Below are positions 1 to 64,000 of a stretch of DNA of 64,000 bases, piece after piece. Numbering within the stretch: the first letter of the stretch is position 1; the number at the start of each line of letters is the position of its first letter. Location of the stretch: NCBI GenBank assembly GCA_943789335.1, contig CALSTS010000003.1, positions 158,774 to 222,773 on the forward strand, in the 5' to 3' direction. The DNA comes from an uncultured Pseudomonadales bacterium (GTDB taxonomy: Bacteria; Pseudomonadota; Gammaproteobacteria; Pseudomonadales; Pseudohongiellaceae). The notes beneath the pieces were generated by a model, which had not been told where the DNA came from, did no database searches, and saw nothing but the letters and a program-made list of their open reading frames with translations. Position numbers and translations under genes: made by a program.

Positions 1-452
1 TGAGCCACATAGTTATCAGGATTGCCGAATTGATCCAGTACAATTCCTTTACCTTGAGATTGCATATTTAGCGCTAGATCCCTGGCGCCCTCCATGCCTT
101 CTTCCTCAGTCACTTCTATTAAGGTGGCCCCATACGCAGTCATTGAATCTTTGCGCTCCTGGGTCGAGTTAGAAGGCATTATTAAAGTCAATTTATACCC
201 TCTGATGGCGGCAACCATAGCCAAAGCAATACCTGTATTACCGCTAGTTGCTTCAATCAGTGTATCTCCCGGCTTGATATCACAGCGGCCTTCAGCTTTT
301 AAAATCATGCTCAGAGCAGGCCTGTCTTTGACAGAGCCAGCCGGGTTATTACCTTCCAGCTTAACTAGAATTGTATTTGAGGTTTGACCCGGCAACCTTT
401 GTAAGCGCACAAGCGGGGTATTACCTATGGTGCTTTCTATAGTTGGAAACAT
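1..452 (-). CDS. cysM: Cysteine synthase B (O-acetylserine sulfhydrylase), 5' part; C-terminus lies outside the window
   Basis: Absent from the ORF track because it runs off the window edge. My minus-strand translation from ATG 452 (alternative ATG 479) reads MFPTIESTIGNTPLVRLQRLPG..VKLEGNNPAGSVKDRPALSMI..EATSGNTGIALAMVAA..LDQFGNPDN. This is collinear with E. coli CysM, including the SVKDR PLP-lysine motif and the SGNTG loop. Confidence 0.85.
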   Translation of the reverse strand, partial: MFPTIESTIGNTPLVRLQRLPGQTSNTILVKLEGNNPAGSVKDRPALSMILKAEGRCDIKPGDTLIEATSGNTGIALAMVAAIRGYKLTLIMPSNSTQERKDSMTAYGATLIEVTEEEGMEGARDLALNMQSQGKGIVLDQFGNPDNYVA

Positions 453-561
453 TGATGAATCTCTAGTTGGAATCGACATGATTAAGACTATGCTTGAAAC
501 TGCAAATGAGAAAGTAAAATTTTACCTTGAAGCAAGCTTAAGGAAAAAGGTAAAAGTGTGG

Positions 562-1269
562 CTATCCTATGTTTTTTCGAAATAAACTCCTACTTGAGAG
601 TGGTTTATCCCCCAAATGCGCTGAAAGTGCCGCTCGTAACAAACGTTTAGCAGCTTTTTGAGTTTCCAAATCTATAAAATTCTTTTTAGCTATTTGATGC
701 AAAGTAACACTCGAAAAATATTTTTCAAGTTTATTACTTGCTCCATCAACCTGCTCAAAACCACTATCATAATGAAAATGATACCAACAATTATCTACTG
801 GCCTTTCTGTCAGCACACTAAAATCAATTCCGTAACCTAATAAATCAAGTAAATTAAGTTCAAATTTTCTTAAAATCGGCTCTATTTCGGTTTGCTTTGA
901 AAGATCAGATAATGTCACTTCATACAAAGAATAAATTTCAGCATCAGCTTCTTGTTTATGAATCAATCTCACTAGCAGCTCATTTAAATACAAGGCTGCA
1001 AATAGCGTTTTATGCTTAAGAGCAACGCTATTAGATTGTGCTTCAAATTGCCCTAGCGTCTTTAATTCATTTTTCCCTGTTAAATTAACCAGCAGAGGGA
1101 TGAATGGTTGCAATACGGCTCTGTTTTTAGATTTTGGATTTCTTACGCCTTTTGCAACAGCGCTAATTCTGCCAAAATCCTGAGTAATGAAGTCTACTAA
1201 TAGGCTGGTGTCACGATAAGGCCTGCTATGCAATAAATAAGCAGGCTGGGACTGTATAGAATTAACCAT
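562..1269 (-). CDS. recO: DNA repair protein RecO
   Basis: The N-terminus AYLLHSRPYRDTSLLVDFITQDFGRISAVAKG..LQPF.PLL parallels E. coli RecO. Conserved era-recO synteny. Confidence 0.9.
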   Translation of the reverse strand: MVNSIQSQPAYLLHSRPYRDTSLLVDFITQDFGRISAVAKGVRNPKSKNRAVLQPFIPLLVNLTGKNELKTLGQFEAQSNSVALKHKTLFAALYLNELLVRLIHKQEADAEIYSLYEVTLSDLSKQTEIEPILRKFELNLLDLLGYGIDFSVLTERPVDNCWYHFHYDSGFEQVDGASNKLEKYFSSVTLHQIAKKNFIDLETQKAAKRLLRAALSAHLGDKPLSSRSLFRKNIG

Positions 1270-1290
1270 CAGTGTTTATCCTGCTCTTTC

Positions 1291-2205
1291 CTACTGATCA
1301 ATATAGCCTAAACTTCTTAAGGCGCGCTCATCATCGGACCAACCACTCTTAACTTTAACCCATAAGTTAAGCATGACTTTAGCGTTAAAAAGCAGCTCCA
1401 TTTCCTTACGCGCTTCGGTTCCAATTAATTTCAAACTAGAGCCATTCTTACCTATAAGAATTTTTTTCTGCCCCTCTCTTTCAACTAATATCAATGCGCT
1501 GATATGAAGGACTCCGTCTATGGTTTTAAATTCTTCTATCTCAACATTCACTTCATAAGGTAATTCGTCTCCCGTTTGCCGAGTAATTTTCTCTCGAACG
1601 AATTCGGCCGCAAGAAAACGAGAATTTTTATCGGTAAGTTGGTCTTCAGGAAATAAATATGTGCCTGTAGGCAGTGTTTTTATGACAAGGGACTCAAGCT
1701 GATCTATACCTTTACTCTTTAATGCCGAGATAGGAATTATTTCATTAAATTCATGTATTGCCATTAACTTTTCCATGAAAGGCAGCAGGTCCTCTTTATC
1801 ATTAATTTTATCTATTTTATTAATTAATAAGATAGCCGGCGCGCTGCTGTTACGAATATTTTCCAGCACTTTTTCGTCTTCTGGAGTCCATTTATTCGCA
1901 TCAATCATAAATAGAATCAGGTCAACGTCTCTGATGACAGAGCTTACCGTTTTATTCATATAACGATTCAGTGCTTTATCTACGCCTAAATGTAAACCAG
2001 GCGTATCTACAAAAACGATTTGAGCATTATCAGTCGTTTTTATGCCCAATAGTCGGTGTCGGGTAGTTTGAGGCTTACGAGACGTTATGCTGATCTTTTG
2101 GCCTAGAATGTGATTAAGCAGCGTTGATTTGCCAACATTTGGTCTGCCAACTATAGCGACTAGCCCACAGTGGTTTTCAGTTATGTTTTTATTCGATTGA
2201 CTCAC
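1291..2205 (-). CDS. era: GTPase Era
   Basis: G1 motif [17 protein letters not shown] and a C-terminal KH domain. Sits in rnc-era-recO synteny. Confidence 0.95.
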
Positions 2206-2234
2206 TTAATTTAAATTGTCCGTCTAATATTTGC

Positions 2235-2903
2235 TTATATGCCAAGTTTTTCGAGTATTACCGTTGCTGCTTGTTGTTCTGCCTCTCTGCGACTGGTTCC
2301 ATGTCCTTTAAATTCTTTTTTAAACAAATCCACTTTGCAACTAACAGTAAACTGTTGCTCATGATCTTTACCGTCAAGCTCGGATACAACATATTCAGGT
2401 AAAGACAGTTGCTTAGACTGTAAATATTCTTGCAAGCGTGTCTTAGCATCTTTCTGTGGAATTGCTTCATTGGATTCCAATTGTTGGAGCCTTAAGGAAA
2501 ACCAGGAGACTACTTCTTTACGGCAGGCCGCTAAACCAGCGTCAAGGTAGATTGCACTAACCACCGCTTCTAATGCATCAGCCAATATTGAATCTCTATT
2601 AGCGCCACCACTTTGTGATTCTCCGCTACCCAGAATTAAAAGCTCACCAAGTGAAAGCTCACGAGCAATATCCGCCAAGGTGTTTTTTTTTACAAACCCC
2701 GCACGTAAACGGCTTAATTCTCCCTCGCTGGCTTGTGGAAAGCGCTGGTAAAGAACTTCAGCAATAATAAAACCTAGAATGGAATCGCCGAGAAACTCCA
2801 GACGTTCATTGTTAATCTTGCCATGACTACGATGACTTAAAGCGAGCTTTAATAAAGCCTTATCTTTAAAAAGGTGGGATATTTTGCCAGAAGTGCTTGC
2901 CAC
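2235..2903 (-). CDS. rnc: Ribonuclease III
   Basis: RNase III signature ERLEFLGDS plus a C-terminal dsRBD. Synteny supports the call. Confidence 0.95.
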   Translation of the reverse strand: MASTSGKISHLFKDKALLKLALSHRSHGKINNERLEFLGDSILGFIIAEVLYQRFPQASEGELSRLRAGFVKKNTLADIARELSLGELLILGSGESQSGGANRDSILADALEAVVSAIYLDAGLAACRKEVVSWFSLRLQQLESNEAIPQKDAKTRLQEYLQSKQLSLPEYVVSELDGKDHEQQFTVSCKVDLFKKEFKGHGTSRREAEQQAATVILEKLGI

Positions 2904-3298
2904 TAGTTCTTATCAAATCTGTTTTCAAAGGTCACAACAATATCTATATTATAAAATAAAGGAACCCGCGATTCGTAATTAATATCTACAAAATTATTAT
3001 TGCCTTCTCTAGTGAGCACGCCGCTGGACGAATCAAATTCTCTAATATTATTAGTCACCAATGACCTTTGCAGATTAGAACGGACTTTTGCAATACTCAT
3101 CGACTCGAAGTCATTGTTATTTATCATTCCGTCCATAGCATTAACAATGACGTTGTTATCCATATAGGATGGGGCAACCTTTAGCGCAGATAATAGAAAC
3201 ATTCCCACCATAACCAATAAAATAATGATAGCAAAAACCGATGCGCCTTTTTGTCGCCGCAATGGATTAAACTTGTAAAAATTATTTGTTAAGTTCAT
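2903..3298 (-). CDS. Small membrane-anchored protein (DUF4845-like) between lepB and rnc
   Basis: Single N-terminal TM helix. Same position as the DUF4845 gene in Pseudomonas-type lepB-rnc clusters. Overlaps the rnc start by 1 nt. Confidence 0.6.
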   Translation of the reverse strand: MNLTNNFYKFNPLRRQKGASVFAIIILLVMVGMFLLSALKVAPSYMDNNVIVNAMDGMINNNDFESMSIAKVRSNLQRSLVTNNIREFDSSSGVLTREGNNNFVDINYESRVPLFYNIDIVVTFENRFDKN

Positions 3299-3314
3299 TT
3301 GATACCTCTTTACA

Positions 3315-4226
3315 TTAAGGATTAATTAATCGATTCTGACTGAATGTTGGTAGATTCATTCCTGACTCTTTATGCATCCACACGGCAATTGCTTTGCCGA
3401 CAATATTTTCCTCAGGTACGACCCCCCAGCTCCGACTATCTAGACTATTATCTCGATTATCTCCCATCATGAAATAATGGCCCTCCGGAACAACTCTACC
3501 TTCCGGCCGCATCCAATCATATCTAGGCTCTCCAAAAGGAGAAGGTGGGGATACATATATATCATGTTCCACATCGCCTAGCTGCTCTAGGAAATGATTC
3601 ACATTTCTGAACCCATCTTGCGTCATATCAACAAATTCTTGAGTCTGTTCAACACCGTCAATATAAAGCTTTTTATCTGCATATCGAATATGTTCACCTG
3701 GAAGGCCTGCAACTCTTTTCACATAATACACTGGATCATGCGGGGGTATGAATACCATGACATCACCACGTTGGGGTTCTCCTATATCAATAACTTTTGT
3801 TCCAATGACCGGCAAACGAATACCATAAGAATATTTATTAACGAGAATGTAGTCACCTACATTCAAACTTGGAATCATAGAGCCAGTAGGTATCTGAAAC
3901 GGTTCAATCAAAAAAGACCTAAAAACCAACACGGCAAGTAGAATTGGGAAAAAAGATTTACTGTACTCAACCAGCCCTGGATCTTTTCTAAAGTTAAATG
4001 CTGTATCTAATTTCTGTTGGATTTTTTGATTAAAGGTAGTTTTGTTAATTTCTTCAGTGTTATTTTCATACGCTGATAAATCTTTGACTTGAATTTTATG
4101 TTCCTTTAGATACGAACGAAATTTTTGCGTTCGACTTTTTGCAAAAAAAACCGCATCAATTAGCCATATAACACCACTAACTAAAACTAAAAGGAAAAGA
4201 ACTAGAGAATAATCTATGTTCATCAC
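3315..4226 (-). CDS. lepB: Signal peptidase I
   Basis: Catalytic SM.P.L box ([10 protein letters not shown]), KR.AGLPGE, and the [11 protein letters not shown] box. Its ATGA start overlaps the lepA stop. Confidence 0.92.
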
Positions 4227-6022
4227 GAATCCACCCTAAGCACAGCAAGGAATGCTTCTTGGGGAACTTCGATATTTCCAACTTTTTTCATGCGTTTCTT
4301 TCCTGCCTTTTGTTTTTCCAATAGTTTTTTCTTACGAGTAATATCCCCACCATAACATTTTGCTGTCACGTTTTTACGTAGGGCTTTTACAGTGCTTCTA
4401 GCGACAATTTGCCCACCAATTGCGGCTTGAATTGCAACGTCATATAGTTGACGAGGTATCAATTCTTTCATTTTATCAGTTAATAATCTGCCTTTCGTTT
4501 GCGCTTGATCTCTGTGCACAATAACCGCTAATGCATCTACGGGATCACCATTAATTAAGACATCCAGCCTAACCAGTTTAGCCACCTGAAATCGAATAAA
4601 ATTATAATCCAATGATGCATAACCTCGACTCACTGATTTCAATCGATCAAAAAAGTCTAATACTACTTCATTCATCGGCAATTCATAGCGAATAGAGACC
4701 TGACTGCCAGCAAACTGCATGTCTTTTTGAACGCCTCTTTTTTCCACGCACAGTGTAATGACATTTCCAACATACTCTTGCGGCACCAGAATATTTGCTT
4801 CGACAATGGGTTCTCGCATTTCTTCTATACTCGTCATTGCTGGTAAGCGCGAAGGACTATCTACCTTGATGACTTCACCCGTTTTGGTCAAGACTTCAAA
4901 TACCACTGTCGGAGCAGAGGTTATCAAGTCAAGATCGTATTCCCGTTCAAGTCTTTCCTGTACGATTTCCATATGCAGCATACCCAGAAAACCGCAGCGG
5001 AAACCTACACCTAAAGCATCTGAATTTTCAGGTTCATATATTAAAGCAGCATCGTTAAGCGTTAGTTTCTCAAGAGCATCACGGAAATTCTCATAATCGT
5101 CAGCTGAAATAGGGAACATCCCCGCATAAACTTGCGCTTGAACTCGCTTAAAGCCTGGGAGTGCTGCAACATCTGGTGTTTTTGCATGGGTGATGGTATC
5201 ACCCACTGGCGCGCCCTTAATTTCTTTTATCCCAGCTTCAATAAAGCCTACTTCTCCAGCTTTTAATACATCTGTGGGAGTTCGTTTGGGGCTAAATATT
5301 CCAACATTATCCACCACATGTGTTTTACCTGTAGATTTAGCAATAATTTTATCGCCTTTGCGGATACTCCCTTGACGAACTCTTACAAGAGAAACAACGC
5401 CTAAATAGTTATCGAACCAGGAATCAACTATCAACGCTTGTAAATCATTTCCTATCTCACCTTCAGGAGGCGGGACCAATTTAATAATATTTTCCAGAAT
5501 ATCAGTAATTCCTTCCCCGCTTTTTGCACTAGCAAGCACAGCATCCTGAGCATCAAGCCCAATAATTTCTTCAATTTCTTGTTTAACTCGATCTGGTTCT
5601 GCCTGGGGCAAGTCCATTTTATTGAGAACAGGTATCACTTCTAACCCCTGCTCGATAGCCGTATAGCAATTTGCAACAGATTGAGCCTCAACTCCTTGCG
5701 CAGCATCTACAACCAGCAATGCACCTTCACATGCAGCAAGCGATCGAGATACTTCATAACTAAAATCAACATGTCCAGGAGTATCGATGAAATTCAATTG
5801 ATAGGTTCGACCATTCTTGGATTTGTAATCGAGTGTCACGCTTTGAGCTTTGATAGTAATACCACGCTCTTTTTCAATATCCATAGAATCAAGCACCTGA
5901 TTTGACATCTCGCGCTCAGTCAAGCCCCCACAATCCTGTATAAAACGATCTGCGATGGTTGATTTGCCATGGTCAATATGGGCAATGATAGAAAAATTCC
6001 GGATGTGGCTTAAGTCACTCAC
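4223..6022 (-). CDS. lepA: Elongation factor 4 (LepA)
   Basis: [27 protein letters not shown], and the LepA-specific C-terminal domain. 599 aa. Confidence 0.97.
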
Positions 6023-6132
6023 TAAGGAGATTCACTCTAGTTGAAAAAGTCCGCAAGTCTACAGTAACTCGGCCATAACATGAAGAACACCTTGTTGAAA
6101 TTAACAAAGTGGAAGCATTGATATTTAATTGC

Positions 6133-7566
6133 TTATCCGTCCAACATTATGGTGAAAAATGATTGTTGGCCATCTCGTTCAACTAGCAAAGGAAGAGGAC
6201 TATCGGCTGGCAAACTAGCATTAATTTCCGTTAGGTCGTTAACGGAGTCTAGGTCTCTACCATTAAGGCTCAAAATAATATCACCCTTTTGCAAACCAGC
6301 CTTCACAGCAACTGCTCCTGTTACTTCACTGACCCTAAGGCCATGGTCAAGTCCAAGTCGTTGTTTCTCTGTTTCTGATAATTCAGTCACAGACAAACCC
6401 AGGGAGTTTTCAATCGGCTCAATCACTCCTAATTGAATTTGCTGTTGGTTGGATGCAGCGTCCAAGTCGCCAACTAGCATGCGAATGTTTTCGAGCCGGC
6501 CATTTCGGATCAACTCAACATTTACTTCGCTGCCGGGTAATGAAAGACCAACATGGTAAGGCAAATCAGCGCTATTTCTAATTTCATCACCATCATAGCT
6601 AAGTATAATATCTTCGGCTCTGAAGCCAGCAGTTTCAGCCGGACCGCCTGGTAAAACATCATTTACAAAAGCCCCTTTCGGTGTTGGCAAGTTATAAGTA
6701 TTAGCCTGTTCTTGAGTAACATCAGCAATTGCTACGCCCATCCAACCCCTGGAAACATTCCCAGATTGCATTAATTGGCTGACAACGTTAGCCGCTATAT
6801 CTACAGGTATCGCAAAAGATAAACCAATGGAGCCGCCTGAATTAGAATATATTTGAGAGTTAACTCCGATCACTTCACCGGCTAAATTAAATAGAGGGCC
6901 TCCAGAATGTCCTGGGTTAATAGCCACATCTGTTTGAATAAATGATACATAATTTCCTTGTCCCGTAATCTGGGAAGGCAGGCTTCTGCCAACAAAGCTA
7001 ACTATCCCTGTCGCAACAGAGTGACTTAAATTAAAGGGGGAACCAATTGCTAAGACCCATTGCCCGACCTTCACATCTTCGACATCGCCAAAAGGTACAG
7101 TGGGCAAACCTTCAGCTTCAATTTTTATAAGTGCTAAATCTGAGCGTGGATCAGAACCTATAATTTCAGCAGTGTATTGGCGTTGATCGTTTAAAGTGAT
7201 CGTAATTTCATCGGCACCATCGATCACATGATGATTGGTAACAATGTAGCCATCTTCAGAAATAATAAAGCCTGAGCCAAGAGATGCGCTCTGACGCTCT
7301 CCCATATCAAAACCATCAGGGAAACGATCGCCAAAAAATTCTAGAAACTCTTCTAACTCCTCTCGATCCCCATCGAAATCATCAAAGCTGTTATCGCCAG
7401 CAATAGTGCTGCGAATTCTTACATTTACAATCGCAGGTGCACTTTGCTCAACCAGCTGGGTAAAGTCAGGTAAAAATTGCGCATAAGTTTGGGCCGACAA
7501 CAAAAAGGCTGAGAATAATGTTACATATCGCAGCAGCGTTAAAAATAATAGTCTAGACATGTTCAT
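6133..7566 (-). CDS. degP: Periplasmic serine endoprotease, DegP/MucD (Do) family, two PDZ domains
   Basis: Signal peptide, TNHHV, and GHSGGPL (a GNSGG-type catalytic Ser loop), followed by two PDZ-like regions. Lies downstream of rpoE-rseA-rseC, as mucD does in Pseudomonas. Confidence 0.9.
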   Translation of the reverse strand: MNMSRLLFLTLLRYVTLFSAFLLSAQTYAQFLPDFTQLVEQSAPAIVNVRIRSTIAGDNSFDDFDGDREELEEFLEFFGDRFPDGFDMGERQSASLGSGFIISEDGYIVTNHHVIDGADEITITLNDQRQYTAEIIGSDPRSDLALIKIEAEGLPTVPFGDVEDVKVGQWVLAIGSPFNLSHSVATGIVSFVGRSLPSQITGQGNYVSFIQTDVAINPGHSGGPLFNLAGEVIGVNSQIYSNSGGSIGLSFAIPVDIAANVVSQLMQSGNVSRGWMGVAIADVTQEQANTYNLPTPKGAFVNDVLPGGPAETAGFRAEDIILSYDGDEIRNSADLPYHVGLSLPGSEVNVELIRNGRLENIRMLVGDLDAASNQQQIQLGVIEPIENSLGLSVTELSETEKQRLGLDHGLRVSEVTGAVAVKAGLQKGDIILSLNGRDLDSVNDLTEINASLPADSPLPLLVERDGQQSFFTIMLDG

Positions 7567-7658
7567 TTTCTTTTATATTTACCTTTTAATTTGCGTGTTT
7601 TTTTACTTCAGCAGCAATTATTATAAATGAGCAAACAAATACTTTTGCATTTATAAGG

Positions 7659-8108
7659 CTAGCGGCCATCTGGAATCAAACTCAAATTGATCTCTTCCAA
7701 ACCAACATGGCTTTTTAAATAACGGTGTATCATTCTCATGCTAAAGGATAGAACAATTACAACCAAAGCCAAAATAAGCATCTCGCTAAAACCAGCCAAG
7801 TCAGCAATTAGAGCAACAAACAATATACTAATTATGGGCAACAAATACAGCAGCAATGCTAATTGCACTAACTTACTAGCTTCTATATTAATTTGGATCT
7901 GGGTGCCCTTTTTCAATGATTTAACATCCATTTCTTTTGGCACAAGCCTCGATGGAAATGCTACTTCCCGGTTTAAATGGAGTGAATTCAATAAATATTG
8001 GCCACATGTCGGTTTAAGCGAACAGCTTGTACAGGTGCCATGATTAAATGGTTGAAGTCTTACAAATTCCGGTTCGACTGCAGAAACTTTGACTATCTCG
8101 CTAAGCAT
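7659..8108 (-). CDS. rseC: RseC/MucC family sigma-E regulatory protein
   Basis: N-terminal Cys cluster (CTSCSLKPTCG) followed by two TM helices, matching RseC architecture. Operon position fits. Confidence 0.75.
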   Translation of the reverse strand: MLSEIVKVSAVEPEFVRLQPFNHGTCTSCSLKPTCGQYLLNSLHLNREVAFPSRLVPKEMDVKSLKKGTQIQINIEASKLVQLALLLYLLPIISILFVALIADLAGFSEMLILALVVIVLSFSMRMIHRYLKSHVGLEEINLSLIPDGR

Positions 8109-8201
8109 ATTGACGATGTCGCTTATTCAAATAAGCTAAGTATGCCAGAAAAAAGTGATTTAGAAATTAGAGTAATGCCGATTTAACTCATTACTAAAGC
8201 T

Positions 8202-8939
8202 TTACTCTTCTTCTATGATGACGTTGAAGTTGACGGGCAACTCCAATGACTCTTGAGGCTCTCCAACAAATTCCTGGAAAACAGCTTGTCTAAGGCGAAC
8301 GCGAGCAGCTTCATCCGTAGACTCAGTGCCAGCAAGTGCAGTATTTAATTGCGGAACACGGTTAAATTCTGAAGGGGAATAGGCATCATTAAATTCGGGC
8401 ACGCTATCCTCCAAAATTTCTGACTGCCCTGCTAATTGCATTTCAGGATCCAAAGGAGCCGAGGGGTTCAGAACACCTCCGGCGATTAGTACTATGGCAG
8501 CTACTGATGCCGCGATAGCACCCTGCCCAAAACGCTTAAAAGTGCCTGAGTGATTATTGTTTTCGGCATTTCCTCTGCCTGAGTGAGCTTTTGAGTTTGA
8601 AGGACTTGAGCTATCAGCTTTATCGCCTAAACCGTCAAAACCGTCTTTACCATTTATTCTGTCGATACCATCTAACTCAGCATTAATACGAGATAACAAA
8701 TCAGGACGTTTTACTCCAGATTTATCTGATTCTCCTTGCATGACAGCAAAGCCTGCATTAATTCTGCTATCTAGTTCTCCCTTGATAACGGCGCTAAGCA
8801 TATGAAAACGTTCCCATTTTAACTTTATGTCAACATTTTCTTCAGATTCTTTAAGAATACGGCGAAATTCAAATTCACTCGCCTCATTGTCCATTAACGC
8901 TGACAACGACTCTCCAAGCTTTTCTTTACCTTTACTCAT
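8202..8939 (-). CDS. rseA: Anti-sigma-E factor RseA/MucA
   Basis: The N-terminus SLSALMDNEASEFE matches the RseA LSALMDGE motif, with a central TM helix. The ORF track starts at TTG 8960; the ATG at 8939 (MSKGKEKLGESLSALMD) looks more likely. Confidence 0.72.
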   Translation of the reverse strand: MSKGKEKLGESLSALMDNEASEFEFRRILKESEENVDIKLKWERFHMLSAVIKGELDSRINAGFAVMQGESDKSGVKRPDLLSRINAELDGIDRINGKDGFDGLGDKADSSSPSNSKAHSGRGNAENNNHSGTFKRFGQGAIAASVAAIVLIAGGVLNPSAPLDPEMQLAGQSEILEDSVPEFNDAYSPSEFNRVPQLNTALAGTESTDEAARVRLRQAVFQEFVGEPQESLELPVNFNVIIEEE

Positions 8940-8960
8940 ATTCTTTTTCGCTTTATTCAA

Positions 8961-9020
8961 TTTTCAGCTTTTCAGCTTCTACTATCTAATTCTATCTAAT
9001 TCTATCTAATTCTATCTAAT
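8961..9020. repeat. Two short tandem repeats in the rpoE-rseA intergenic spacer: TTTTCAGC x2, then TCTATCTAAT x3 perfect plus one degenerate copy
   Basis: Read directly. ttttcagc is at 8961-8968 and 8969-8976. tctatctaat is at 8991-9000, 9001-9010 and 9011-9020, preceded by tctactatctaat at 8978-8990. Confidence 0.95.
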
Positions 9021-9121
9021 ATCGACTGATTTCAAATTGCCTTTTCCAACTAATTCTTGCTCTGAAAGGAAAAGCTCTAACAACTAGACAACAATTTTTT
9101 GAAAAAATTCCAAAATTAGCA

Positions 9122-9766
9122 TTATTTATTCTTCAAATCGCTTTTCCGGCTATCTTTAGGCTTCTCTAGGTTCACGTAACCACTTTTTATAAAGGGACTG
9201 ATAACAGCGTCCAACGCTTCCCTAGCTCGAAATATCCTCGATCTCACAGTTCCTACTGGGCAATCCATAATTTGTGTTATTTCTTCATAACTCAAACCGC
9301 CAAATTCACGTAAAGTAAACGCAGTTCTTAAATCTTCCGGGAGCTCTTCAATCGCATTGTTAATAAGAAGGTGCAATTCATTACTAGATAGATTTTCTTC
9401 AGGACTGCCATTGTCTACCAGCTCGGCTGGCAACTCTGCTAAATCCGCATCCCCCAAATCAACATCAGTACCTGGCGGCCTTCTTCCCTTAGTCACCATA
9501 TGGTTTTTAGCTGTATTTATTGCTATTCGGTAAAGCCATGTATAAAAAGCGCTATCACCGCGGAATTTAGGCAGCGCTCTATAGGCTTTGATAAAAGCTT
9601 CCTGGCATACATCTTCAACTTCGCTCTGGTCACGAATAAACCGAGATACCAAGGCTAATATTCTATGTTGATAACGCAATACCAAAAGATCAAAGGCATG
9701 TTTATTACCTTTGAAAACTTGATCAACCAATTGTTGATCGGTTTGTTTGGACTTGCCTTTAGTCAA
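9122..9766 (-). CDS. rpoE: ECF RNA polymerase sigma factor RpoE/AlgU (sigma-24)
   Basis: AFDLLVLRYQHRILALVSRF, YTWLYRIAINTAKN and TVRSRIFRAREAL closely parallel E. coli RpoE. TTG start with an AAGGGA RBS. Divergent from nadB, as in E. coli and Pseudomonas. Confidence 0.93.
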   Translation of the reverse strand: MTKGKSKQTDQQLVDQVFKGNKHAFDLLVLRYQHRILALVSRFIRDQSEVEDVCQEAFIKAYRALPKFRGDSAFYTWLYRIAINTAKNHMVTKGRRPPGTDVDLGDADLAELPAELVDNGSPEENLSSNELHLLINNAIEELPEDLRTAFTLREFGGLSYEEITQIMDCPVGTVRSRIFRAREALDAVISPFIKSGYVNLEKPKDSRKSDLKNK

Positions 9767-9840
9767 CTGAGCTATCCCTTTTTAATTACTTACCAGAGCC
9801 AAATAGGTAGAATGCTTAAAAGCTTACAATTATATATAGA

Positions 9841-11492
9841 ATGAAAAAAACATATTCTTCATCAGCATACAGCAATCATGATGTGCTTGTCATAGGTGGT
9901 GGAGCAGCAGGTCTTAGCTTAGCACTCAAAATAGCTGAATTTACTAAGGTCACTATCTTATCAAAAAGTTCCCTACATCAAGGCAGCACCTATTATGCAC
10001 AAGGTGGTATTGCCGCAGTATTGGACACTCAGGATAGTGAAATTTCTCATGTTGAAGACACTTTGCTTGCTGGAGCTGGTCTTTGCCATAAAGATATTGT
10101 GGAATATGCCGTAAGTCGTGGGCCAGAATGCATAGAATGGCTAATGCAACAAGGTGTTGCTTTCAGTCAGCGCGATAACCCGAATAAAACCGGTGAAATA
10201 AGCTCTAACAATTTTTCTATATTTTCAGATTTCCATTTAACCCAAGAAGGTGGCCACAGCCACCGCCGGGTTATTCATAGCGCCGATGCAACCGGAAAAG
10301 CCATATTTAAAAGTCTTTCAGAAAAAGTACTCGCTAATGCGAACATAACGGTACTAACTAATACTGTTGCGATTGATTTAATTACTAGCGGAAAATCGGA
10401 CGATAAAAGCGACCAGTGTATTGGTGCTTATATACTTGATGAAAATACTGGGGCTATCAGCACATATAATGCAAGATTTGTTGTGCTGGCTACCGGGGAG
10501 CCAGCAAAGCGTATTTATATACCTCGAACCCGGATGGTGCTAGCGGCGACGGTATTGCGATGGCTTGGCGCGCTGGTTGCCGTGTAGCTAATCTCGAGTT
10601 TAATCAGTTTCATCCTACCTGCCTTTACCACCCTCACGCCAAATCATTTTTGATTACCGAAGCCATACGAGGTGAAGGTGGAATATTGCGCTTACCCGAC
10701 GGCCAACGTTTTATGCCCGCTTATGATGAAAGAGCTGAACTAGCGCCAAGGGATATAGTTGCACGCGCCATTGACTCTGAGATGAAACGATTAGGCTGTG
10801 ATTGTGTATATCTCGACATTACGCATAAATCTCCGGAATTTATTCAAGAGCATTTTCCCAGCATTCAAAAGAAATGCTTAAAATATGGCATCGATATATG
10901 CACTGAAAAGATCCCAGTGGTTCCTGCTGCACATTATAGTTGCGGGGGCATTATTGTAGATAAAAATGGCAAAACTGACGTCACCAACCTATATGCTATA
11001 GGTGAAACCAGCTTCACTGGCTTGCATGGCGCTAATAGAATGGCCAGCAACTCATTACTGGAATGCTTTGTATTTGCATTTTCTGCAGCAGAACATATTG
11101 AACAAATACTGGATAGCACTGAGTTCAATTCTAAGCCGCCTGTTTGGGACGAGAGCCGAGTGACAGATTCAGATGAGGACGTCGTGATTTCTCATAACTG
11201 GGACGAAATTAGACGCCTAATGTGGGATTACGTCGGCATTGTTAGAACCGACAAGCGTTTACAAAGAGCAGCTAATCGTATTGAACTTTTGAGAAATGAA
11301 ATACAAGACTATTATGGCAATTACAAAATCAGTAAAAATTTATTAGAGCTTAGAAATCTATCTTTGGTTGCGGAGCTTATTATTAAATCAGCAATAGATA
11401 GAAAGGAAAGTCGAGGCTTGCACTATACTTTAGATTACCCGGAACAACTTGAAAACAGCTCTGATACGATTTTAAACCCTAAGAATTTTTAA
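9841..11492 (+). pseudogene. nadB: L-aspartate oxidase, split into two ORFs by a -1 frameshift in a G-run
   Basis: ORF 9841-10587 has the FAD motif VLVIGGGAAGLS. ORF 10560-11492 begins [20 protein letters not shown]. Reading the second frame upstream gives [26 protein letters not shown], so the native sequence VLATGGASK needs five Gs where the sequence has four (10495-10498). Confidence 0.85.
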
Positions 11493-11493
11493 C

Positions 11494-11754
11494 TCATTTT
11501 TTTATTTGGCTGTCATTGTTTGCCAAAATCATTTGAATCATTTGAATTAATTCTGAGTCAGGCGCTACTTCTTTTTCGATAAGCCAGCTAAATAAATCCT
11601 GATCTTCTTGCTCTAACAACCGCTGATATATTTTTTGCTGGCTATCGTCTAGCTGAGCCAGTTTATCCGTCGCAAAAGGGAGCAATAGTAAATCTAATTC
11701 CAGCATGCCTCTTCGACTGTGCCACCACATTTTTTTTAATTCTACTTCATTCAT
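11494..11754 (-). CDS. sdhE: FAD assembly factor SdhE (YgfY)
   Basis: RGMLELD motif (RGxxE) and overall similarity to E. coli YgfY. Divergent from ygfZ, as in E. coli. Confidence 0.85.
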   Translation of the reverse strand: MNEVELKKMWWHSRRGMLELDLLLLPFATDKLAQLDDSQQKIYQRLLEQEDQDLFSWLIEKEVAPDSELIQMIQMILANNDSQIKK

Positions 11755-11800
11755 TATTTTAACTTTGTTAGCTGAGCTCTGGCCCGTATAATCACTTGCA

Positions 11801-12721
11801 ATGGATAATTATTATGTAGATTTAAACCATCGTGAACTGCTTGTTGTTAGCGGAATTGATAGTGAGCGTTTTCTCCAGGGGCAATTAAGTTGTGATCTCA
11901 GTGCTATTTCAGAGCTAGACAGCTGCCCCGGATGCTTATGTGACAATAAGGGTCGTGTAATTGCAAGCTTCACCCTCTGGAAAATAACTGAGGTATTCTA
12001 CCTTGAAATGGAAGCTGGTGTTGCTGATTTTGCCGAACAACATCTAAAAAAATACAGTGTGTTTTATAAAACTAAAATTGCTATCAAGAATGAAGTTTTT
12101 AATCGGATCGGCTTGATTGGCTCAGAAGCTCAAGCTTACCTTATAAAACATTTTGCTAAAATCCCATCACAGGCTAATCAAATTGAAGCAAGTGACGGAA
12201 ACTATTTAAGACTCGCTGACCCTGTAAATCTGCGCTTTGAATTATGGCAGGACAGTACATCCCCTCTCTCTGTTCAATCTAAAACTGACCTTGATCTAGC
12301 TGAGGGTAAGCTAGAAGATTGGAGACTGCTAGATCAATCCATTGGCTTGTATAGATTACAATCGGAAGCTTCTGCGCTTTATACGCCTCAAGAATTAAAC
12401 TACGACCAGCTAGGTCATATAAGCTTCACCAAAGGCTGTTATACAGGTCAAGAAATTGTGGCTCGAATGCACTATCGTGGCAAAGCTAAGAAGCGACTTT
12501 ACTTACTAGAAATAAGCGCTGAATCCAGCCCTGAAAAAAATATGCTTATAAGAACCGTTGAAAATAAGCCTGTTGGTGAAATTATCGATGTCGCAGTGTT
12601 AGCAAAAAACAAATATCAAGTACTTGCAATTGCAACTGAATCTATAAAACAGGCTTTGAAAGTACAAAATCTTAACAACTCCGAGTTAACGCTAATTCCT
12701 TCGATACTCTTGAACGAATAG
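11801..12721 (+). CDS. ygfZ: Folate-binding tRNA-modifying protein YgfZ
   Basis: Signature KGCYTGQEIVARMHYRG near the C-terminus. About 300 aa. Confidence 0.85.
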   Translation: MDNYYVDLNHRELLVVSGIDSERFLQGQLSCDLSAISELDSCPGCLCDNKGRVIASFTLWKITEVFYLEMEAGVADFAEQHLKKYSVFYKTKIAIKNEVFNRIGLIGSEAQAYLIKHFAKIPSQANQIEASDGNYLRLADPVNLRFELWQDSTSPLSVQSKTDLDLAEGKLEDWRLLDQSIGLYRLQSEASALYTPQELNYDQLGHISFTKGCYTGQEIVARMHYRGKAKKRLYLLEISAESSPEKNMLIRTVENKPVGEIIDVAVLAKNKYQVLAIATESIKQALKVQNLNNSELTLIPSILLNE

Positions 12722-13159
12722 CAGGTAAACGACCAGTTGGGATAAGGACAGGCTCTTGGGAATATAGTGAAAACACTTTAGAACTTATAAGGCAGGCAGG
12801 GTTATTGTATGACAGCAGCCAAATGGCTGATGACAGTCCTTACGAGTTGCTTTCCAGCGGAGAAAGAACAGGTATAGTGGAACTTTCTGTTGAATAGATA
12901 ATGGATGATTATCCATATTTTGGTATGGATCGCACCAGCACAATACGCCCTCACATTACACCTAGTGACGTCTTAGAAATCTGGTCTGCAGAATTTGATA
13001 TGGCTTATGAGGAAGGAGGCATGTTTTTATTAACGATGCATCCTCAAATTATTGGCCATCGTTCAAGAATCGCAATGCTTGAAGAGTTAATACAGTACAT
13101 TCGATCAAAGCCAGGTGTATGGTTCGCTACACATGAGGAAGTTGCTAGAGCAGCAGCAG
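12721..13159 (+). pseudogene. Polysaccharide deacetylase-family gene fragment: 5'-truncated, in-frame TAG, 3' end fused to an integrase remnant
   Basis: My translation starting right after the ygfZ stop reads AGKRPVGIRTGSWEYSENTLELIRQAGLLYDSSQMADDSPYEL..GIVELSVE*IMDDYPYF..LLTMHPQIIGHRSRIAMLEELIQYIRSKPGVWFATHEEVA. This is the typical C-terminal two-thirds of a divergent polysaccharide deacetylase. The TAG at 12895-12897 sits where a Trp is expected. Confidence 0.7.
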
Positions 13160-13338
13160 AATTGCTATCGGCGGGAATAGATCCTGCAGACGCAGCTAAC
13201 CAGCTTGGGCATAGTGCGGAAATGTTTTTGAGAGTGTATTCAGAATGGATCGATGGTTATGCCAAGAACAAAGACAAATCCCGATTCGATATCGGGAGCT
13301 TAACCGGGCATAGACCGGGCAAAAAAGAGTTAATTTAA
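13160..13338 (+). pseudogene. 3' remnant (about 58 codons) of a tyrosine recombinase / phage-type integrase, next to the tRNA-Asp 3' end
   Basis: SAGIDPADAANQLGHSAEMFLRVYSEWIDG matches the integrase C-terminal box (..aG.dp..ia.qLGHs.....rvYa.wi), including the catalytic Tyr. It is fused in frame to the deacetylase fragment and ends 28 nt from tRNA-Asp. The junction coordinate is approximate. Confidence 0.7.
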
Positions 13339-13366
13339 CTAAGTTATTGATTTTAAAAGATCTTGT

Positions 13367-13443
13367 TGGCGGACCGGACGGGACTCGAACCCGCGACCTC
13401 CGGCGTGACAGGCCGGCATTCTAACCAGCTGAACTACCGGTCC
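13367..13443 (-). tRNA. tRNA-Asp (anticodon GUC)
   Basis: The reverse complement GGACCGGTAGTTCAGCTGGTTAGAATGCCGGCCTGTCACGCCGGAGGTCGCGGGTTCGAGTCCCGTCCGGTCCGCCA folds as a cloverleaf. It is near-identical in its arms to E. coli tRNA-Asp and has an encoded CCA. Confidence 0.95.
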
Positions 13444-13470
13444 GCGACACAAAAGAAACAACTGACACCT

Positions 13471-13546
13471 TGGTGGGTGATGAGGGATTTGAACCCCCGA
13501 CATTCGCCTTGTAAGGGCGACGCTCTCCCAACTGAGCTAATCACCC
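13471..13546 (-). tRNA. tRNA-Val (anticodon UAC)
   Basis: The reverse complement GGGTGATTAGCTCAGTTGGGAGAGCGTCGCCCTTACAAGGCGAATGTCGGGGGTTCAAATCCCTCATCACCCACCA closely resembles E. coli tRNA-Val(UAC). CCA is encoded. Confidence 0.95.
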
Positions 13547-13594
13547 AAAGCGTCAAGGCTGCGCATTTTACCGACTTGAAGCAGCATGTCAATT

Positions 13595-15968
13595 CTATTT
13601 AGCAGTATGGCGGAAGGTGCCATCCCAGTCTGCTGGTAACTCCTGATTTCTTAGGTTCTCAATACGTTCCAGATACACTGTATACAGCAGTTTATTTGCC
13701 TCTTGTTCTTCTAAAGCTTTAAAACATGCTTGTGCTTTAACCCGCTCTTGTTTCACATAATGCTCATGAGCATTATGGTATTCTTCAACCAATTTAAGCT
13801 GTTCCGGGGTCGCCTCTTGCTCTTGGCAAAGTGGCTCATAAATCCTGACTGGTTGCTCTTTTCCTTTAACCTGAACCTTGTCTATTAGCCGACAAAGAAT
13901 ACCGTCAATATGATCATAGGTTTCTTCGCCTATTAGGAACTTTACACCATAAAACTTTGTAATACTCTCCATGCGTGATCCCAGATTTACAGCATCACCA
14001 AGTACGGTATAGGAACGCCGATAAGTTGAACCCATATCTCCAACATTCATGAGGCCAGAATTTATGCCAATACCAACATTTACTTCTGGCAAACCTCTTT
14101 CAATAAACTCTTTTGTGAGTTCTTCGGTTTTTTCTAGCATTTTAAGACCAGCTAAAACTGCATGTTTACGATGCTCAGTATCCGTTAAGGGGGAGCCCCA
14201 AAATGCCATCACCATATCGCCAACATATTTGTCAATGGTGCCATTATTTTCAAAGATAATGCCGGTAATTGGGGTAAAGAAATCATTTAAGAATATTTTT
14301 AATTCATGAGCTGACAAGACTTCAGAAATTGAAGTAAAACCTCGAATATCTGAAAAATAATACACTTAATTCCTTACTCTCCCCGTCAAAATTATAGTTA
14401 TCCGGATCATCCAGCATGGCATCAATATGCGCAGGAGGTACATATTGATCGAACATCATTTTGATCACCCTGCGATTCATGCTTTCCATTAAAAAACCAT
14501 ATGTCATATTGATTACTATAATGAGTAAAATCAAAAACAGTAAAATAACCAATGAAATATCGAGCTTGTAATCAATCCAAAGTTTGAAATTTAGGGCAAC
14601 CAGACCCAGCATAAATGTCAAACTGGAAAGGCCCAGCAAGCCAGGCCCCAAGCGTGGATAAATTAACGATAAGAATAAACCAATAATAAAAATAGCAACC
14701 GTTACAGCCCCATTAACCCAATCTGGTCTACTTGGAAATGGATTGTCCTGAGTAAAAGTAAATTCAGAAAATATGTTCCCTATAGTAGAGCCCTCATTTG
14801 AGTTAAGCTGATCAATAGTCACACTAGGCGATGCATTTAATAAGGCATTAAGCACATTAGCGTGCACTTCTACACCCGGATAAACCGCTTCCATGGGAGT
14901 AGCTCGAAGATCAAACAAGCCTGTAGCTGTAGTGCCGATCAATACTAAACTGTTTTCAAGCTGCTCTCTTTCAATATCACTTAAGGTATCTTGTAATACA
15001 TCAGTTGCAGAAATATATGGAAAAGTACCGCTCTGCCCTAGCTCTGAGCGCCCTATATATGGAATTAATACCCTACCGTCAGCCGTTGTGGGGATTGTAA
15101 TTTGCCCCATATTAATGCCGGTAAGTCTTCTGAAGTTACCAAAATTATCGGCTTCAGTTTTGATAGTAAAATTATCTTCAAAGTAATATAAACCCGCCAT
15201 CTCTAGAGCTAACGAGGGATAAATCTGATTTTGGAAATTTAATACCAAGGGGGTAGATCGAATTATTCCATCAATATCAGGAATGGTGTCAAAAAAACCT
15301 CCCCCAAATGCGGCATCTTGCAACATAGCGATATTAGCTTCATAACCTTGCATGGTAATCAAGGTTGCGAAACCAACGTTGCCGTCATCAATTTCTGTTA
15401 TCTGGCCTGGTAAAGTGCCGTATCTGAGCGCCTCCGAGGGCCGAAAAGACATACCCAAAGCCACATCAGTAGATTGTAATTTTTCAGCAAAATAAGCATC
15501 TGCATCCAGAGCTTGTTGCACTCTTACTAGGTCATTAATTAAGAGTTGGCTTTCACTTCTCAGCCTTTCTTCCAATTCAAGCGCCAAGTTTCTTGAAGGC
15601 TCTGGGAAAGTGACATCAAAACCGATTACCAAGGCACCAGCATCAGCCAGATTTTCGACCATATCGCCTATTTTAAAACGCGACCAGGGCCACTGCCCTT
15701 CCGCATCGAGACTTTTTTAATCATAATCAACAATAACAATTTTATGTTCTCCATCGCCCCCTGATGGCATAAAAAGATTAAAACGCTGGTCATAAACAAT
15801 ATTGTCGAGACGGTCTATGAAAATAGAGACTGAAGCAGGTGCATCAATATGAATCCACAAGGTTAGCAGCATCGCCAGCAAACCCAGAGTAAGGGGCAAA
15901 CGCGCACCTCTTAGCAGCTGCAGCTTGGCTCTGCTTAATAGACGAAGTATTAACTTGCTAAATGGCAT
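13595..15968 (-). pseudogene. CHASE2-sensor adenylate/guanylate cyclase, broken by one in-frame TAA and one +1 frameshift
   Basis: Three collinear ORFs. The first is the N-terminal TM piece, ..IVIVDYD then TAA (15717-15719) then KSLDAEGQWPWSR in the same frame. The second is the CHASE2 body plus TM helices (14322-15662). The third is the class III cyclase domain FSDIRGFTSISE (13595-14365). The second break is an extra base in a T5 run (A5 on the plus strand, 14353-14357): ELSVLF|SDIRGF. Confidence 0.85.
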
Positions 15969-16097
15969 TACAATTCATATTCATTTAATCCATTGGCATT
16001 ATAAGCAATATTAAATAAAGTGCATGTTAATCCCTGTACAGATAGACAGGCAATCGCTACACTTTGCGCCGCCTTAGATTGATGACTGAAGTTAATT

Positions 16098-16451
16098 ATG
16101 GAAATTTATAAAGAATTCACATTCGAATCTGCTCACCTACTGCCAAATGTTCCCGCAGGGCATAAGTGTGGTCGTTTGCATGGGCATTCCTATCGAGTAG
16201 AGATCCACGTTTCCGGAGAGCTCGATGACAAACTTGGATGGGTCATGGATTTTGCAGATATTAAAAAAATTGTACGGCCTGTCATTAAAGAACTAGATCA
16301 TTATTATTTAAATGATATCTCCGGCCTTGAAAATCCCACCAGTGAAAATCTAGCACGATGGATTTGGGATAAGCTTCAAGCACTTTTACCCTTAAGCAAA
16401 ATTGTAATTTGCGAAACCTGTACTAGCGGTTGTAGCTATACAGGCAATTAA
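16098..16451 (+). CDS. queD: 6-carboxy-5,6,7,8-tetrahydropterin synthase
   Basis: FTFESAHLLPNVPAGHKCGRLHGHSY..LDHYYLNDISGLENPTSENLARWIW is nearly collinear with E. coli QueD. Confidence 0.93.
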   Translation: MEIYKEFTFESAHLLPNVPAGHKCGRLHGHSYRVEIHVSGELDDKLGWVMDFADIKKIVRPVIKELDHYYLNDISGLENPTSENLARWIWDKLQALLPLSKIVICETCTSGCSYTGN

Positions 16452-16714
16452 ATTTCGATTATTGCTAATGTTCGCTTTCTATTCAATGCAAACATAAAAT
16501 TAAGTCTCTTTTTATTTCTTTCTTTGCTGCTTTCCAAAATGGCTCTATCAAAAGCACAAAGAAAATGATTCGAATTAGAATAATTTATAAAATTAAAGTG
16601 ATAGGAAAACCCTTGCAAGAAAAATATAGAAGTCTCGCAAGGTTGACTACATAAAACTTCTATCTCTTCGATTGTTAGCATATAACAACATTATTGACAT
16701 CCTAGGTAATATTA

Positions 16715-18390
16715 ATGTCTGAAGAATTATTCCAGCAATACCTCATCATCCTAACTTTTTCGCTGATAGGCGCCGTTATTTTTCGACGACTGGGTATGGC
16801 AACTATTGTTGCTTATATGGCAAGTGGTGTTTTGGTTGGGCCTCATATACTGGGTTTTATAGATAATCCACAACAATTTACTTTGTTGGCTGAATTCGGC
16901 GTTGTATTCCTCTTATTCAACCTCGGTCTAGAATTTAACCTAAAAAAAAAATGATGGCTATGCGTTTTGCCGTTTTTGGTGTGGGAGGCTTTCAAGTTAC
17001 AGCCTGCACTCTGGTGTTTGCAACGGCGGTATATCTATGGGAATCAAACTTTTCTACTGCAATCATGATTGCAGGAACATTAGCTCTTTCGTCTACCGCT
17101 ATTGTTACGCGTGAACTACTCGCCAATCGTCAGTTGCATAACTTGCACGGTCAACTTTAAGTGGGCGTATTGTTATTTCAAGATATAGTAGCCGTCGTGT
17201 TTTTAGTCCTGGTGCCTGTACTTGGTGGCACTCAAGATGTTTCTCTGGCGAGCAGTCTGATGAGCGCTGCATTCAGTGCTGTAATATTGCTAGTGATTCT
17301 TTTGGTCACAGGAAAATGGATTCTGCCTATTATTTATACTGAAGTAGCCAAGAGTAAATCGAATGAAATATTCGTCTTAAGCACCTTAGTGATTGTCTTA
17401 CTCGCAGCTTGGTTAACTCATAGTTTTCATCTTTCGATGGCATTAGGTGCATTTGTTACCGGAATGATGTTGGGTGAAGGCCCCTTTAAATATCAAGTGG
17501 AAATTGATATTAGGCCTTTCAAGGACATCTTGCTTGGTCTATTTTTTGTCACTATTGGGATGGGGCTGGATGTCTCTTTATTGTTGATTTATTGGCCGCG
17601 GATATTATTTTTTACTCTTTGCTTAATCGGCATAAAATTCATATTAGTGGCCTCCGTTGTCCGTCTATTGAGATATAGCAGCCATGACGCATTAAGTGTT
17701 GGGCTGAACTTGGCTCAGGCTGGTGAATTTGGTCTTGCGCTAATGGCATTAGCCAAGATTAATGGCATTGTTACAACAGAACAGGCGTCCTTCATTATTT
17801 TAATCATCACTTTTAGCATGGTTGCCAGCCCTTTTTTAATTAGACATGCCAATTGGATAAGCAAAAAAATATTACAGGGAAAACCCTCTGAATCAAAAAA
17901 AGTTCCAATTCAGCTCCACCTAGAAAACCATGTCATTATCGGCGGATTTGGCAGGCTTGGGTCCACTTTATCAACTTTCTTAGAAAACAATGATTTCTCC
18001 TATATTGCCATCGAAACTAATATTGATTTAGTTGATAAATACCGAAATCAAGGCAAAAATATTATTTATGGGGACAGCAACAATGTCGAAATTCTAAATC
18101 ACTGCCATCTAGATTCAGCGCGCTTGGTAGTCCTCACGTTCAAATCTCTGGAGGAAGGTAAGGCTGCCATAGGGGGTATTCGACAACGCAATACCAATGT
18201 ACCAATTATTGTGCGTTGTCAGGATCATCACGGTTTAGATGAATTGTTATTACTTGGTGCTGATCATGTATATCCTGAATTACTGGAATCCAGTTTATTA
18301 ATCAGTCGACATGTGCTCGGATTGTTATCGATTAATGAACAAGAAATTACAAAACAAATTGATGAGTACAGGGTATCTCCTCCTCAATAA
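16715..18390 (+). pseudogene. CPA2 (KefB/KefC-like) K+/H+ antiporter with RCK/TrkA-N domain, broken by an A10 frameshift and an in-frame TAA
   Basis: ORF1 ends LEFNLKKK* inside a run of 10 A (16942-16951), and ORF2 continues MMAMRFAVFGVGG. ORF2 ends HGQL-TAA (17158-17160) and is followed in the same frame by GVLLFQDIVAV, the Kef ...LGILLFQD motif. The C-terminus carries VIIGGFGRLG (Rossmann/RCK). Confidence 0.85.
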
Positions 18391-18492
18391 CTCTTATTGA
18401 AAGAATCTAACTAAGAATCCAGCAATAAAAGCTAATGTCACTGTGAATAGAAAACGGACATTGTGGAGCAAACCCTTTTAAGGGCCCGAGTG

Positions 18493-18501
18493 TGCTATAA
18501 T
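18493..18501 (+). promoter_or_regulatory. Extended -10 promoter element TGCTATAAT upstream of the DUF1611 gene
   Basis: Exact match to TGnTATAAT, read directly, about 100 nt upstream of ATG 18601. No convincing -35, which is acceptable for an extended -10 promoter. Confidence 0.5.
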
Positions 18502-18600
18502 ACACCCCTTTCCGCTACTTAGCGGGGCCTTCCGTTGACAAACCGCCAATCCTGGTTGTAAAGATCCTGTCGCCTCCTCTGAGATTACTCAAGGTCTTAC

Positions 18601-19785
18601 ATGTCAATTACGTATACACCACCACTGTCGTCTGTAACCAACTCACCACTCGGTAAAGTGCCGATTCCAAGCATTCTTAAACTACATAGCAAAGCAAAAA
18701 AAATTCCAAAAGCCATCATTTATTGCGAAGCAAATTTTGGCGACATTGATGGAAAAACCGCCAATGGACTAATCCGCCATTCAGAAAAATATAAAATTCT
18801 GTCTGTTATAGACAGTAAAAAAGCTGACCTCGATAGCGGTATGGTGCTTGATAATGTAGCCAGCGATATCCCTATTTGCCGTAATCTATCAGACTCATTG
18901 GATCAAGCCGGCACTACCCCTGATTACTTTATTTTTGGAATGGCACCATCTAGCGGCATGTTATCTAAGCACGAACGCGCTCTCATTCTTGAAGCTATGA
19001 ACCATGGAATGAATATCGTTAATGGCCTACATGAATTTCTGAATGATGATCCGGTTTTTAAAGCTGCTTGTTTAGTGAGCGATGTGGAAATTCTAGATAT
19101 TCGTAAGCCTCGTGATAAGAAAGACCTTCACATATTCAGTGGTCGTATTTCCGAGGTTACCTGCCCGCGCATCGCAATACTTGGCACAGACTGCGCAATT
19201 GGAAAACGTACGACTGCCACTATTCTGACACGTGCTTTCAATGATATCGGCTTAAAAGCAGTATTGATTGGCACTGGCCAGACCGGCTTAATTCAGGGAG
19301 CACGTTATGGCGTTGCAATAGATGCCATCCCCTCACAATTCTGCGCTGGGGAGTTAGAAGCAACCATTGTTGAAGCATTTGAGAACGAAAAACCTGACGT
19401 CATCTTCATCGAGGGGCAAGGCTCATTAAGTCACCCAGCTTTTACGTCTTCATCATTTATCCTTCGCGGTTGTTGTCCCGATGCTATTGTTTTACAACAT
19501 GCCCCGAAGCGTGATTTTCGTTGTGACTTTGACAAAATGGCAATGCCAACACCATCGTCTGAAATAAACCTTTTAGAAACTTTCGCGGATACTAAAGTAA
19601 TCGCTCTTACTATTAATCATGAGAATATGACTGATGCTGAAGTCAGTAATGCTATCTCTAGCTATGAACTTGAACTCGGCATACCGGTTGACGATGCCTT
19701 AAAATGCGCTCCTGAAAGACTGATAGAAATGGTGATGCGTGCATTTCCAGAACTAGGGGAGAAATTACTTGCGCATGCACAATGA
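18601..19785 (+). CDS. DUF1611-family protein (P-loop-like GTDCAIGKRTTA); possibly a DgcN-like D-amino-acid N-acetyltransferase
   Basis: AIIYCEANFGDIDGKTANGLIRHSEKYKILSVID and ILGTDCAIGKRTTA are the motifs I associate with DUF1611. Its stop overlaps the downstream racemase start (ATGA). Confidence 0.65.
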   Translation: MSITYTPPLSSVTNSPLGKVPIPSILKLHSKAKKIPKAIIYCEANFGDIDGKTANGLIRHSEKYKILSVIDSKKADLDSGMVLDNVASDIPICRNLSDSLDQAGTTPDYFIFGMAPSSGMLSKHERALILEAMNHGMNIVNGLHEFLNDDPVFKAACLVSDVEILDIRKPRDKKDLHIFSGRISEVTCPRIAILGTDCAIGKRTTATILTRAFNDIGLKAVLIGTGQTGLIQGARYGVAIDAIPSQFCAGELEATIVEAFENEKPDVIFIEGQGSLSHPAFTSSSFILRGCCPDAIVLQHAPKRDFRCDFDKMAMPTPSSEINLLETFADTKVIALTINHENMTDAEVSNAISSYELELGIPVDDALKCAPERLIEMVMRAFPELGEKLLAHAQ

Positions 19786-20837
19786 GTGCACCGCGACTAG
19801 AAATTGACCTCACCAAGATTCAGCACAATGCCGGTATTCTAGTAAAACGACTCAAAAAACGTGGTATCTCTGTTAGTGCTATCACCAAGTCAGTACTAGG
19901 CTCGCAAGAAGTGGCCAATTGTTTTATTCGTGCAGGAATAAAAAGCCTGGGTGATTCTCGTATCAGCAACATTGAAAAGATGCGACATGGACAAATCAAG
20001 GCGTCAATGAGCTTAATACGTTCACCTATGCTGAGTCAGGTAGATAAGGTTGTGGCCTACGCTGATATGAGCTTCAACACTGAACTCGCTGTCATCAGAA
20101 AACTATCTATTGCTGCTCAAAAAACGAGACACAGGCATGGAGTCGTTTTGATGGTAGAACTGGGAGATCTGCGCGAAGGCATCATGCCAGATGATATGGA
20201 GTCTGTCGTTCAAAGTACTCTTGGCTTACCGGGAATAATATTAAAAGGCATAGGCACCAACCTTGCCTGCCGTAGCGGTGTTTCTCCAGACAATATTAAT
20301 ATGTCAAAGCTATCTGATTTAGCAGATTCGCTGGAATCTAAATTTGGCGTAAAATTTGACATTGTTTCCGGGGGCAACTCAGCCAACCTTGATTGGGCAA
20401 TGGGTAGTACAGACCTCGGTAGAGTAAATAATCTTCGTCTGGGGGAATCAATTCTACTTGGCCTGGAAACATTAAATCGTCGTCCAATTGAAGGTCTTCA
20501 TACTGATGCCTTTAAGCTTGTCGTAGAAGTTATCGAGTCTAAGATCAAACCATCTCAACCCTGGGGTAAGATAGCCCAGAATGCTTTTGGCGAACAAATG
20601 CTGTTTAAGGACCAAGGTAATATTTCTCAGGCGATTCTGGCAATTGGCCGTCAAGATATCGACCCTAATGGCATCAGGCCTCCTGCTGGGATCAAAATTA
20701 TTGGCAGCAGCAGTGATCACCTTATCGTTCAGTCCGAAGCGAATGACCTCGCAGTAGGAACTGAAGTCGTTTTTCAGCCTAACTACAGTGCATTGATGCA
20801 TGCAATGACCTCTCCTTTTGTAAACAAGGTAATGTAG
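19782..20837 (+). CDS. Alanine/ornithine racemase-family PLP-dependent enzyme
   Basis: N-terminal TIM-barrel pattern with a candidate PLP lysine (SVSAITKSVLG). Length is about 350 aa. Overall resemblance to Orr-type racemases. Translationally coupled to the DUF1611 gene. Confidence 0.65.
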   Translation: MSAPRLEIDLTKIQHNAGILVKRLKKRGISVSAITKSVLGSQEVANCFIRAGIKSLGDSRISNIEKMRHGQIKASMSLIRSPMLSQVDKVVAYADMSFNTELAVIRKLSIAAQKTRHRHGVVLMVELGDLREGIMPDDMESVVQSTLGLPGIILKGIGTNLACRSGVSPDNINMSKLSDLADSLESKFGVKFDIVSGGNSANLDWAMGSTDLGRVNNLRLGESILLGLETLNRRPIEGLHTDAFKLVVEVIESKIKPSQPWGKIAQNAFGEQMLFKDQGNISQAILAIGRQDIDPNGIRPPAGIKIIGSSSDHLIVQSEANDLAVGTEVVFQPNYSALMHAMTSPFVNKVM

Positions 20838-21038
20838 CCGCGGATTTTAAATATAGGCTGGCATAAGATAACTGCACAAGCCTTTAATCCCTGCTTTTTT
20901 AGATAAAAATAACCTTTTGTTAAATAAGGATATATTAAGGAATATCGGGTTTTTCTTTTTTCAAAGCTACTCCAAGTCCTACAAGTCTTTATAATTCGCC
21001 AACTCATGCCATATAGTATATCTAAGAGAAACTAAAAA

Positions 21039-23271
21039 TTGCGCGCATTCAATATCCTCATCTCACTTTGTTTGTTGATTGTCCCATTTTTTTCAATGGC
21101 ACAAACTGAAACGCCTAGTGATTCAGGCATGCAGACATCAGACGTAAAAATCGCAGATGTCAGAAAAACCAATCTTGCACCTGTATTAGATGGCGTTCTG
21201 GACGACCCTATTTGGCAAGAAGCCAGGATGATTACAGATTTCCATCAGGTACAACCTGTTGATCATGGTGAACCCTCAGAGCCAAGTGTGTATTACATTG
21301 CCTATGACAATAATAATTTTTATATGGCTGCTAGGCTTTATGACAGCGACCCTTCGCAGATAAGAGCCAGGCAGTTAATTCAAGGTCAGAATGTCTTTGG
21401 AGACGACACGGCAGATATTTTGTTAGACACCTTCAACAACGACAGAACCGCATTTTATTTCCAGACTAATCCAAATGGCGTCCGTAGTGAAGGTGTCTGG
21501 GAAAGCGCTAGTAAATACAATAATGATTGGAGTGGTATCTGGGAAGTAGAGTCAAGAATTGATGAGCAGGGCTGGACCACAGAAATGATCATCCCTTTTA
21601 CCACCTTAAACTTTGATCCAAACACAGATGAATGGGGACTCAATCTAGGCCGCTCCATTGCTCGATATAACGAGAGAATTTATTGGTCATCCTTTAATCG
21701 CAGCACCAATCCTGCAACTGCAGGGCAGGTAGTCGGCATCAATGAAATTCAGCAGGGTTTAGGGCTGGATATAGTCCCTTCCTTAACCATTGCTCAAGCA
21801 GAAGATCATGCTGCTAACAGCACGAATGACCGAACAGATCCTTCATTAGATGTTTTTTATAAATTCACTCCCAATCTGACTGGCGTATTGACCTTAAATA
21901 CTGATTTTTCAGCCACTGAAGTGGACGACAGACAGGTAAATTTAACTCGATTCTCTTTGTTTTTCCCTGAAAAAAGAGACTTTTTCCTACAGGACTCCGA
22001 AATATTTAGTTTTGGTAATATTGGAGGATCTGGCGGGGGTAATGGCCCACCTGGTGCCAAGATTAATAACGGTATTCCTTTTTATTCAAGGCGTATCGGG
22101 CTGAATCCCGCTACCGGAGAGCCAGTTGATATAGATGTTGGCGGCAAATTGGCCGGTCGTGTTGGCAACCTCAGTTTAGGAGCTTTAGCTATACAGCAAG
22201 GTGATCGCGTCGGCCTGGATGGTCAGGATGTATTCGTCGGTCGTATTACATCTAATATACTTTCCGAATCAAAAATCGGAGCCATTTTTACCGATGGCAA
22301 TCCCAATAGTGTCACTGAGAACTCCCTGATGGGTGTCGATTTCACCTATCGCAACACTCAATTTTCCAATACTCATACACTCACCAGCGACCTGTGGTAT
22401 CAACAGTCTGATACAGAGAATATGGACGGTGATGATAAGGCTTATAACGCCAATATCAATTACTCAACACAAGGCACAGGCGCCAGTCTTGAACTTGATT
22501 ACAACTATGTCGGCGATGAATACAACCCGAGCCTTGGTTTCGCTAACAGAAGAGGGATAGAAAGAGCGGCATTTTCATCCAATTATCGTTATTTTCTGGA
22601 TTCGCACCCTTTTATTCGTAATCTGACATGGGTTCTTAGGGGAGATTACATAAGAGATTCTGAGACGGGAGAGATGCAAAGTCAGTTTGTGCAGTTTAAC
22701 CCAATTGCCTTTGATACTAATCGGGGAGATCTAGCTTTCCCTCATGGTGCAAAATGATAAAGAAGGTTTAACGCAACCTTTTGAAATTCAACCAGGGGTT
22801 ATCATCCCCGCTGGAGAATATTCCTTTAATTATGCTCAGATCATGATGAGATCTAGTAGAAATCGCACCCTTTCGCCCAACCTAACTTACCGTGAAGGTG
22901 CATTCTACGATGGTAAAAGTCAGGTCATCAATGCTGGTTTTGGTTGGAACCCCAATCGAAATCTATCTGTAGACCTTTCTTATAACTATACAGATGCATC
23001 CTTACCGGCAGGAGATTTTGTCACTCGTCTAATCCGACTAAATGCCAGGTACGCTTTTAATGTTGAATGGTCTTGGGTGAACTTATTGCAGTATGACAAC
23101 CGATCAGGCTCGTTAGGGCTTAACAGTCGCCTACGCTGGAACCCGCGCGCTGGAGAAAACCTTTATCTGGTGATCAACTACAACTTTGATTCCAGCATCG
23201 GAGCATTCAGGGAACTCAATCCGACAGATTCGGAAATAGTCGTTAAATATTCTCGGAATTTTAGGTTCTAA
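21039..23271 (+). pseudogene. CBM9-like / DUF5916 secreted or outer-membrane protein, split by a frameshift near 22735-22757
   Basis: ORF 21039-22757 has a signal peptide and PVLDGVLDDPIWQEA, typical of carbohydrate-binding family 9. ORF 22744-23271 is a beta-rich C-terminus ending in F. The two overlap in different frames next to an A4 run. TTG start. Confidence 0.7.
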
Positions 23272-23341
23272 GTTCATTAAAACGAGCTAACGATTGTAAG
23301 GATTTATTAAAAGACCTTAGACGCCATAAAGTACTTTTTTC

Positions 23342-24532
23342 TTAAAGTACCTTAGCAATAGACTCCGCCAGATAATCGATATTGCTGTTACTAATTCCCG
23401 CAACATTGATGCGGCTCGATTTAACCATATAGATACTATAGTCATCGCCTAATGTCTGAACCTGCTCAGGACTTAAACCCAGAAAAGAAAACATGCCTTT
23501 TTCTCTTTCAATGAAGGAGAAATCTTGATCTACACCGATCTCTTTAAATTTTGCAACCAACTGGCTACGTAAACCATTTATGCGCTCACGCATTTCTGTC
23601 AATTCCAGCAGCCATTCTTGTTTTAGTTCGGGTTCAGACAATACCATTTCGACCATTGCAGCCCCATGAGAAGGTGGCATCGAATAAATCTGTCTGGCAG
23701 TTGATAACAGCTGTGATGCTGAAGCGCTTATCTGGTCAGCTGATTCTCCAAGCATAATAACCGCACCGGTTCTTTCTCGATATAAACCAAAGTTTTTAGA
23801 GCAAGATGAAGCAATAATGACTTCAGGTAGTTTTTCTGTCAGTAAACGAACACCATAAACATCTTCTTCCAGACCATCACCTAAGCCCTGGTAAGCGAGA
23901 TCAACAAAGGGGGTAAACCCCTGTTTTTCAGCTGCTTCAGCAAAGGCCTGCCATTGCTCTTTACTTAAATCACCACCACAGGGGTTATGACAACAGCCAT
24001 GAACCAACACTAAATCACCAGCGGTCGCTTGTTTCAGCGTATCCATCATCTGATCAATATCAATTTCATGCTTGTCATAGTTGTAGTAAGGGTATTCAAC
24101 TAAATTTAAGCCCGCAGAACCAAGTAAAGGTATATGATTAGCCCAAGTTGGCGAGCTAATCCAGGTTCGAGTGTTCGGAAAATTAGCTGAGACAAATTCT
24201 GCAATTACACGTAAGGCGCCAGAGCCCCCAGGGGTCAATACACTGCAAGCCCTTTGATCATTTATAGCCGCACTATTTTCACCAAGGACCATACTGGCCA
24301 TATGACGATTAAAGCCTTCAGGTCCAGCCTGCGCGATATAAGATTTTGAATCTTCAGTTTCCCAAAGTTTTTGTTCTGCTTTTTTTATAGCAGAGATAAT
24401 AGGCGTATTGCCACTCTCGTTTTTATAAACCCCAGCGCCCAAATCGACTTTGTTTGGGTTGGTATCTTTTTTAAATGTTGCTGTAAGTCCCAAAATGGGA
24501 TCAGGAGGACGCCGTTCGATAGACTGAAACAT
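23342..24532 (-). CDS. aspC: Aspartate/aromatic amino acid aminotransferase (class I)
   Basis: MFQSIERRPPDPILGL..LGAGVYKNESGNTP..SKNFGLYRERTG is collinear with E. coli AspC/TyrB, including the PLP-Lys SKNFG. Confidence 0.9.
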   Translation of the reverse strand: MFQSIERRPPDPILGLTATFKKDTNPNKVDLGAGVYKNESGNTPIISAIKKAEQKLWETEDSKSYIAQAGPEGFNRHMASMVLGENSAAINDQRACSVLTPGGSGALRVIAEFVSANFPNTRTWISSPTWANHIPLLGSAGLNLVEYPYYNYDKHEIDIDQMMDTLKQATAGDLVLVHGCCHNPCGGDLSKEQWQAFAEAAEKQGFTPFVDLAYQGLGDGLEEDVYGVRLLTEKLPEVIIASSCSKNFGLYRERTGAVIMLGESADQISASASQLLSTARQIYSMPPSHGAAMVEMVLSEPELKQEWLLELTEMRERINGLRSQLVAKFKEIGVDQDFSFIEREKGMFSFLGLSPEQVQTLGDDYSIYMVKSSRINVAGISNSNIDYLAESIAKVL

Positions 24533-24665
24533 CTTTATATCCGCTAAATAATTATAAGAAAAAACGTTTGGAAGGAACGGGTTAAATTATATCAATAAGA
24601 AACAAAGACTGGAACTTACTTAGACTAAAACTGAAAAAATATTAGTTTGTTTGTATTACTTATGA

Positions 24666-25166
24666 TTATAGCTTTTCGTTCATGCGTTGAACTTTATTCT
24701 TCAGTGAGTCCTTATAAGTCGAAAGCTTATCAGCAACTTCACCATCAAAAGCACCGATGATTTCGGCGGCTAATATACCTGCATTCTTAGCACCATCAAG
24801 TGCTACGGTGGCTACTGGAATACCTGCCGGCATTTGTAAAATTGACAAGACCGAATCCCAACCATCAATGGAATTTGAAGATTTTATGGGAACGCCAATT
24901 ACCGGCAATGTTGTAACAGACGCCACCATGCCGGGTAAATGTGCTGCACCACCGGCACCAGCAATGATGACTACTAACCCTCTACCTCTTGCAGAAGCTG
25001 CATATTCCATCATGGCTTCTGGTGTGCGATGAGCAGACACCACAGACAATTCACTATCAATAGCAAATTCATTCAACATATCAGCAGCCTGCTGCATCAC
25101 ACTCAGGTCTGAACTGCTTCCCATAATAATGCCAACTTTTGGGCTGTTATTTGCCGGCTTACTCAT
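24666..25166 (-). CDS. purE: N5-carboxyaminoimidazole ribonucleotide mutase
   Basis: GSSSDL..VVSAHRTPE..AGGAAHLPGMVAS motifs. Confidence 0.95.
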   Translation of the reverse strand: MSKPANNSPKVGIIMGSSSDLSVMQQAADMLNEFAIDSELSVVSAHRTPEAMMEYAASARGRGLVVIIAGAGGAAHLPGMVASVTTLPVIGVPIKSSNSIDGWDSVLSILQMPAGIPVATVALDGAKNAGILAAEIIGAFDGEVADKLSTYKDSLKNKVQRMNEKL

Positions 25167-25180
25167 TGCGAGAATTCCTC

Positions 25181-26326
25181 TTAATTTTGGCTCACGGCCT
25201 TTATCGTTTGTTTAACTTGTGCAATCTTATTGATTAACTGCTCTTTGTCTTCATCGACTATAGTGATATGCCCCATTTTCCGATGAGGTCGAGTTTCCGC
25301 TTTTCCATAAAGAAACAAATTTGCTCCTGGAATATTTAACAACTCATTCAATCCTGAATAATATACAGGACCAGTATAGCCCTCTTCCCCCAGCAAATTC
25401 ACCATGGCAGAAGGTTTATTAATTGCCGTTGAACCTAGAGGCAAATTTAAAATTGCTCTTAATAATTGTTCGTATTGCGATGTAATGTTGGCGTTAATGG
25501 TTTGGTGTCCACTATTATGAGGCCTAGGTGCCGCTTCATTAACCAAAATCTCGCCATTTGGTGTGACAAACATTTCAACCGCGAGAATTCCGACCATATC
25601 GAGTTTTGTTATCAGATCACAGGCTATATCTTTGGCTTTATTTTGAATCTCATCAGAAAGAACACTAGGCGAAATTAAGTAATCAACCAAATTGTGTTCT
25701 GGATGAAAAATACACTCGACAATAGGAAATGCCGAAATCTCCCCACTGGCATTACGTCCGGCAATAACAGATATCTCACATTCGAGTTCTACCGCTTTTT
25801 CTAATAAGCCCGGGGCATCAAAGGCCTTATCTACATCAGCGAGACTTTTAAGGCTGACTACACCACCACCATCATAACCGCCGAACCCTATTTTATTAAA
25901 GGCTGGTAAAAAGTGTTCGTGTTGATAAATCTCATCGCGATTATTGATCAGCACAAACTCGGCAGTTGGAATAGCATGATCAAGATAAAACTGTTTCTGT
26001 TTACGTTTGTCTTGAATAATCTCTATAACATGAGGTTGTGGATAAACTGTTAAACCTTCTTTTTCAAGAAGAAACAGGGCAGCGACATTTACATTTTCAA
26101 TTTCTATCGTAAGCAAATCGACTTGCTTGCCAAAGTTATAAACCACATCAAAATCATCAAGCGCTCCTTGATGAAACTCATTGGCTATTCCCTGACATGG
26201 GGCGTTCGAGGAAGGATCCAGCACAGAACTATGTATATCAAAGTTGGAGCATGCTTGAATCAACATGCGGCCTAATTGCCCGCCGCCAAGAATGCCTAGC
26301 TTGAAGTCTTTATAGAATGCTTTCAT
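25181..26326 (-). CDS. purK: N5-carboxyaminoimidazole ribonucleotide synthase
   Basis: ATP-grasp protein with ILGGGQLGRM at the N-terminus, directly upstream of purE. Confidence 0.92.
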   Translation of the reverse strand: MKAFYKDFKLGILGGGQLGRMLIQACSNFDIHSSVLDPSSNAPCQGIANEFHQGALDDFDVVYNFGKQVDLLTIEIENVNVAALFLLEKEGLTVYPQPHVIEIIQDKRKQKQFYLDHAIPTAEFVLINNRDEIYQHEHFLPAFNKIGFGGYDGGGVVSLKSLADVDKAFDAPGLLEKAVELECEISVIAGRNASGEISAFPIVECIFHPEHNLVDYLISPSVLSDEIQNKAKDIACDLITKLDMVGILAVEMFVTPNGEILVNEAAPRPHNSGHQTINANITSQYEQLLRAILNLPLGSTAINKPSAMVNLLGEEGYTGPVYYSGLNELLNIPGANLFLYGKAETRPHRKMGHITIVDEDKEQLINKIAQVKQTIKAVSQN

Positions 26327-26420
26327 GTGCGCCTGAACAACCAGTTATCCACGAAAAGCGGCGCATCATAGCAAGAAAGATAAGGGAGTGCGAGGTTTTA
26401 CAGGCTATTGTAAAACCTAA

Positions 26421-27179
26421 TTAATAGCCATTTGCCTTGTTATATATATAAACAGCCAGCGCTTTAATTGTTGTGGCATCCAGCTCTTCAGCCCAAGCGG
26501 GGCAAACCCCCATTCGTCCATTAGCCAAAACATCATAAATCTCCGGACCGCTGGAGCCAAAAAGCCAAATATCATCGGTTAAATCCGGCCCTCCAAAGGG
26601 GGTATAGCCAGTACCATCTACATCATGACATTCCACACAAACAGGCCAATCTCCTGAAGCGGCCTCAACCGCAAAAGGGTTCACATCTTCACCACTTAAG
26701 GACAGTACATAATCAACCATATTGTTAAGTTTGTTTTCATCGTAACCTTGATTCCCATATGCCGGCATTTCTGAATAACGAGTGTCAGGACAGCCGCCAA
26801 ACATTTTAATTTCTTCTGCGCAGTCAGTATTTCTGACACCGTAAAGAATGGTTTGCATTATCTCCATGACAGATTCGACTGCGGTCATTTCAAAACCATC
26901 AATACCCCATATCCATTCGTAGTCAACCAAATTAGGCACGGCTCCAGAACCGGTAAGATCAGCGCCATGACAACTGGCACAGTTCTCAGTAATCGCAGTT
27001 TCTGCAATAGAATTCATGTAAGACAGCAGCTCAGGATTGGCTCTTATAGTTTCTGGAGAGGCGTTCAATAAGCTTTCTGCTAATGGATTTTGAGCCCAGG
27101 CGGGAAAAGTGAATACCCAAACCATCATTACTAGTATTTTTCTTAATAGAATCATTAACATAGGATGCTGTAAAATCAT
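26421..27179 (-). CDS. Secreted di-heme c-type cytochrome
   Basis: Signal peptide and two CxxCH motifs (CASCH, CVECH). Confidence 0.8.
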   Translation of the reverse strand: MILQHPMLMILLRKILVMMVWVFTFPAWAQNPLAESLLNASPETIRANPELLSYMNSIAETAITENCASCHGADLTGSGAVPNLVDYEWIWGIDGFEMTAVESVMEIMQTILYGVRNTDCAEEIKMFGGCPDTRYSEMPAYGNQGYDENKLNNMVDYVLSLSGEDVNPFAVEAASGDWPVCVECHDVDGTGYTPFGGPDLTDDIWLFGSSGPEIYDVLANGRMGVCPAWAEELDATTIKALAVYIYNKANGY

Positions 27180-27443
27180 TTTTTTCTACTTTTTGTTAGT
27201 AGCCTATTTAGACAAATTAGTCTTGAGTAGCAAATGTAGATGCTTTTAACTTAAGTTGGAAGCAGTTTAAAAAAACTGTTTGATAGACATCAAGCCCAAC
27301 TAGTTAGAAATCTAAACCAAAAGCGATTCACCTTGTTTAAATAAAAATATACCTAATTTAAATCAGGCTAGCGTCAATTAATGCTATGAATTATAGTGTT
27401 ACATCATAACAACCAACTAATCTGAAATGCAGGGGATAAAGCC

Positions 27444-28223
27444 ATGACTGACAACACTTCTACAAAGACCTACCTGGACTGGATAGCCATTGCTGTTTTA
27501 GCCCTTGGCCTGATTGTAGGGCTTATCATTTTAGCCGCTCCTGCTGGAACTTGGCTTGGTCTCTGGGTATTTGGAACTGGCTTCCAGATATTAATCACGC
27601 TTGATCCTTTTACTCACTGGATAGCTGCTGCATGTGCAATTGGTTTGCTTGCTGTAGTCATTTTGGCAGTTAAATCTAAGGCAGAAAATACCGCTAAACT
27701 ATGCACTTTTGCAGTTGTTGGCACTTTATCTGCCTTTCTTGCCTGGTATATCCCCAGTACTGTGCAAGCTCGCTTAGCCTACCCAGTTATTCATGACGTT
27801 TCTACCGATGTAGAGAATCCCCCTGTCTACGTTGCAAACGCTCTTCTTCGTGCTGAAGCTGTAAACCCAATGGAATATGGCATTGTTGAAGGTTTAAGCC
27901 TTGAAGAGCATGTACAGCAACAACGTGAGGCTTTTCCGGATCTCGTCCCTCAGCTTATCGATGCCGGCCCACAGGAAGTCTATGATCGTGCCTTGTCAGC
28001 ACTTAACACAATGGGACTGGAAATAACCGCAGCGGTTCCTGAAGAGGGCCGCATCGAAGCAGTAGCTTCAACTTTTTGGTTTCGTTTTAAAGACGATGTT
28101 GTCGTCCGCATTCAGGCAGAAGGTAATCAAACCCGCGTAGATGCGCGTTCACTTTCTCGCGTCGGACGTGGTGATCTAGGGGCTAATGGTTTGCGCTTAC
28201 AAGAATTCTTTAGCTTGTTATAG
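27444..28223 (+). CDS. DUF1499-family membrane protein
   Basis: N-terminal TM helices. The C-terminus ..VDARSLSRVGRGDLGANGLRLQEFF is typical of DUF1499. Confidence 0.65.
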   Translation: MTDNTSTKTYLDWIAIAVLALGLIVGLIILAAPAGTWLGLWVFGTGFQILITLDPFTHWIAAACAIGLLAVVILAVKSKAENTAKLCTFAVVGTLSAFLAWYIPSTVQARLAYPVIHDVSTDVENPPVYVANALLRAEAVNPMEYGIVEGLSLEEHVQQQREAFPDLVPQLIDAGPQEVYDRALSALNTMGLEITAAVPEEGRIEAVASTFWFRFKDDVVVRIQAEGNQTRVDARSLSRVGRGDLGANGLRLQEFFSLL

Positions 28224-28229
28224 GCAAGT

Positions 28230-29168
28230 CTAAAAGCTAAGCTTTACACCCTGCTCTATTAAATCTGAGGGAAACAGAATGATTGTTTCCCCTGCTTCCA
28301 ACAATCCCGTTACTTCAGCAAATTCCTGATTACGATTACCAATGGCCACCTGTTTTAAGATGGCCTTACCGTCTTCAGCCACGAAGGTATACCAGGCATT
28401 ATTGCGCTGGAAAATTGCACTGGTAGGAATTAATAAAACATCATCTTCTTGCCAAATAATGACACTGGCTTCAATTCGGTATTCAGCCCCAAGTATGGCA
28501 GGTGTATCGATAAAATTAGCGATAACATTAACCCGTTGTTCTTCAACACCTAAGGCGGAAAATTTTGTGAAGGCTTCTGGTTCGATATAACTAATTAAAG
28601 CCTCAAGTACATTATCCCCTCCCCAACCGGTAATCAGCATGCGGTCGCCCGTTTTTACTTTTACTGCATCCTGAGTCAACAAATCGACAACTATTTCCAG
28701 TTCATCTTCGTTACTGATCTCCAATAAGGGTGTTCCTGCAGCAAGCACCCTCTCATTTTCTTCAAACAATCGGTAAATAGTCCCATCCGCTTCTGGTGCC
28801 ATCGCGTCTGGAGCAATATCAGTAACCAGCGCTACGTTTTCGTTAGCTGTAAGACTAGGAATTAAATTGTAAAACTGAAAAACAAAGCCGACATGCATAC
28901 GGCGAAAATTTGTTAATTGCCGTTCAGAAACCTGTGAAAGATTTTCTTCTTTATAAAATAACTCGCCACTACTTGCTATATCTAATCCGCCCATAATATT
29001 GAGCAAGGTAGATTTACCACTACCCGAAGCCCCGAGGATAACTGCCAATTCACCTGCGTATAAATCTAATGAGACATTGTTAAGTGCATTAACAATCAAC
29101 TCTCCCATTTGATAAACCTTGCTAAGGCCTCTTACTTTTAGAATTGCCTGTTCATCAGTCGCATTCAT
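28230..29168 (-). pseudogene. Chimeric ORF: N-terminal ~115 aa of a MacB/LolD-type ABC ATPase fused in frame to the C-terminal ~190 aa of an HlyD/MFP periplasmic adaptor
   Basis: The N-terminus has Walker [13 protein letters not shown] and the Q-loop region ([20 protein letters not shown]), but no ABC signature or Walker B. From about aa 120 ([41 protein letters not shown]) it reads as the beta-barrel and membrane-proximal part of an efflux adaptor. The junction is around 28795-28825. Confidence 0.7.
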
Positions 29169-29283
29169 TACATGCCTTTGAAAATTAAACTCTTAGCTTC
29201 ATTATTTACATTCTATGAGTTTTATAAAGATTTATTTTGTTCAAAATCAATAAATTTAATTTTTCTGAATATAACAGGCTAGC

Positions 29284-29754
29284 TTAAGATCGGTGGTAAG
29301 GGTGATTATTTAAGATAGACCATACACGGTATACCTGTTCGACTAAGACTACTCGCACAATGGGGTGGGGGAAAGTCAGGGCTGATAATGACCAACGAGC
29401 ATCTGCAGCCTCTAGACATTCGTTCGTTATGCCATCCGGCCCGCCAATAAGTAAGGAAATATTTCGACCATCCTCTCTAACTTTATTAAATTTTTCGGCT
29501 AGTTTTTCGGTACTTAAACTCTGTCCTTTAACATCTAAAGCAACAATAAAATCGTTTTTACCGCAGGCTTCCTTGAGTGCTTTAGCTTCTTTTTCCATTG
29601 CTGCAGCAACTGGAGAATTTTTACTTCGATTGGCTAGAGGTATTTCAGTTATTGATAGACTGAAATCTGAGGGCAAGCGTTTTTGATATTCGGCGACACC
29701 TGATTCAACCCAGTTTGGCATCTTATTGCCAACTGCAATAAGCCGAATTTTCAT
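29284..29754 (-). CDS. rlmH: 23S rRNA (pseudouridine1915-N3)-methyltransferase
   Basis: MKIRLIAVGNKMPNWV..LLIGGPDG..SLSALTFPHP.VRV..EQVYRVWSI..NHPYHR is collinear with E. coli RlmH. Confidence 0.95.
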   Translation of the reverse strand: MKIRLIAVGNKMPNWVESGVAEYQKRLPSDFSLSITEIPLANRSKNSPVAAAMEKEAKALKEACGKNDFIVALDVKGQSLSTEKLAEKFNKVREDGRNISLLIGGPDGITNECLEAADARWSLSALTFPHPIVRVVLVEQVYRVWSILNNHPYHRS

Positions 29755-29757
29755 TTT

Positions 29758-30105
29758 TTATTCTTCATTTTCTGTACGTTCTGCCGTAATACTCCAAAGC
29801 GACTCAAGATCATAAAGCTTCCGGGCAGAAGCCAGCATGGCATGCACGATGATATCCCCAAGATCGACCAATACCCATTCCGATTGATTCTGCCCTTCCA
29901 TGCTGTAAACCTTCGCGCCACTCTGTTTTACCTTTTTGCTGAGCTCGTCCGTCAAAGATTTTAAATGGCGATTGGAAGTACCTGTGACGACTAACATGTA
30001 ATCACAAACTGAAGTGAGACCTTTAACATCAAGACAAACAATATCCTGACCTTTTAAATCTTCCAGGCTTTTATATGCTAGTGCTTTTAATTCATCTGCC
30101 TTCAA
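29758..30105 (-). CDS. rsfS: Ribosomal silencing factor RsfS
   Basis: DIVCLDVKGLTSVCDYMLVVTGTSNRHLKSL motif. nadD-rsfS-rlmH synteny. Confidence 0.92.
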   Translation of the reverse strand: MKADELKALAYKSLEDLKGQDIVCLDVKGLTSVCDYMLVVTGTSNRHLKSLTDELSKKVKQSGAKVYSMEGQNQSEWVLVDLGDIIVHAMLASARKLYDLESLWSITAERTENEE

Positions 30106-30115
30106 TCGCTTATCC

Positions 30116-30775
30116 TCAATTATAGAGTTGATGTTTCTTAATATATTTAATAACTTTATTTGGAATTAAATAGCGAACCGATTTATTGTCTTTTAATAAT
30201 TTCCTGATTTCACTTGAAGCTATCTCTAAAGGTGTAAAACTGTAAATCAATACTTTGCCATTTTTGTTTTTGCCTATTTCAGAGAAACTGGAAACCGTTC
30301 TATCAGCGCAATATTCTTGTATAGCTTGGGACGGATCAACATCCCAGCCGGGGCGAGAAATCACAATAATATGTGCAAGCTCAAATAATCTATGCCACTG
30401 CTTCCAACTATCCAATGTGTTAAACGCATCAGCACCTAAAAGTAAAAACAATCTGTCATTCGGATATTCAGTACGCAATGATTCAAGGGTCTTAATCATA
30501 TAAGACGGACCAGGTCTCATACATTCACGCACATCGACCACTAAGCGCTTTTCAGGCTTGGTCGCTTTATGCAGCATGGCAATACGATGTGGCGCAGCCA
30601 CCTCCGGCTCGTCTTTATGAACTGGGTGGTGACAAGGGATCAGGCGAACTTCATCTAATGAAAAATCTTGCTGTGCAGCCAAAGCTGTACTTAAGTGACC
30701 GAAATGAACCGGATCAAACATGCCACCCAAGATGCCAATACTTCTAATTTTGCTTTTAATTTCAGTTTTGGCCAT
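30116..30775 (-). CDS. nadD: Nicotinate-nucleotide adenylyltransferase
   Basis: GILGGMFDPVHFGHL (the (H/T)xGH motif) and ISSSEIR-like IASSEIR. Confidence 0.92.
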   Translation of the reverse strand: MAKTEIKSKIRSIGILGGMFDPVHFGHLSTALAAQQDFSLDEVRLIPCHHPVHKDEPEVAAPHRIAMLHKATKPEKRLVVDVRECMRPGPSYMIKTLESLRTEYPNDRLFLLLGADAFNTLDSWKQWHRLFELAHIIVISRPGWDVDPSQAIQEYCADRTVSSFSEIGKNKNGKVLIYSFTPLEIASSEIRKLLKDNKSVRYLIPNKVIKYIKKHQLYN

Positions 30776-32047
30776 CTACTTTCGGATGTGTCCATCGCCA
30801 AGGACTATATATTTCTGAGAGGTCAGCCCTTCTAAACCAACTGGACCTCTGGCATGGATTTTATCGGTCGAAATGCCTATTTCCGCGCCAAGCCCATACT
30901 CAAAACCATCGGCAAAGCGCGTCGATACATTGATCATCACCGAACTCGAATCCACTTCTCGTAGAAAGCGCATACCTCTTGCATAATCTTCCGACACAAT
31001 TGTATCCGTGTGTTGTGATCCATGCGTATTAATATGTTCAATAGCTTCATCCAGACCACTGACAACTTTAATGGACAATATTGGTGCTAAATATTCAGTT
31101 TCCCAATCCTCGCCCGTTGCAGCCTTAATGCCAGCAAGAACTCCTAGCGTCTTCTCACAACCTCTAAGTTCAACTTCCTTTTCATCATAGACCTGCATAA
31201 TTTGTGGTAAGAATTCTTCAGCCACGGACTCCGCTACTAACAAGGTTTCCATTGCGTTACAGACTCCATAGCGATTTGTCTTGGCGTTCAGCGCAATATT
31301 GACGGCTTTGGCCATATCAGCTCCATCATCAACATAAACATGACAAATGCCGTCCAGATGTTTGATCACAGGTACTCGAGCGTCTTGACTCACTCTCTCA
31401 ATAAGGCCTTTGCCGCCACGAGGTACAATGACATCAATATATTCCGGCATAGTAATCATGCAACCGACAGCTTCTCGGTCTGTCGTTTCAACAACTTGAA
31501 CGGCTGTAGCAGGTAATCCAGCCTTGCTCAGACCTTCGCTAATACAAACAGCAATAGCCTGATTAGAGTGAATAGCTTCTGATCCCCCACGCAAAATTGT
31601 GGCATTTCCCGATTTCAAACATAAACTGGCGGCTTCAGCTGTCACATTGGGCCGAGATTCATAGATGATTCCAATAACACCTAAGGGCACACGCATGCGA
31701 CCTACCTGAATACCGCTAGGCATATAGCGCAAGTCGTTTATTTCACCGACAGGATCAACCAAAGCGGCCACTTGTTGTAAACCTTCAATCATATTGTCAA
31801 TGCGCGCAGGCGTGAATTCCAGCCTATCTAACATAGCGGCAGTTAAACCTTTAGCCTTGCCCGCAGCTAAATCTTCAGCATTGGCGCTTATGAGTTGCTT
31901 TCGATTTGCTGCGATTGCCTCTGCCGTATAGAGCAAAGCTTGATTCTTTGCGTCTGTAGATGCGGCAGCCATTTCTCGGGATGCAGTTCGGGCGTTTTCC
32001 CCTAGTTGCTGCATCAGGCCCTTGATATCAGACATTTTCATTTCCAT
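30776..32047 (-). CDS. proA: Gamma-glutamyl phosphate reductase
   Basis: Aldehyde dehydrogenase fold with the [10 protein letters not shown] catalytic Cys region. 423 aa. Confidence 0.93.
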
Positions 32048-32106
32048 TGCATTAAAAAGAGCGCGATTATACCTGATTATTGTTCTAAACAGAGTAAAGA
32101 GCCAGC

Positions 32107-32391
32107 TTATAAGTCTGGAATAGATAGCTCTCCGCTTATAATTTTTTCTTTTTCAGTTCGTGTTAAGTTCTTAATTCTGTATTCCAGCCTTGAAGCTTCG
32201 GAGCGATCACCGACTTTAGTAAAAAATTCGAGACTAAGCGGTCCCTTCCCTCGCAAAAATTTGGCGGCAAGCCTGCCTCCGTCTTGATGTTCTTGAAAAC
32301 GGCGTTTAACATCTGTGCTTATTCCGGTATAAATTTTTCGGTGAGCTGTTTTTATTAAATACAAGCTCCAAACTGGTTTTTTGTTAGTCAA
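32107..32391 (-). CDS. yhbQ: GIY-YIG domain protein, UPF0213/YhbQ family
   Basis: [36 protein letters not shown] parallels E. coli YhbQ. Confidence 0.8.
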
Positions 32392-32569
32392 TGTTCAACC
32401 CTCTTGATATTTCTACAACTTATTGAAAAATACACGGGCTTTCACTGGAAATTTTACCTATTTCCTTGTATAAATGCGGCTCCTTTTTGAGGGAGACCCC
32501 CAATCAAAAACCAATCCTAAATCTGGCCTACTATTTGACCAGAAATAGCAGCAAAGGAATATCCAAAAG

Positions 32570-33739
32570 ATGTATAAAATTCAGACCTTTAACCAAATTT
32601 CTGATAAAGGACTGTCACGTTTCTCAAGTTCAGATTACGAAGTTTCATCTGAGATTGAAGATGCTGATGCAATTATCCTTCGCAGTTTCAAACTATCCAT
32701 GGACAATGTCACCCCTAGCCTAAAGGCCGTTGGTCGAGCTGGTGCCGGTGTTAACAATGTCCCTGTTGATGATTACACCAAACAAGGCATTGTGGTGTTT
32801 AACACACCTGGTGCTAATGCTAACGCAGTAAAAGAACTTGTGATCTGCGGCATGTTACTTGCCTCACGTGGAATTGTTCCGGGAATAAACTGGGTCAATT
32901 CTCTATCTGAGCAAGAAGATTTAAGTGGACTAGGGCCGCAAGTTGAAGCAGGCAAGAAAAACTTCAAAGGTTCAGAGCTCGCTGGCAAAACGTTGGGCGT
33001 AGTTGGTCTGGGCGCGATTGGTGCCATGGTGGCAAATGCAGCCATTGAACTTGGTATGAAAGTAATCGGTTATGACCCCGCTATTTCTATTGAAGCTGCC
33101 TGGCGCCTGTCTAACCAAGTAGAAAAGCAAGAAAGCATGCCTGCTTTACTGGCTAAATCTGACTTTGTCAGCCTGCATTTACCGATGCTAGACAGCACTC
33201 GCAATCTTATTGACGAAAAAGCTGTTAACTATTTTAAATCTGGCGCGGTATTACTGAACTTTTCTCGCGATGCGATCGTAAACACTAAAGCAATCTTGCA
33301 AGGACTTGATAGCGATAAAGTTAGAAAGTATGTATGTGACTTTCCAACTCAAGAATTACTCAATCATGAGAAAGCTATACTGATGCCTCATATTGGCGCC
33401 AGTACTGAAGAAGCTGAAGATAACTGCGCAGTGATGGCTGTTGATCAGATTAGCGATTTTCTGGAAAACGGCAATATCAAGAACTCGGTTAACTTCCCAC
33501 AGATATCCATGGATAGAAATGGTGCTGTTCGACTGGCTATCGTTAATGAAAATATTCCTGGCATGCTGGGTAAAATCACCTCAGTGCTTGCGGAGAAGAA
33601 CATTAACGTATTGGAATTATCAAATAAAAGCCGTGGCGATATAGCTTATAACTTGATCGACATTGAAAGTCGTCCTGATGACGCTACTATTGCTGATATC
33701 CAAGATATTGAAAATGTCACAAAAGCGTGGATAGTCTAA
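32570..33739 (+). CDS. serA: D-3-phosphoglycerate dehydrogenase with a C-terminal ACT domain
   Basis: 2-hydroxyacid dehydrogenase NAD motif GVVGLGAIG and the catalytic His region (PHIGAST). ACT-like C-terminus. Adjacent to serC. Confidence 0.85.
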   Translation: MYKIQTFNQISDKGLSRFSSSDYEVSSEIEDADAIILRSFKLSMDNVTPSLKAVGRAGAGVNNVPVDDYTKQGIVVFNTPGANANAVKELVICGMLLASRGIVPGINWVNSLSEQEDLSGLGPQVEAGKKNFKGSELAGKTLGVVGLGAIGAMVANAAIELGMKVIGYDPAISIEAAWRLSNQVEKQESMPALLAKSDFVSLHLPMLDSTRNLIDEKAVNYFKSGAVLLNFSRDAIVNTKAILQGLDSDKVRKYVCDFPTQELLNHEKAILMPHIGASTEEAEDNCAVMAVDQISDFLENGNIKNSVNFPQISMDRNGAVRLAIVNENIPGMLGKITSVLAEKNINVLELSNKSRGDIAYNLIDIESRPDDATIADIQDIENVTKAWIV

Positions 33740-33792
33740 GCAGTTTTTAATTTACAGTTAACAATTAACTATTAAACAAATCGGACAAATAA

Positions 33793-34884
33793 ATGACTAA
33801 GCAGGTATACAACTTTGGTGCAGGACCCGCGATGTTGCCAGTTCCAGTAATGCAACAAATTCAGGAAGAGTTTCTAGATTTCCAGGGGATGGGAGTTTCC
33901 CTCATTGAAATCAGTCATCGTTCGAAAGAGTTTGAAGCTGTAATTAATAACTGTGATGAATTAATTCGAGAGCTAGCAGACCTGCCCCAAAATTATAAAA
34001 TTCTTTATACCCATGGTGGCGCTCAAATGCAGTTTGCCGGAGTTCCGCTTAACTTGCTTGGACTAAAACCCGCACATAAAGCGATTTATAGTGAGTCAGG
34101 TAATTTTTCCAAATTGGCTAATAAAGAAGCTGCTCGCTACGGTGAAATTATCATTGCGACGTCTAGCGCTGATACAGACTACGACCGTATTCCAGCACTA
34201 ACAAAAGATATGATTCCTGATGATGCTTCCTATGCCTACATCACCAGCAATAACACTATTTACGGTACTCGCTATAGTGAATACCCTGATACAGGTGATA
34301 CGCCGCTGGTTATTGATGCCACTTCTGATATGTTTTCTCATGTAGTGGACTTTTCAAAAATCGGCGTAATGTTCGCTGGCATGCAAAAAAATCTTGGGCC
34401 ATCAGGTACCGCCGCTGTAATTATTCGTGAAGACCTGATTGGTCATGCTATGGAAAAGACTCCTTCGCTACTTGATTATGCCGTTTACGAAAAATCACAC
34501 TCTATGGCGAATACAATTAACACCTTTGCAATCTATACCATGAGTCTGGTTATGCAATGGCTGAAAGATCAGGGTGGTATTGCGGCCATAGAAAAAGTTA
34601 ACCGAGTTAAAGCGGCTACGCTTTATGATGTTATCGATCAAAGCTCTTATTATTCTGGTACTGCGCATGTTGATCACCGCTCCAACATGAATGTGACTTT
34701 CACTTTGCCTGATGATGAATCAACTGCTGCATTTTTAAAACAAGCCGGCGACATTGGCTTATATGCACTCAAAGGCCATCGTAATGTCGGTGGCGTCAGG
34801 GCATCAATCTACAATGCTATGCCTTTGGCTGGTTGTGAAAAACTAGCTGAGTTCATGAAGGAATTTGAACGCACGCAAGGTTAA
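33793..34884 (+). CDS. serC: Phosphoserine aminotransferase
   Basis: YNFGAGPAMLP..EISHRSKEF..MQKNLGPSG motifs. Confidence 0.93.
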   Translation: MTKQVYNFGAGPAMLPVPVMQQIQEEFLDFQGMGVSLIEISHRSKEFEAVINNCDELIRELADLPQNYKILYTHGGAQMQFAGVPLNLLGLKPAHKAIYSESGNFSKLANKEAARYGEIIIATSSADTDYDRIPALTKDMIPDDASYAYITSNNTIYGTRYSEYPDTGDTPLVIDATSDMFSHVVDFSKIGVMFAGMQKNLGPSGTAAVIIREDLIGHAMEKTPSLLDYAVYEKSHSMANTINTFAIYTMSLVMQWLKDQGGIAAIEKVNRVKAATLYDVIDQSSYYSGTAHVDHRSNMNVTFTLPDDESTAAFLKQAGDIGLYALKGHRNVGGVRASIYNAMPLAGCEKLAEFMKEFERTQG

Positions 34885-34904
34885 AAATAAATTAGCAATT
34901 AGGT

Positions 34905-34932
34905 AAAAAAGCAGCCCAAGGGCTGCTTTTTT
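34905..34932 (+). terminator. Rho-independent terminator after serC
   Basis: AAAAAA-GCAGCC-CAAG-GGCTGC-TTTTTT, read directly. Confidence 0.85.
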
Positions 34933-35228
34933 ATTTCCTAATATTATTTTTAAAAGCTTTCTTTACCTTATGCCCGTTTTCGGTCAAAAGCGGACGTTTA
35001 CGTATTTAGGATATACAGAAAATTATCGATGTTTTTGATTATACATCTTTGCATCTTGGGAAAACGTAACTGCAATATAGTAGAATAAATAATAGAGTTT
35101 TTCGATTTAGGGCTTTAACTTTTCAATACCTTTCTAGTAATGTTTGAGACCGAGATTAAGAAATATTGAAATTGCTCTGCTATTAAAAGATAAATTCGTT
35201 AATATAATTCTGAGTTATTGTTCTTTAA

Positions 35229-36251
35229 ATGAGGCAAATAAAAGTGACAGAAAATACAAGTAAGATAGACATAGCCATTGATGAATTAAATTCAATCGTT
35301 GAAAAAAGCTTACATGCCATTGGCGTGCCGGAAACTGATATAGCGACGGTCAAAGATATTTTAATGTACGCAGAATTACGTGGAAACAATCAAGGTCTGG
35401 TTAAAATTGTGGGCCGTAATGTGGTACCAAGTCCCGACTCTCAACCTATTGAGATCACCAAACGTATGCCTTGTGCGGCCCATATCAAAGGTAATGGTAA
35501 TGTGGGTATGGTGGTGGTTAAACAGGCAATGGAAGAAGCCTGTGATCTGGCAAATACTTATGGCATGGGCATAGTTGGAACCAGTCATACGTCGACCTCG
35601 ACAGGAGCTATCGGTTATTACGCAGAGCATATTGCTAACGAAAATCTGATTGGCATCATTATGGCTGGGTCGCCCAAAGCGGTGGCAATTTCCGGAGGTA
35701 TTGACCCAGTCCTTGGAACAAACCCAATTGCTATTGGTGTACCGAGCAAAAATGGACCGGTTGTTCTGGATATGGCTACAGCTGCCATGGCCTACTTTGG
35801 TTTGATCCAGGCAGATCGCCGAAACGAAAGCATCCCAGATGATGTCGCCTATGATCAGGATGGAACTGCCACTAGCAATCCAGCTGCAGCATTAAAAGGG
35901 GCTATCAAAGCTTTTAGTGGGCATAAGGGGTCAGGTTTAGCGTTGATGGTTGAAATCCTGACTGGGCCACTACTGGGTGCGACAATTTATGGTGATGAGG
36001 ACGTAGGCAAAAATAATGGCAATCTTGTCATTGCCATCAATCCTAATACTATGGGTGGACTAGGGGAATTTTTAAACAGAGTAGATACTTTGTTAGGACG
36101 TCTTAAAACAGGTCGTCTTGCTACAGATAACCAACAGATCTTTCTACCTGGAGAAAGAGGCAATGCGGAGGCTCAGTCCAAACTAGACAAAAACCTGATA
36201 AGCCTTGATCGAGACCTTTTAGAGCAATTGAAAGAAATAGCACAAGCATAA
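35229..36251 (+). CDS. Ldh_2 family (malate/L-lactate/ureidoglycolate/sulfolactate-type) NAD(P)H oxidoreductase
   Basis: Length and motifs (GHKGSGLALMVEIL, GLGEF) fit the Ldh_2 family. The real start may be GTG 35244. Confidence 0.7.
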   Translation: MRQIKVTENTSKIDIAIDELNSIVEKSLHAIGVPETDIATVKDILMYAELRGNNQGLVKIVGRNVVPSPDSQPIEITKRMPCAAHIKGNGNVGMVVVKQAMEEACDLANTYGMGIVGTSHTSTSTGAIGYYAEHIANENLIGIIMAGSPKAVAISGGIDPVLGTNPIAIGVPSKNGPVVLDMATAAMAYFGLIQADRRNESIPDDVAYDQDGTATSNPAAALKGAIKAFSGHKGSGLALMVEILTGPLLGATIYGDEDVGKNNGNLVIAINPNTMGGLGEFLNRVDTLLGRLKTGRLATDNQQIFLPGERGNAEAQSKLDKNLISLDRDLLEQLKEIAQA

Positions 36252-36365
36252 AACCTATGCCTCCAGCTAAGCAGAAAAAGATCTTGGTTTTAGGGACCGG
36301 TGTCAAAAGAGAAAGTACTGCCTTCCTCTTTTAAATTTTAATTAAAAAAGTAGGAATAAGATTCC

Positions 36366-37034
36366 ATGACTCTTTACAACAAACACCTTAACCTGCAAAC
36401 AATTGTTATTGCATTCAGTTTTTTAATCCTAACAAGCTGCACGCAGGGACCGCCAAAAGAAGAGGGTGAATTCAATGAGTCTGACCTGGTTGAATTAATC
36501 ACTCTCGATCCAACCTTTAAACTAGATATAAGGTATGCAACAGACAATAACCTAGTCGGAAGACCTGTTTATACTGAAGCAAGGGCATTTTTACAGCGCC
36601 CTGCAGCTGAAGCCTTGGCTGAAATAAATAGTGAGCTTAAGCCGCTAGGATTCGGACTAATGATTTTCGATGGCTACCGCCCATGGAGTGTGACAAAAAC
36701 TTTTTGGGATATAACCCCAGATGAAGACAAAATATTTGTTGCCGACCCCAAACAAGGCTCACGACATAATAGAGGTTGCGCAATCGATCTGAGTTTATAT
36801 GACCTTGTAACAGGCGAAGAAATAGAAATGACCGGCGTTTATGATGAGATGACTGAGCGTTCTTATCCTGATTACGAAGGAGGAACAAGTGATCAGAGAG
36901 AAATGCGCGATTTACTAAGATCCAAGATGGAAGCCCATGGTTTCACCGTCTATGAATTTGAGTGGTGGCATTTTGACTATGATGATTGGGAAAAATATAG
37001 AATTGAGAATATTCCTTTCTCCGAGATAAATTAG
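36366..37034 (+). CDS. ddpX: D-alanyl-D-alanine dipeptidase (VanX/DdpX, M15D), probable lipoprotein
   Basis: Lipobox LTSC and zinc/catalytic motifs SRHNRGCAIDL and EWWHFDY. Confidence 0.85.
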   Translation: MTLYNKHLNLQTIVIAFSFLILTSCTQGPPKEEGEFNESDLVELITLDPTFKLDIRYATDNNLVGRPVYTEARAFLQRPAAEALAEINSELKPLGFGLMIFDGYRPWSVTKTFWDITPDEDKIFVADPKQGSRHNRGCAIDLSLYDLVTGEEIEMTGVYDEMTERSYPDYEGGTSDQREMRDLLRSKMEAHGFTVYEFEWWHFDYDDWEKYRIENIPFSEIN

Positions 37035-37038
37035 AATT

Positions 37039-37068
37039 AAAAAATTCTTGAGGAAATACTCTCAAGAA
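37039..37068 (-). terminator. Hairpin terminator downstream of the SulP gene; also sits behind ddpX on the other strand
   Basis: TTCTTGAG-N8-CTCAAGAA is an 8-bp perfect stem flanked by an A6 run on the plus strand, which is T6 after the hairpin on the minus strand. Confidence 0.7.
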
Positions 37069-37089
37069 AAACCCTTTAAATCTGGAAGT

Positions 37090-38838
37090 CTAAAAACCCG
37101 GCTTTTCTTTGGCATTTTGGTAATTGCTATGAAGTATGCCTTCTATTGCTTGATGCTGAGACAGAAATATCTTTCCATTAAGATGCTCTAGAAAATCAGA
37201 TTTTTTTAGATGATCCATTACTGGCCCTTTTACTTCAGAAAAATGAAAACCAATATCTAATTCAATTAGATACTGATTAATGGATTCCAGAACTTCCAGT
37301 GCGCTGATATCAATTTCATTGATAGCTGGACACATTAAAACAATATGTTTCAATTCTTCTCGTTCCGCAATCCGTTGTAAAATCTGATCTTCCAAATAAC
37401 TAGCATTTGGAAAATATAAACTCTCATCGACTCTTAATGTCAGTATTTCAGGGTAGGTAATTACCTTATGCCTGTTTATATTTCTGTAATGTTCCGTGCC
37501 TGCTATCTGACCGACTTCTGCTATATGCGGCTTAGTGGTTTTATATAAATGCAGAAATATCGAAATCGCCACACCAGAAAGCACACCTATTTCGACACCA
37601 CTAAGGAGAGTAATCACTATCGTTAATAAAACGGCAATAAAATCAGACCGAGAATAATTCCAGGTCTTTTTCAGAATTGAAAAATCAATCAAATTACTAA
37701 CTGCCACAATAATCGTGGCGGCCAAGGTAGCAGTAGGCAAATAAGACAATAAACCCGTGAGAGTCATGGCAGCCAAGGCAATTCCTATTGCCGTCATAAA
37801 CCCAGCTAGAGGCGTTTCAGCACCGGAATTATAATTCACAATAGAGCGTCCTATTCCTCCAGTAACTGGAATACCTCCGGAATAAGCAGATGCGATATTG
37901 GCAGTGCCCAAGCCTATCAATTCCTGATTAGAATCTATCTTCTGTCGCTTTTTTGCACCTAAAGTGCGGCCAATGGACACAGATTCCACATATCCAATTA
38001 TCGAAATAAAGATTGCTGGCAGGATAAAATCAATCCAATTACCATTACTAAAAACTGGCAATGCAAGTGATGGCAAGCCTCTCGGTATTTCCCCAACAAT
38101 TGCCAATCCTGAGGCTTCCAAATTAAATTGATAAGCAAGAGTGCAGGTCAGAATTACAACAAGAACTGGTGCAACTTTTGGTAATAACTTAATTATTTTT
38201 TGCGGAGCTGAAAAATAGTTGAGTAAGCGTATCAGTCCACTTCTTGACCAGAATAAAAATAGCAAAACCGGAATGCCAAGCATCATAGTTGTAGTGTTAG
38301 CTGATTGGATATTTAGCATTATTGTTTCAACTAACTCCAGTACATTATCGCCACTGGCTTGAATGCCAAGTATGTGTCTAAACTGACTAAGCCCTATGAT
38401 AATACCTGAGGCTGTAATAAACCCAGACACCACAGGGTGCGATAAAAAATTAGCCAAAAAGCCTAACTTGAGAAAACCCATTAGCACTAAAAACATGCCT
38501 GATAAGAAAGCAAGCATAATGGCAGCGTTTATGTAATCAATTTCATTTTCTATCCCGAGGTTTTGTATGGCCGCCGCTGTCATAAGTGATGCTATTGCTA
38601 CCGGGCCGACTGAAAGTGTTCTACTGGTACCAAAAATTGCATAAACCATGAGCGGTAGAATGCTGGCATACAATCCAAGCTGGGGAGGTGCCCCTGCCAA
38701 TAAGGCATAGGCCAATGACTGCGGGATCAACATAATCGTCACAATCACTGCCGCTATCAGATCACTAGTAAAATGTGAGTATTGATAGCCTTTTAACCAC
38801 TGCAAGCAGGGAAATATATTTTCAATTTTAATATTCAA
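37090..38838 (-). CDS. SulP-family anion (sulfate/bicarbonate) permease with a C-terminal STAS domain
   Basis: Multi-TM N-terminal part with Sulfate_transp-like motifs, then a STAS-like C-terminus. 582 aa. Confidence 0.85.
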   Translation of the reverse strand: MNIKIENIFPCLQWLKGYQYSHFTSDLIAAVIVTIMLIPQSLAYALLAGAPPQLGLYASILPLMVYAIFGTSRTLSVGPVAIASLMTAAAIQNLGIENEIDYINAAIMLAFLSGMFLVLMGFLKLGFLANFLSHPVVSGFITASGIIIGLSQFRHILGIQASGDNVLELVETIMLNIQSANTTTMMLGIPVLLFLFWSRSGLIRLLNYFSAPQKIIKLLPKVAPVLVVILTCTLAYQFNLEASGLAIVGEIPRGLPSLALPVFSNGNWIDFILPAIFISIIGYVESVSIGRTLGAKKRQKIDSNQELIGLGTANIASAYSGGIPVTGGIGRSIVNYNSGAETPLAGFMTAIGIALAAMTLTGLLSYLPTATLAATIIVAVSNLIDFSILKKTWNYSRSDFIAVLLTIVITLLSGVEIGVLSGVAISIFLHLYKTTKPHIAEVGQIAGTEHYRNINRHKVITYPEILTLRVDESLYFPNASYLEDQILQRIAEREELKHIVLMCPAINEIDISALEVLESINQYLIELDIGFHFSEVKGPVMDHLKKSDFLEHLNGKIFLSQHQAIEGILHSNYQNAKEKPGF

Positions 38839-39170
38839 AAGTACTGCTCATTTTTTATCAAAAGTGGGCTTTAATAAAAGTATTTATCGGTGCTTTTAAT
38901 TAAACCATATTATTTTTTCGCCGCTTACATAAGATACAGCTCCCAATGGGCAATCAACATTCAAGACGGTATTGATAATTGCACAGGGATTGGAACTAGG
39001 ATATTTTGGGGTATAACTAAAACTCTAAAATCATCATTAAGCGCTTTAACTTCAGGCTTTCTATCCTGATCAATATGAATATTTAATTTATTGCTCATCA
39101 ATTCCCTTCCTAATATTTTAAATATGGCGCGTTAATCTTAATGCTATTAGCAAATTATTTTGGATGTCAG

Positions 39171-39614
39171 TTAAGTACTTTTAGGCAGCCAATTAAAAGC
39201 CATCATGCCAGCCAACATAGCTAATAAGAAAACAATAATATCTGTTTCTAGCGTAACTAATCCCGTTAAAGCTGGACCAGGGCAAAGGCCCACTAAGCCC
39301 CAGCCAATTCCAAATAAAGCAGCTCCCGTAACAAGTTTTTTATCTATTACTGTTTTTTCTGGCAATAAATATTTAAGGGCAAAAAAAGGTTGGTCTTTAC
39401 GCTTTATTAATTGAAAGCCTGGAATAGTTATCAATAATGCGCCCAACATGACTAAGATTAGCGCCGGATCCCAAACACCAAAGATATCCAAAAACGACAG
39501 AATTTTTTCAGGATTGACCATTTCCGAAATGGTCAATCCAACACCAAACAACAAGCCTGTCAAAAATGCGGCCATACTGTAAGCGATCACTTTTTCTACT
39601 TTAACATTTGTCAT
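39171..39614 (-). CDS. YeeE/YedE-type half-size sulfur-compound transporter subunit (DUF6691-like)
   Basis: 4-TM protein with GLCPGP. Paired with the preceding YeeE/YedE half. Confidence 0.7.
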   Translation of the reverse strand: MTNVKVEKVIAYSMAAFLTGLLFGVGLTISEMVNPEKILSFLDIFGVWDPALILVMLGALLITIPGFQLIKRKDQPFFALKYLLPEKTVIDKKLVTGAALFGIGWGLVGLCPGPALTGLVTLETDIIVFLLAMLAGMMAFNWLPKST

Positions 39615-39623
39615 TTTTATAGC

Positions 39624-40067
39624 CTAAAAAACATGTCGGATAAGTGCCACTGTAATGATGGCTGTTAACATAAATATTATTGTGGCTGTAATAGAGCGCC
39701 AGGAAAATCGAGCGATACCACAAACTGAATGACCACTTGTACAGCCACTGCCCATTCGTGTGCCAAGACCCACAAGAAAACCGCCTACAATGATTACAGG
39801 TAATGACGCCTGCATTTCAAAAACAAAAGGCCGCTGAAAAACTAATGGCGCTAAAAGGCCCCCACCAAGCAAACCCGCTATAAAGGCAACTCGCCAGAAG
39901 GTATCCCCTTTAGCCGGAAACATAACTCCGGATAAGATGCCGCTTATGCCTGCTATCCTGCCATTAAATAACAGCAAAAGTGTCGCGGCCAAGCCAATAA
40001 AAATACCACCAATTAAACTCCACATAATGCCCTCTAGCCTAAGCTCTTTGAAAACTATTTTGTACAA
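39624..40067 (-). CDS. YeeE/YedE family sulfur-transport membrane protein (half-size)
   Basis: 4-TM protein with the GSGCTSGH motif typical of YeeE/YedE. Confidence 0.75.
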   Translation of the reverse strand: MYKIVFKELRLEGIMWSLIGGIFIGLAATLLLLFNGRIAGISGILSGVMFPAKGDTFWRVAFIAGLLGGGLLAPLVFQRPFVFEMQASLPVIIVGGFLVGLGTRMGSGCTSGHSVCGIARFSWRSITATIIFMLTAIITVALIRHVF

Positions 40068-40092
40068 TTGAAATCATAAGGATATTCACTAT

Positions 40093-41052
40093 TTAAACAT
40101 CTTCCGTATTTACTTCTTCCAGGATGTCGCCAAAAATATCCATAGCTATCGCTTTTATATCATAAGAAATTTTTTGAAAAAGATGACGGGACGGCGCATT
40201 TTTACGCCATGAAGCAACATGAGTTCGATTAATTTTTTCATCTTGCAAATCTAACACTTTGATTCTGTCATCTTCGCTAATACTGGCATGAACATATAAA
40301 CCGGGCATAAATGCAATACCCATGTTCATAATCACCATTTGTTTCAGTGTGTTTAGACTGTTGCTGGCAAATTTTTGTTGAGCATGAGCAGTATAACGCT
40401 CACATAAGGTGGCAATTTGTCTATGTAAATGATGCCTTTCATCCATGGTTAGCACTTCCTGATTATACAAATCTTTGCCTTCCAAGATTTCTTTCCCTGC
40501 TAGCGGATGATCATGAGAAAGTACAATGGATATTGGCTCTATAAAAAGTGGTCTAACTCGATTCTCACTAGAATGCATCGGCAACATCGTGAGAATGAAA
40601 TCGTAATCGCCTTTATCCAAACCCTCCTCAAGCTCTTGTGGTACACCTTCACGCACATGTAATTGCAAGGCTGGATAACGTTTGTGAAGTTCTATCAAGA
40701 CCTTTGAGAATAAGTAAGGTCCTATAGTGGGTGATACTCCAATCTTGAAAGTGCCACTGAGTTCTTTATTACTACTATCAGCCAGATCAATCACTTGCTG
40801 AAACTGTTCGAGTAATTGTCTGACCACCGGCAGTAATTCTCGCCCGGCGGGCGACAACAACGTCCCTGCACGAGAGCGCTCAAACAACTTAACCCCTAGA
40901 GCATCTTCTAGAGTAGCTATTTGACTAGTTAATGTCGGTTGACTGATATTAAGTTTTTGAGCAGCCTTCCTAAAGTTAGAAGACATGGCAATATTAACGA
41001 AATATTCTAATTGTCGAATGGAGGGCTGCTTATTCTTGTCTTTAGGTTCCAT
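40093..41052 (-). CDS. LysR-family transcriptional regulator (OxyR-like layout but lacking the redox Cys)
   Basis: N-terminal wHTH (IRQLEYFVNIA..SQPTLTSQI..LE..LGVKLFER). The substrate-binding domain has RHHLHRQ where OxyR has GHCLRDQ. Confidence 0.85.
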   Translation of the reverse strand: MEPKDKNKQPSIRQLEYFVNIAMSSNFRKAAQKLNISQPTLTSQIATLEDALGVKLFERSRAGTLLSPAGRELLPVVRQLLEQFQQVIDLADSSNKELSGTFKIGVSPTIGPYLFSKVLIELHKRYPALQLHVREGVPQELEEGLDKGDYDFILTMLPMHSSENRVRPLFIEPISIVLSHDHPLAGKEILEGKDLYNQEVLTMDERHHLHRQIATLCERYTAHAQQKFASNSLNTLKQMVIMNMGIAFMPGLYVHASISEDDRIKVLDLQDEKINRTHVASWRKNAPSRHLFQKISYDIKAIAMDIFGDILEEVNTEDV

Positions 41053-41172
41053 ACTTACTTCCTCACGACCCCGGCTTTTGAGTATTAAGAGGTTTTAGAT
41101 AAATCATGATAGCTTTTAACTAATTAAAATATAATTTAAATTAGTTAAAACGTATAAGCAAGTGTTTTATTC

Positions 41173-41988
41173 CTACTCTCCAATGACCTGAAGGATCCAT
41201 GAGTAGTGTGTAGATACTCGTTCATAGAGAGAAATAGATCCATAAGCACCCTGCTGTGGAGCATTGGGGTTATTTATTTCACCTAGAGCGACACCCATGA
41301 TCATCATGCCTTGAGTCGTTTCCACTAAAGCTGGGCCTCCAGAATCACCCAGCCCTGGCACGCCTTCAAGCGGTAATGCGCCTGAGTTGGCATCTCTAGG
41401 GTCGTCAAAAATGAATTCCAACCATTTTCCTGCATTCATAACCGTGTTCTGTGCCCTGCGCATCTTGCCATCATTATCAATGATGCCTGGCGTTCCCATT
41501 CCGGTAAAACCCCAACCTACAAATGAAACAATTTTATCTAATTCATCCAGCTCATGATAAAGACTGACTGGTCTGATGCTACTCACAGGTCTGTCCAATT
41601 TAATTAATGCCAAATCGACTGCTTCGATCTGCCGAGGGTGTTTATATGCTGGATGTACAACAAGTTCAGTAACGATGTAATCCTTATCATCTAGGCTCAC
41701 TTGATAGGCCTGACCTGCATTAAGCATTTCACCAAGCGGTGTTTCCTCAGTGCAATGCCCAGCTGTAATAGCCCATTGCTCACTAATCAAGGTCGCTACA
41801 CAAATCTTATTATTAAAACGCGTATATAAATAAAATAGTTGAGGGTACTGCTGGGCATAAACCACATAACGGGAATCTAATTGATCATGGCGAATGATGA
41901 TTGCCTGCGCTGGGGATAAGCCTAGCAGCACCAGCATCAATACAATAAGCAGGCCAATAGGCGATTTATGAGCTAGAACAGTATTCAT
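41173..41988 (-). CDS. Secreted trypsin-like (S1) serine protease
   Basis: Signal peptide, His box ITAGHC, and Ser box GDSGGPAL. Confidence 0.85.
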   Translation of the reverse strand: MNTVLAHKSPIGLLIVLMLVLLGLSPAQAIIIRHDQLDSRYVVYAQQYPQLFYLYTRFNNKICVATLISEQWAITAGHCTEETPLGEMLNAGQAYQVSLDDKDYIVTELVVHPAYKHPRQIEAVDLALIKLDRPVSSIRPVSLYHELDELDKIVSFVGWGFTGMGTPGIIDNDGKMRRAQNTVMNAGKWLEFIFDDPRDANSGALPLEGVPGLGDSGGPALVETTQGMMIMGVALGEINNPNAPQQGAYGSISLYERVSTHYSWILQVIGE

Positions 41989-42088
41989 AATAAGTTAATC
42001 TAAGGCACTCTTTAAGACATTCTATAAGATACATCTATGGTGGTATCTAATGCGCTTTATTTTACTTGGGGAGCAGTATTGCTCAGCA

Positions 42089-42424
42089 TTATTCTGTTTT
42101 GGCGTCACTTTCATTTATAGCGTCATTGTTAGCAGTCTCGTCTTTACTGCTCTCATCACTCTCATCACTCTCATCGCTCTCACCTGGCTCGCTAGTGCTT
42201 TTGGAAACAGGCTGTCCTTGATAGGGATGTCTCGACAAACCAATATTAGGTTTATAGCTTGTTTTGCCTATGCTTCTTATAAGCTTGAATAACTTCAGGA
42301 TGAAGTAAAGGGAGCCTAATACAATAAACGCACCTATGCCTAAGATTAACCATTGTGCTGAACTCATAGCCCCAGGATTACTTAGTGCATTTATAAGTTC
42401 CTGCATCGCCCTACTCCTGATCAC
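42089..42424 (-). CDS. Small single-pass membrane protein with an acidic ESDESDESDESS tail
   Basis: One TM helix (WLILGIGAFIVLGSLYFIL). The acidic repeat is encoded by a 9-bp tandem repeat. Strand choice over the antisense ORF 42050-42292 is tentative. Confidence 0.45.
   Translation of the reverse strand: MIRSRAMQELINALSNPGAMSSAQWLILGIGAFIVLGSLYFILKLFKLIRSIGKTSYKPNIGLSRHPYQGQPVSKSTSEPGESDESDESDESSKDETANNDAINESDAKTE
42152..42183. repeat. 9-bp tandem repeat (CTCATCACT x2, CTCATCGCT, CTCACC) encoding (ESD)n on the minus strand
   Basis: Read directly. Confidence 0.9.
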
Positions 42425-42572
42425 CCTAAAAAATAAAGCGTAAATTATGCAGCAATGCCTTAGCTAATGCCAATTCATAAGAAATCGCTAGTACAATATT
42501 TTGAAATTTACTTTAGCTATTGAATATGGAACTTAGGGGCAGCCGTGAGCAAACACAACAAGCCAAAAACTA

Positions 42573-43172
42573 CTAATGATTCATGGCCGCTATATACAAC
42601 TCTATTTGCTCTAAACGGCTTATTGGGTCTCTTAACTCTAGAATTGACTGTTTTTCTTTGTTACTGACTGGCAGTAATTCAGCTAAACACCAGGCAATTT
42701 CTCTTAAGTTCTCAAAACTGATTTCAATATTTAGATCTTCCACCATAGGATGCACAGCTAAACCTTTTAATAATTCAACATATTCCTGAAATTCATCGCC
42801 GACTTCTATTGGCTCAGCGTTAGTTGAGTCATCTGACCGAAAACTTACCTCTGCCATGCATAAATTATTTTTTTCGCGCCAAGAGTCGATGATAGAAAAA
42901 GTACTTTTTCCTTCGACCGTAATTCCTAACAAACTGTTAGGTAATTCATTCCAGTCAACAATTTCGCAGTAAGTCCCTACTCGGTGAATATCCAGCTTCT
43001 GCCCTTTATGAGCAACTTCATTCCCCTCCTCTATAAGCACCACTCCAAAACCTACCTGTTGTTTCAGGCATTGACGTATCAAATCGACATAACGAGATTC
43101 AAATATCTGTAATGAAATTCTACCTTTGGGAAAAATAATAGAATTAAGCGGAAAGAGCGGGATAGTTTCCAT
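42573..43172 (-). CDS. LON substrate-binding (Lon N-terminal) domain protein
   Basis: IPLFPLNSIIFPKGRISLQIFE.RY is the classical Lon N-domain start. About 200 aa, stand-alone. Confidence 0.75.
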   Translation of the reverse strand: METIPLFPLNSIIFPKGRISLQIFESRYVDLIRQCLKQQVGFGVVLIEEGNEVAHKGQKLDIHRVGTYCEIVDWNELPNSLLGITVEGKSTFSIIDSWREKNNLCMAEVSFRSDDSTNAEPIEVGDEFQEYVELLKGLAVHPMVEDLNIEISFENLREIAWCLAELLPVSNKEKQSILELRDPISRLEQIELYIAAMNH

Positions 43173-43181
43173 GATAAGTTC

Positions 43182-44561
43182 TTAATTCTTTAGTGCTGTA
43201 CAAAGCCTCTGGTGAAAACCTTCAAACCCACCATTACTCATTATCACAATATGATCGCCAGCTTGGCTTTCCTTAACTAAAGTCTCTATAAGTTTCTCAA
43301 CTGTTTCCAGCACAATGAAGTCTGCATCGCAGGATGATGCGATCGCATCTAAATCCAATTTTGTGTCAGCATTTTTATACCAATAAACTTTATCCGCAGC
43401 ATTTAATGATTCCGCCAGAGTATTCTGGTGATAACCCATTTTCATCGTGTTCGAGCGCGCCTCAACAACAGCAATCAGGCGCTCCTCTTTTTCCTTAGCA
43501 TTAGCATTAAGCGCTGCACGTTTACCATCGAGTGTTGTTTTTATCGCAGTTGGGTGGTGTGCAAAGTCATCATAGACTCGAACACCAGCAATATTTCCCA
43601 ATTCTTCCATGCGTCGCTTTACGCCGGAAAATTCTGCGAGCGCATCACAACTTTGTTGCAAACTAACACCAACATGAGCAGCTGCCGCAATAGCAGCAAC
43701 CGCATTCTGCACGTTATGCTGGCCTAACAAAGGCCAGCTTACTTCTACTTCCTGATTTTCGTGTTTCACTTGAAAGCAAGAACCATCATCTTGCAACAAT
43801 TTAACCTGCCAGTCTGAACGTAGATTTTCCCCGATAGAAAAAGATTCATGTGGAGCCCAGCTGCCTTTTTCAAAAACAGCAGATAGATTGGCATTGCCTT
43901 TAGGTGAAATGATTAAGCCATTTTGTGGAATAAGTTTTACTAAATGGTGAAACTGGGTTTGGATAGCTTCAAGAGTTGGAAATATGTCAGCATGGTCAAA
44001 TTCCAGGTTGCCCATTATTACTGTTCGTGGTTTGTAATGAATAAACTTTGACCGTTTGTCGAAAAACGCTGAATCATATTCATCGGCTTCTATAACAAAA
44101 TAGGCTTGCTCACCAAGTCGAGCTGAAGCATCAAAATTCTTAGGCACTCCGCCGATCAAAAAACCTGGTTGTAAGCCGGCATATTCCAGAATCCAGCTCA
44201 ACATTGTTGAGGTAGTGGTTTTACCATGAGTCCCGGCTACTGCAAGCACCCAACGATCCTGCAATACGTGTTCTGCCAACCACTGCGGGCCCGAACAATA
44301 TGGCAACCCTTCATTTAATACATACTCAACAGCTGGATTGCCTCGAGAACAGGTATTACCAACAACAATCATGTCAGGACTATCTTGCAGATGGGCGGGA
44401 TCATAGCCCTCACTCAATTTAATACCCTGTTCTTCCAGTTGAGTGCTCATTGGAGGGTACACATGCTGATCAGAGCCGCTTACTTGATACCCAAGCTGCT
44501 TGGCCAAAATCGCCAAACTTCCCATGAAAGTGCCACAAATACCGAGAATATGAATATGCAT
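43182..44561 (-). CDS. mpl: UDP-N-acetylmuramate:L-alanyl-gamma-D-glutamyl-meso-diaminopimelate ligase
   Basis: MHIHILGICGTFMGSLAILAKQLGY.VSGSD..VYPPMSTQLE is near-collinear with E. coli Mpl. GTHGKTTT P-loop. Confidence 0.93.
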   Translation of the reverse strand: MHIHILGICGTFMGSLAILAKQLGYQVSGSDQHVYPPMSTQLEEQGIKLSEGYDPAHLQDSPDMIVVGNTCSRGNPAVEYVLNEGLPYCSGPQWLAEHVLQDRWVLAVAGTHGKTTTSTMLSWILEYAGLQPGFLIGGVPKNFDASARLGEQAYFVIEADEYDSAFFDKRSKFIHYKPRTVIMGNLEFDHADIFPTLEAIQTQFHHLVKLIPQNGLIISPKGNANLSAVFEKGSWAPHESFSIGENLRSDWQVKLLQDDGSCFQVKHENQEVEVSWPLLGQHNVQNAVAAIAAAAHVGVSLQQSCDALAEFSGVKRRMEELGNIAGVRVYDDFAHHPTAIKTTLDGKRAALNANAKEKEERLIAVVEARSNTMKMGYHQNTLAESLNAADKVYWYKNADTKLDLDAIASSCDADFIVLETVEKLIETLVKESQAGDHIVIMSNGGFEGFHQRLCTALKN

Positions 44562-44732
44562 TGGTACATTCTAACGTATGAATGTTTGATTTTCCTTATG
44601 AGCTTGGCCTTTTATAATTGTGAATAAATTCACCACCCTTTCTCATTTTTCATATCTTTAATTGCAAATGAGATTAATTAATAGCGCCGTTGTCGTATAA
44701 TAAATTTTTTATTCATAGCCTGATCTTTTTCC

Positions 44733-45374
44733 ATGAGCGAAAGTGCAGAATATTATCAAAACAACCGTGAAGATCTTATTCCCTTCCTGCCTGAAAAATA
44801 CCTGACAGTATTGGAAATTGGCTGCGGCGAAGGTAATTTTTGGAATTTACTAAAACAAGATGAGGCTCTTGAAATATGGGGTATTGAGCCTAATAAAAAT
44901 GCTGCTGTTGTTGCTAAAGACAAGGCTCATCAACTTTTTGAATGCCTTTTTGATGACTGCATTAATGAATTGCCTAATGATTATTTTGATCTAATTATCT
45001 GTAATGACGTAATTGAACACATGCCTGATCATGACCGTTTTTTCGAGCAAATAAAGCATAAAATGGCGCCTCAAGGGCACTTGATTGGCAGTTTGCCAAA
45101 TGTTCGTTATTACCCCGTTATGCGCAGCCTTATCTTCAAAAAAGACTGGCCCTATGAAGATGCTGGAGTACTCGACCGAACTCACCTTCGATTTTTTACG
45201 AGGAAAAGTATGCGCCGATGCTTTGATGAGCATGAATTCAACATCGTAAAACTTGCCGGCGTTAATTCACCAGGTCGATTTAAATTCTTTATTTTATTCT
45301 TAAACATTCTCTTACTTGGCACTGCAATGGATACAAAATATCAACAATATGGCTTTTGTCTAAGCAAGAAATAA
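44733..45374 (+). CDS. Class I SAM-dependent methyltransferase
   Basis: Motif I VLEIGCGEG, with a downstream acidic residue and motif II pattern. Confidence 0.75.
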   Translation: MSESAEYYQNNREDLIPFLPEKYLTVLEIGCGEGNFWNLLKQDEALEIWGIEPNKNAAVVAKDKAHQLFECLFDDCINELPNDYFDLIICNDVIEHMPDHDRFFEQIKHKMAPQGHLIGSLPNVRYYPVMRSLIFKKDWPYEDAGVLDRTHLRFFTRKSMRRCFDEHEFNIVKLAGVNSPGRFKFFILFLNILLLGTAMDTKYQQYGFCLSKK

Positions 45375-45388
45375 CTGGAAAACACTGA

Positions 45389-46642
45389 ATGGCCAACAAT
45401 ATATTTTATGCGCAATCAGGCGGCGTCACTTCTGTCATTAATGCTTCAGCCTGTGGCTTAATAGAAGCAGCTCGTGCTCACCCTGAGGCAGGAAAAGTTT
45501 ACGCTGGAAAATTCGGCATTATTGGTGCCTTACGTGAAGAACTCATTGATACTAGTCTAGAGTCTGATGCCAGCATCGCTGCCTTACGCCACACCCCTGC
45601 CGGAGCCTTTGGTTCTTGCCGCTACAAATTAAAAAGCATTGAAGAAAATCGTGCTGAATACGAACGCTTGATTGAGGTTTTTAAAGCCCACAACATTCGC
45701 TACTTTTTTTATAACGGCGGTGGCGATTCTCAAGACACCGCAAACAAAGTCTCTCAACTAAGCCGGGAAATTGATTACCCCTTGACTTGCATTGGCATAC
45801 CCAAAACAGTTGATAATGATTTACCTGTCACTGATAACTGCCCCGGATTTGGCTCTGTCGCAAAATATGTTGCGGTATCTATTCGTGAAGCTGGACTCGA
45901 CGTAGCTTCCATGTGTGAAAGTTCAACCAAGGTATTTGTCATGGAAGTTATGGGTCGCCATGCAGGATGGATTGCCGGTGCAGCAGGACTTGCTGCTGAA
46001 CAGGAAGGCGATGCACCGCATATTATTGTGTTCCCTGAAGTAGCTTTTGATAAAACGGCTTTTATGCAAAAAGTTAAAAGTTGTGTAGAGGCATTTGGTT
46101 ATTGTGCCATCGTAGTGTCTGAGGGTGCGCATTATGGAGATGGCACTTTCCTGGCAGATGCCGGCAACAAAGATGCTTTCGGACATGTTCAACTTGGCGG
46201 TGTAGCGCCGACTCTGGCAAACATGATTAAAGATGAACTCGGTTACAAATATCACTGGGCTGTATCTGATTATCTACAACGCGCCGCAAGACACATTGCT
46301 TCAGCGACTGATGTCGAACAAGCTTATGCCATGGGTAAAGCCGCGTTGGAGTATGCCTTAGCTGGGAAAAATGCTGTGATGCCAACTATTGTACGAGAAA
46401 GTAATTCGCCTTATACCTGGCGTGTGGGTGAAGCCAAGCTGTCAGATGTTGCCAATGTAGAAAAAATGATGCCGCCAGAATTTATTACAGAAGATGGCTT
46501 TGGCATTACCGCAGCAGCTAAAGAATATTTTTCGCCATTGATTCAAGGCGAGGATTACCCACCATACAAAGACGGCTTACCTCAATATGCTCGATTAAAA
46601 AAAGTATTAACCGATAAAAAACTAGCGCCCTGGTCTGAATAA
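45389..46642 (+). CDS. 6-phosphofructokinase family enzyme (long ~420-aa clade, possibly PPi-dependent)
   Basis: FYAQSGGVTSVINAS, GGGDS, IGIPKTVDNDL and MGRHAGW motifs. ATP versus PPi specificity cannot be decided by eye. Confidence 0.8.
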   Translation: MANNIFYAQSGGVTSVINASACGLIEAARAHPEAGKVYAGKFGIIGALREELIDTSLESDASIAALRHTPAGAFGSCRYKLKSIEENRAEYERLIEVFKAHNIRYFFYNGGGDSQDTANKVSQLSREIDYPLTCIGIPKTVDNDLPVTDNCPGFGSVAKYVAVSIREAGLDVASMCESSTKVFVMEVMGRHAGWIAGAAGLAAEQEGDAPHIIVFPEVAFDKTAFMQKVKSCVEAFGYCAIVVSEGAHYGDGTFLADAGNKDAFGHVQLGGVAPTLANMIKDELGYKYHWAVSDYLQRAARHIASATDVEQAYAMGKAALEYALAGKNAVMPTIVRESNSPYTWRVGEAKLSDVANVEKMMPPEFITEDGFGITAAAKEYFSPLIQGEDYPPYKDGLPQYARLKKVLTDKKLAPWSE

Positions 46643-46677
46643 ACCCTAGTCTTAATTATCTATGTATTATTCATTAT

Positions 46678-47556
46678 ATGTACTATGAAATTTTTTCGAT
46701 TATTGCTCCTGTATTTATTTGTGCAGTTATCGGCTACTTATGGGTGAGATTAGATCAACCATTTGAGACTGCATTTGCGTCCAAAATAATTGTTTATATC
46801 AGTACTCCTTGCTTAATTTTTGCTACTTTCATGGAAGTAGATATTGATAGAGCAGCCTTTCTGGAATTATTGCTAGCAGCATTTTTGACAACAATGTCTT
46901 TTGGCATTATTGCCTGGCCTGTACTCAAACTTTTAAAAATCGACTTACATGCTTTTTTACCATCCCAAATGTTTCCTAACTGCGGCAATATGGGATTACC
47001 ACTTTGCTTGCTGGCATTTGGTGATGAGGGGCTGGCTTTAGGAATAACCTATTTTACTGTTAATGTGGTTTTACATTTTAGCATTGGCATATCTATATCA
47101 GCCGGACATCTTTCTTTTAACAACCTGATTCGTAATCCGATTTTCTTAGCAGTAATCATCACCTTGATAATGGTTTTTAATGGCATTAAAGCCCCTGCCT
47201 GGCTATATAACTCCGCAGAAATTCTGGGCGGTATTTCGATTCCCATGATGCTGATAGCACTCGGTGTTTCCCTGGCTCAATTCAAAATTACCAGCTTGAG
47301 ACTCAGCCTTTCGTTGTCAGTTTTTCGTTTAATAGTAGGCTTTATAGTTGGAGTTTGTATTTCTGCATTGCTTGGATTGGAAGGTGCAGCAAGAGGTGTT
47401 GTTATCTTGCAATGCACCATGCCAATTGCCGTTTTCTCGTATCTTTTTGCTGCGCAAAATAACCGTAGTCCAGAAGAAGTGGCTGGAACAGTTGTGCTTT
47501 CGACTCTGTTATCTTTTCTGACCTTGCCTCTGCTTCTCTTATATATTTTGCCTTAA
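46678..47556 (+). CDS. AEC (auxin efflux carrier) family transporter
   Basis: About 10 TM segments in a two-half topology typical of AEC/membrane transport family proteins. Confidence 0.7.
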   Translation: MYYEIFSIIAPVFICAVIGYLWVRLDQPFETAFASKIIVYISTPCLIFATFMEVDIDRAAFLELLLAAFLTTMSFGIIAWPVLKLLKIDLHAFLPSQMFPNCGNMGLPLCLLAFGDEGLALGITYFTVNVVLHFSIGISISAGHLSFNNLIRNPIFLAVIITLIMVFNGIKAPAWLYNSAEILGGISIPMMLIALGVSLAQFKITSLRLSLSLSVFRLIVGFIVGVCISALLGLEGAARGVVILQCTMPIAVFSYLFAAQNNRSPEEVAGTVVLSTLLSFLTLPLLLLYILP

Positions 47557-47572
47557 GAAAAACGAGGAATAT

Positions 47573-48211
47573 TTATGGGGCTAGTCGTTGGATCTTCCAA
47601 CTAGCGTCTTCTTGCAAACTATATTCGAAACGATCATGCAGGCGGTTTTCACCACCCTGCCAAAACTCAATCAAATTTGGCGTCACTCTGATGCCTCCCC
47701 AAAAATCAGGTAAAGGCACTTCCCCTTTAGAAAATTTTTCTTTCATATGTGCGACCTGAGTTAACAGAACCTGCTTGGAAGTTAAAGGCATACTCTGTTC
47801 TGAAGCCCATGCTGCTAATTGGCTTTCACGCGGCCGACTTAAAAAATATTTGAGAGACTCTTTCGTGGATATTTTTTGAGCCTTGCCCTGAAGTTTTACC
47901 TGACGATCAATATCATTCCAAGGAAAATGCAGACTAACCTTTGAATTTTCGGCAATCTCCTTGGCTTTGCGGCTACCGAAATTTGTGAAGAAAACAAAGC
48001 CTTTATCATCAAGATGTTTTAACAAGACTATTCGTTGCGATGGTTGTCCATCTTCTGCAACTGTCGCAATGACCATTGCCGTTGGGTCATGAATTTCCAA
48101 ATCAATGGCTTGCTGCAACCAAAGTTCAAACTGTTTAATCGGGTCAGCTAATAGATTTTCTCTATTTAACCCACCCAATAAATACTCACGCCTGAGATTT
48201 TCCAGTTCCAT
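47573..48211 (-). CDS. pdxH: Pyridoxamine 5'-phosphate oxidase
   Basis: [27 protein letters not shown] signature at the C-terminus. Confidence 0.93.
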
Positions 48212-48828
48212 TAAAAATCCACTTGTACATCAAATTCAAAAATACGCTCGGAACGAACTCCGGTACCAAAATCAAAATAGCCTCTACCATGCTTTTTGCC
48301 AGCGGCCCAGCCACCTGTATATTTTGTACCATCGGCCCAACGATAAGTACCCTGCCCAGTAAAGATATCGTTACGAAATCCACCAGTGTAATTTTCAGAA
48401 TTATTGATCAACCAGTTTTCAGAATTTCGATCTTCGACCCAATCTCTAATCATAAATGCCTGAGTACCGTCACCATTACGGCGATCATTGCGCCAGTTTC
48501 CAATATAGACATCATAAATATTATTGGTGCTACTCCAACCAACGCTGCGGCTCCATAAGATTCCACGACCTTGTTTTTTACCCAACATCCAATTGCCTTT
48601 GTATATTTCACTACCATCTAGATACTCTATACGCCCGCTACCATGATATTGGCCTTGGCGGAACTCACCACGGTAACGCGTCAGACCACGTTCAGTCTCT
48701 TCAACAAGGATGCCATAATCCGAAATGCAATCACCTCGCAGGCAACCTATTTCATCATCGTCCGCGGCAAAGGCAGGCCAAGGGAAAATTAACGACATTA
48801 ATAATAAAACTTTCGCCAATTTGAGCAT
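48211..48828 (-). CDS. Secreted MORN-repeat protein
   Basis: Signal peptide plus five Y.G.w..g...G.G repeats, for example [14 protein letters not shown] and [14 protein letters not shown]. Its stop overlaps the pdxH start (TAATG). Confidence 0.8.
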
Positions 48829-48963
48829 TTTTCTATCCTGTTACTTTTCAAAATCTTATATAGATGCGAATTGTACCTTAAGCATACTAAGAACCGTAAC
48901 TAGCAAAGCATGTAGACTTACCTTATATTTGCCGTTTTCAATATGATTTTTCAAGGGGCAGTA

Positions 48964-49836
48964 ATGGGACACAAAGTAGCATTTATAGGTCTTGGCGTAA
49001 TGGGGTATCCAATGGCTGGTCATTTAGCCAATGCTGGGCATCAGGTTACTGTATACAACCGCACATCTGACAAAGCTGTCACTTGGGCAAATACCTATTC
49101 TGGCAATACTGCAGCCACTCCAGCTGCTGCTACCGAAGAAGCGGATTTTATATTTTCCTGCGTTGGTAATGATGATGATCTGCGTTCAGTCACAACTGAC
49201 CCCGATGGTGCATTTACCAATATAAAACCCGGTGCTATTTTTATCGATAACACGACAACTTCAGCTGAAATTGCCAGAGAGCTAAGTGATATAGCGAGCC
49301 AGTCAGGTTTTACGTTTCTGGATGCACCAGTATCAGGCGGCCAGGCTGGCGCAGAAAACGGTAAGCTGACGGTTATGATGGGCGGTGATGAGACAGCTTT
49401 CAATAAAGCCAAGCCGGTGATTGAGGCATTCGCTGCCAATGTGCAGTTAATTGGCCCCAGCGGCTATGGTCAACTTTGCAAAATGGTTAACCAACTTTGT
49501 ATCGCTGGAGTTGTACAAGGCCTGTCTGAAGGCATCCACTTTGCTAAGCATGCCGACCTTGATATAGAAAAAATAATCTCAGTAATTAGCAAAGGCGCAG
49601 CGCAATCCTGGCAAATGGAAAATCGCTACAAAACAATGGCAGCTGATGAATTTGAATTTGGTTTTGCCGTCGACTGGATGCGCAAAGACTTAGGTATCGC
49701 TATGCAAGAAGCTGAAAAAAATGGTGCTTCTTTGCCTCTCACCAAGATTGTTGATGGTTATTATGAACAAATCCAAGCTAACGGTGGTAGTCGTTGGGAT
49801 ACGTCTTCATTGATAACCTTGTTGGACAAAGAATAA
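48964..49836 (+). CDS. NAD(P)-dependent oxidoreductase, 3-hydroxyisobutyrate / 2-hydroxy-3-oxopropionate reductase family
   Basis: KVAFIGLGVMGYPMAGHL Rossmann motif and a 6-PGDH-like C-domain. I prefer ATG 48964 (AAGGGG RBS) to the track start at 48943. Confidence 0.8.
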   Translation: MGHKVAFIGLGVMGYPMAGHLANAGHQVTVYNRTSDKAVTWANTYSGNTAATPAAATEEADFIFSCVGNDDDLRSVTTDPDGAFTNIKPGAIFIDNTTTSAEIARELSDIASQSGFTFLDAPVSGGQAGAENGKLTVMMGGDETAFNKAKPVIEAFAANVQLIGPSGYGQLCKMVNQLCIAGVVQGLSEGIHFAKHADLDIEKIISVISKGAAQSWQMENRYKTMAADEFEFGFAVDWMRKDLGIAMQEAEKNGASLPLTKIVDGYYEQIQANGGSRWDTSSLITLLDKE

Positions 49837-49945
49837 TTTGGTGAAAGTTGTGTTTCGGTTTACAGCAAACTATTTAAAATGCTATAAAGACATTCATTAT
49901 ATACATCTACTAAAATGGCTTAAAAGCTAAGGTATACAAACAATA

Positions 49946-51310
49946 ATGACAGTGAATATCAAACGCTCCTTATGGCAAAGATTAGTGCCGGTGAAAATTC
50001 GACAGAACATTGAGGTTATTTATCTGTCAATTACCATACTTGTTGTACTGGGTATTTTTCTTGGCTCTGTCCAGATTCGTCCGACGGTATTCACCTCGGG
50101 AGGCACCTTAGTCACAGGAACATCCCAATATATTGAAGGCACTATCGATTTCTTTGATCAGAGTCAGCCTCATTCCGTTAGCCTTACAATGACTGATTCC
50201 CAGTATCAAATGATGCAAGATGAATTCAGAGCATACGGGGAAAAAGCCTGGGTTGAAGCTGATGCCATAATCGATGGTACTTTTATTCCTTCTGTGGGAA
50301 TTCGTTTAAAAGGTAACTCTACCTTATTCCCACTTAATGGACGAGGAGGCTTTGCTGGCATCAATTTTGGTATAGCCACCTTTGAGAATCCCGCGACTTT
50401 ACCTTTAGTATTAAGTTTTGCCGAATTTTCGGAAGGCCGTGTGTATCAAGGGCATACAGAGCTCGCGATTCGCTCATCCTGGTCTGGCGGGACAACTGCC
50501 CATGAGGCGCTTGCCTTGCAGCTGATTGCTGATTCAGGACAACTTTCGCAAAAATATTCTTTCGTGACTTTCCAAGTGAATGATTCTCCTTCGTCAACCC
50601 GCCTGGTTATTGAAAACCCTGATCAAGGCTATGCAATAGGTCTGGGACGTGGAGAAGGAGTACTCTATAAATCTCGTAGTTCTAATGCGTTTATTTATTA
50701 CGGTGAAGACCCTCTTGATTACGAAGAAGACTTTGTTCAAGTGAGTGCTATAGGGGTGAGAGATCTTAGCCCATTAATAGGCTTATTAAGATGGCTAGAT
50801 ACTGTGACGCAAGAAGAATTTAATGTTGAGCTCGCAGATTGGGTAGATATTCCGAGTTTTGCAAAATACATAGCGACTCATAGATTATTCACTAACTTTG
50901 ACGATATGTCAGGTCCAGGACATAACTTCTTACTTTGGTATGATATTGAGGATGAAAAATTCACAGTTGTCAGTTGGGATTTAAATCTAGCACTTCACCA
51001 AATTGGCATTAATCAAGGCATCGTCTTTGGCTTCGATGCTAATGGTGGGGGAACCATGTCGGAAGACAGACGTAGGATGTTTGGCACAAACTCCCTCAAG
51101 GATTATTTCACTAGCAGTGAAGTCTTTGCTGGGGGAATAGAGCGCGCTCGTGCAGAGCTTTATGAATTATGGTTTGATAATGAGCGAACTATTGAAATAG
51201 TTAATGGCTTTGCTGAAATTGTGCCTGTAACAGACATACTAAGCGCCGAAGAAATTGAAGCTGACTTGACACAGCTAAAGGAATTTATTTCAAAAAGGCA
51301 GGTTTTTTAA
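49946..51310 (+). CDS. CotH kinase-family protein with an N-terminal membrane anchor
   Basis: GHNFLLWYD...F.VVSWDLNLAL resembles the CotH catalytic core (..N.yLY.d...f..ipWDld.af). N-terminal TM helix. Confidence 0.65.
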   Translation: MTVNIKRSLWQRLVPVKIRQNIEVIYLSITILVVLGIFLGSVQIRPTVFTSGGTLVTGTSQYIEGTIDFFDQSQPHSVSLTMTDSQYQMMQDEFRAYGEKAWVEADAIIDGTFIPSVGIRLKGNSTLFPLNGRGGFAGINFGIATFENPATLPLVLSFAEFSEGRVYQGHTELAIRSSWSGGTTAHEALALQLIADSGQLSQKYSFVTFQVNDSPSSTRLVIENPDQGYAIGLGRGEGVLYKSRSSNAFIYYGEDPLDYEEDFVQVSAIGVRDLSPLIGLLRWLDTVTQEEFNVELADWVDIPSFAKYIATHRLFTNFDDMSGPGHNFLLWYDIEDEKFTVVSWDLNLALHQIGINQGIVFGFDANGGGTMSEDRRRMFGTNSLKDYFTSSEVFAGGIERARAELYELWFDNERTIEIVNGFAEIVPVTDILSAEEIEADLTQLKEFISKRQVF

Positions 51311-51463
51311 TATTAGGAATTCAATATATTCTTTAACAAGCTCCTGCTCTTCACCTTCAGGTAAATAAGTTTATCTAACTAAATAATCAGTATGTAGCGC
51401 AATTGAATCTGCATAATCAGACAGCACTCGATAAGACTTAAAGCCTCATTATAAAAATGAATC

Positions 51464-51485
51464 AAAAAAAGTGGTTAAGCCACTT
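51464..51485 (-). terminator. Rho-independent terminator downstream of the cytochrome c peroxidase gene
   Basis: The minus strand reads AAGTGG-CTTAA-CCACTT followed by TTTTTTT. Confidence 0.75.
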
Positions 51486-51582
51486 TGTTCAGTTCATTAG
51501 AACTCAACACTTTTTAGGTAAATTTTAAATGCTTAAGCTTTAGAATTTACATGGCACTAACTGGGTTATATCTTTAACTTAA

Positions 51583-52761
51583 CTAGTTATTGAATGGGTT
51601 TGAAAATAAAGGGTTAGTTAAAAAACTTTGATCCGTCAGTGATTCTAAGAAAGCAATGATCTCTTGCCTATCCTGATTGTTCAGTCCAATGTTTTGAACG
51701 CGCGGGTCTGTTGTTGGCCTATCTATCGGACCAGTTCCTGGTGCATCGGCATAAAAATCCATAAGGTCGTTTAGCGTTGCCAGTTGCCCCAGATGTGTAA
51801 AGGGCGCGCTTACTTCAACATTACGCAATGACATCGTTTTAAATGAGGTAGTATCGATATCATCCTGATTTAAACCAATATCTATACCTTGTGGGAAAGC
51901 ACCAATACCGCCACCGGCTGCAATACCTGCATCAACCACCATATTAAACGTAGCTCCAGTCTCAGCCTGACCATGGCAGTTACTGCACTCATTATTATTA
52001 GCGTTAAATTCATTTAGACCATTCTGGGCCTGTTGGTTTAAGTTGTTATTATCAAACGGCGAGTTGAAACTGAGTAGAGTTTTTTCAAACTCCGCGATGG
52101 CTTCTTGCAGGCGTATTTGGGTTATATTGTTGCCCGGTGTATTTTCAAAAGCATTAATAAAAAGCTGCTCATAATAAATAACGTCAGCCAACTCAACTAA
52201 CAGTGCCGGGAAAGTTTCATTCATTTCATTCGCATCCTGAATCGGATCATCGGCCTGATCAACCAAATGTTCAGCACGTTCATCCCAGAACATTCTGCCG
52301 CCAGGATGCAAAGCAACGTTAGTTAATTGGGGCGAATTTTTAGCAGTACGGCCATTAACACCCTGACTTGTCGTGTTGTTACTCCTGGGGTCACTAAAGG
52401 CGGCTTCTTGTGCATGGCAAGTAGCACATGAAACTTCATTGTTGCTGGATAACCGGGGATCATAGAACAAGACTCGTCCTAAGGTGGCGCGGGCATTATT
52501 TATGGGGCCGACGACATCCTGCCATGCTTGTGGTGCCTGAGCGACATAGGCCACAAAATTTTGCTCGGTGAGGTCTACTTCGGTAACTGTTGTTAAATCA
52601 AATGTTGTAACAACTGCAGTTTCGCTTAACTGTGCAGTATTAGTTAAATTTGCAACAGCATTACTTGCTCCGCCACCACCTCCACAGCCACTTATAAATA
52701 TGGAAACCAGTAAAACGGCAAATATAAATTTTAAACTCATGGCGCTCCCCATTTCTTGCAA
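51583..52761 (-). CDS. Di-heme cytochrome c peroxidase (CCP/MauG family), probable lipoprotein
   Basis: Lipobox ISGC and two CxxCH motifs (CATCH, CSNCH) with CCP-like spacing. The real start is probably MSLKF at 52740. Confidence 0.85.
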   Translation of the reverse strand: MQEMGSAMSLKFIFAVLLVSIFISGCGGGGGASNAVANLTNTAQLSETAVVTTFDLTTVTEVDLTEQNFVAYVAQAPQAWQDVVGPINNARATLGRVLFYDPRLSSNNEVSCATCHAQEAAFSDPRSNNTTSQGVNGRTAKNSPQLTNVALHPGGRMFWDERAEHLVDQADDPIQDANEMNETFPALLVELADVIYYEQLFINAFENTPGNNITQIRLQEAIAEFEKTLLSFNSPFDNNNLNQQAQNGLNEFNANNNECSNCHGQAETGATFNMVVDAGIAAGGGIGAFPQGIDIGLNQDDIDTTSFKTMSLRNVEVSAPFTHLGQLATLNDLMDFYADAPGTGPIDRPTTDPRVQNIGLNNQDRQEIIAFLESLTDQSFLTNPLFSNPFNN

Positions 52762-52859
52762 ATCCCAAAATGAATATGGGGAGCACTTTAATCTTTAGTG
52801 ACTGAATTGAAACTTAACAAAAACAGTTCAATCTGAATCAACGCTGAACTGCATAATTA

Positions 52860-53483
52860 TTAGATCAATTCGACTGTAACATCTCCAACACCGACATCTA
52901 CGTCTATAGAAAATTCTCCATCTCCATAACCTTCGCTTTCTGAAGCAACAACCGTTCGAGAGTTATCGACTTCAGATGTTCCTCTTATATTAGTATCACC
53001 AACACCTGCTGATAAATCTATTTCACCTACTGTAAGTAAAGGAGCAATAATATCTACTTCACCGACGCCCAGATTTACCTCAAGATTACTTGCTTCGATT
53101 TCCACATCTATTTCCCCAACCCCCATATCTATTTCAATATTGGCTACTGCTGGCATTTCAATATACCAATGAGCTTTGATCTTATCTTCATCAATAGTCA
53201 GAATTAACTTATCTCCCCGCATTCTGACACCTACCTCGATGTCATCCACATCAACTTCACGTCCAAAATATCTATCTTGTGCTTCAATATCAACTTCTAC
53301 TCTAATCTCATTACCTTCGACTAATCGTAGATCGATCGAACCAACCGAATTATTTATTTCTATTTCATCAAAGTCATCAAGTTCAAAGGTATGCACTCTC
53401 AACACCCTATCTGCTGCATTCACTGGGAATACAGTGAAAACACTTACTGCTATTAATATCAGGACACTTATTACTTTTTTCAT
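52860..53483 (-). CDS. Secreted acidic beta-repeat protein (DUF4097 / putative-adhesin-like)
   Basis: Signal peptide and repeated GVGE(I/V)D(V/I) strands ending VGVGDVTVELI. Confidence 0.55.
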   Translation of the reverse strand: MKKVISVLILIAVSVFTVFPVNAADRVLRVHTFELDDFDEIEINNSVGSIDLRLVEGNEIRVEVDIEAQDRYFGREVDVDDIEVGVRMRGDKLILTIDEDKIKAHWYIEMPAVANIEIDMGVGEIDVEIEASNLEVNLGVGEVDIIAPLLTVGEIDLSAGVGDTNIRGTSEVDNSRTVVASESEGYGDGEFSIDVDVGVGDVTVELI

Positions 53484-53793
53484 AATGCTTGCCTATTGGT
53501 TAATGTAAAGATTATTAAGCTAGTTAATAAGACGCTCTAACTTAACAAATAGTTTGCAAACTCTATGCCATAAATTAATAATCAATAATTTCAAGTAGTT
53601 ACAATTACTCAAACTCATATTTATTTACGAATAAGGGAATATCACCAAAATTTTGGTGTTTTTAACCAGAAGATAATTTTTTTAGGGGTGTTCAAGGTTT
53701 TAATGAATCAAAATTTTATAGACGCAATAAAAAAGCAGCGCTCCATTTGCTGAAGCAACTGCTTTGTATTACTTTAAGTTTGTAGCTTAAGGT

Positions 53794-54419
53794 TTAAAGT
53801 GCAAAACAATAAAACAAACCATCTCCACCGGAACTGACTAAAGCCGGCCCGCTGCAACCTCGACTATCATGCGCAGAATTGTAATTAGCGAAATCATGAT
53901 GCCCAACTCTTGCTTTACCTTCATCACTGCTGGTCCAGTTGCTGCAGGTCATATCCTCACCCGCTGGGTAAGCCGTGCCATCCACCTGAGAACCTGTCAG
54001 GATGTCGTGCCGGTTAGGGGAAGACCCAGTGCCAGGGACCTTATTGCCAGTAGCAGTTAAGCCAGTGATCAGCCATTTATTCGATGATTGGCGCTGTGAA
54101 GATCATCCACACTTGCCGCAACACGGTAACCATTAGCATTGAACCAGGGACCTTCACCAATTCTATCCCGTGCATTAACCGCATTTCGACCCTGCGTGCT
54201 TAAGTAGGCATGGAAAGTTTTATCAAGACCTGCCGCATCCGCCTGACTTTGGCAAATAGCATCCGCGCCAGCCAAACCACCTAAATCTGCGCCATTGCCA
54301 GAACCTGTAGCTGTAATAAAAAAACTTGGTTCACCAGATGGCGGTTGAGCCAAGGTTGTTGCTGAGCTAACAACTCCTGTGAGAGCAAGTACTGCAAGAA
54401 TTAACGATTTCTTATTCAT
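53794..54419 (-). pseudogene. Secreted endostatin-like (DUF1554-type) protein, frameshifted near 54069-54080
   Basis: ORF 54069-54419 has a signal peptide and GADAICQSQADAAGLDKTFHAYLST. It ends HRING*, and the next frame continues open with ..KWLITGLTATGNKVPG..RHDILTGSQVDGTAY, merging into ORF 53794-53985 (..MTCSNWTSSDEG..GLFYCFAL). Confidence 0.7.
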
Positions 54420-54588
54420 AGTGACTCCTTTTTATTATTTTTATATTTACTAGTGAATTTGAACCGGCACAATTCTTACTACGCACCAGCTTTACTGTAA
54501 ATACCCAATAGGCAAAGCCTAAACTACTTCATTTCTATCCTGCAGTTCAATTCATTTAGAAAATTAGAATGCAGAAGCTAGAATGATC

Positions 54589-55588
54589 TTAACTGTTATT
54601 AGTAACTTTTCGATAAGTGCGAGTAACCACCCGCTTCCACCAGAGAATAAATCCCGTAATAAACATGGCTGCGGGAATTAAGCTAATAAAATAAAGCCCA
54701 TTTAGTCCATGCTGCCTCAAAGCGCCCAAAATGAATATCGACCATAAAGTCTAAAAAACCTGAGCTTCTGTCAGCTCTAATTTCTCCTAGATTCATTATA
54801 AAAGCATTCGGCTTCAACTCGCCTGAATCCAACATGGCTTGAATCTCTGAGTCAGGCATTCCGATTAAACCCATGTTGAGAATATTACTTAAACCCAAGG
54901 TATCAGTGACAGTTCGAAAGGTATCTGGAATGGCTATCAGCATTCCACTGATCCCCCAGGCAAACATAAAAAATAAACACCAAAACCCAAATACACTATG
55001 CAATTGCCAAAGCGTGCCTCGCGGACTTTTATTGCTGAGATACAGACCCTGGCGCCATTGCGCTTTGCCGCGCCACCAGATAAACAAACCACTCAGCATC
55101 ATGACCAAAAATACAACCGCTCCCCAGCCATTAATTTGTCGCCCACCATTCTCAATAAACAGATCATCATGGAAATCGATAAGCCAGCGATAAGCTTTAG
55201 CCTGCCAGGGCAATGAACTTCCCTCGGTCTAGCCCTCGATATTGATCAAAGTAACGATTCTCTGTTACCATCTTGTCTAAGCACAACAAGAACTGCACGC
55301 TCAGGATTAGATGATGCCGTAAACATAAACACTTCAGAATCACTGTAAACTTCTTCTATTCGTGCTTCCAGTTCATCATCAGGTAATGGCCAGCTGCAGT
55401 CGGTTGCACATTGCCCGGGACAAAGTAACGATCAAGATCATTCTTCAAGCAGATAAACTGCACCACTAACACTAATCATCAGAATATAAAGACCAAGCGC
55501 AATGCCTGCCCAAAGATGAATTTGGAATAAAGTTTTATTAAGTAAATGGGTCTTGGGAGCCGAGACCCATCTTTGCCATGTATTCAAG
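54589..55588 (-). pseudogene. PepSY-associated TM protein (PiuB-like), heavily degraded with about five frame changes
   Basis: Hand translation gives (TTG)NTWQRWVSAPKTHLLNKTLFQIHLWAGIALGLYILMISVSGAVYLL / KNDLDRYFVPGNVQPTAAG / LPDDELEARIEEVYSDSEVFMFTASSNPERAVLVVLRQDGNRE / NRYFDQYRGLDRGKFIALAG / PWQAKAYRWLIDFHDDLF...(ORF 54683-55213) / GLYFISLIPAAMFITGFILWWKR. These are consecutive pieces in different frames. Confidence 0.75.
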
Positions 55589-55603
55589 TGAGCTTATTCA
55601 ATA

Positions 55604-56085
55604 TCACATAAAGTCTGGTTCTTTCTCAAAAATAGTCAGGTTATCTGAATCCATCCAACCATTTTCCTGCCAGACTGCAGCTCTTTCTTCTGAATTACAA
55701 ACGCCATCATTAGGCCGAGCAATGGAGCCATCTTCTTTTTGTACAAAACACATGGCGCCTGCTGGCTCTCCTGAATTAAGTGGCAACATAATACTTTCAC
55801 CATTTCTCCTGGTGTAAAAGTTGTTCCATTTACCCCTTGGCGCATAGCATGCACCTGAGCGGCACCTTCGAAACCCCAGGTTTGAGTATTGCCTTGCTCA
55901 TCTTCAACTTCTATATAGAGCCAGGTATGTGGATTATTGAATGCCCAACGCTGTACACGACCAATAACGATTTGTTCTTTTGACGCATCAAACATTGCAA
56001 AGGAGTGATGTGCTGTAACGGTTTGAGTCATCGCTAAAAAGCTAACTACTAAAACAGTTCCAATGGTTAATATTAATTTTTTCAT
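55604..56085 (-). pseudogene. DUF6152-like secreted protein, frameshifted near 55795
   Basis: Signal peptide then AHHSFAMFD..NPHTWLYIEV..TWGFEG, a DUF6152-like N-terminus. The frame changes after TPGEMVKV and continues as ..SIMLPLNSGEPAGAMCFVQKEDGS (ORF 55604-55789). Confidence 0.65.
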
Positions 56086-56122
56086 TTCAGTGTCCTCGAA
56101 AATTGTTTTTAAAAGCTATTGT

Positions 56123-57141
56123 CTACTGGCCCATTGGGTTAAGGGACTGCCCGGGAATATCTGGGAAATCAGTAAAACCTCGCGGATCTTTATATTCCGG
56201 ATCACCTGGCAAATAGAAAAAAGTTCTGCCGGTTTCATCCTGATAGGAGTTACTACTAGTTGTACATTCCCAGTTACGAATACGGGCGCCAAACTCAGCT
56301 AATTCAGGGCTTGATGTATGCACGTAGACAGCAGACTGAGGGGATTGCAAACCAACGGATCATAAAACGTCACCTGGGTGATTAACTGGCGCACTCCTTC
56401 TGCATTTAGTTGTACTTGCCAGCTCTCAACCATCTCCAATTGATTGCTGGTGAGAGGCATACCACGCAGATAATCTGCAGGGTTGATCCATTTTGTCCAG
56501 ATGATTAATTTGTCATTATCCCAGAATCCAATGCTATCTCCAGTTGCCGAATGTTTGCCATCAATATTGACATGCTCAGCATTGATATACACACGACGAG
56601 TTTCATTCATTAAATCATTCAGCATCCATGTTTGAGTTGGAGTATTAGCAAACTCTTTTACATATGGCTCCCATAGCCATCGAGCAGTACCCGGGTACTG
56701 ACATGTGGTCAAGCGATCATAAAGTTGTTCACCATATTCTTCGATCTCTGCCCGGCGCGCTCTGAATTGCGCTTCATAAGCAGGTGTTAAAACGCCTTCC
56801 TTAACAGCGCCTCCAGGGGACATGGCAACGGCCATTGAACCTCCGTCCAAAAATAAAGAAGGCATGCTGTTATAGCCTGCACTCCAAAGACCATCCCACA
56901 CCGGAATCGTTGCCATAGTATGCTGGGTTCCGCCATCAGCTTCGTCAAGTAAAAAATTATAATGCTCTTCAGCTGTTGCGAAATTTCGGGGTGGAGATTC
57001 AACTTCAGGATCGCCTATTCTTCTATCCGTAAGGGTTTCCATTTGAGCAAAACTCAGTGCTTGAATACCTAATGCTAAAAATACCAGCATGTTGGCTTTT
57101 AAAACGAACTGTTTTGTTATCATTATCCTTATACCTGCCAT
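56123..57141 (-). pseudogene. Secreted protein of unknown function, frameshifted near 56350
   Basis: ORF 56299-57141 has a signal peptide, with a likely start MITKQ at 57123. It ends ..TFYDPLV then out-of-frame residues. ORF 56123-56350 continues as QSPQSAVYVHTSSPELAEF... in another frame. Confidence 0.6.
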
Positions 57142-57295
57142 TTATAGACTTTATCAGTTGCGCAAGAATACCCAGAATAAAAACGTATGTCTATTTGATG
57201 TATCAACCAGGTATTTAATTTGTTTTAACTGCAATAGGCAAAATTATTCGGCGAATAGACCTACTCGCTATTGACCCAAATTATAATTCTATGTA

Positions 57296-57907
57296 GTGTA
57301 CTCTCGTCGTGGAAAAGGTCTTAATTTAACTATGGAATTTGACGACAGTCGCTCTCAGGTTCTCCGCTTGAATCTTGCTGGTAATCCAATTGAATGGCTT
57401 ACCTGGCAGGAAGCTACTACCCTCTACGCTCGCGAACTCGTCACCTGGACTCTTGGTGATACTATCAAAACTGTCTGGGGCGGAACCTCTCGTTTAAGCG
57501 GTGAACGCAGCTATATTGATCTGCAAAGCATCATAGCCTGCGCAGGAGACGTGCATCATAATTATTCAAAAAAATCAGCTCTGACCAATAAAATTTTATT
57601 TCGTCGAGATCAAAACTTATGCATGTATTGTGGTAAGGAGCATCTTGATAAAGACTTAAGTTGTGACCACATTATGCCTACCTCGCGCGGCGGCCTTAAT
57701 ATCTGGACCAATGTTGTAGCCGCTTGTCGGCGCTGCAACCATTTCAAACAGAACCGAACACCTGAAGAAGCCCATATGGAATTATTAATGCTGCCTTTTG
57801 AGCCCAACGCCGCAGAATATTTAGCCCTAATGAATAGCTCAAGGATTCGAGCCGACCAGATGGAATTTCTTAAAGCCCAATTTTCTAAAAACTGTCGTTT
57901 GCAATAA
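57296..57907 (+). CDS. HNH endonuclease
   Basis: C..C....LSCDH..P.S.GG....N.V.AC..CN..K (CMYCGKEH..LSCDHIMPTSRGG..NVVAACRRCNHFK). GTG start at 57296, or ATG at 57332. Confidence 0.8.
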   Translation: MYSRRGKGLNLTMEFDDSRSQVLRLNLAGNPIEWLTWQEATTLYARELVTWTLGDTIKTVWGGTSRLSGERSYIDLQSIIACAGDVHHNYSKKSALTNKILFRRDQNLCMYCGKEHLDKDLSCDHIMPTSRGGLNIWTNVVAACRRCNHFKQNRTPEEAHMELLMLPFEPNAAEYLALMNSSRIRADQMEFLKAQFSKNCRLQ

Positions 57908-57985
57908 CCGACATACTTCTTCACTTTCTAAGCCTGCGCTATCTAGCTCTACTCAATCTAGTACTATTCGTTTACTCCATCTCAT

Positions 57986-58765
57986 CTACTCCATCAGAAA
58001 TTTTTGCACAACTTTAAAAAACTGTTCGGGATTTTCATTGTGCACCCAGTGCCCCGCTTCGCTTATCACTTTGACTTTAGCCTTGGGAAAAAACGCAAGA
58101 GTTTGGTCCGTATATTTCGGCAATAAATAATCAGATTTTTCCCCTTTTATAAAAAGTGTTTGCCCCATGAATTCTGACTGCCTAAATGTATCTTCACCCC
58201 AACTTTTTAATAAGGGATAATCTTTAGCTATCACTGACAAATTCATCCGCCATTCAAATTTTCCTTCACTATTTCTTTTAAGATTAGTTAACAAGAAATC
58301 TCTAATTGCTTTATTGTTCACTCCATTATTCTGCAAAACAAGATCTGCTTGTTGGCGATTGCTTAAGCTATCCAGGTTAATTTTTTGCAGAGCGCTCAGC
58401 TCCTGATTAGGACCGCTTTCGTAATTCACAGGTGCAATATCAACCACGACTAATTTATTCACTCGTTCAGGAAAGTTTAGCGCAAACTGCATGGCTATTT
58501 TCCCACCCATTGAATGACCAATAAAATCAGCCTTTGAAAGGCCGATGGTATCCATAGTTTGCGCTATATCTTCTGCCATTTTAGAGTAAGGCATCGTACT
58601 TGCATGCGGAGACTGCCCGTGGTTACGTGCATCAAAACTATAGACTGCATACTTTTCAGAAAAAGCTTTGGCAACACCACTCCAATTAGCCTGCTGACCA
58701 AACATGCCATGTAAAATAATTAAAGGCTTACCGACATTGGAATATTGCTTATAAAAGAGCTGCAT
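57986..58765 (-). CDS. Alpha/beta-fold hydrolase (YbfF-like esterase)
   Basis: HGMFG oxyanion region, nucleophile elbow GHSMGG, and a C-terminal His (AGHWVH). Confidence 0.8.
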   Translation of the reverse strand: MQLFYKQYSNVGKPLIILHGMFGQQANWSGVAKAFSEKYAVYSFDARNHGQSPHASTMPYSKMAEDIAQTMDTIGLSKADFIGHSMGGKIAMQFALNFPERVNKLVVVDIAPVNYESGPNQELSALQKINLDSLSNRQQADLVLQNNGVNNKAIRDFLLTNLKRNSEGKFEWRMNLSVIAKDYPLLKSWGEDTFRQSEFMGQTLFIKGEKSDYLLPKYTDQTLAFFPKAKVKVISEAGHWVHNENPEQFFKVVQKFLME

Positions 58766-58776
58766 AAATCTAAATT

Positions 58777-59247
58777 TTAGAAATTCTCTTTAATGTACTT
58801 AATAACATCTTCATGATGCGATTTGGTTTTGACTTTTTCCATGATGTGCTTGAGCTTGCCATCTGCACCTACAATGAAGGTCATACGATTAATCCCCATA
58901 TACTCTTTACCCATGAATTTCTTCAAGCCCCAAACCCCATATTTATCTGCTATGGCATGGTCCTCATCCGATAGTAAGGTGAAATTCAAACCATCTCGTT
59001 CTGCAAATTTTGCTAGGCGTTTTGCCGAATCAATGCTCACCCCCAAGACTTCGACACCTAAATTCTTAAGTTCTTTTTCACTATCGCGAAGGCCATGTGC
59101 TTGAATAGTGCACCCTGGTGTCATTGCTTTTGGATAAAAGTATAAAACAACAATTCGGCCTTTATAGTCACTTAAACTTTGTTTAACGCCATGTTGGTCT
59201 TCCAAACTGAATGCTGGGGCCATGTTGCCGATTTTAGGTAGTGCCAT
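58777..59247 (-). CDS. bcp: Thioredoxin-dependent peroxiredoxin Bcp
   Basis: YFYPKAMTPGCT peroxidatic Cys motif. 156 aa. Confidence 0.92.
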   Translation of the reverse strand: MALPKIGNMAPAFSLEDQHGVKQSLSDYKGRIVVLYFYPKAMTPGCTIQAHGLRDSEKELKNLGVEVLGVSIDSAKRLAKFAERDGLNFTLLSDEDHAIADKYGVWGLKKFMGKEYMGINRMTFIVGADGKLKHIMEKVKTKSHHEDVIKYIKENF

Positions 59248-59257
59248 TTATTTCTCC

Positions 59258-60037
59258 TTAGTTTGAATTTTGTATTTCTATTAGCGCAGAATCAATATCT
59301 ACATTTGGATAACTTTCTGTAAATAATCGTCGTTCTTCTACAAGTTCTATTTGATTTTCAATATCACTCAGACGTTGAATCTCAAGCAGCCATGTTTCAA
59401 CATTCTGACGGTACACAAATGCAAACTCAATTATTTCTTCTGTCTGCACCCCACTCGCCAGTTCTAGCAATTCTTCTTGCGATTCAGGTTCAGCAGCCCT
59501 TTGTGATTCCTGAGCTGTTGTTTCTATGCTTAACTCAATAGCATTTGAAAAAGCCTCTGCTTCTTGCTCAGCTGCTTCAGTTAGAGGAGCTGGTAAAGCT
59601 ATCCTAGTTGCTGCTGGCGCTAACTGTTCAGAGACAGCATTTGCATTGGAGATATCCATCTCAGAGGCAGGCGCAGCATCAGCACTCATTATTTCCGCCA
59701 TAGGCGCATCTGATACAGGAATAGAAAGTGCTTCAAAATCAGTTCCCGTTAATTCCGTTTCATTATTTAAAAACAAAGACACAACCAAAACAGCAACACA
59801 AACACTCGCGGCAATTGAATAAGCTTGCAGATGTATGCCTTTTTTCTGCGTTGAACTGCCTGCAACGGATTCTCGCGCAGTTTGCAAAATAGATTCATCA
59901 AGCACTGCAGATGGCTTTTCGTCTTGCGGAACTCGGTCAGCTGGAAGAGCCTGATAAGCTGCAGAAATCCCATCGCTACCACTTAAATAATCATGTAATT
60001 CTTTTTCTTGTAAATCGTTATCTTGTGAATCTTTCAT
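59258..60037 (-). CDS. Putative membrane-anchored anti-sigma factor (non-ZAS)
   Basis: ATGA overlap with the upstream ECF sigma gene. Short cytoplasmic N-terminus (LHDYLSGSD), a single TM helix, and an acidic low-complexity periplasmic part. No HxxxCxxC motif. Confidence 0.55.
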   Translation of the reverse strand: MKDSQDNDLQEKELHDYLSGSDGISAAYQALPADRVPQDEKPSAVLDESILQTARESVAGSSTQKKGIHLQAYSIAASVCVAVLVVSLFLNNETELTGTDFEALSIPVSDAPMAEIMSADAAPASEMDISNANAVSEQLAPAATRIALPAPLTEAAEQEAEAFSNAIELSIETTAQESQRAAEPESQEELLELASGVQTEEIIEFAFVYRQNVETWLLEIQRLSDIENQIELVEERRLFTESYPNVDIDSALIEIQNSN

Positions 60038-60627
60038 ACATCACCAATGACATTCTCTGTAATATCTTCATTCTTCAACGATTGCCTTAATTTTTTTACT
60101 GCATAGCGCAAACGACTTTTCACTGCTTCCTTACTTTCTCCTACAGTAAACGCTATCTCCTCTATACTTAAACCCGCCTCTTCTTTAAGTAGGAAAACAT
60201 CAAGCTGATCTTTAGGTAAGTTCTTCAATTGCACTCTGAAGCGTTCAATTTTTTCCTGACCACTTAAAATTACTTCAGGGTCATTAGCCGCATTGTCCGG
60301 AATATTTTCAGCATCATTTTCATCATCCGTTTCTGTCTTAGGTTTTCGAAAATGGTCAATCAAAATATTATGAGCGATACGATATAACCAGGTCGTAAAT
60401 TTTGCTTTTTGCTCGTAGCTGTCTCTAGCTTTGATCACTCGGAGCCAGACATCCTGGTATAACTCCTCAGCCAGCGCCTGATTACCACACTGACGAAGAA
60501 AAAAACGATAAAGCGCATCTTTATGTTTACGATAAAGTGTTTCAAATGCAGCGCTGTCACCTTTAGCGTAAGCCAGCATTAGCTGTTCGTCTTTATCAAT
60601 AAATTTTTGAAAACTCACAAGACCCAC
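60034..60627 (-). CDS. ECF-type RNA polymerase sigma factor
   Basis: Region 2 (AFETLYRKHKDALYRFF..DVWLRV..F.TWLYRIAHN) and region 4 (LSIEEIAFTVGESKEAVKSRLRYA). Confidence 0.9.
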   Translation of the reverse strand: MGLVSFQKFIDKDEQLMLAYAKGDSAAFETLYRKHKDALYRFFLRQCGNQALAEELYQDVWLRVIKARDSYEQKAKFTTWLYRIAHNILIDHFRKPKTETDDENDAENIPDNAANDPEVILSGQEKIERFRVQLKNLPKDQLDVFLLKEEAGLSIEEIAFTVGESKEAVKSRLRYAVKKLRQSLKNEDITENVIGDV

Positions 60628-60717
60628 AATATTACTTAATCTCTCTTTTCCTATTATTAATGTAGACTGCTATCTAGACTTAATCAGTAAACGTCACGAA
60701 CCCTGGTTAACCAAGGC

Positions 60718-60779
60718 ATGCGAACATTTTAAAAACGGAGTTTACTAGACTGTAAATGAGTATTTTAAAATGTTCGCAT
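60718..60779. repeat. Perfect 17-bp inverted repeat (ATGCGAACATTTTAAAA / TTTTAAAATGTTCGCAT) with a 28-nt spacer, between the VWA gene and the ECF sigma gene
   Basis: Read directly. Arms are at 60718-60734 and 60763-60779. Confidence 0.95.
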
Positions 60780-60807
60780 AACGAAGAGAAACCAAGTGCA
60801 GTAGTTT

Positions 60808-62532
60808 TCAATTCAAGCTTAATGCTTGGGCGCTTCTCACTAGCTGTATGAATTCACTCCGATAGCCAAACTCGTCTTCACCTTTTGCACTTTGCGCTAA
60901 GTTGATCACTGTATCATAGTCTAATGTGCCAGCTTGATCACTGCCTCTAAGTAATTGTGCAAGCCCTGCAACAGCTGCAGAAAAACGATAATTATCCGAC
61001 GTATTTGTAAAATCTTCAGAAATATCTGAAGCTAAAAGTGCTCGCTCCAACAAGATGCTTTCATCTGAATCTGGCTCTTTGTATCGCAGCTTCAAAAATC
61101 CTAGCTCATCAACATTTCCAGACCCCACTGCACTTTCCTGATTGTATCTTAAGGAGTCCATACTTAGGCTTTCACTACCAAGCAATGCAATCTCATAAAT
61201 GGCCGTGACTGTATGTCCGGCACCTATTTCTCCTGCATCAACTTGATCATTATTAAAATCCTCTCGGGCCAGTTCGCGATTCTCATAACCCACAAGACGA
61301 TACTCTGCTACCACTGACGGATTAAATTCAATTTGAATTTTCACGTCCTTGGCAACTGTTTGCAAAGTGGAACTCATTTCATCTACCAATACTTTGCGCG
61401 CCTCATTAATATTGTCTATATAGGCATAATTACCATTACCCGCATCAGCCAGCTGTTCCATCATATGATCATTATAATTGCCTGTGCCGAATCCTAAGGT
61501 GGTCAGACTAATTCCTGATTCTCTTTTTTCCTCAATCAAATCCTTTAAAGCATCAACACTAGACATCCCAACATTAAAATCTCCATCCGTTGCAAGAATA
61601 ACGCGATTAATACCATCTTCTATAAAGGCTTGCTCTGCCATGGCATAAGCTAATTGAATACCCGCAGCGCCATTGGTACTGCCACCGGCTTGTAATCGAT
61701 CTAGCGCAGCACTGATCTCTCGGGTTTCATTTCCCGCAGTGGGCTCCAATACGACGCCAGAAGCGCCTGCATAAACCACCAAGGAGACACTATCTTGGGC
61801 ACTCAATTGTCGACTCAGCATTTTTAAAGAGTTTTTCAACAGATCTAGTTTATCGGGGCTCGCCATCGAGCCTGATACATCTACTAGAAAAACCAAATTA
61901 GTATGCAACTCATCAGTAGATGTCGGCTCATTCGCTTTGATTCCAATATGTAATAAATGCTTACCCGTATTCCAAGGACTAGTAGATACTTCTGTCATAA
62001 CACTAAATGGGACATTTGAATCAGTAATAGGGTAATTATAAGAAAAGTAATTAATCAGCTCTTCCGCTCTTACAGCATCAGCTGGAGGTAAATAACCCTG
62101 GTTCAACATGCGCCTTACATTACTGTAAGCCCCCGTATCAACATCAATGCTGAAGGTAGAAACTGCATTCTCAATGACTATTTGTATACCACTATCATCA
62201 AATTCTGCGTAATTTTCTGTACCGGCCTCTGGCAAGTACATCAGGTCTTGAGATATACCAATCCTGGTACCAGGCATCATAACTGGCGGACTCATCACAG
62301 CAATCTCAAGATCCATTTCAGCCTCTCTACTTTCTGATATCGCAGCTTCCTGTATGACTCTTTGTTGATTTTCGTTAACCCTGCCTGATGGTTCACTATC
62401 AATAAGTGGTAACTGCGTTGGAATTGCACCTGCATTTTCGACAACGGATTCCTGACCAGAATTACAGGCGGTCAAAACCACTCCTGCGATTAGTACAGAT
62501 AATAAAGTAGGTTTAAGTTTTAGATGTTTCAT
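60808..62532 (-). CDS. VWA-domain lipoprotein (YfbK-like; VWA plus a C-terminal DUF3520-like region)
   Basis: Lipobox LTAC and MIDAS motif DVSGSM in LVFLVDVSGSMAS, followed by further VWA motifs (TNGAAG, ILATDGDFN). Confidence 0.85.
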   Translation of the reverse strand: MKHLKLKPTLLSVLIAGVVLTACNSGQESVVENAGAIPTQLPLIDSEPSGRVNENQQRVIQEAAISESREAEMDLEIAVMSPPVMMPGTRIGISQDLMYLPEAGTENYAEFDDSGIQIVIENAVSTFSIDVDTGAYSNVRRMLNQGYLPPADAVRAEELINYFSYNYPITDSNVPFSVMTEVSTSPWNTGKHLLHIGIKANEPTSTDELHTNLVFLVDVSGSMASPDKLDLLKNSLKMLSRQLSAQDSVSLVVYAGASGVVLEPTAGNETREISAALDRLQAGGSTNGAAGIQLAYAMAEQAFIEDGINRVILATDGDFNVGMSSVDALKDLIEEKRESGISLTTLGFGTGNYNDHMMEQLADAGNGNYAYIDNINEARKVLVDEMSSTLQTVAKDVKIQIEFNPSVVAEYRLVGYENRELAREDFNNDQVDAGEIGAGHTVTAIYEIALLGSESLSMDSLRYNQESAVGSGNVDELGFLKLRYKEPDSDESILLERALLASDISEDFTNTSDNYRFSAAVAGLAQLLRGSDQAGTLDYDTVINLAQSAKGEDEFGYRSEFIQLVRSAQALSLN

Positions 62533-62632
62533 ATCACGCTCCTGTTTAGGCTCTTAAGCTCTGAATAAAATTGGTTTTCAGGCTTATAAACGTGAATATG
62601 AGGAAAAAGGGTTAATTCAAATGAAAAATATT

Positions 62633-63028
62633 TTATTCCAACAAATGAGTTAGCTCATTAGGTATAAATGGTTTGCCCTCGGTATTGACGGCCGTGCCGG
62701 TGATTTCGGCACTTAATAGGGTTCTCTCGTCGCCCTGTCGATGTATTTCCTGAATAAAAAGAAACTTTAAACGAGACTTCCTGGCAAAGCGGGTACGAAC
62801 GATAAATGAATCTCCACTTGTTAGTGAACCCTTATAATCCAGTTCAGCTCTAATAACGACCAGATTGATTCCATTCTTAGCTAAAGCAGCAAAATCTACC
62901 TTGTGACTCTTTAAATATTCATGTCGAGCGTGTTCAAGATAATTCTGATACACCGCATTATTCACAACACCTTGCAGATCACACTCGTAATCCCGAACTG
63001 ATAATTCTAATTCGCTGTATTCGCTCAC
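62633..63028 (-). CDS. 4HBT/YbgC-family acyl-CoA thioesterase
   Basis: VRDYECDLQGVVNNAVYQNYLEHAR hot-dog thioesterase N-terminal motif. 131 aa. Confidence 0.85.
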   Translation of the reverse strand: MSEYSELELSVRDYECDLQGVVNNAVYQNYLEHARHEYLKSHKVDFAALAKNGINLVVIRAELDYKGSLTSGDSFIVRTRFARKSRLKFLFIQEIHRQGDERTLLSAEITGTAVNTEGKPFIPNELTHLLE

Positions 63029-63112
63029 ATTAATTCTCCCAAAGAAAGATAAACGAGATTACTTGATTCCCTTTAACTTACACAAGTGCCATAAAATGGA
63101 ACTTGTAAAAAC

Positions 63113-63153
63113 TTATCCACAAGAGAAACCCTGTTGAGACTGCTTGTGGATAA
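63113..63153. promoter_or_regulatory. Two perfect consensus DnaA boxes in inverted orientation (TTATCCACA ... TGTGGATAA)
   Basis: Read directly. TTATCCACA is at 63113-63121 and TGTGGATAA at 63145-63153. They are part of an 11/12 inverted repeat, cttatccacaag / cttgtggataaa. Confidence 0.8.
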
Positions 63154-63477
63154 ATCTGTGTGGAACTTGCTGAATTTACTTTTGTCAATATGGCAACACT
63201 ACATTTTCAAAAAAAACATGAATTTAAAATATTTTAATTTACCTTATATATCAATCGGTTATGCTTATGAAAAGTTTAAAATAACTAGTTATTTAAACTT
63301 CTTAATCATTATTATTACAAAATTTCGCTATGTGCATAAAATCATTAGAGTTATTGTATTTATAATTACATTGTATATACAAACATCAAGCTTAGAGGCC
63401 CGGTTAATTTAAATGTTAAAGCGATAAATTTTGGTCACACTTCAAGGCCTCAAGAGTGAGTTGTAGCTCTTTTAAAC

Positions 63478-64000
63478 TTATTCAAATCGGTAGCCATAGG
63501 TTTGAATAATCTTTTTAGCTTTGTCGCTTTGCACAAAATCTAGAAAGTCTATGGCAGCCTGTTTATTTTCACCTCGTTTTAAAAGAAGCGCATCTTGTCT
63601 GATGGGGCTATGTAATTCTGAAGGAACCAGCCAAACCGAGCCTTCTATTAACGCTTCTAGCGCTTCATCTAGCGCTTCTTCCACCACTCCTGCTTGCATA
63701 ATTTGTGACAGAGCTACAAATCCAAGTTCAGCGTTTCCAGAATCAACAAACTGAAATGCTTGAGTGATATTCTCACCTTGCACCAAAAATTCTCTGGTGC
63801 TTTCTTGCAAACCAAGAGACGCCAACACTTCCAATGCGGCTACACCATAAGGTGCCAGTCTAGGATTAGCTATCGACAATTTATTAAAACTACCTTGTCG
63901 TAATAACTCACCCTCTGCTAATGGCAAACCAGGTGATTTAGACCATAAGGCCAGGGCGCCAATAGCATAGGTAAACCTGCTACTGTCCGATTCTCCACCT
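63478..64000 (-). CDS. modA: Molybdate ABC transporter substrate-binding protein, C-terminal part; N-terminus lies outside the window
   Basis: The frame stays open upstream of the track ORF to the window edge (..SRFTYAIGALALWSKSPG..). IANPRLAPYGVAA..AL..LG and GFVALSQ are ModA-like motifs. Confidence 0.8.
   Translation of the reverse strand, partial: GGESDSSRFTYAIGALALWSKSPGLPLAEGELLRQGSFNKLSIANPRLAPYGVAALEVLASLGLQESTREFLVQGENITQAFQFVDSGNAELGFVALSQIMQAGVVEEALDEALEALIEGSVWLVPSELHSPIRQDALLLKRGENKQAAIDFLDFVQSDKAKKIIQTYGYRFE

Follow-up and report, generated by a model that had tools for sequence, protein, structure and literature searches.

The 64-kb window analysed here, the whole stretch of DNA taken from an uncultured Pseudomonadales bacterium, raises the question of whether its many broken genes record the decay of a lineage or the faults of an assembly. 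An earlier note had counted at least 11 disrupted loci, had put the broken fraction at one gene in seven, and had read the pattern as reductive evolution or partly as a sequencing artefact. Every listed lesion was present in the window sequence, in which 11 of ~67 protein-coding loci (about one in six) are disrupted; the one-in-seven figure is inflated about two-fold by lesions private to the assembly.

Comparison set and classes of lesion

About 20 public metagenome assemblies supplied more than 30 stretches of the population to which the window belongs, and the window was compared with these. Among the covering stretches were Illumina-type contigs of independent studies (SPAdes, MEGAHIT, KRUG19 and JGI), together with Logan and Flye contigs. 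Apart from a few strain-variant blocks, the compared stretches were nearly identical to the window, and the population, which turns up repeatedly in metagenomes from the North Sea and from other seawater, was near-clonal across samples. Judging by contig naming and near-identity, the likely source of the window is the North Sea 2020 spring-bloom project, for which the 0.2-3 μm bacterioplankton fraction was sequenced (PMC10182627, PMC10108472) using PacBio Sequel II in HiFi mode and assembled using Flye 2.8.3 with the --meta option (PMC10108472). Frameshifts caused by indels have been noted for data of this project (PMC10182627).

Comparison of the stretches separated the lesions directly into two classes: five loci, representing four events, were disrupted population-wide, and six loci were disrupted only in the window. 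The earlier suggestion of a partial sequencing artefact is thus well supported, six loci being broken in a single assembly. Real pseudogenes make up ~6-7% of window loci, an ordinary fraction.

Inactivations shared by the population

The loci disrupted throughout the population were as follows.

12694-13149, plus strand: polysaccharide deacetylase, C-terminal half only, interrupted by an in-frame TAG (12895-12897); real and fixed
13150-13338, plus strand: C-terminal tail (~50 residues) of a tyrosine integrase, joined in frame to the deacetylase fragment; real and fixed
13595-15968, minus strand: pseudogene of a CHASE2-sensor adenylate/guanylate cyclase carrying a TAA (15717-15719) and, in the A5/T5 run at 14353-14357, a frameshift; real and fixed
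16715-18390, plus strand: pseudogene of a KefB-type K+/H+ antiporter with an A10 run at 16942-16951 and a TAA at 17158-17160; real and fixed
28230-29168, minus strand: ABC::HlyD in-frame deletion chimera, 312-aa ORF; real and fixed

The cyclase is divided into three pieces (83, 446 and 256 aa), once by an in-frame TAA, changed from CAA, and once where the A5/T5 run shifts the frame by +1; in the sister species L025, L027, L028, L029 and L030 it is a single ORF of 786-805 codons. All 12 covering stretches had the identical TAA, and 10 of them, all Illumina ones included, had the +1 shift. KefB likewise lies in three pieces (79, 69 and 409 aa), which are collinear with positions 2-65, 73-138 and 141-373 of Pfam Na_H_Exchanger; the intact gene in L025 is a 557-aa ORF. 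All 12 covering stretches also carried the in-frame TAA of KefB, changed from TCA; their A-run was A10 in seven cases and A9 in five, leaving the gene out of frame at both lengths.

The sister species used for comparison share 80-90% amino-acid identity. Against L025, dN/dS was 0.06-0.12 for the cyclase pieces and 0.03-0.06 for the KefB pieces, as compared with 0.03 for the intact PTPS neighbour, so that relaxed selection (dN/dS moving towards 1) was not seen in these two genes within the 0.03-0.12 obtained. Because dN/dS is still low and resembles that of the intact neighbour, both genes appear to have been inactivated recently; since each carries two disabling lesions, the low values are no argument against pseudogene status. 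In having intact sister orthologues, fixed lesions, two lesions per gene and low dN/dS, these loci resemble ordinary recent pseudogenes of free-living bacteria, from which they differ in a local density above the genome average, with three of the five really affected loci lying within 6 kb and adjoining a tRNA integration site.

At that site, residues 3-152 of the composite frame 12694-13338 align to residues 130-278 of PDB 3rxz, a 300-aa structure (E = 8e-22), and the deacetylase fragment lacks ~130 N-terminal residues. Both the fragment with its TAG (Illumina stretches included) and the deacetylase/integrase junction were identical in 10 of 10 covering stretches. The integrase tail adjoins tRNA-Asp (13367-13443) and tRNA-Val (13471-13546) and matches the C-terminal end of a 403-aa Phage_integrase ORF that is intact in the relative L029 and lies there at the corresponding position, beside a tRNA-like sequence and directly downstream of the cyclase gene. 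Deacetylase fragment and integrase remnant are a single composite ORF with one deletion scar, not two independent events. The arrangement, with an integrase tail next to tRNA-Asp/Val and an intact counterpart in L029, fits the decayed scar of an integrative element at tRNA-Asp, in which a truncated deacetylase carrying a TAG became joined to the tail of the integrase; it departs from other decayed elements at tRNA genes in that ~50 integrase residues are left, fused in frame to the truncated deacetylase, and in that no att repeats were found.

In the chimera, residues 1 to ~116 correspond to a MacB/LolD-type ABC ATPase in which Walker A is present and the signature and Walker B motifs are missing, followed by the C-terminal half of an HlyD-family adaptor. 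Pfam matches were ABC_tran (1-93/137) and then HlyD_3, with YknX_C added by precomputed gene tables, and PDB ATPases align to residues ~8-120 only. Flye, Logan and Illumina (KRUG19) assemblies all yielded the same 312-aa chimera.

That the source is a long-read metagenome assembly prone to errors might suggest that no gene at all is really broken. This is scarcely credible and is in effect refuted by the identity of the lesions across assemblies: every covering Illumina-type assembly and nearly all Flye contigs have the same nonsense codons, the same fusion and the same cyclase shift, the agreement spans studies and years, and the KefB A-run cannot restore the frame at either length. The 409-aa KefB fragment is indexed in 35 blocks of a metagenome collection. 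The earlier argument that nonsense codons and fusions are not typical homopolymer sequencing errors held, in that exactly those lesions turned out to be real and fixed. The remaining lesions divided: the A5/T5 run of the cyclase and the A10 run of KefB are real, and the G4 of nadB, the C3 of the CBM9 gene and the block at 54-56.4 kb are private to the assembly.

Also borne out was the remark that no transposase is visible. Transposase domains were found neither in any called gene of the window (gene tables) nor in the six-frame intergenic pieces scanned, all of which lie upstream of ~53.75 kb, and the window contains no repeats of at least 30 bp. Point mutation, slippage during replication and deletion, all of an ordinary kind, account for the four real events.

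Reductive evolution in a recently host-restricted symbiont, as the earlier note had proposed, would be in keeping with the functions touched by the real pseudogenes, namely sensing (CHASE2 cyclase), ion homeostasis (KefB) and export (ABC/HlyD), and with the near-clonality of the population; inactivated sensory and transport genes and clonality are also features of symbionts of the Sodalis and Serratia symbiotica type. The proposal is not supported, and we consider it very improbable. The same genotype has been assembled from seawater bacterioplankton metagenomes in several studies, the likely source fraction among them, and the organism, a marine gammaproteobacterium, is free-living and related to Pseudohongiellaceae/OM182; its relatives are free-living, planktonic MAGs of the Pseudohongiellaceae/OM182 type (PMC8371827). 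Coding density is ~90%, with ~5.5 kb of the 64 kb in gaps of at least 100 bp (window only), and GC is uniform at ~40% over the window. Unlike the Sodalis and Serratia symbiotica type, the organism is planktonic, without IS expansion, with normal coding density and with few real pseudogenes (PMC8371827), amounting to four events in ~67 loci, and a tRNA island site is no more than 6 kb from three of the five loci concerned.

Lesions confined to the window

The remaining disruptions comprise two single genes and a block of four.

9841-11492, plus strand: nadB (L-aspartate oxidase), frameshifted at G4 10495-10498; private to the window
21039-23271, plus strand: CBM9/DUF5916 outer-membrane-type protein, frameshifted by one C too many at 22739-22741 (C3); private to the window
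54032-56423: divergent allele block in which four adjacent minus-strand genes are frameshifted; private to the window
53794-54419, minus strand: endostatin/DUF1554-like secreted protein, 207 aa, split in the window alone, where 2 bp are inserted at 54068-54069
54586-55578, minus strand: PepSY_TM protein, 330 aa elsewhere, in which the window alone has five indels of 1-2 bp
55604-56085, minus strand: DUF6152 protein that measures 160 aa elsewhere and has lost 1 bp at ~55794 in the window alone
56122-57141, minus strand: neighbour of the DUF6152 gene, of unknown family, that measures 333/339 aa elsewhere and lacks 1 bp at ~56358 in the window alone

In the window nadB is called as two pieces (9841-10587 and 10560-11492); the site reads G5, with a 550-aa nadB, in nine of nine other stretches, and no record of the 248-aa fragment of the window was found anywhere. 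The CBM9/DUF5916 site reads C2 in 12 of 12 other stretches, with an intact 724-aa ORF in most of them, and two other Flye contigs carry frameshifts of their own, at different places, in the same gene. The change from C2 to C3 affects a short homopolymer, which counts against a consensus error in this gene.

Across the 2.4-kb block the window differs from the common allele by 73 SNPs and ~21 indel columns. The other allele is common to all 15 other stretches that span the block (~11 different contigs), and the ORFs of 207, 330, 160 and 333/339 aa are intact in Illumina-type, Logan and most Flye copies. Substitutions in the block are mostly synonymous (overall dN/dS ~0.2), create no stop codon and are closer to outgroups than the common allele is, and the coding indels are private. 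Sister contigs also contain recombination blocks that are free of indels (a real one lies at 27.5-28.3 kb of L016), and the SNPs of the block are therefore real strain variation. A 33-mer of the window's allele was absent from the JGI metagenome collection, and no record was found of the frameshifted products. Several of the indels lie outside homopolymers. Non-homopolymer indels are atypical of a high-quality HiFi consensus.

Private indels were also counted in the other assemblies. Eleven of 12 non-Flye stretches (short-read-type or Logan) had none, the exception carrying one 10-bp deletion, and 12 Flye "contig_" stretches had 0-49 per 10 kb. Each sister Flye contig had its own, different set, and these indels break era, a Mur ligase and purK, as well as rpoE and rseA in one divergent contig. 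The private indels of the window resemble long-read (PacBio HiFi/metaFlye) consensus errors in being absent from short-read assemblies of the population, and differ from them in that the block mixes real strain SNPs with non-homopolymer indels; as read from the sequences, simple miscalls at homopolymers would not produce the block pattern, which would need low depth or a conflict between alleles.

Were all eleven lesions real, the window would represent a distinct strain that has lost nadB, the CBM9/DUF5916 gene and an iron-related PepSY_TM/DUF6152 cluster, in active decay free of IS elements. The block lends this some weight, through real and mostly synonymous SNPs nearer the outgroups, many indels that are not homopolymer changes, and four adjacent genes of one apparent operon broken together, as expected of a dead operon. 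We nonetheless regard it as unlikely. The private lesions occur in none of the 9-15 other stretches per site; the flanks of the block are ~100% identical to other stretches, which leaves a tiny amount of time for a dozen indel events; the low dN/dS of the block and its freedom from substitution-made stops are a poor fit to the neutral time those indels need; and similar private single-base indels, almost absent from Illumina assemblies, break essential genes in sister Flye contigs. From the comparison of assemblies, the private indels are most likely errors and not rare real variants.

Interpretation and significance

The reading we prefer, and think probable, is that a free-living bacterium carries four real, fixed and recent events, and that the six further loci most likely owe their lesions to consensus errors. 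Such errors would have arisen in a low-coverage, strain-mixed PacBio-HiFi/metaFlye assembly, and in the block they would lie on top of a real divergent strain allele. Quite unlikely, by our estimate, is a rare strain in which the PepSY_TM/DUF6152 operon, nadB and the outer-membrane CBM9 protein are decaying atop the population-wide two-hit pseudogenes; if such decay were true, it would represent IS-free, mutation-driven genome streamlining in progress in open-water plankton.

The result serves mainly as a warning: consensus errors and strain mosaics can raise the number of broken genes counted on one contig of a long-read metagenome assembly about two-fold, and other public assemblies of the same population separate real pseudogenes from artefacts without recourse to reads. 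The real part consists of four recent inactivations in a planktonic bacterium that is widespread; as biology it is ordinary and of modest interest, and it provides a small example of gene loss through point mutation, slippage and deletion and not through IS activity.

Disrupted loci and their state in other assemblies

Genes are densely packed in the window, which contains about 67 protein-coding loci, a tRNA-Asp and a tRNA-Val, has a uniform GC content of ~40%, and has gaps of at least 100 bp that total only ~5.5 kb. All eleven lesions listed in the earlier note were found, at or near the positions it named, and are as follows.

nadB, split at a G4 run (10495-10498)
Deacetylase fragment and integrase remnant, one frame (12694-13338), with an in-frame TAG (12895-12897)
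CHASE2 cyclase, pieces of 83, 446 and 256 aa, with a TAA (15717-15719) and an extra base in an A5/T5 run (14353-14357)
KefB, pieces of 79, 69 and 409 aa, with an A10 run (16942-16951) and a TAA (17158-17160)
CBM9/DUF5916 gene, split at CCC (22739-22741)
ABC::HlyD chimera, a 312-aa ORF (28230-29168)
Four adjacent genes, minus strand (53.8-57.1 kb), with 1-2-bp indels

No transposase was detected in the called genes or in the scanned six-frame intergenic pieces upstream of ~53.75 kb, as the earlier note had stated, and the window contained no repeats of at least 30 bp. Apart from the integrase remnant, nuclease- or mobile-element-like genes were limited to two, a small GIY-YIG protein (85 aa, 32107-32364) and a stand-alone HNH endonuclease (203 aa, 57296-57907). 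Breaks in the HNH gene vary among sister Flye contigs. An overlapping gene pair at 18601-20837, encoding a DUF1611 (P-loop) protein and an alanine-racemase-N-like protein, was conserved in all assemblies.

Exact-protein look-ups showed that the window genotype had been recovered repeatedly in assemblies of seawater metagenomes. Contigs of the same genotype were sourced from ENA Flye-style "contig_N" assemblies (ERZ1064xxxx), SPAdes and MEGAHIT assemblies, KRUG19 scaffolds, JGI contigs of up to 575 kb and Logan per-run contigs, and were near-identical to the window except in a few strain-variant blocks. Comparison of these sequences indicates a planktonic population of unusually low diversity that recurs widely. 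Contigs from different studies were 99.8-100% identical over tens of kb. Every same-population contig was projected onto the window and the state of each lesion was read in each covering stretch. The lesions split cleanly into class (a), real and fixed, which were shared by the covering assemblies, Illumina-type contigs of independent studies included, and class (b), private to the window.

Lesions shared among assemblies

The C-terminal half of a polysaccharide deacetylase was recognized by PDB sequence search (3rxz residues 130-278, E = 8e-22), a Pfam search of the deacetylase and integrase fragments having returned no match. Without a shift, its frame continues into the C-terminal ~50 residues of a tyrosine integrase, directly adjoining tRNA-Asp. 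The earlier note had counted deacetylase and integrase as two disrupted loci; both are present, but because a single frame leads in-frame from one to the other they form one composite scar and are not independent items. The TAG and the deacetylase/integrase junction were identical in all 10 covering stretches, and at the corresponding position a relative (L029) carries an intact 403-aa Phage_integrase ORF beside a tRNA-like sequence. The segment at 11801-12721 was considered as part of the integrase remnant and rejected, as it encodes an intact 306-aa YgfZ-like GCV_T protein adjoining SdhE.

The first ~116 residues of the chimera correspond to a MacB/LolD-type ABC ATPase that retains Walker A, lacks the signature and Walker B, and is joined to the C-terminal half of an HlyD adaptor. 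Gene calls on Flye, Logan and KRUG19 contigs gave the identical 312-aa product.

The TAA codons of the cyclase and of KefB were each present in 12/12 stretches. The cyclase A5 shift was found in 10 of 12, the two exceptions being divergent, indel-rich Flye contigs. KefB pieces were collinear with the Na_H_Exchanger profile, and its poly-A run was polymorphic (A10 in seven stretches; A9 in five, one of them an Illumina MEGAHIT contig). Neither length is in frame, A8 or A11 being required, and the polymorphism has the appearance of neutral slippage in a dead gene, or of a tract that sequences poorly. The TAG, the TAAs and the ABC::HlyD fusion thus recur across assemblies, and the earlier view that nonsense codons and fusions were not sequencing errors was correct.

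The comparison with orthologues that had been proposed was informative: the cyclase is a single uninterrupted ORF of 786-805 codons in five relatives (L025, L027, L028, L029 and L030), and KefB is intact in L025 (557 aa). These sister ORFs reveal CAA to TAA (cyclase) and TCA to TAA (KefB) changes and place the slippage sites, and each gene carries two disabling hits. The dN/dS analysis, likewise proposed, gave 0.03-0.12 for the cyclase and KefB fragments versus L025, and 0.03 for the intact PTPS gene between them. Because fragment values are still near that of PTPS, both genes appear to have been under purifying selection through nearly all of the divergence and to have been inactivated recently. 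Stop-codon reassignment was rejected, since the nonsense codons include TAG as well as TAA, both TAA positions are sense codons in relatives, and frameshifts are also present in the genes concerned. Rescue of KefB by transcriptional slippage at the poly-A run was also rejected, since the TAA lies downstream.

KefB is broken too in the sister species L026 (Pseudohongiellaceae MAG Co_bin_380, 6300-8050). There the frame shifts twice, once at the same poly-A site, and is also interrupted by an in-frame stop; this represents either parallel KefB loss in the clade or MAG errors. Two same-population Flye contigs (L015 and L020; ERZ10645735 and ERZ10646520) were 5-10% divergent from window positions 13000-14500, with many indels. 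The divergence covers the tRNA-proximal portion of the cyclase pseudogene, and neither contig has a recognizable cyclase ORF; in the strain that they represent, the pseudogene may have undergone further decay or replacement. Among assemblies, position 12837 in the deacetylase fragment was T or C and position 13774 in the cyclase pseudogene was tri-allelic (T, C, G), consistent with neutral variation in dead genes.

Lesions private to the window

At the nadB lesion all nine other stretches carried G5, which restores an intact 550-aa protein, and at the CBM9 lesion all 12 carried CC, which mostly restores an intact 724-aa protein. At 54032-56423, within the four frameshifted minus-strand genes, the window differed by 73 SNPs and ~21 indel columns from a single allele common to 15/15 other stretches (~11 different contigs). 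The ORFs of this common allele (207 aa; 330 aa, PepSY_TM; 160 aa, DUF6152; 333/339 aa) were intact in Illumina-type, Logan and most Flye copies. Exact look-ups returned no record of the nadB 248-aa, DUF6152 149-aa, neighbour 280-aa or endostatin-like 116-aa products, the window's own assembly evidently not being indexed. A 33-mer of the window's block allele had no exact match in the JGI metagenome collection, and a JGI metagenome protein scan recovered no same-species block allele, only distant relatives of 63-85% identity, which served as outgroups. In the intergenic interval 49877-49895 (HIBADH-like/CotH) the window lacks a CT dinucleotide present in nearly all other assemblies and differs in C-run length; both differences are private and non-coding, and resemble the coding ones in type.

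Private indels were absent from 11 of 12 non-Flye stretches (short-read-type or Logan), even those with 11-15 private SNPs, the sole exception being one 10-bp deletion. In the 12 Flye stretches they numbered 0 to 49 per 10 kb, and many were isolated single-base changes with no SNP nearby. Genes split in sister Flye contigs included era, a Mur ligase, purK, a LysR regulator and others, and one divergent contig had rpoE and rseA split; neither the window nor the Illumina contigs show a break in any of these genes. The nadB and CBM9 changes in the window belong to precisely the same type as those indels, and the assembly comparison makes it very probable that both are artefacts.

Block substitutions comprised 47 synonymous and 34 nonsynonymous changes (overall dN/dS ~0.2; 0.06-0.24 per gene in the three larger genes), and none created a stop codon. 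The window's SNP states were nearer the outgroup relatives than the common allele was, and its coding indels were common to none of the outgroups. From the substitution pattern and the closeness to outgroups, the SNPs are read as belonging to a genuine strain allele that looks functional and probably constitutes a recombination block. Another same-population contig, L016, differed from the window at 27500-28344 by ~100 SNPs and almost no indels, across an intact DUF1499 gene, and is taken as evidence for recombination import of divergent alleles into an otherwise near-clonal population.

The block could alternatively be a real decayed rare allele, a caveat to the artefact reading, and several of its indels are not homopolymer changes, which counts against consensus error. 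The ~100% identical flanks imply negligible time, however, so ~12 frame-breaking indel events would be hard to gather. On a simpler account, low-depth or allele-conflicted Flye polishing would have placed indels on top of the real strain allele. The assembly comparison thus favours an artefactual origin for the block indels, which is likely, with less assurance than for nadB and CBM9.

Habitat and meaning

A genome-collection scan with the CHASE2 fragment recovered sister species at 75-89% amino-acid identity; the window's own genome was not among the matches. They were labelled Pseudohongiellaceae (two), "SAR86 cluster" (one), "uncultured Enterobacteriaceae" (two) and otherwise Gammaproteobacteria, and constitute the OM182-related group, planktonic heterotrophs of North Sea spring blooms (PMC8371827). 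The likely source, to which the Flye contig naming points, is the 2020 North Sea bloom project, which sequenced the 0.2-3 μm fraction (PMC10182627, PMC10108472) on a PacBio Sequel II in HiFi mode and assembled with Flye 2.8.3 --meta (PMC10108472). According to a companion paper that drew on these data, long-read indels can frameshift predicted proteins, above all in unassembled reads (PMC10182627). The organism is free-living bacterioplankton, given the likely source fraction (0.2-3 μm) and its relatives among planktonic MAGs (PMC8371827).

With assembly-private lesions removed, four real events remain, affecting five of ~67 loci (about 6-7%). For free-living bacteria such a proportion lies high in the ordinary range. 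The island scar, the cyclase and KefB account for three of the five loci; all are within 6 kb of the tRNA integration site, around which synteny with sister species also breaks. The earlier suggestion of a partial sequencing artefact was right; that of host-restricted reductive evolution is unsupported, because the habitat is free-living, coding density is normal and no IS element was seen in the called genes or the intergenic pieces scanned. Class (a) matches ordinary recent pseudogenes, whereas class (b) matches long-read metagenome consensus or strain-mosaic errors, so that both components are of known kinds. The main value of the result is methodological: cross-assembly comparison can replace read mapping.

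Follow-up and report, generated by a model that had tools for sequence, protein, structure and literature searches.

The closest described counterparts of the leader reported here are the Vibrio vulnificus add adenine riboswitch, the E. coli thiM (TPP) riboswitch and the guanidine-II (mini-ykkC) riboswitch. These are 5' UTR elements of less than 100 nt, in which conserved hairpins are joined by invariant nucleotides and an anti-Shine-Dalgarno/Shine-Dalgarno (anti-SD/SD) helix lies directly before the start codon. Beside them stand the orphan riboswitch candidates of the Weinberg/Breaker type, which are conserved, covarying 5' UTR motifs tied to one gene family. For the proteins encoded downstream, two further systems are relevant. 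One is Orr of the ornithine fermentation of Clostridium/Acetoanaerobium sticklandii. The other consists of DgcN, which is an N-acetyltransferase of the DUF1611 family, and of the enolase-type racemase DgcA, which acts on N-acetyl-D-glutamate. The DgcN-DgcA D-glutamate pathway is named in PMC10845958.

Here we describe a locus of an uncultured Pseudomonadales bacterium, located within a 64,000-nucleotide stretch of DNA (the window, whose coordinates are used throughout). Positions ~18508-18600 would form the untranslated 5' leader of an mRNA with two genes, one for a DUF1611 enzyme and one for an Orr-like PLP racemase. Like add, thiM and guanidine-II, this leader is shorter than 100 nt, joins conserved hairpins by invariant nucleotides and places an anti-SD/SD helix directly before the start codon. 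As it lacks a terminator, it would control the initiation of translation, as SD-sequestering riboswitches do. We propose that the leader is probably a new orphan translational riboswitch, carried on a horizontally spread enzyme cassette. The locus is made up of the following features.

18493..18501, + strand: extended -10 element TGCTATAAT, an exact match in the sequence, without a good -35
18510..18603, + strand: whole leader motif as delimited by covariance model R1, with the AUG start codon at its end
18512..18525, + strand: P1 hairpin CCGCU/AGCGG, with the near-invariant CUUAG (18518-18522) in and beside its loop
18526..18541, + strand: J1/2 joining region GGCCUUCCGUUGACAA; family consensus GAC-NN-CUCGUUGACA
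18542..18559, + strand: P2 hairpin ACCGCC-AAUCCU-GGUUGU, with one C-U mismatch in this copy
18560..18575, + strand: J2/3 joining region AAAGAUCCUGUCGCCU; family consensus NACGAU-NNN-GUCGCCU
18576..18594, + strand: P3, the putative expression platform, in which CCUCUGAG (anti-SD plus invariant CUGAG) pairs with CUCAAGG
18601..19785, + strand: DUF1611-family gene (394 aa; Pfam DUF1611_N 81 bits, DUF1611 229 bits)
19782..20837, + strand: PLP racemase gene of the Orr-like branch (351 aa; Pfam Ala_racemase_N)

The two genes, with the open reading frames 18601-19785 and 19782-20837, overlap by ATGA at 19782-19785, as a first-pass annotation of this DNA had read. It had called them a DUF1611 gene and an alanine/ornithine-racemase-family gene, and HMM searches bear this out, assigning the first protein to DUF1611 and the second to the Orr-like branch of the alanine-racemase fold. 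The racemase matches PF01168 over residues 8-221 (74.1 bits, cut-off 24.1); carrying the PLP-binding barrel of Ala_racemase_N, it falls among the fold-type III PLP racemases. Its best-matching family is Orr (NCBIfam NF040742), which it matches over its full length (4-351 of 351; 373.7 bits, E 8e-112) at a score below the curated cut-off of 480. The enzyme thus appears Orr-like, yet is not Orr by the curated criterion. The annotation had named DgcN among the DUF1611 proteins. The product of the first gene is not DgcN by the curated cut-off, as it reaches only 156.9 bits against the DgcN equivalog model (NCBIfam NF041892; cut-off 480). It is ~35-39% identical to DgcN-like paralogues and seems to represent a subtype distinct from DgcN. 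Its relatives in the PDB are 2G0T, 2OBN and 7XRJ; a sequence search found no solved PDB relative of the racemase.

In species genomes the DUF1611 protein has 549 relatives, the best 80 of which are 65-78% identical to it. The two genes are adjacent in 78 of 80 homologous loci and share a stop/start overlap in 106 of 108 distinct loci, which answers the question of whether they are conserved neighbours. Via the ATGA overlap, translation of the racemase is coupled to that of the DUF1611 gene. As in the DgcN-DgcA system, a first gene with both DUF1611 domains is followed by a stereocentre-inverting enzyme. Here, however, the partner is a PLP-dependent, fold-type III Ala_racemase_N protein and not a member of the enolase superfamily (MR_MLE). 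MR_MLE partners occur only beside the distant, DgcN-like paralogues L004 and L006, at loci which do not carry the leader motif. Since a PLP racemase needs a free alpha-amino group, the order of reactions and the substrate must differ from those of DgcN-DgcA. The pair may carry out a D-amino-acid conversion. Unlike Orr of C./A. sticklandii, the racemase gene appears always to be translationally coupled to a DUF1611 gene, and its hosts are mostly non-fermenting, largely marine taxa.

In this genome the leader is single-copy, and it is identical in six metagenome contigs. It had initially been noticed as a GC-rich stretch of ~95 nt, and windows within it indeed have a G+C content of 0.51-0.52 vs 0.33-0.39 just upstream. 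As a single sequence it folds no better than shuffled versions of itself (z -0.81; 38 of 200 shuffles fold equally well or better), and its structure therefore rests on comparison. Of the three hairpins originally drawn by eye, the first (CCGCU-ACUU-AGCGG, 18512-18525) corresponds to the family helix P1 and the third (CCUCUGAG-AUUA-CUCAAGG, 18576-18594) to P3. The second also exists, but its register differs, since comparison within the family points to a 6-nt loop closed by ACCGCC (18542-18547) and GGUUGU (18554-18559). The Shine-Dalgarno sequence AAGG (18591-18594) lies inside the CUCAAGG strand of P3.

A covariance model was built from 60 leaders. In cmsearch, model R1 matches the leader of this genome with 67.3 bits (E 1e-12, model positions 1-98), where most leaders score 80-112 bits. 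The copy departs from the consensus in three places (GCC for GAC, UCC for CUC and AAGAU for ACGAU), and its P3 is weak (-5.3 kcal/mol). With its low score, these departures, the P2 mismatch and the weak P3, it could be a weakened member of the family.

About 140 distinct loci match the covariance model, all on the sense strand and with their 3' end at the start codon of the gene that follows. Judged from record titles, their hosts span at least 13 phyla: Pseudomonadota, Desulfobacterota, Planctomycetota, Actinomycetota, Acidobacteriota, Gemmatimonadota, Nitrospirota, Nitrospinota, Omnitrophota, Krumholzibacteriota, Verrucomicrobiota, Kiritimatiellota and Lentisphaerota. Cultured carriers are Malonomonas rubra DSM 5091, Geothermobacter hydrogeniphilus, Demequina flava, Pontiella sulfatireligans and Stieleria bergensis. 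By their record titles, carriers are predominantly marine. Both sequence and structure of the leader are kept across these loci. Together with the HMM families and the adjacency of the genes, this conservation supports the initial reading of the leader as a translational riboswitch or attenuator.

The strongest structural signal comes from P2. The helix is 96.9% paired in a structure-blind MAFFT alignment, with compensatory changes at five of its six pairs; the corresponding values in the model alignment, which leans towards the model's own structure, are 96.5% and six of six. None of 500 shuffles reached the observed covariation score, and sliding the partners against each other destroys the signal. 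The pairs of P2 are the top mutual-information pairs of the leader alignment and the only ones that the scan returned as pairs, the residual signal (e.g. column 16 with 85, 102 and 110) reflecting lineage. G-U pairs are frequent in P2 (UG in 46% at columns 35-57, GU in 35% at columns 38-53). Such pairs would not match in double-stranded DNA or on the opposite strand, which fixes the sense-strand RNA as the functional form.

P1 is more variable. Its stem changes with lineage (CCAAC/GUUGG, CCAC/GUGG, UCCC/GGGA or CCGC/GCGG), comprises at least 4 bp in 86 of 139 leaders and is absent from a good third, while the CUUAG that it presents is kept in all but two of ~139. Apart from P2 and, in part, P1, the core varies too little for covariation to show. 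Additional core helices were considered (GGG:CUC from RNAalifold, UCGU:ACGA, GAC:GUC, UGAC:GUCG and GGGGAC:GUC-CCU), and each is broken by uncompensated natural variants.

At the 3' end, an invariant CCUCCUCUGAG is the partner of the Shine-Dalgarno sequence in 119 of 130 leaders, in which the latter is fully paired in the local minimum-energy fold. The SD-sequestering layout first suspected for this single copy is hence a property of the family. On average, P3 has an energy of -9.7 kcal/mol vs -3.5 kcal/mol for shuffles. The leader thus combines a conserved, covarying structure with a sense-strand 5' UTR position and an expression platform able to gate translation, as expected of a riboswitch.

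Unlike add, thiM and guanidine-II, the leader has no relevant match in Rfam 15. Segment 18300-18700 of the window and an alphaproteobacterial variant both gave no match at E up to 10, and for L009, a consensus-like copy, the only match was a chance one to a snoRNA, upstream of the motif (12.7 bits, E 5.2). This agrees with the initial impression that the leader fits no recognisable riboswitch class. To our knowledge, the invariant blocks CUUAG, CUCGUUGACA, ACGAU and GUCGCCUCCUCUGAG belong to no riboswitch class described so far. The literature that we searched links DUF1611 to no riboswitch and contains neither an orphan riboswitch associated with a racemase nor the consensus strings; a paper on a guanidine-IV variant (PMC9788692) treats a different motif. 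The leader resembles the Weinberg/Breaker-type candidates in the kind of evidence, namely conservation and covariation of a 5' UTR motif that accompanies a single gene family, but differs from them in that it is not among the Rfam 15 models. On comparative grounds, the leader appears to be an uncatalogued, widespread cis-regulatory RNA motif.

Upstream of the motif, the exact TGnTATAAT reported earlier at 18493-18501 is present as TGCTATAAT. On its own it is not significant, because the whole window contains two TGNTATAAT sites vs 4.4 expected by chance, and a consensus promoter scan found no acceptable -35 upstream of it. In the family, a TGnTAnnnT lies 10-29 nt (mostly 11-21) 5' of CUUAG in ~55 of 139 homologous leaders, namely in those without an extra hairpin, P0. 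The predicted transcript start in this genome is near 18507-18509. P0 is an additional palindrome-like upstream element in some lineages and occupies the same intergenic region as a divergently transcribed M81 peptidase gene.

How might such a leader work? From its 5' end, the motif consists of P1 presenting the invariant CUUAG, a single-stranded invariant joiner GAC..CUCGUUGACA, the covarying P2, a second invariant joiner ACGAU...GUCGCC and finally P3, which pairs the invariant CCUCCUCUGAG with the ribosome-binding site. Without ligand, P3 would hide the Shine-Dalgarno sequence. If a small molecule or ion binds to the conserved core, the CUGAG segment would be pulled from P3, possibly to form a pseudoknot with the CUUAG loop, and the ribosome-binding site would be exposed. 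Translation of the first gene would then lead to that of the racemase via the overlapping stop and start codons. The data show the conservation, the strand, the covariation of P2, the sequestration of the Shine-Dalgarno sequence, the translational coupling and the co-occurrence with the gene. We infer from them that there is a small ligand, that the switch turns ON and that a pseudoknot forms. For the pseudoknot, six substitutions in CUUAG:CUGAG are informative, four of them compatible with pairing and two not.

Conservation, structure and SD sequestration do not by themselves name the binder, and T-boxes, ribosomal-protein leaders and many other conserved leaders have macromolecules as their partners. 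The leader could accordingly be a structured cis-regulatory RNA whose partner is a macromolecule common to all hosts, for instance an RNA-binding protein, a tRNA, the ribosome or an RNase. We consider this improbable, albeit the most serious of the alternatives. The cassette moves among at least 13 phyla with near-invariant joiners, so a protein that binds the leader would need to occur in every host or to be transferred together with the cassette. CsrA-type regulators are not known from all of the host phyla. A T-box is not compatible with the size of the element, which at ~70 nt before the Shine-Dalgarno sequence is too small, and Rfam finds none.

The only proteins that are co-transferred, the two enzymes, are dispensable to the leader. 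Five genomes from three phyla carry an intact leader (102-111 bits) before another operon, where DUF1611 and racemase genes persist only as remnants; a whole-genome search of three of the five, conducted with the DUF1611 protein, found no homologue. That the leader is kept without the enzymes argues against autoregulation by the DUF1611 or racemase proteins. The second regulated operon comprises a cytidylyltransferase, a CobD-like decarboxylase and a CDP-alcohol transferase. Its make-up resembles that of genes with which phosphodiester solutes or the head groups of lipids are synthesised. Among 41 relatives, the motif is confined to the two genomes with this DUF1611 subtype and absent from those carrying DgcN-like paralogues.

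Less likely still is a structured 5' UTR that acts independently of any ligand and only adjusts how strongly the cassette is expressed, be it as an RNA thermometer, as a stabiliser of the mRNA or as a constant damper of translation. P3, a simple hairpin that sequesters the Shine-Dalgarno sequence, has a moderate, thermometer-like stability (-5 to -12 kcal/mol), and no alternative structure is proven by covariation. A damper or thermometer, however, needs SD pairing alone, which leaves ~35 near-invariant unpaired nucleotides and the invariant loop CUUAG unexplained. The columns of J1/2 and J2/3 are near-invariant (alignment A4; entropy of J1/2 0-0.5 bits), and a mutual-information scan found no covarying partner for J1/2. 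Such long unpaired runs are typical of a binding pocket and superfluous for a simple hairpin. Nor does this reading account for the asymmetry of P3, whose 5' strand is invariant and whose 3' strand drifts, across at least 13 phyla and G+C contents of 0.43-0.68. Such a pattern would be expected of a 5' strand with another partner besides the 3' strand, or with a further role.

A third possibility, to which we give very little credence, is that the conserved block acts at the level of DNA, with TTGACA (18535-18540) as a -35, the ACGAT region as a -10 and the inverted repeats as transcription-factor operators. TTGACA is an exact -35 consensus that is followed 16-19 bp later by CACGAT in the leader family, and the P0 element with its divergent M81 peptidase gene could be read in the same sense. 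However, the supposed promoter spacer coincides with the P2 stem, whose covariation with G-U pairs makes sense only in sense-strand RNA. Its length varies from 16 to 19, and the -10 candidate is poor (TAAAGA in this window). Conservation moreover continues through the Shine-Dalgarno sequence to the AUG and is kept across phyla with differing promoter conventions, and ~55 leaders, this copy among them, have a better-placed extended -10 upstream of the motif. Finally, a leader peptide attenuator encoding a short regulatory peptide (e.g. TTG ACA ... CTC TGA), for which a frame is open from the TTG in GTTGACA to the TGA in CUCUGAG in several Desulfuromonadales copies, is refuted by a stop-codon census (stops in all three frames in 124-132 of 137 leaders; TAA after 8 codons in this window, TGA after 4 in L003) and by variability that shows neither 3-nt periodicity nor conservation of the implied residues.

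We therefore return to the riboswitch on a mobile cassette. Horizontal transfer appears to have brought in this cassette, with its promoter, its leader and its two genes. In a comparison with the two closest genomes of the same genus, homology ends exactly at the kefB stop codon (18390), and the 10 kb downstream of kefB are not syntenic with either, without clean insertion boundaries. The single copy number rejects a repeat or mobile-element copy, and the leader pattern has no match in IMG/VR that would indicate carriage by phages.

Neighbour clustering of 138 loci returned the M81 peptidase as the only frequent neighbour (40 loci), all other clusters being limited to at most eight loci each. 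In an HMM scan of the top clusters, ornithine cyclodeaminase was found in three loci and NPN-dependent ornithine cyclodeaminase in three, while neither D-ornithine aminomutase nor other Stickland genes were conspicuous. The ornithine cyclodeaminase genes and the M81 amidohydrolase-type neighbours may be regarded as hints to the ligand or the chemistry, and so may the second regulated operon and the predominance of marine carriers.

A more far-reaching version of our proposal, which we put forward tentatively and consider rather unlikely, is that the leader represents a new class of riboswitch, with a ligand linked to the chemistry of the cassette, and that the DUF1611-racemase pair is a mobile two-step module. 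Such a module would convert an L-amino acid into an N-acylated D-amino acid, which, by analogy with the AblA/AblB route to N-epsilon-acetyl-beta-lysine, may perhaps serve as a compatible solute. The ligand could then be a basic or D-amino acid such as ornithine or its N-acetyl derivative. Alternatively, it could be an osmotic signal such as an ion. If the former is true, this riboswitch would be the first to sense ornithine or a D-amino acid.

Orphan riboswitch classes as conserved and widespread as this one have become rare, and the 549 relatives of the DUF1611 gene imply hundreds of instances. Each orphan class points to a metabolite or ion that many bacteria must sense. Here, the identity of the ligand would reveal the function of the DUF1611-racemase pair, and the chemistry of the enzymes would in turn point to the ligand. 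With its own promoter, sensor and coupling, and apparently moving between phyla, the cassette would constitute a compact, self-regulating mobile metabolic module.

The leader in front of the DUF1611-racemase cassette is very likely a real, widespread and structured cis-regulatory RNA that matches no catalogued family, and we moderately favour an orphan translational riboswitch as its most likely identity, in support of the first-pass reading. As in the first-pass annotation, no riboswitch class was recognised: Rfam 15, searched with E-values up to 10, gave no match to the window leader, and none of relevance to a consensus-like copy or to an alphaproteobacterial variant. In the searchable literature nothing relevant tied riboswitches to the cassette genes or carried the consensus strings, and no work naming DUF1611 was about RNA. 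The locus comprises the following features (window positions):

16715-16954, 16951-17160 and 17161-18390: upstream KefB/KefC-like antiporter gene, in three ORFs
18493-18501, + strand: putative promoter element TGCTATAAT, read from the sequence
between TGCTATAAT and the AUG at 18601, + strand: leader of about 95 nt
18601-19785 and 19782-20837, + strand: DUF1611 and racemase genes, overlapping by ATGA
21039-23271: downstream DUF5916/CBM9 gene, read as two overlapping ORFs (21039-22757 and 22744-23271)

The exact TGnTATAAT element, the G+C-rich leader (0.51-0.52 versus 0.33-0.39 just upstream) and the ATGA overlap are all present as first described. The window has two copies of TGNTATAAT where chance predicts 4.4, and a promoter scan found no -35 element upstream of it, so that the promoter would be plausible and by itself not significant. 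Both cassette genes are intact. The proposed families were borne out by Pfam, which assigns DUF1611_N and DUF1611 to the first protein and Ala_racemase_N to the second. The closest NCBIfam models, each with a cut-off of 480 bits, are DgcN for the first (157 bits) and the ornithine racemase Orr for the second (374 bits, full-length alignment). With both scores below the cut-offs, the proteins are by curated criteria relatives of DgcN and Orr, not members; the connection with DgcN holds as kinship only. An identical protein is encoded on at least 21 metagenome contigs, and the six contigs examined share the neighbours and an identical leader.

The third piece of the KefB/KefC-like gene begins at Pfam profile position 141 and, split in three as it is, the gene looks like a pseudogene. 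Its ortholog carries two in-frame TAA codons in one same-genus genome (G001) and forms an intact 557-aa frame in G006. Alignment to the two nearest genomes of the genus breaks off precisely at the kefB-like stop codon (18390 in the window), which is consistent with acquisition of the cassette; a clean empty site could not be reconstructed from these two genomes. The DUF5916/CBM9 gene is a single 724-aa call on sibling metagenome contigs and is split in another way on L207. Its division in the window is probably a frameshift or assembly error.

Of 40 relatives of the window's genome, 12 from the same genus and 12 from the same family were searched and did not yield the DUF1611 gene. One genome of the same order, G038, encodes a copy with 67% identity, again overlapped by the racemase gene by 4 nt, and two further genomes carry distant paralogues of ~30-39% identity. 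Both paralogues in G032 adjoin enolase-type MR_MLE genes, the classical DgcN/DgcA arrangement. Scanning one genome per species yielded 549 relatives; in the best 80 of these (65-78% identity, many phyla) the racemase is directly next in 78, and the neighbour pairing suspected at the outset is conserved. Stop and start codons overlap in 106 of 108 distinct loci (ATGA in 45, TGATG-type in 61), which makes translational coupling a conserved feature of the pair. The only frequent neighbour, an M81 (MlrC-like) metallopeptidase, occurs in 40 of 138 loci, mostly upstream and divergently transcribed. Ornithine cyclodeaminase was seen in three loci and its nickel-pincer type in three.

The region upstream of the G038 copy has the same blocks as the window leader. 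In most of the 80 loci the distance from GTTGACA to CYTCTGAG is exactly 42 nt, with the Shine-Dalgarno sequence (SD) and ATG ~25 nt further on. A covariance model, R1, was built from the MAFFT alignment A2 of 60 leaders (98 positions, 19 pairs). Run on an initial 85 sources it gave 70 matches, all of them abutting the start codon of a DUF1611 gene and one of them in the tandem second cassette of L050; in a later round it matched 100 of 100 selected sources. L050 is a Porticoccaceae contig with two tandem cassettes (25-3562), and here too the second leader (2758-2854) stands before a DUF1611 gene. At 67.3 bits (E 1e-12) the window leader is among the lower-scoring members, and its 2.36-Mb genome has no second copy. 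Within a set of 41 relatives the motif is confined to G000 and G038, the very pair of genomes that have this DUF1611 subtype. Scanning species genomes for the pattern, independently of any gene, found at least 119 stretches and added, among the matches listed, Actinomycetota (Demequina, Mycobacterium at locus L118, Acidimicrobiia), Kiritimatiellota, Nitrospinota, Lentisphaerales, Magnetococcales and others. One Lachnospiraceae match lies inside a histidine-kinase ORF and was rejected as chance. In a raw tally of record titles (L007-L201), taxa from the sea or from sediment make up the overwhelming majority of named carriers: Malonomonas, Geothermobacter, Sedimenticola, Thiodiazotropha, Woeseia, Pontiella, Demequina, Gimesia, Stieleria, Marinobacterium, Halioxenophilus and Granulosicoccus.

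Folded alone, the window leader has a minimum-energy structure no better than shuffles (z -0.81). Across homologues, the clearest helix is P2. It is paired in 96.9% of a structure-blind alignment and 96.5% of the model alignment, with two-sided changes at 5/6 and 6/6 pairs, respectively. None of 500 shuffles attains its covariation score, the signal collapses when partners are slid, and the top mutual-information pairs are P2 pairs. G-U pairs are frequent in P2 and assign the structure to the sense-strand RNA. P1 is missing in a good third of leaders; its stem sequences differ among lineages around a nearly invariant CUUAG. In P3 an invariant CCUCCUCUGAG pairs with the SD, and the sequestration first drawn for the window recurs: 119 of 130 local folds pair every SD base, with a mean of -9.7 kcal/mol versus -3.5 for shuffles and -5.3 for the window copy. 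All P3 variation is confined to the 3' strand, which suggests a second role for the 5' strand. RNAalifold proposed a CUUAG:CUGAG pairing, kept by 4/6 natural substitutions; in L066, one of the four, a matching change keeps P3 intact too. We hypothesise that this pairing forms a pseudoknot. Hardly any variation is seen in the joiners GAC..CUCGUUGACA and ACGAU..GUCGCC. No further helix survives inspection of natural variants, and stops in every frame in >90% of leaders dismiss a coding leader.

An extra upstream hairpin, P0 (in L009 at 2845-2870), is present in about half of the leaders, L007, L044, L052 and L169 among them, and has the consensus GYGGGAA-UUUA-UUUCCRC. It combines a conserved inner GAA/UUC with covarying outer pairs, as in GCCCGAA/UUCGGGC of L169; it could be a fourth RNA helix or an operator that also serves the divergent M81 gene. 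The window copy lacks P0, has a promoter-proximal architecture common to many other leaders, differs from the family at several conserved consensus positions and forms only a weak P3. Five alphaproteobacterial DUF1611-racemase operons (L037:2830-2932, L038, L043, L054, L074) carry a different conserved leader with the blocks CCGUAGUUGCUCCGCUAGCGCGAUCCCGCUGCUGGCGCC. It has only the CGAUCCCG block in common with the main motif, was missed by R1 and Rfam, and may, on these five sequences, be a second leader type.

Autoregulation by the DUF1611 or racemase proteins is argued against by five genomes from three phyla (two Pontiella, one Thermodesulfobacteriota, one Omnitrophota and L176), in which an intact, high-scoring leader is retained without its usual enzymes (L126:1548-4435, L106:805-3650, L103, L176, L141). 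Only DUF1611 and racemase remnants follow it, and then an operon of a nucleotidyltransferase, a CobD-like PLP enzyme and a CDP-alcohol phosphatidyltransferase. Whole-genome searches of three of the five for DUF1611 found no homologue, and in each of these three the motif is single-copy. Such retention and the distribution over many phyla point to an effector that is small and universally available. Pontiella has an in-frame fusion of the first 25-30 DUF1611 codons to the transferase; the product of this second regulated operon may be solute- or head-group-like. Elsewhere, the leader stands directly before the racemase gene, with DUF1611 lost (L174:3750-4980), or, with its start codon mutated, ahead of an AlaDH/PNT-family gene (L119:730-2174). 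The start codon is also mutated in L103, and DUF1611 genes are fragmented in L089, L117 and L132.

A conserved hairpin sequesters the SD, and translation of the second gene is coupled to that of the first. A ligand bound to the conserved core of the putative riboswitch would pull CUGAG out of P3, freeing the SD and turning translation on. The ON direction is a guess, as is the ligand. PLP racemases need a free alpha-amino group, and for this reason the order DgcN then DgcA cannot be the scheme of the cassette; the racemase must act on a free or side-chain-acylated amino acid. One guess at the ligand is a compound that the cassette enzymes consume or make. Another is that the leader may respond to an osmotic signal, an impression given by record titles that are mostly marine and by the solute- or head-group-like character of the second operon.
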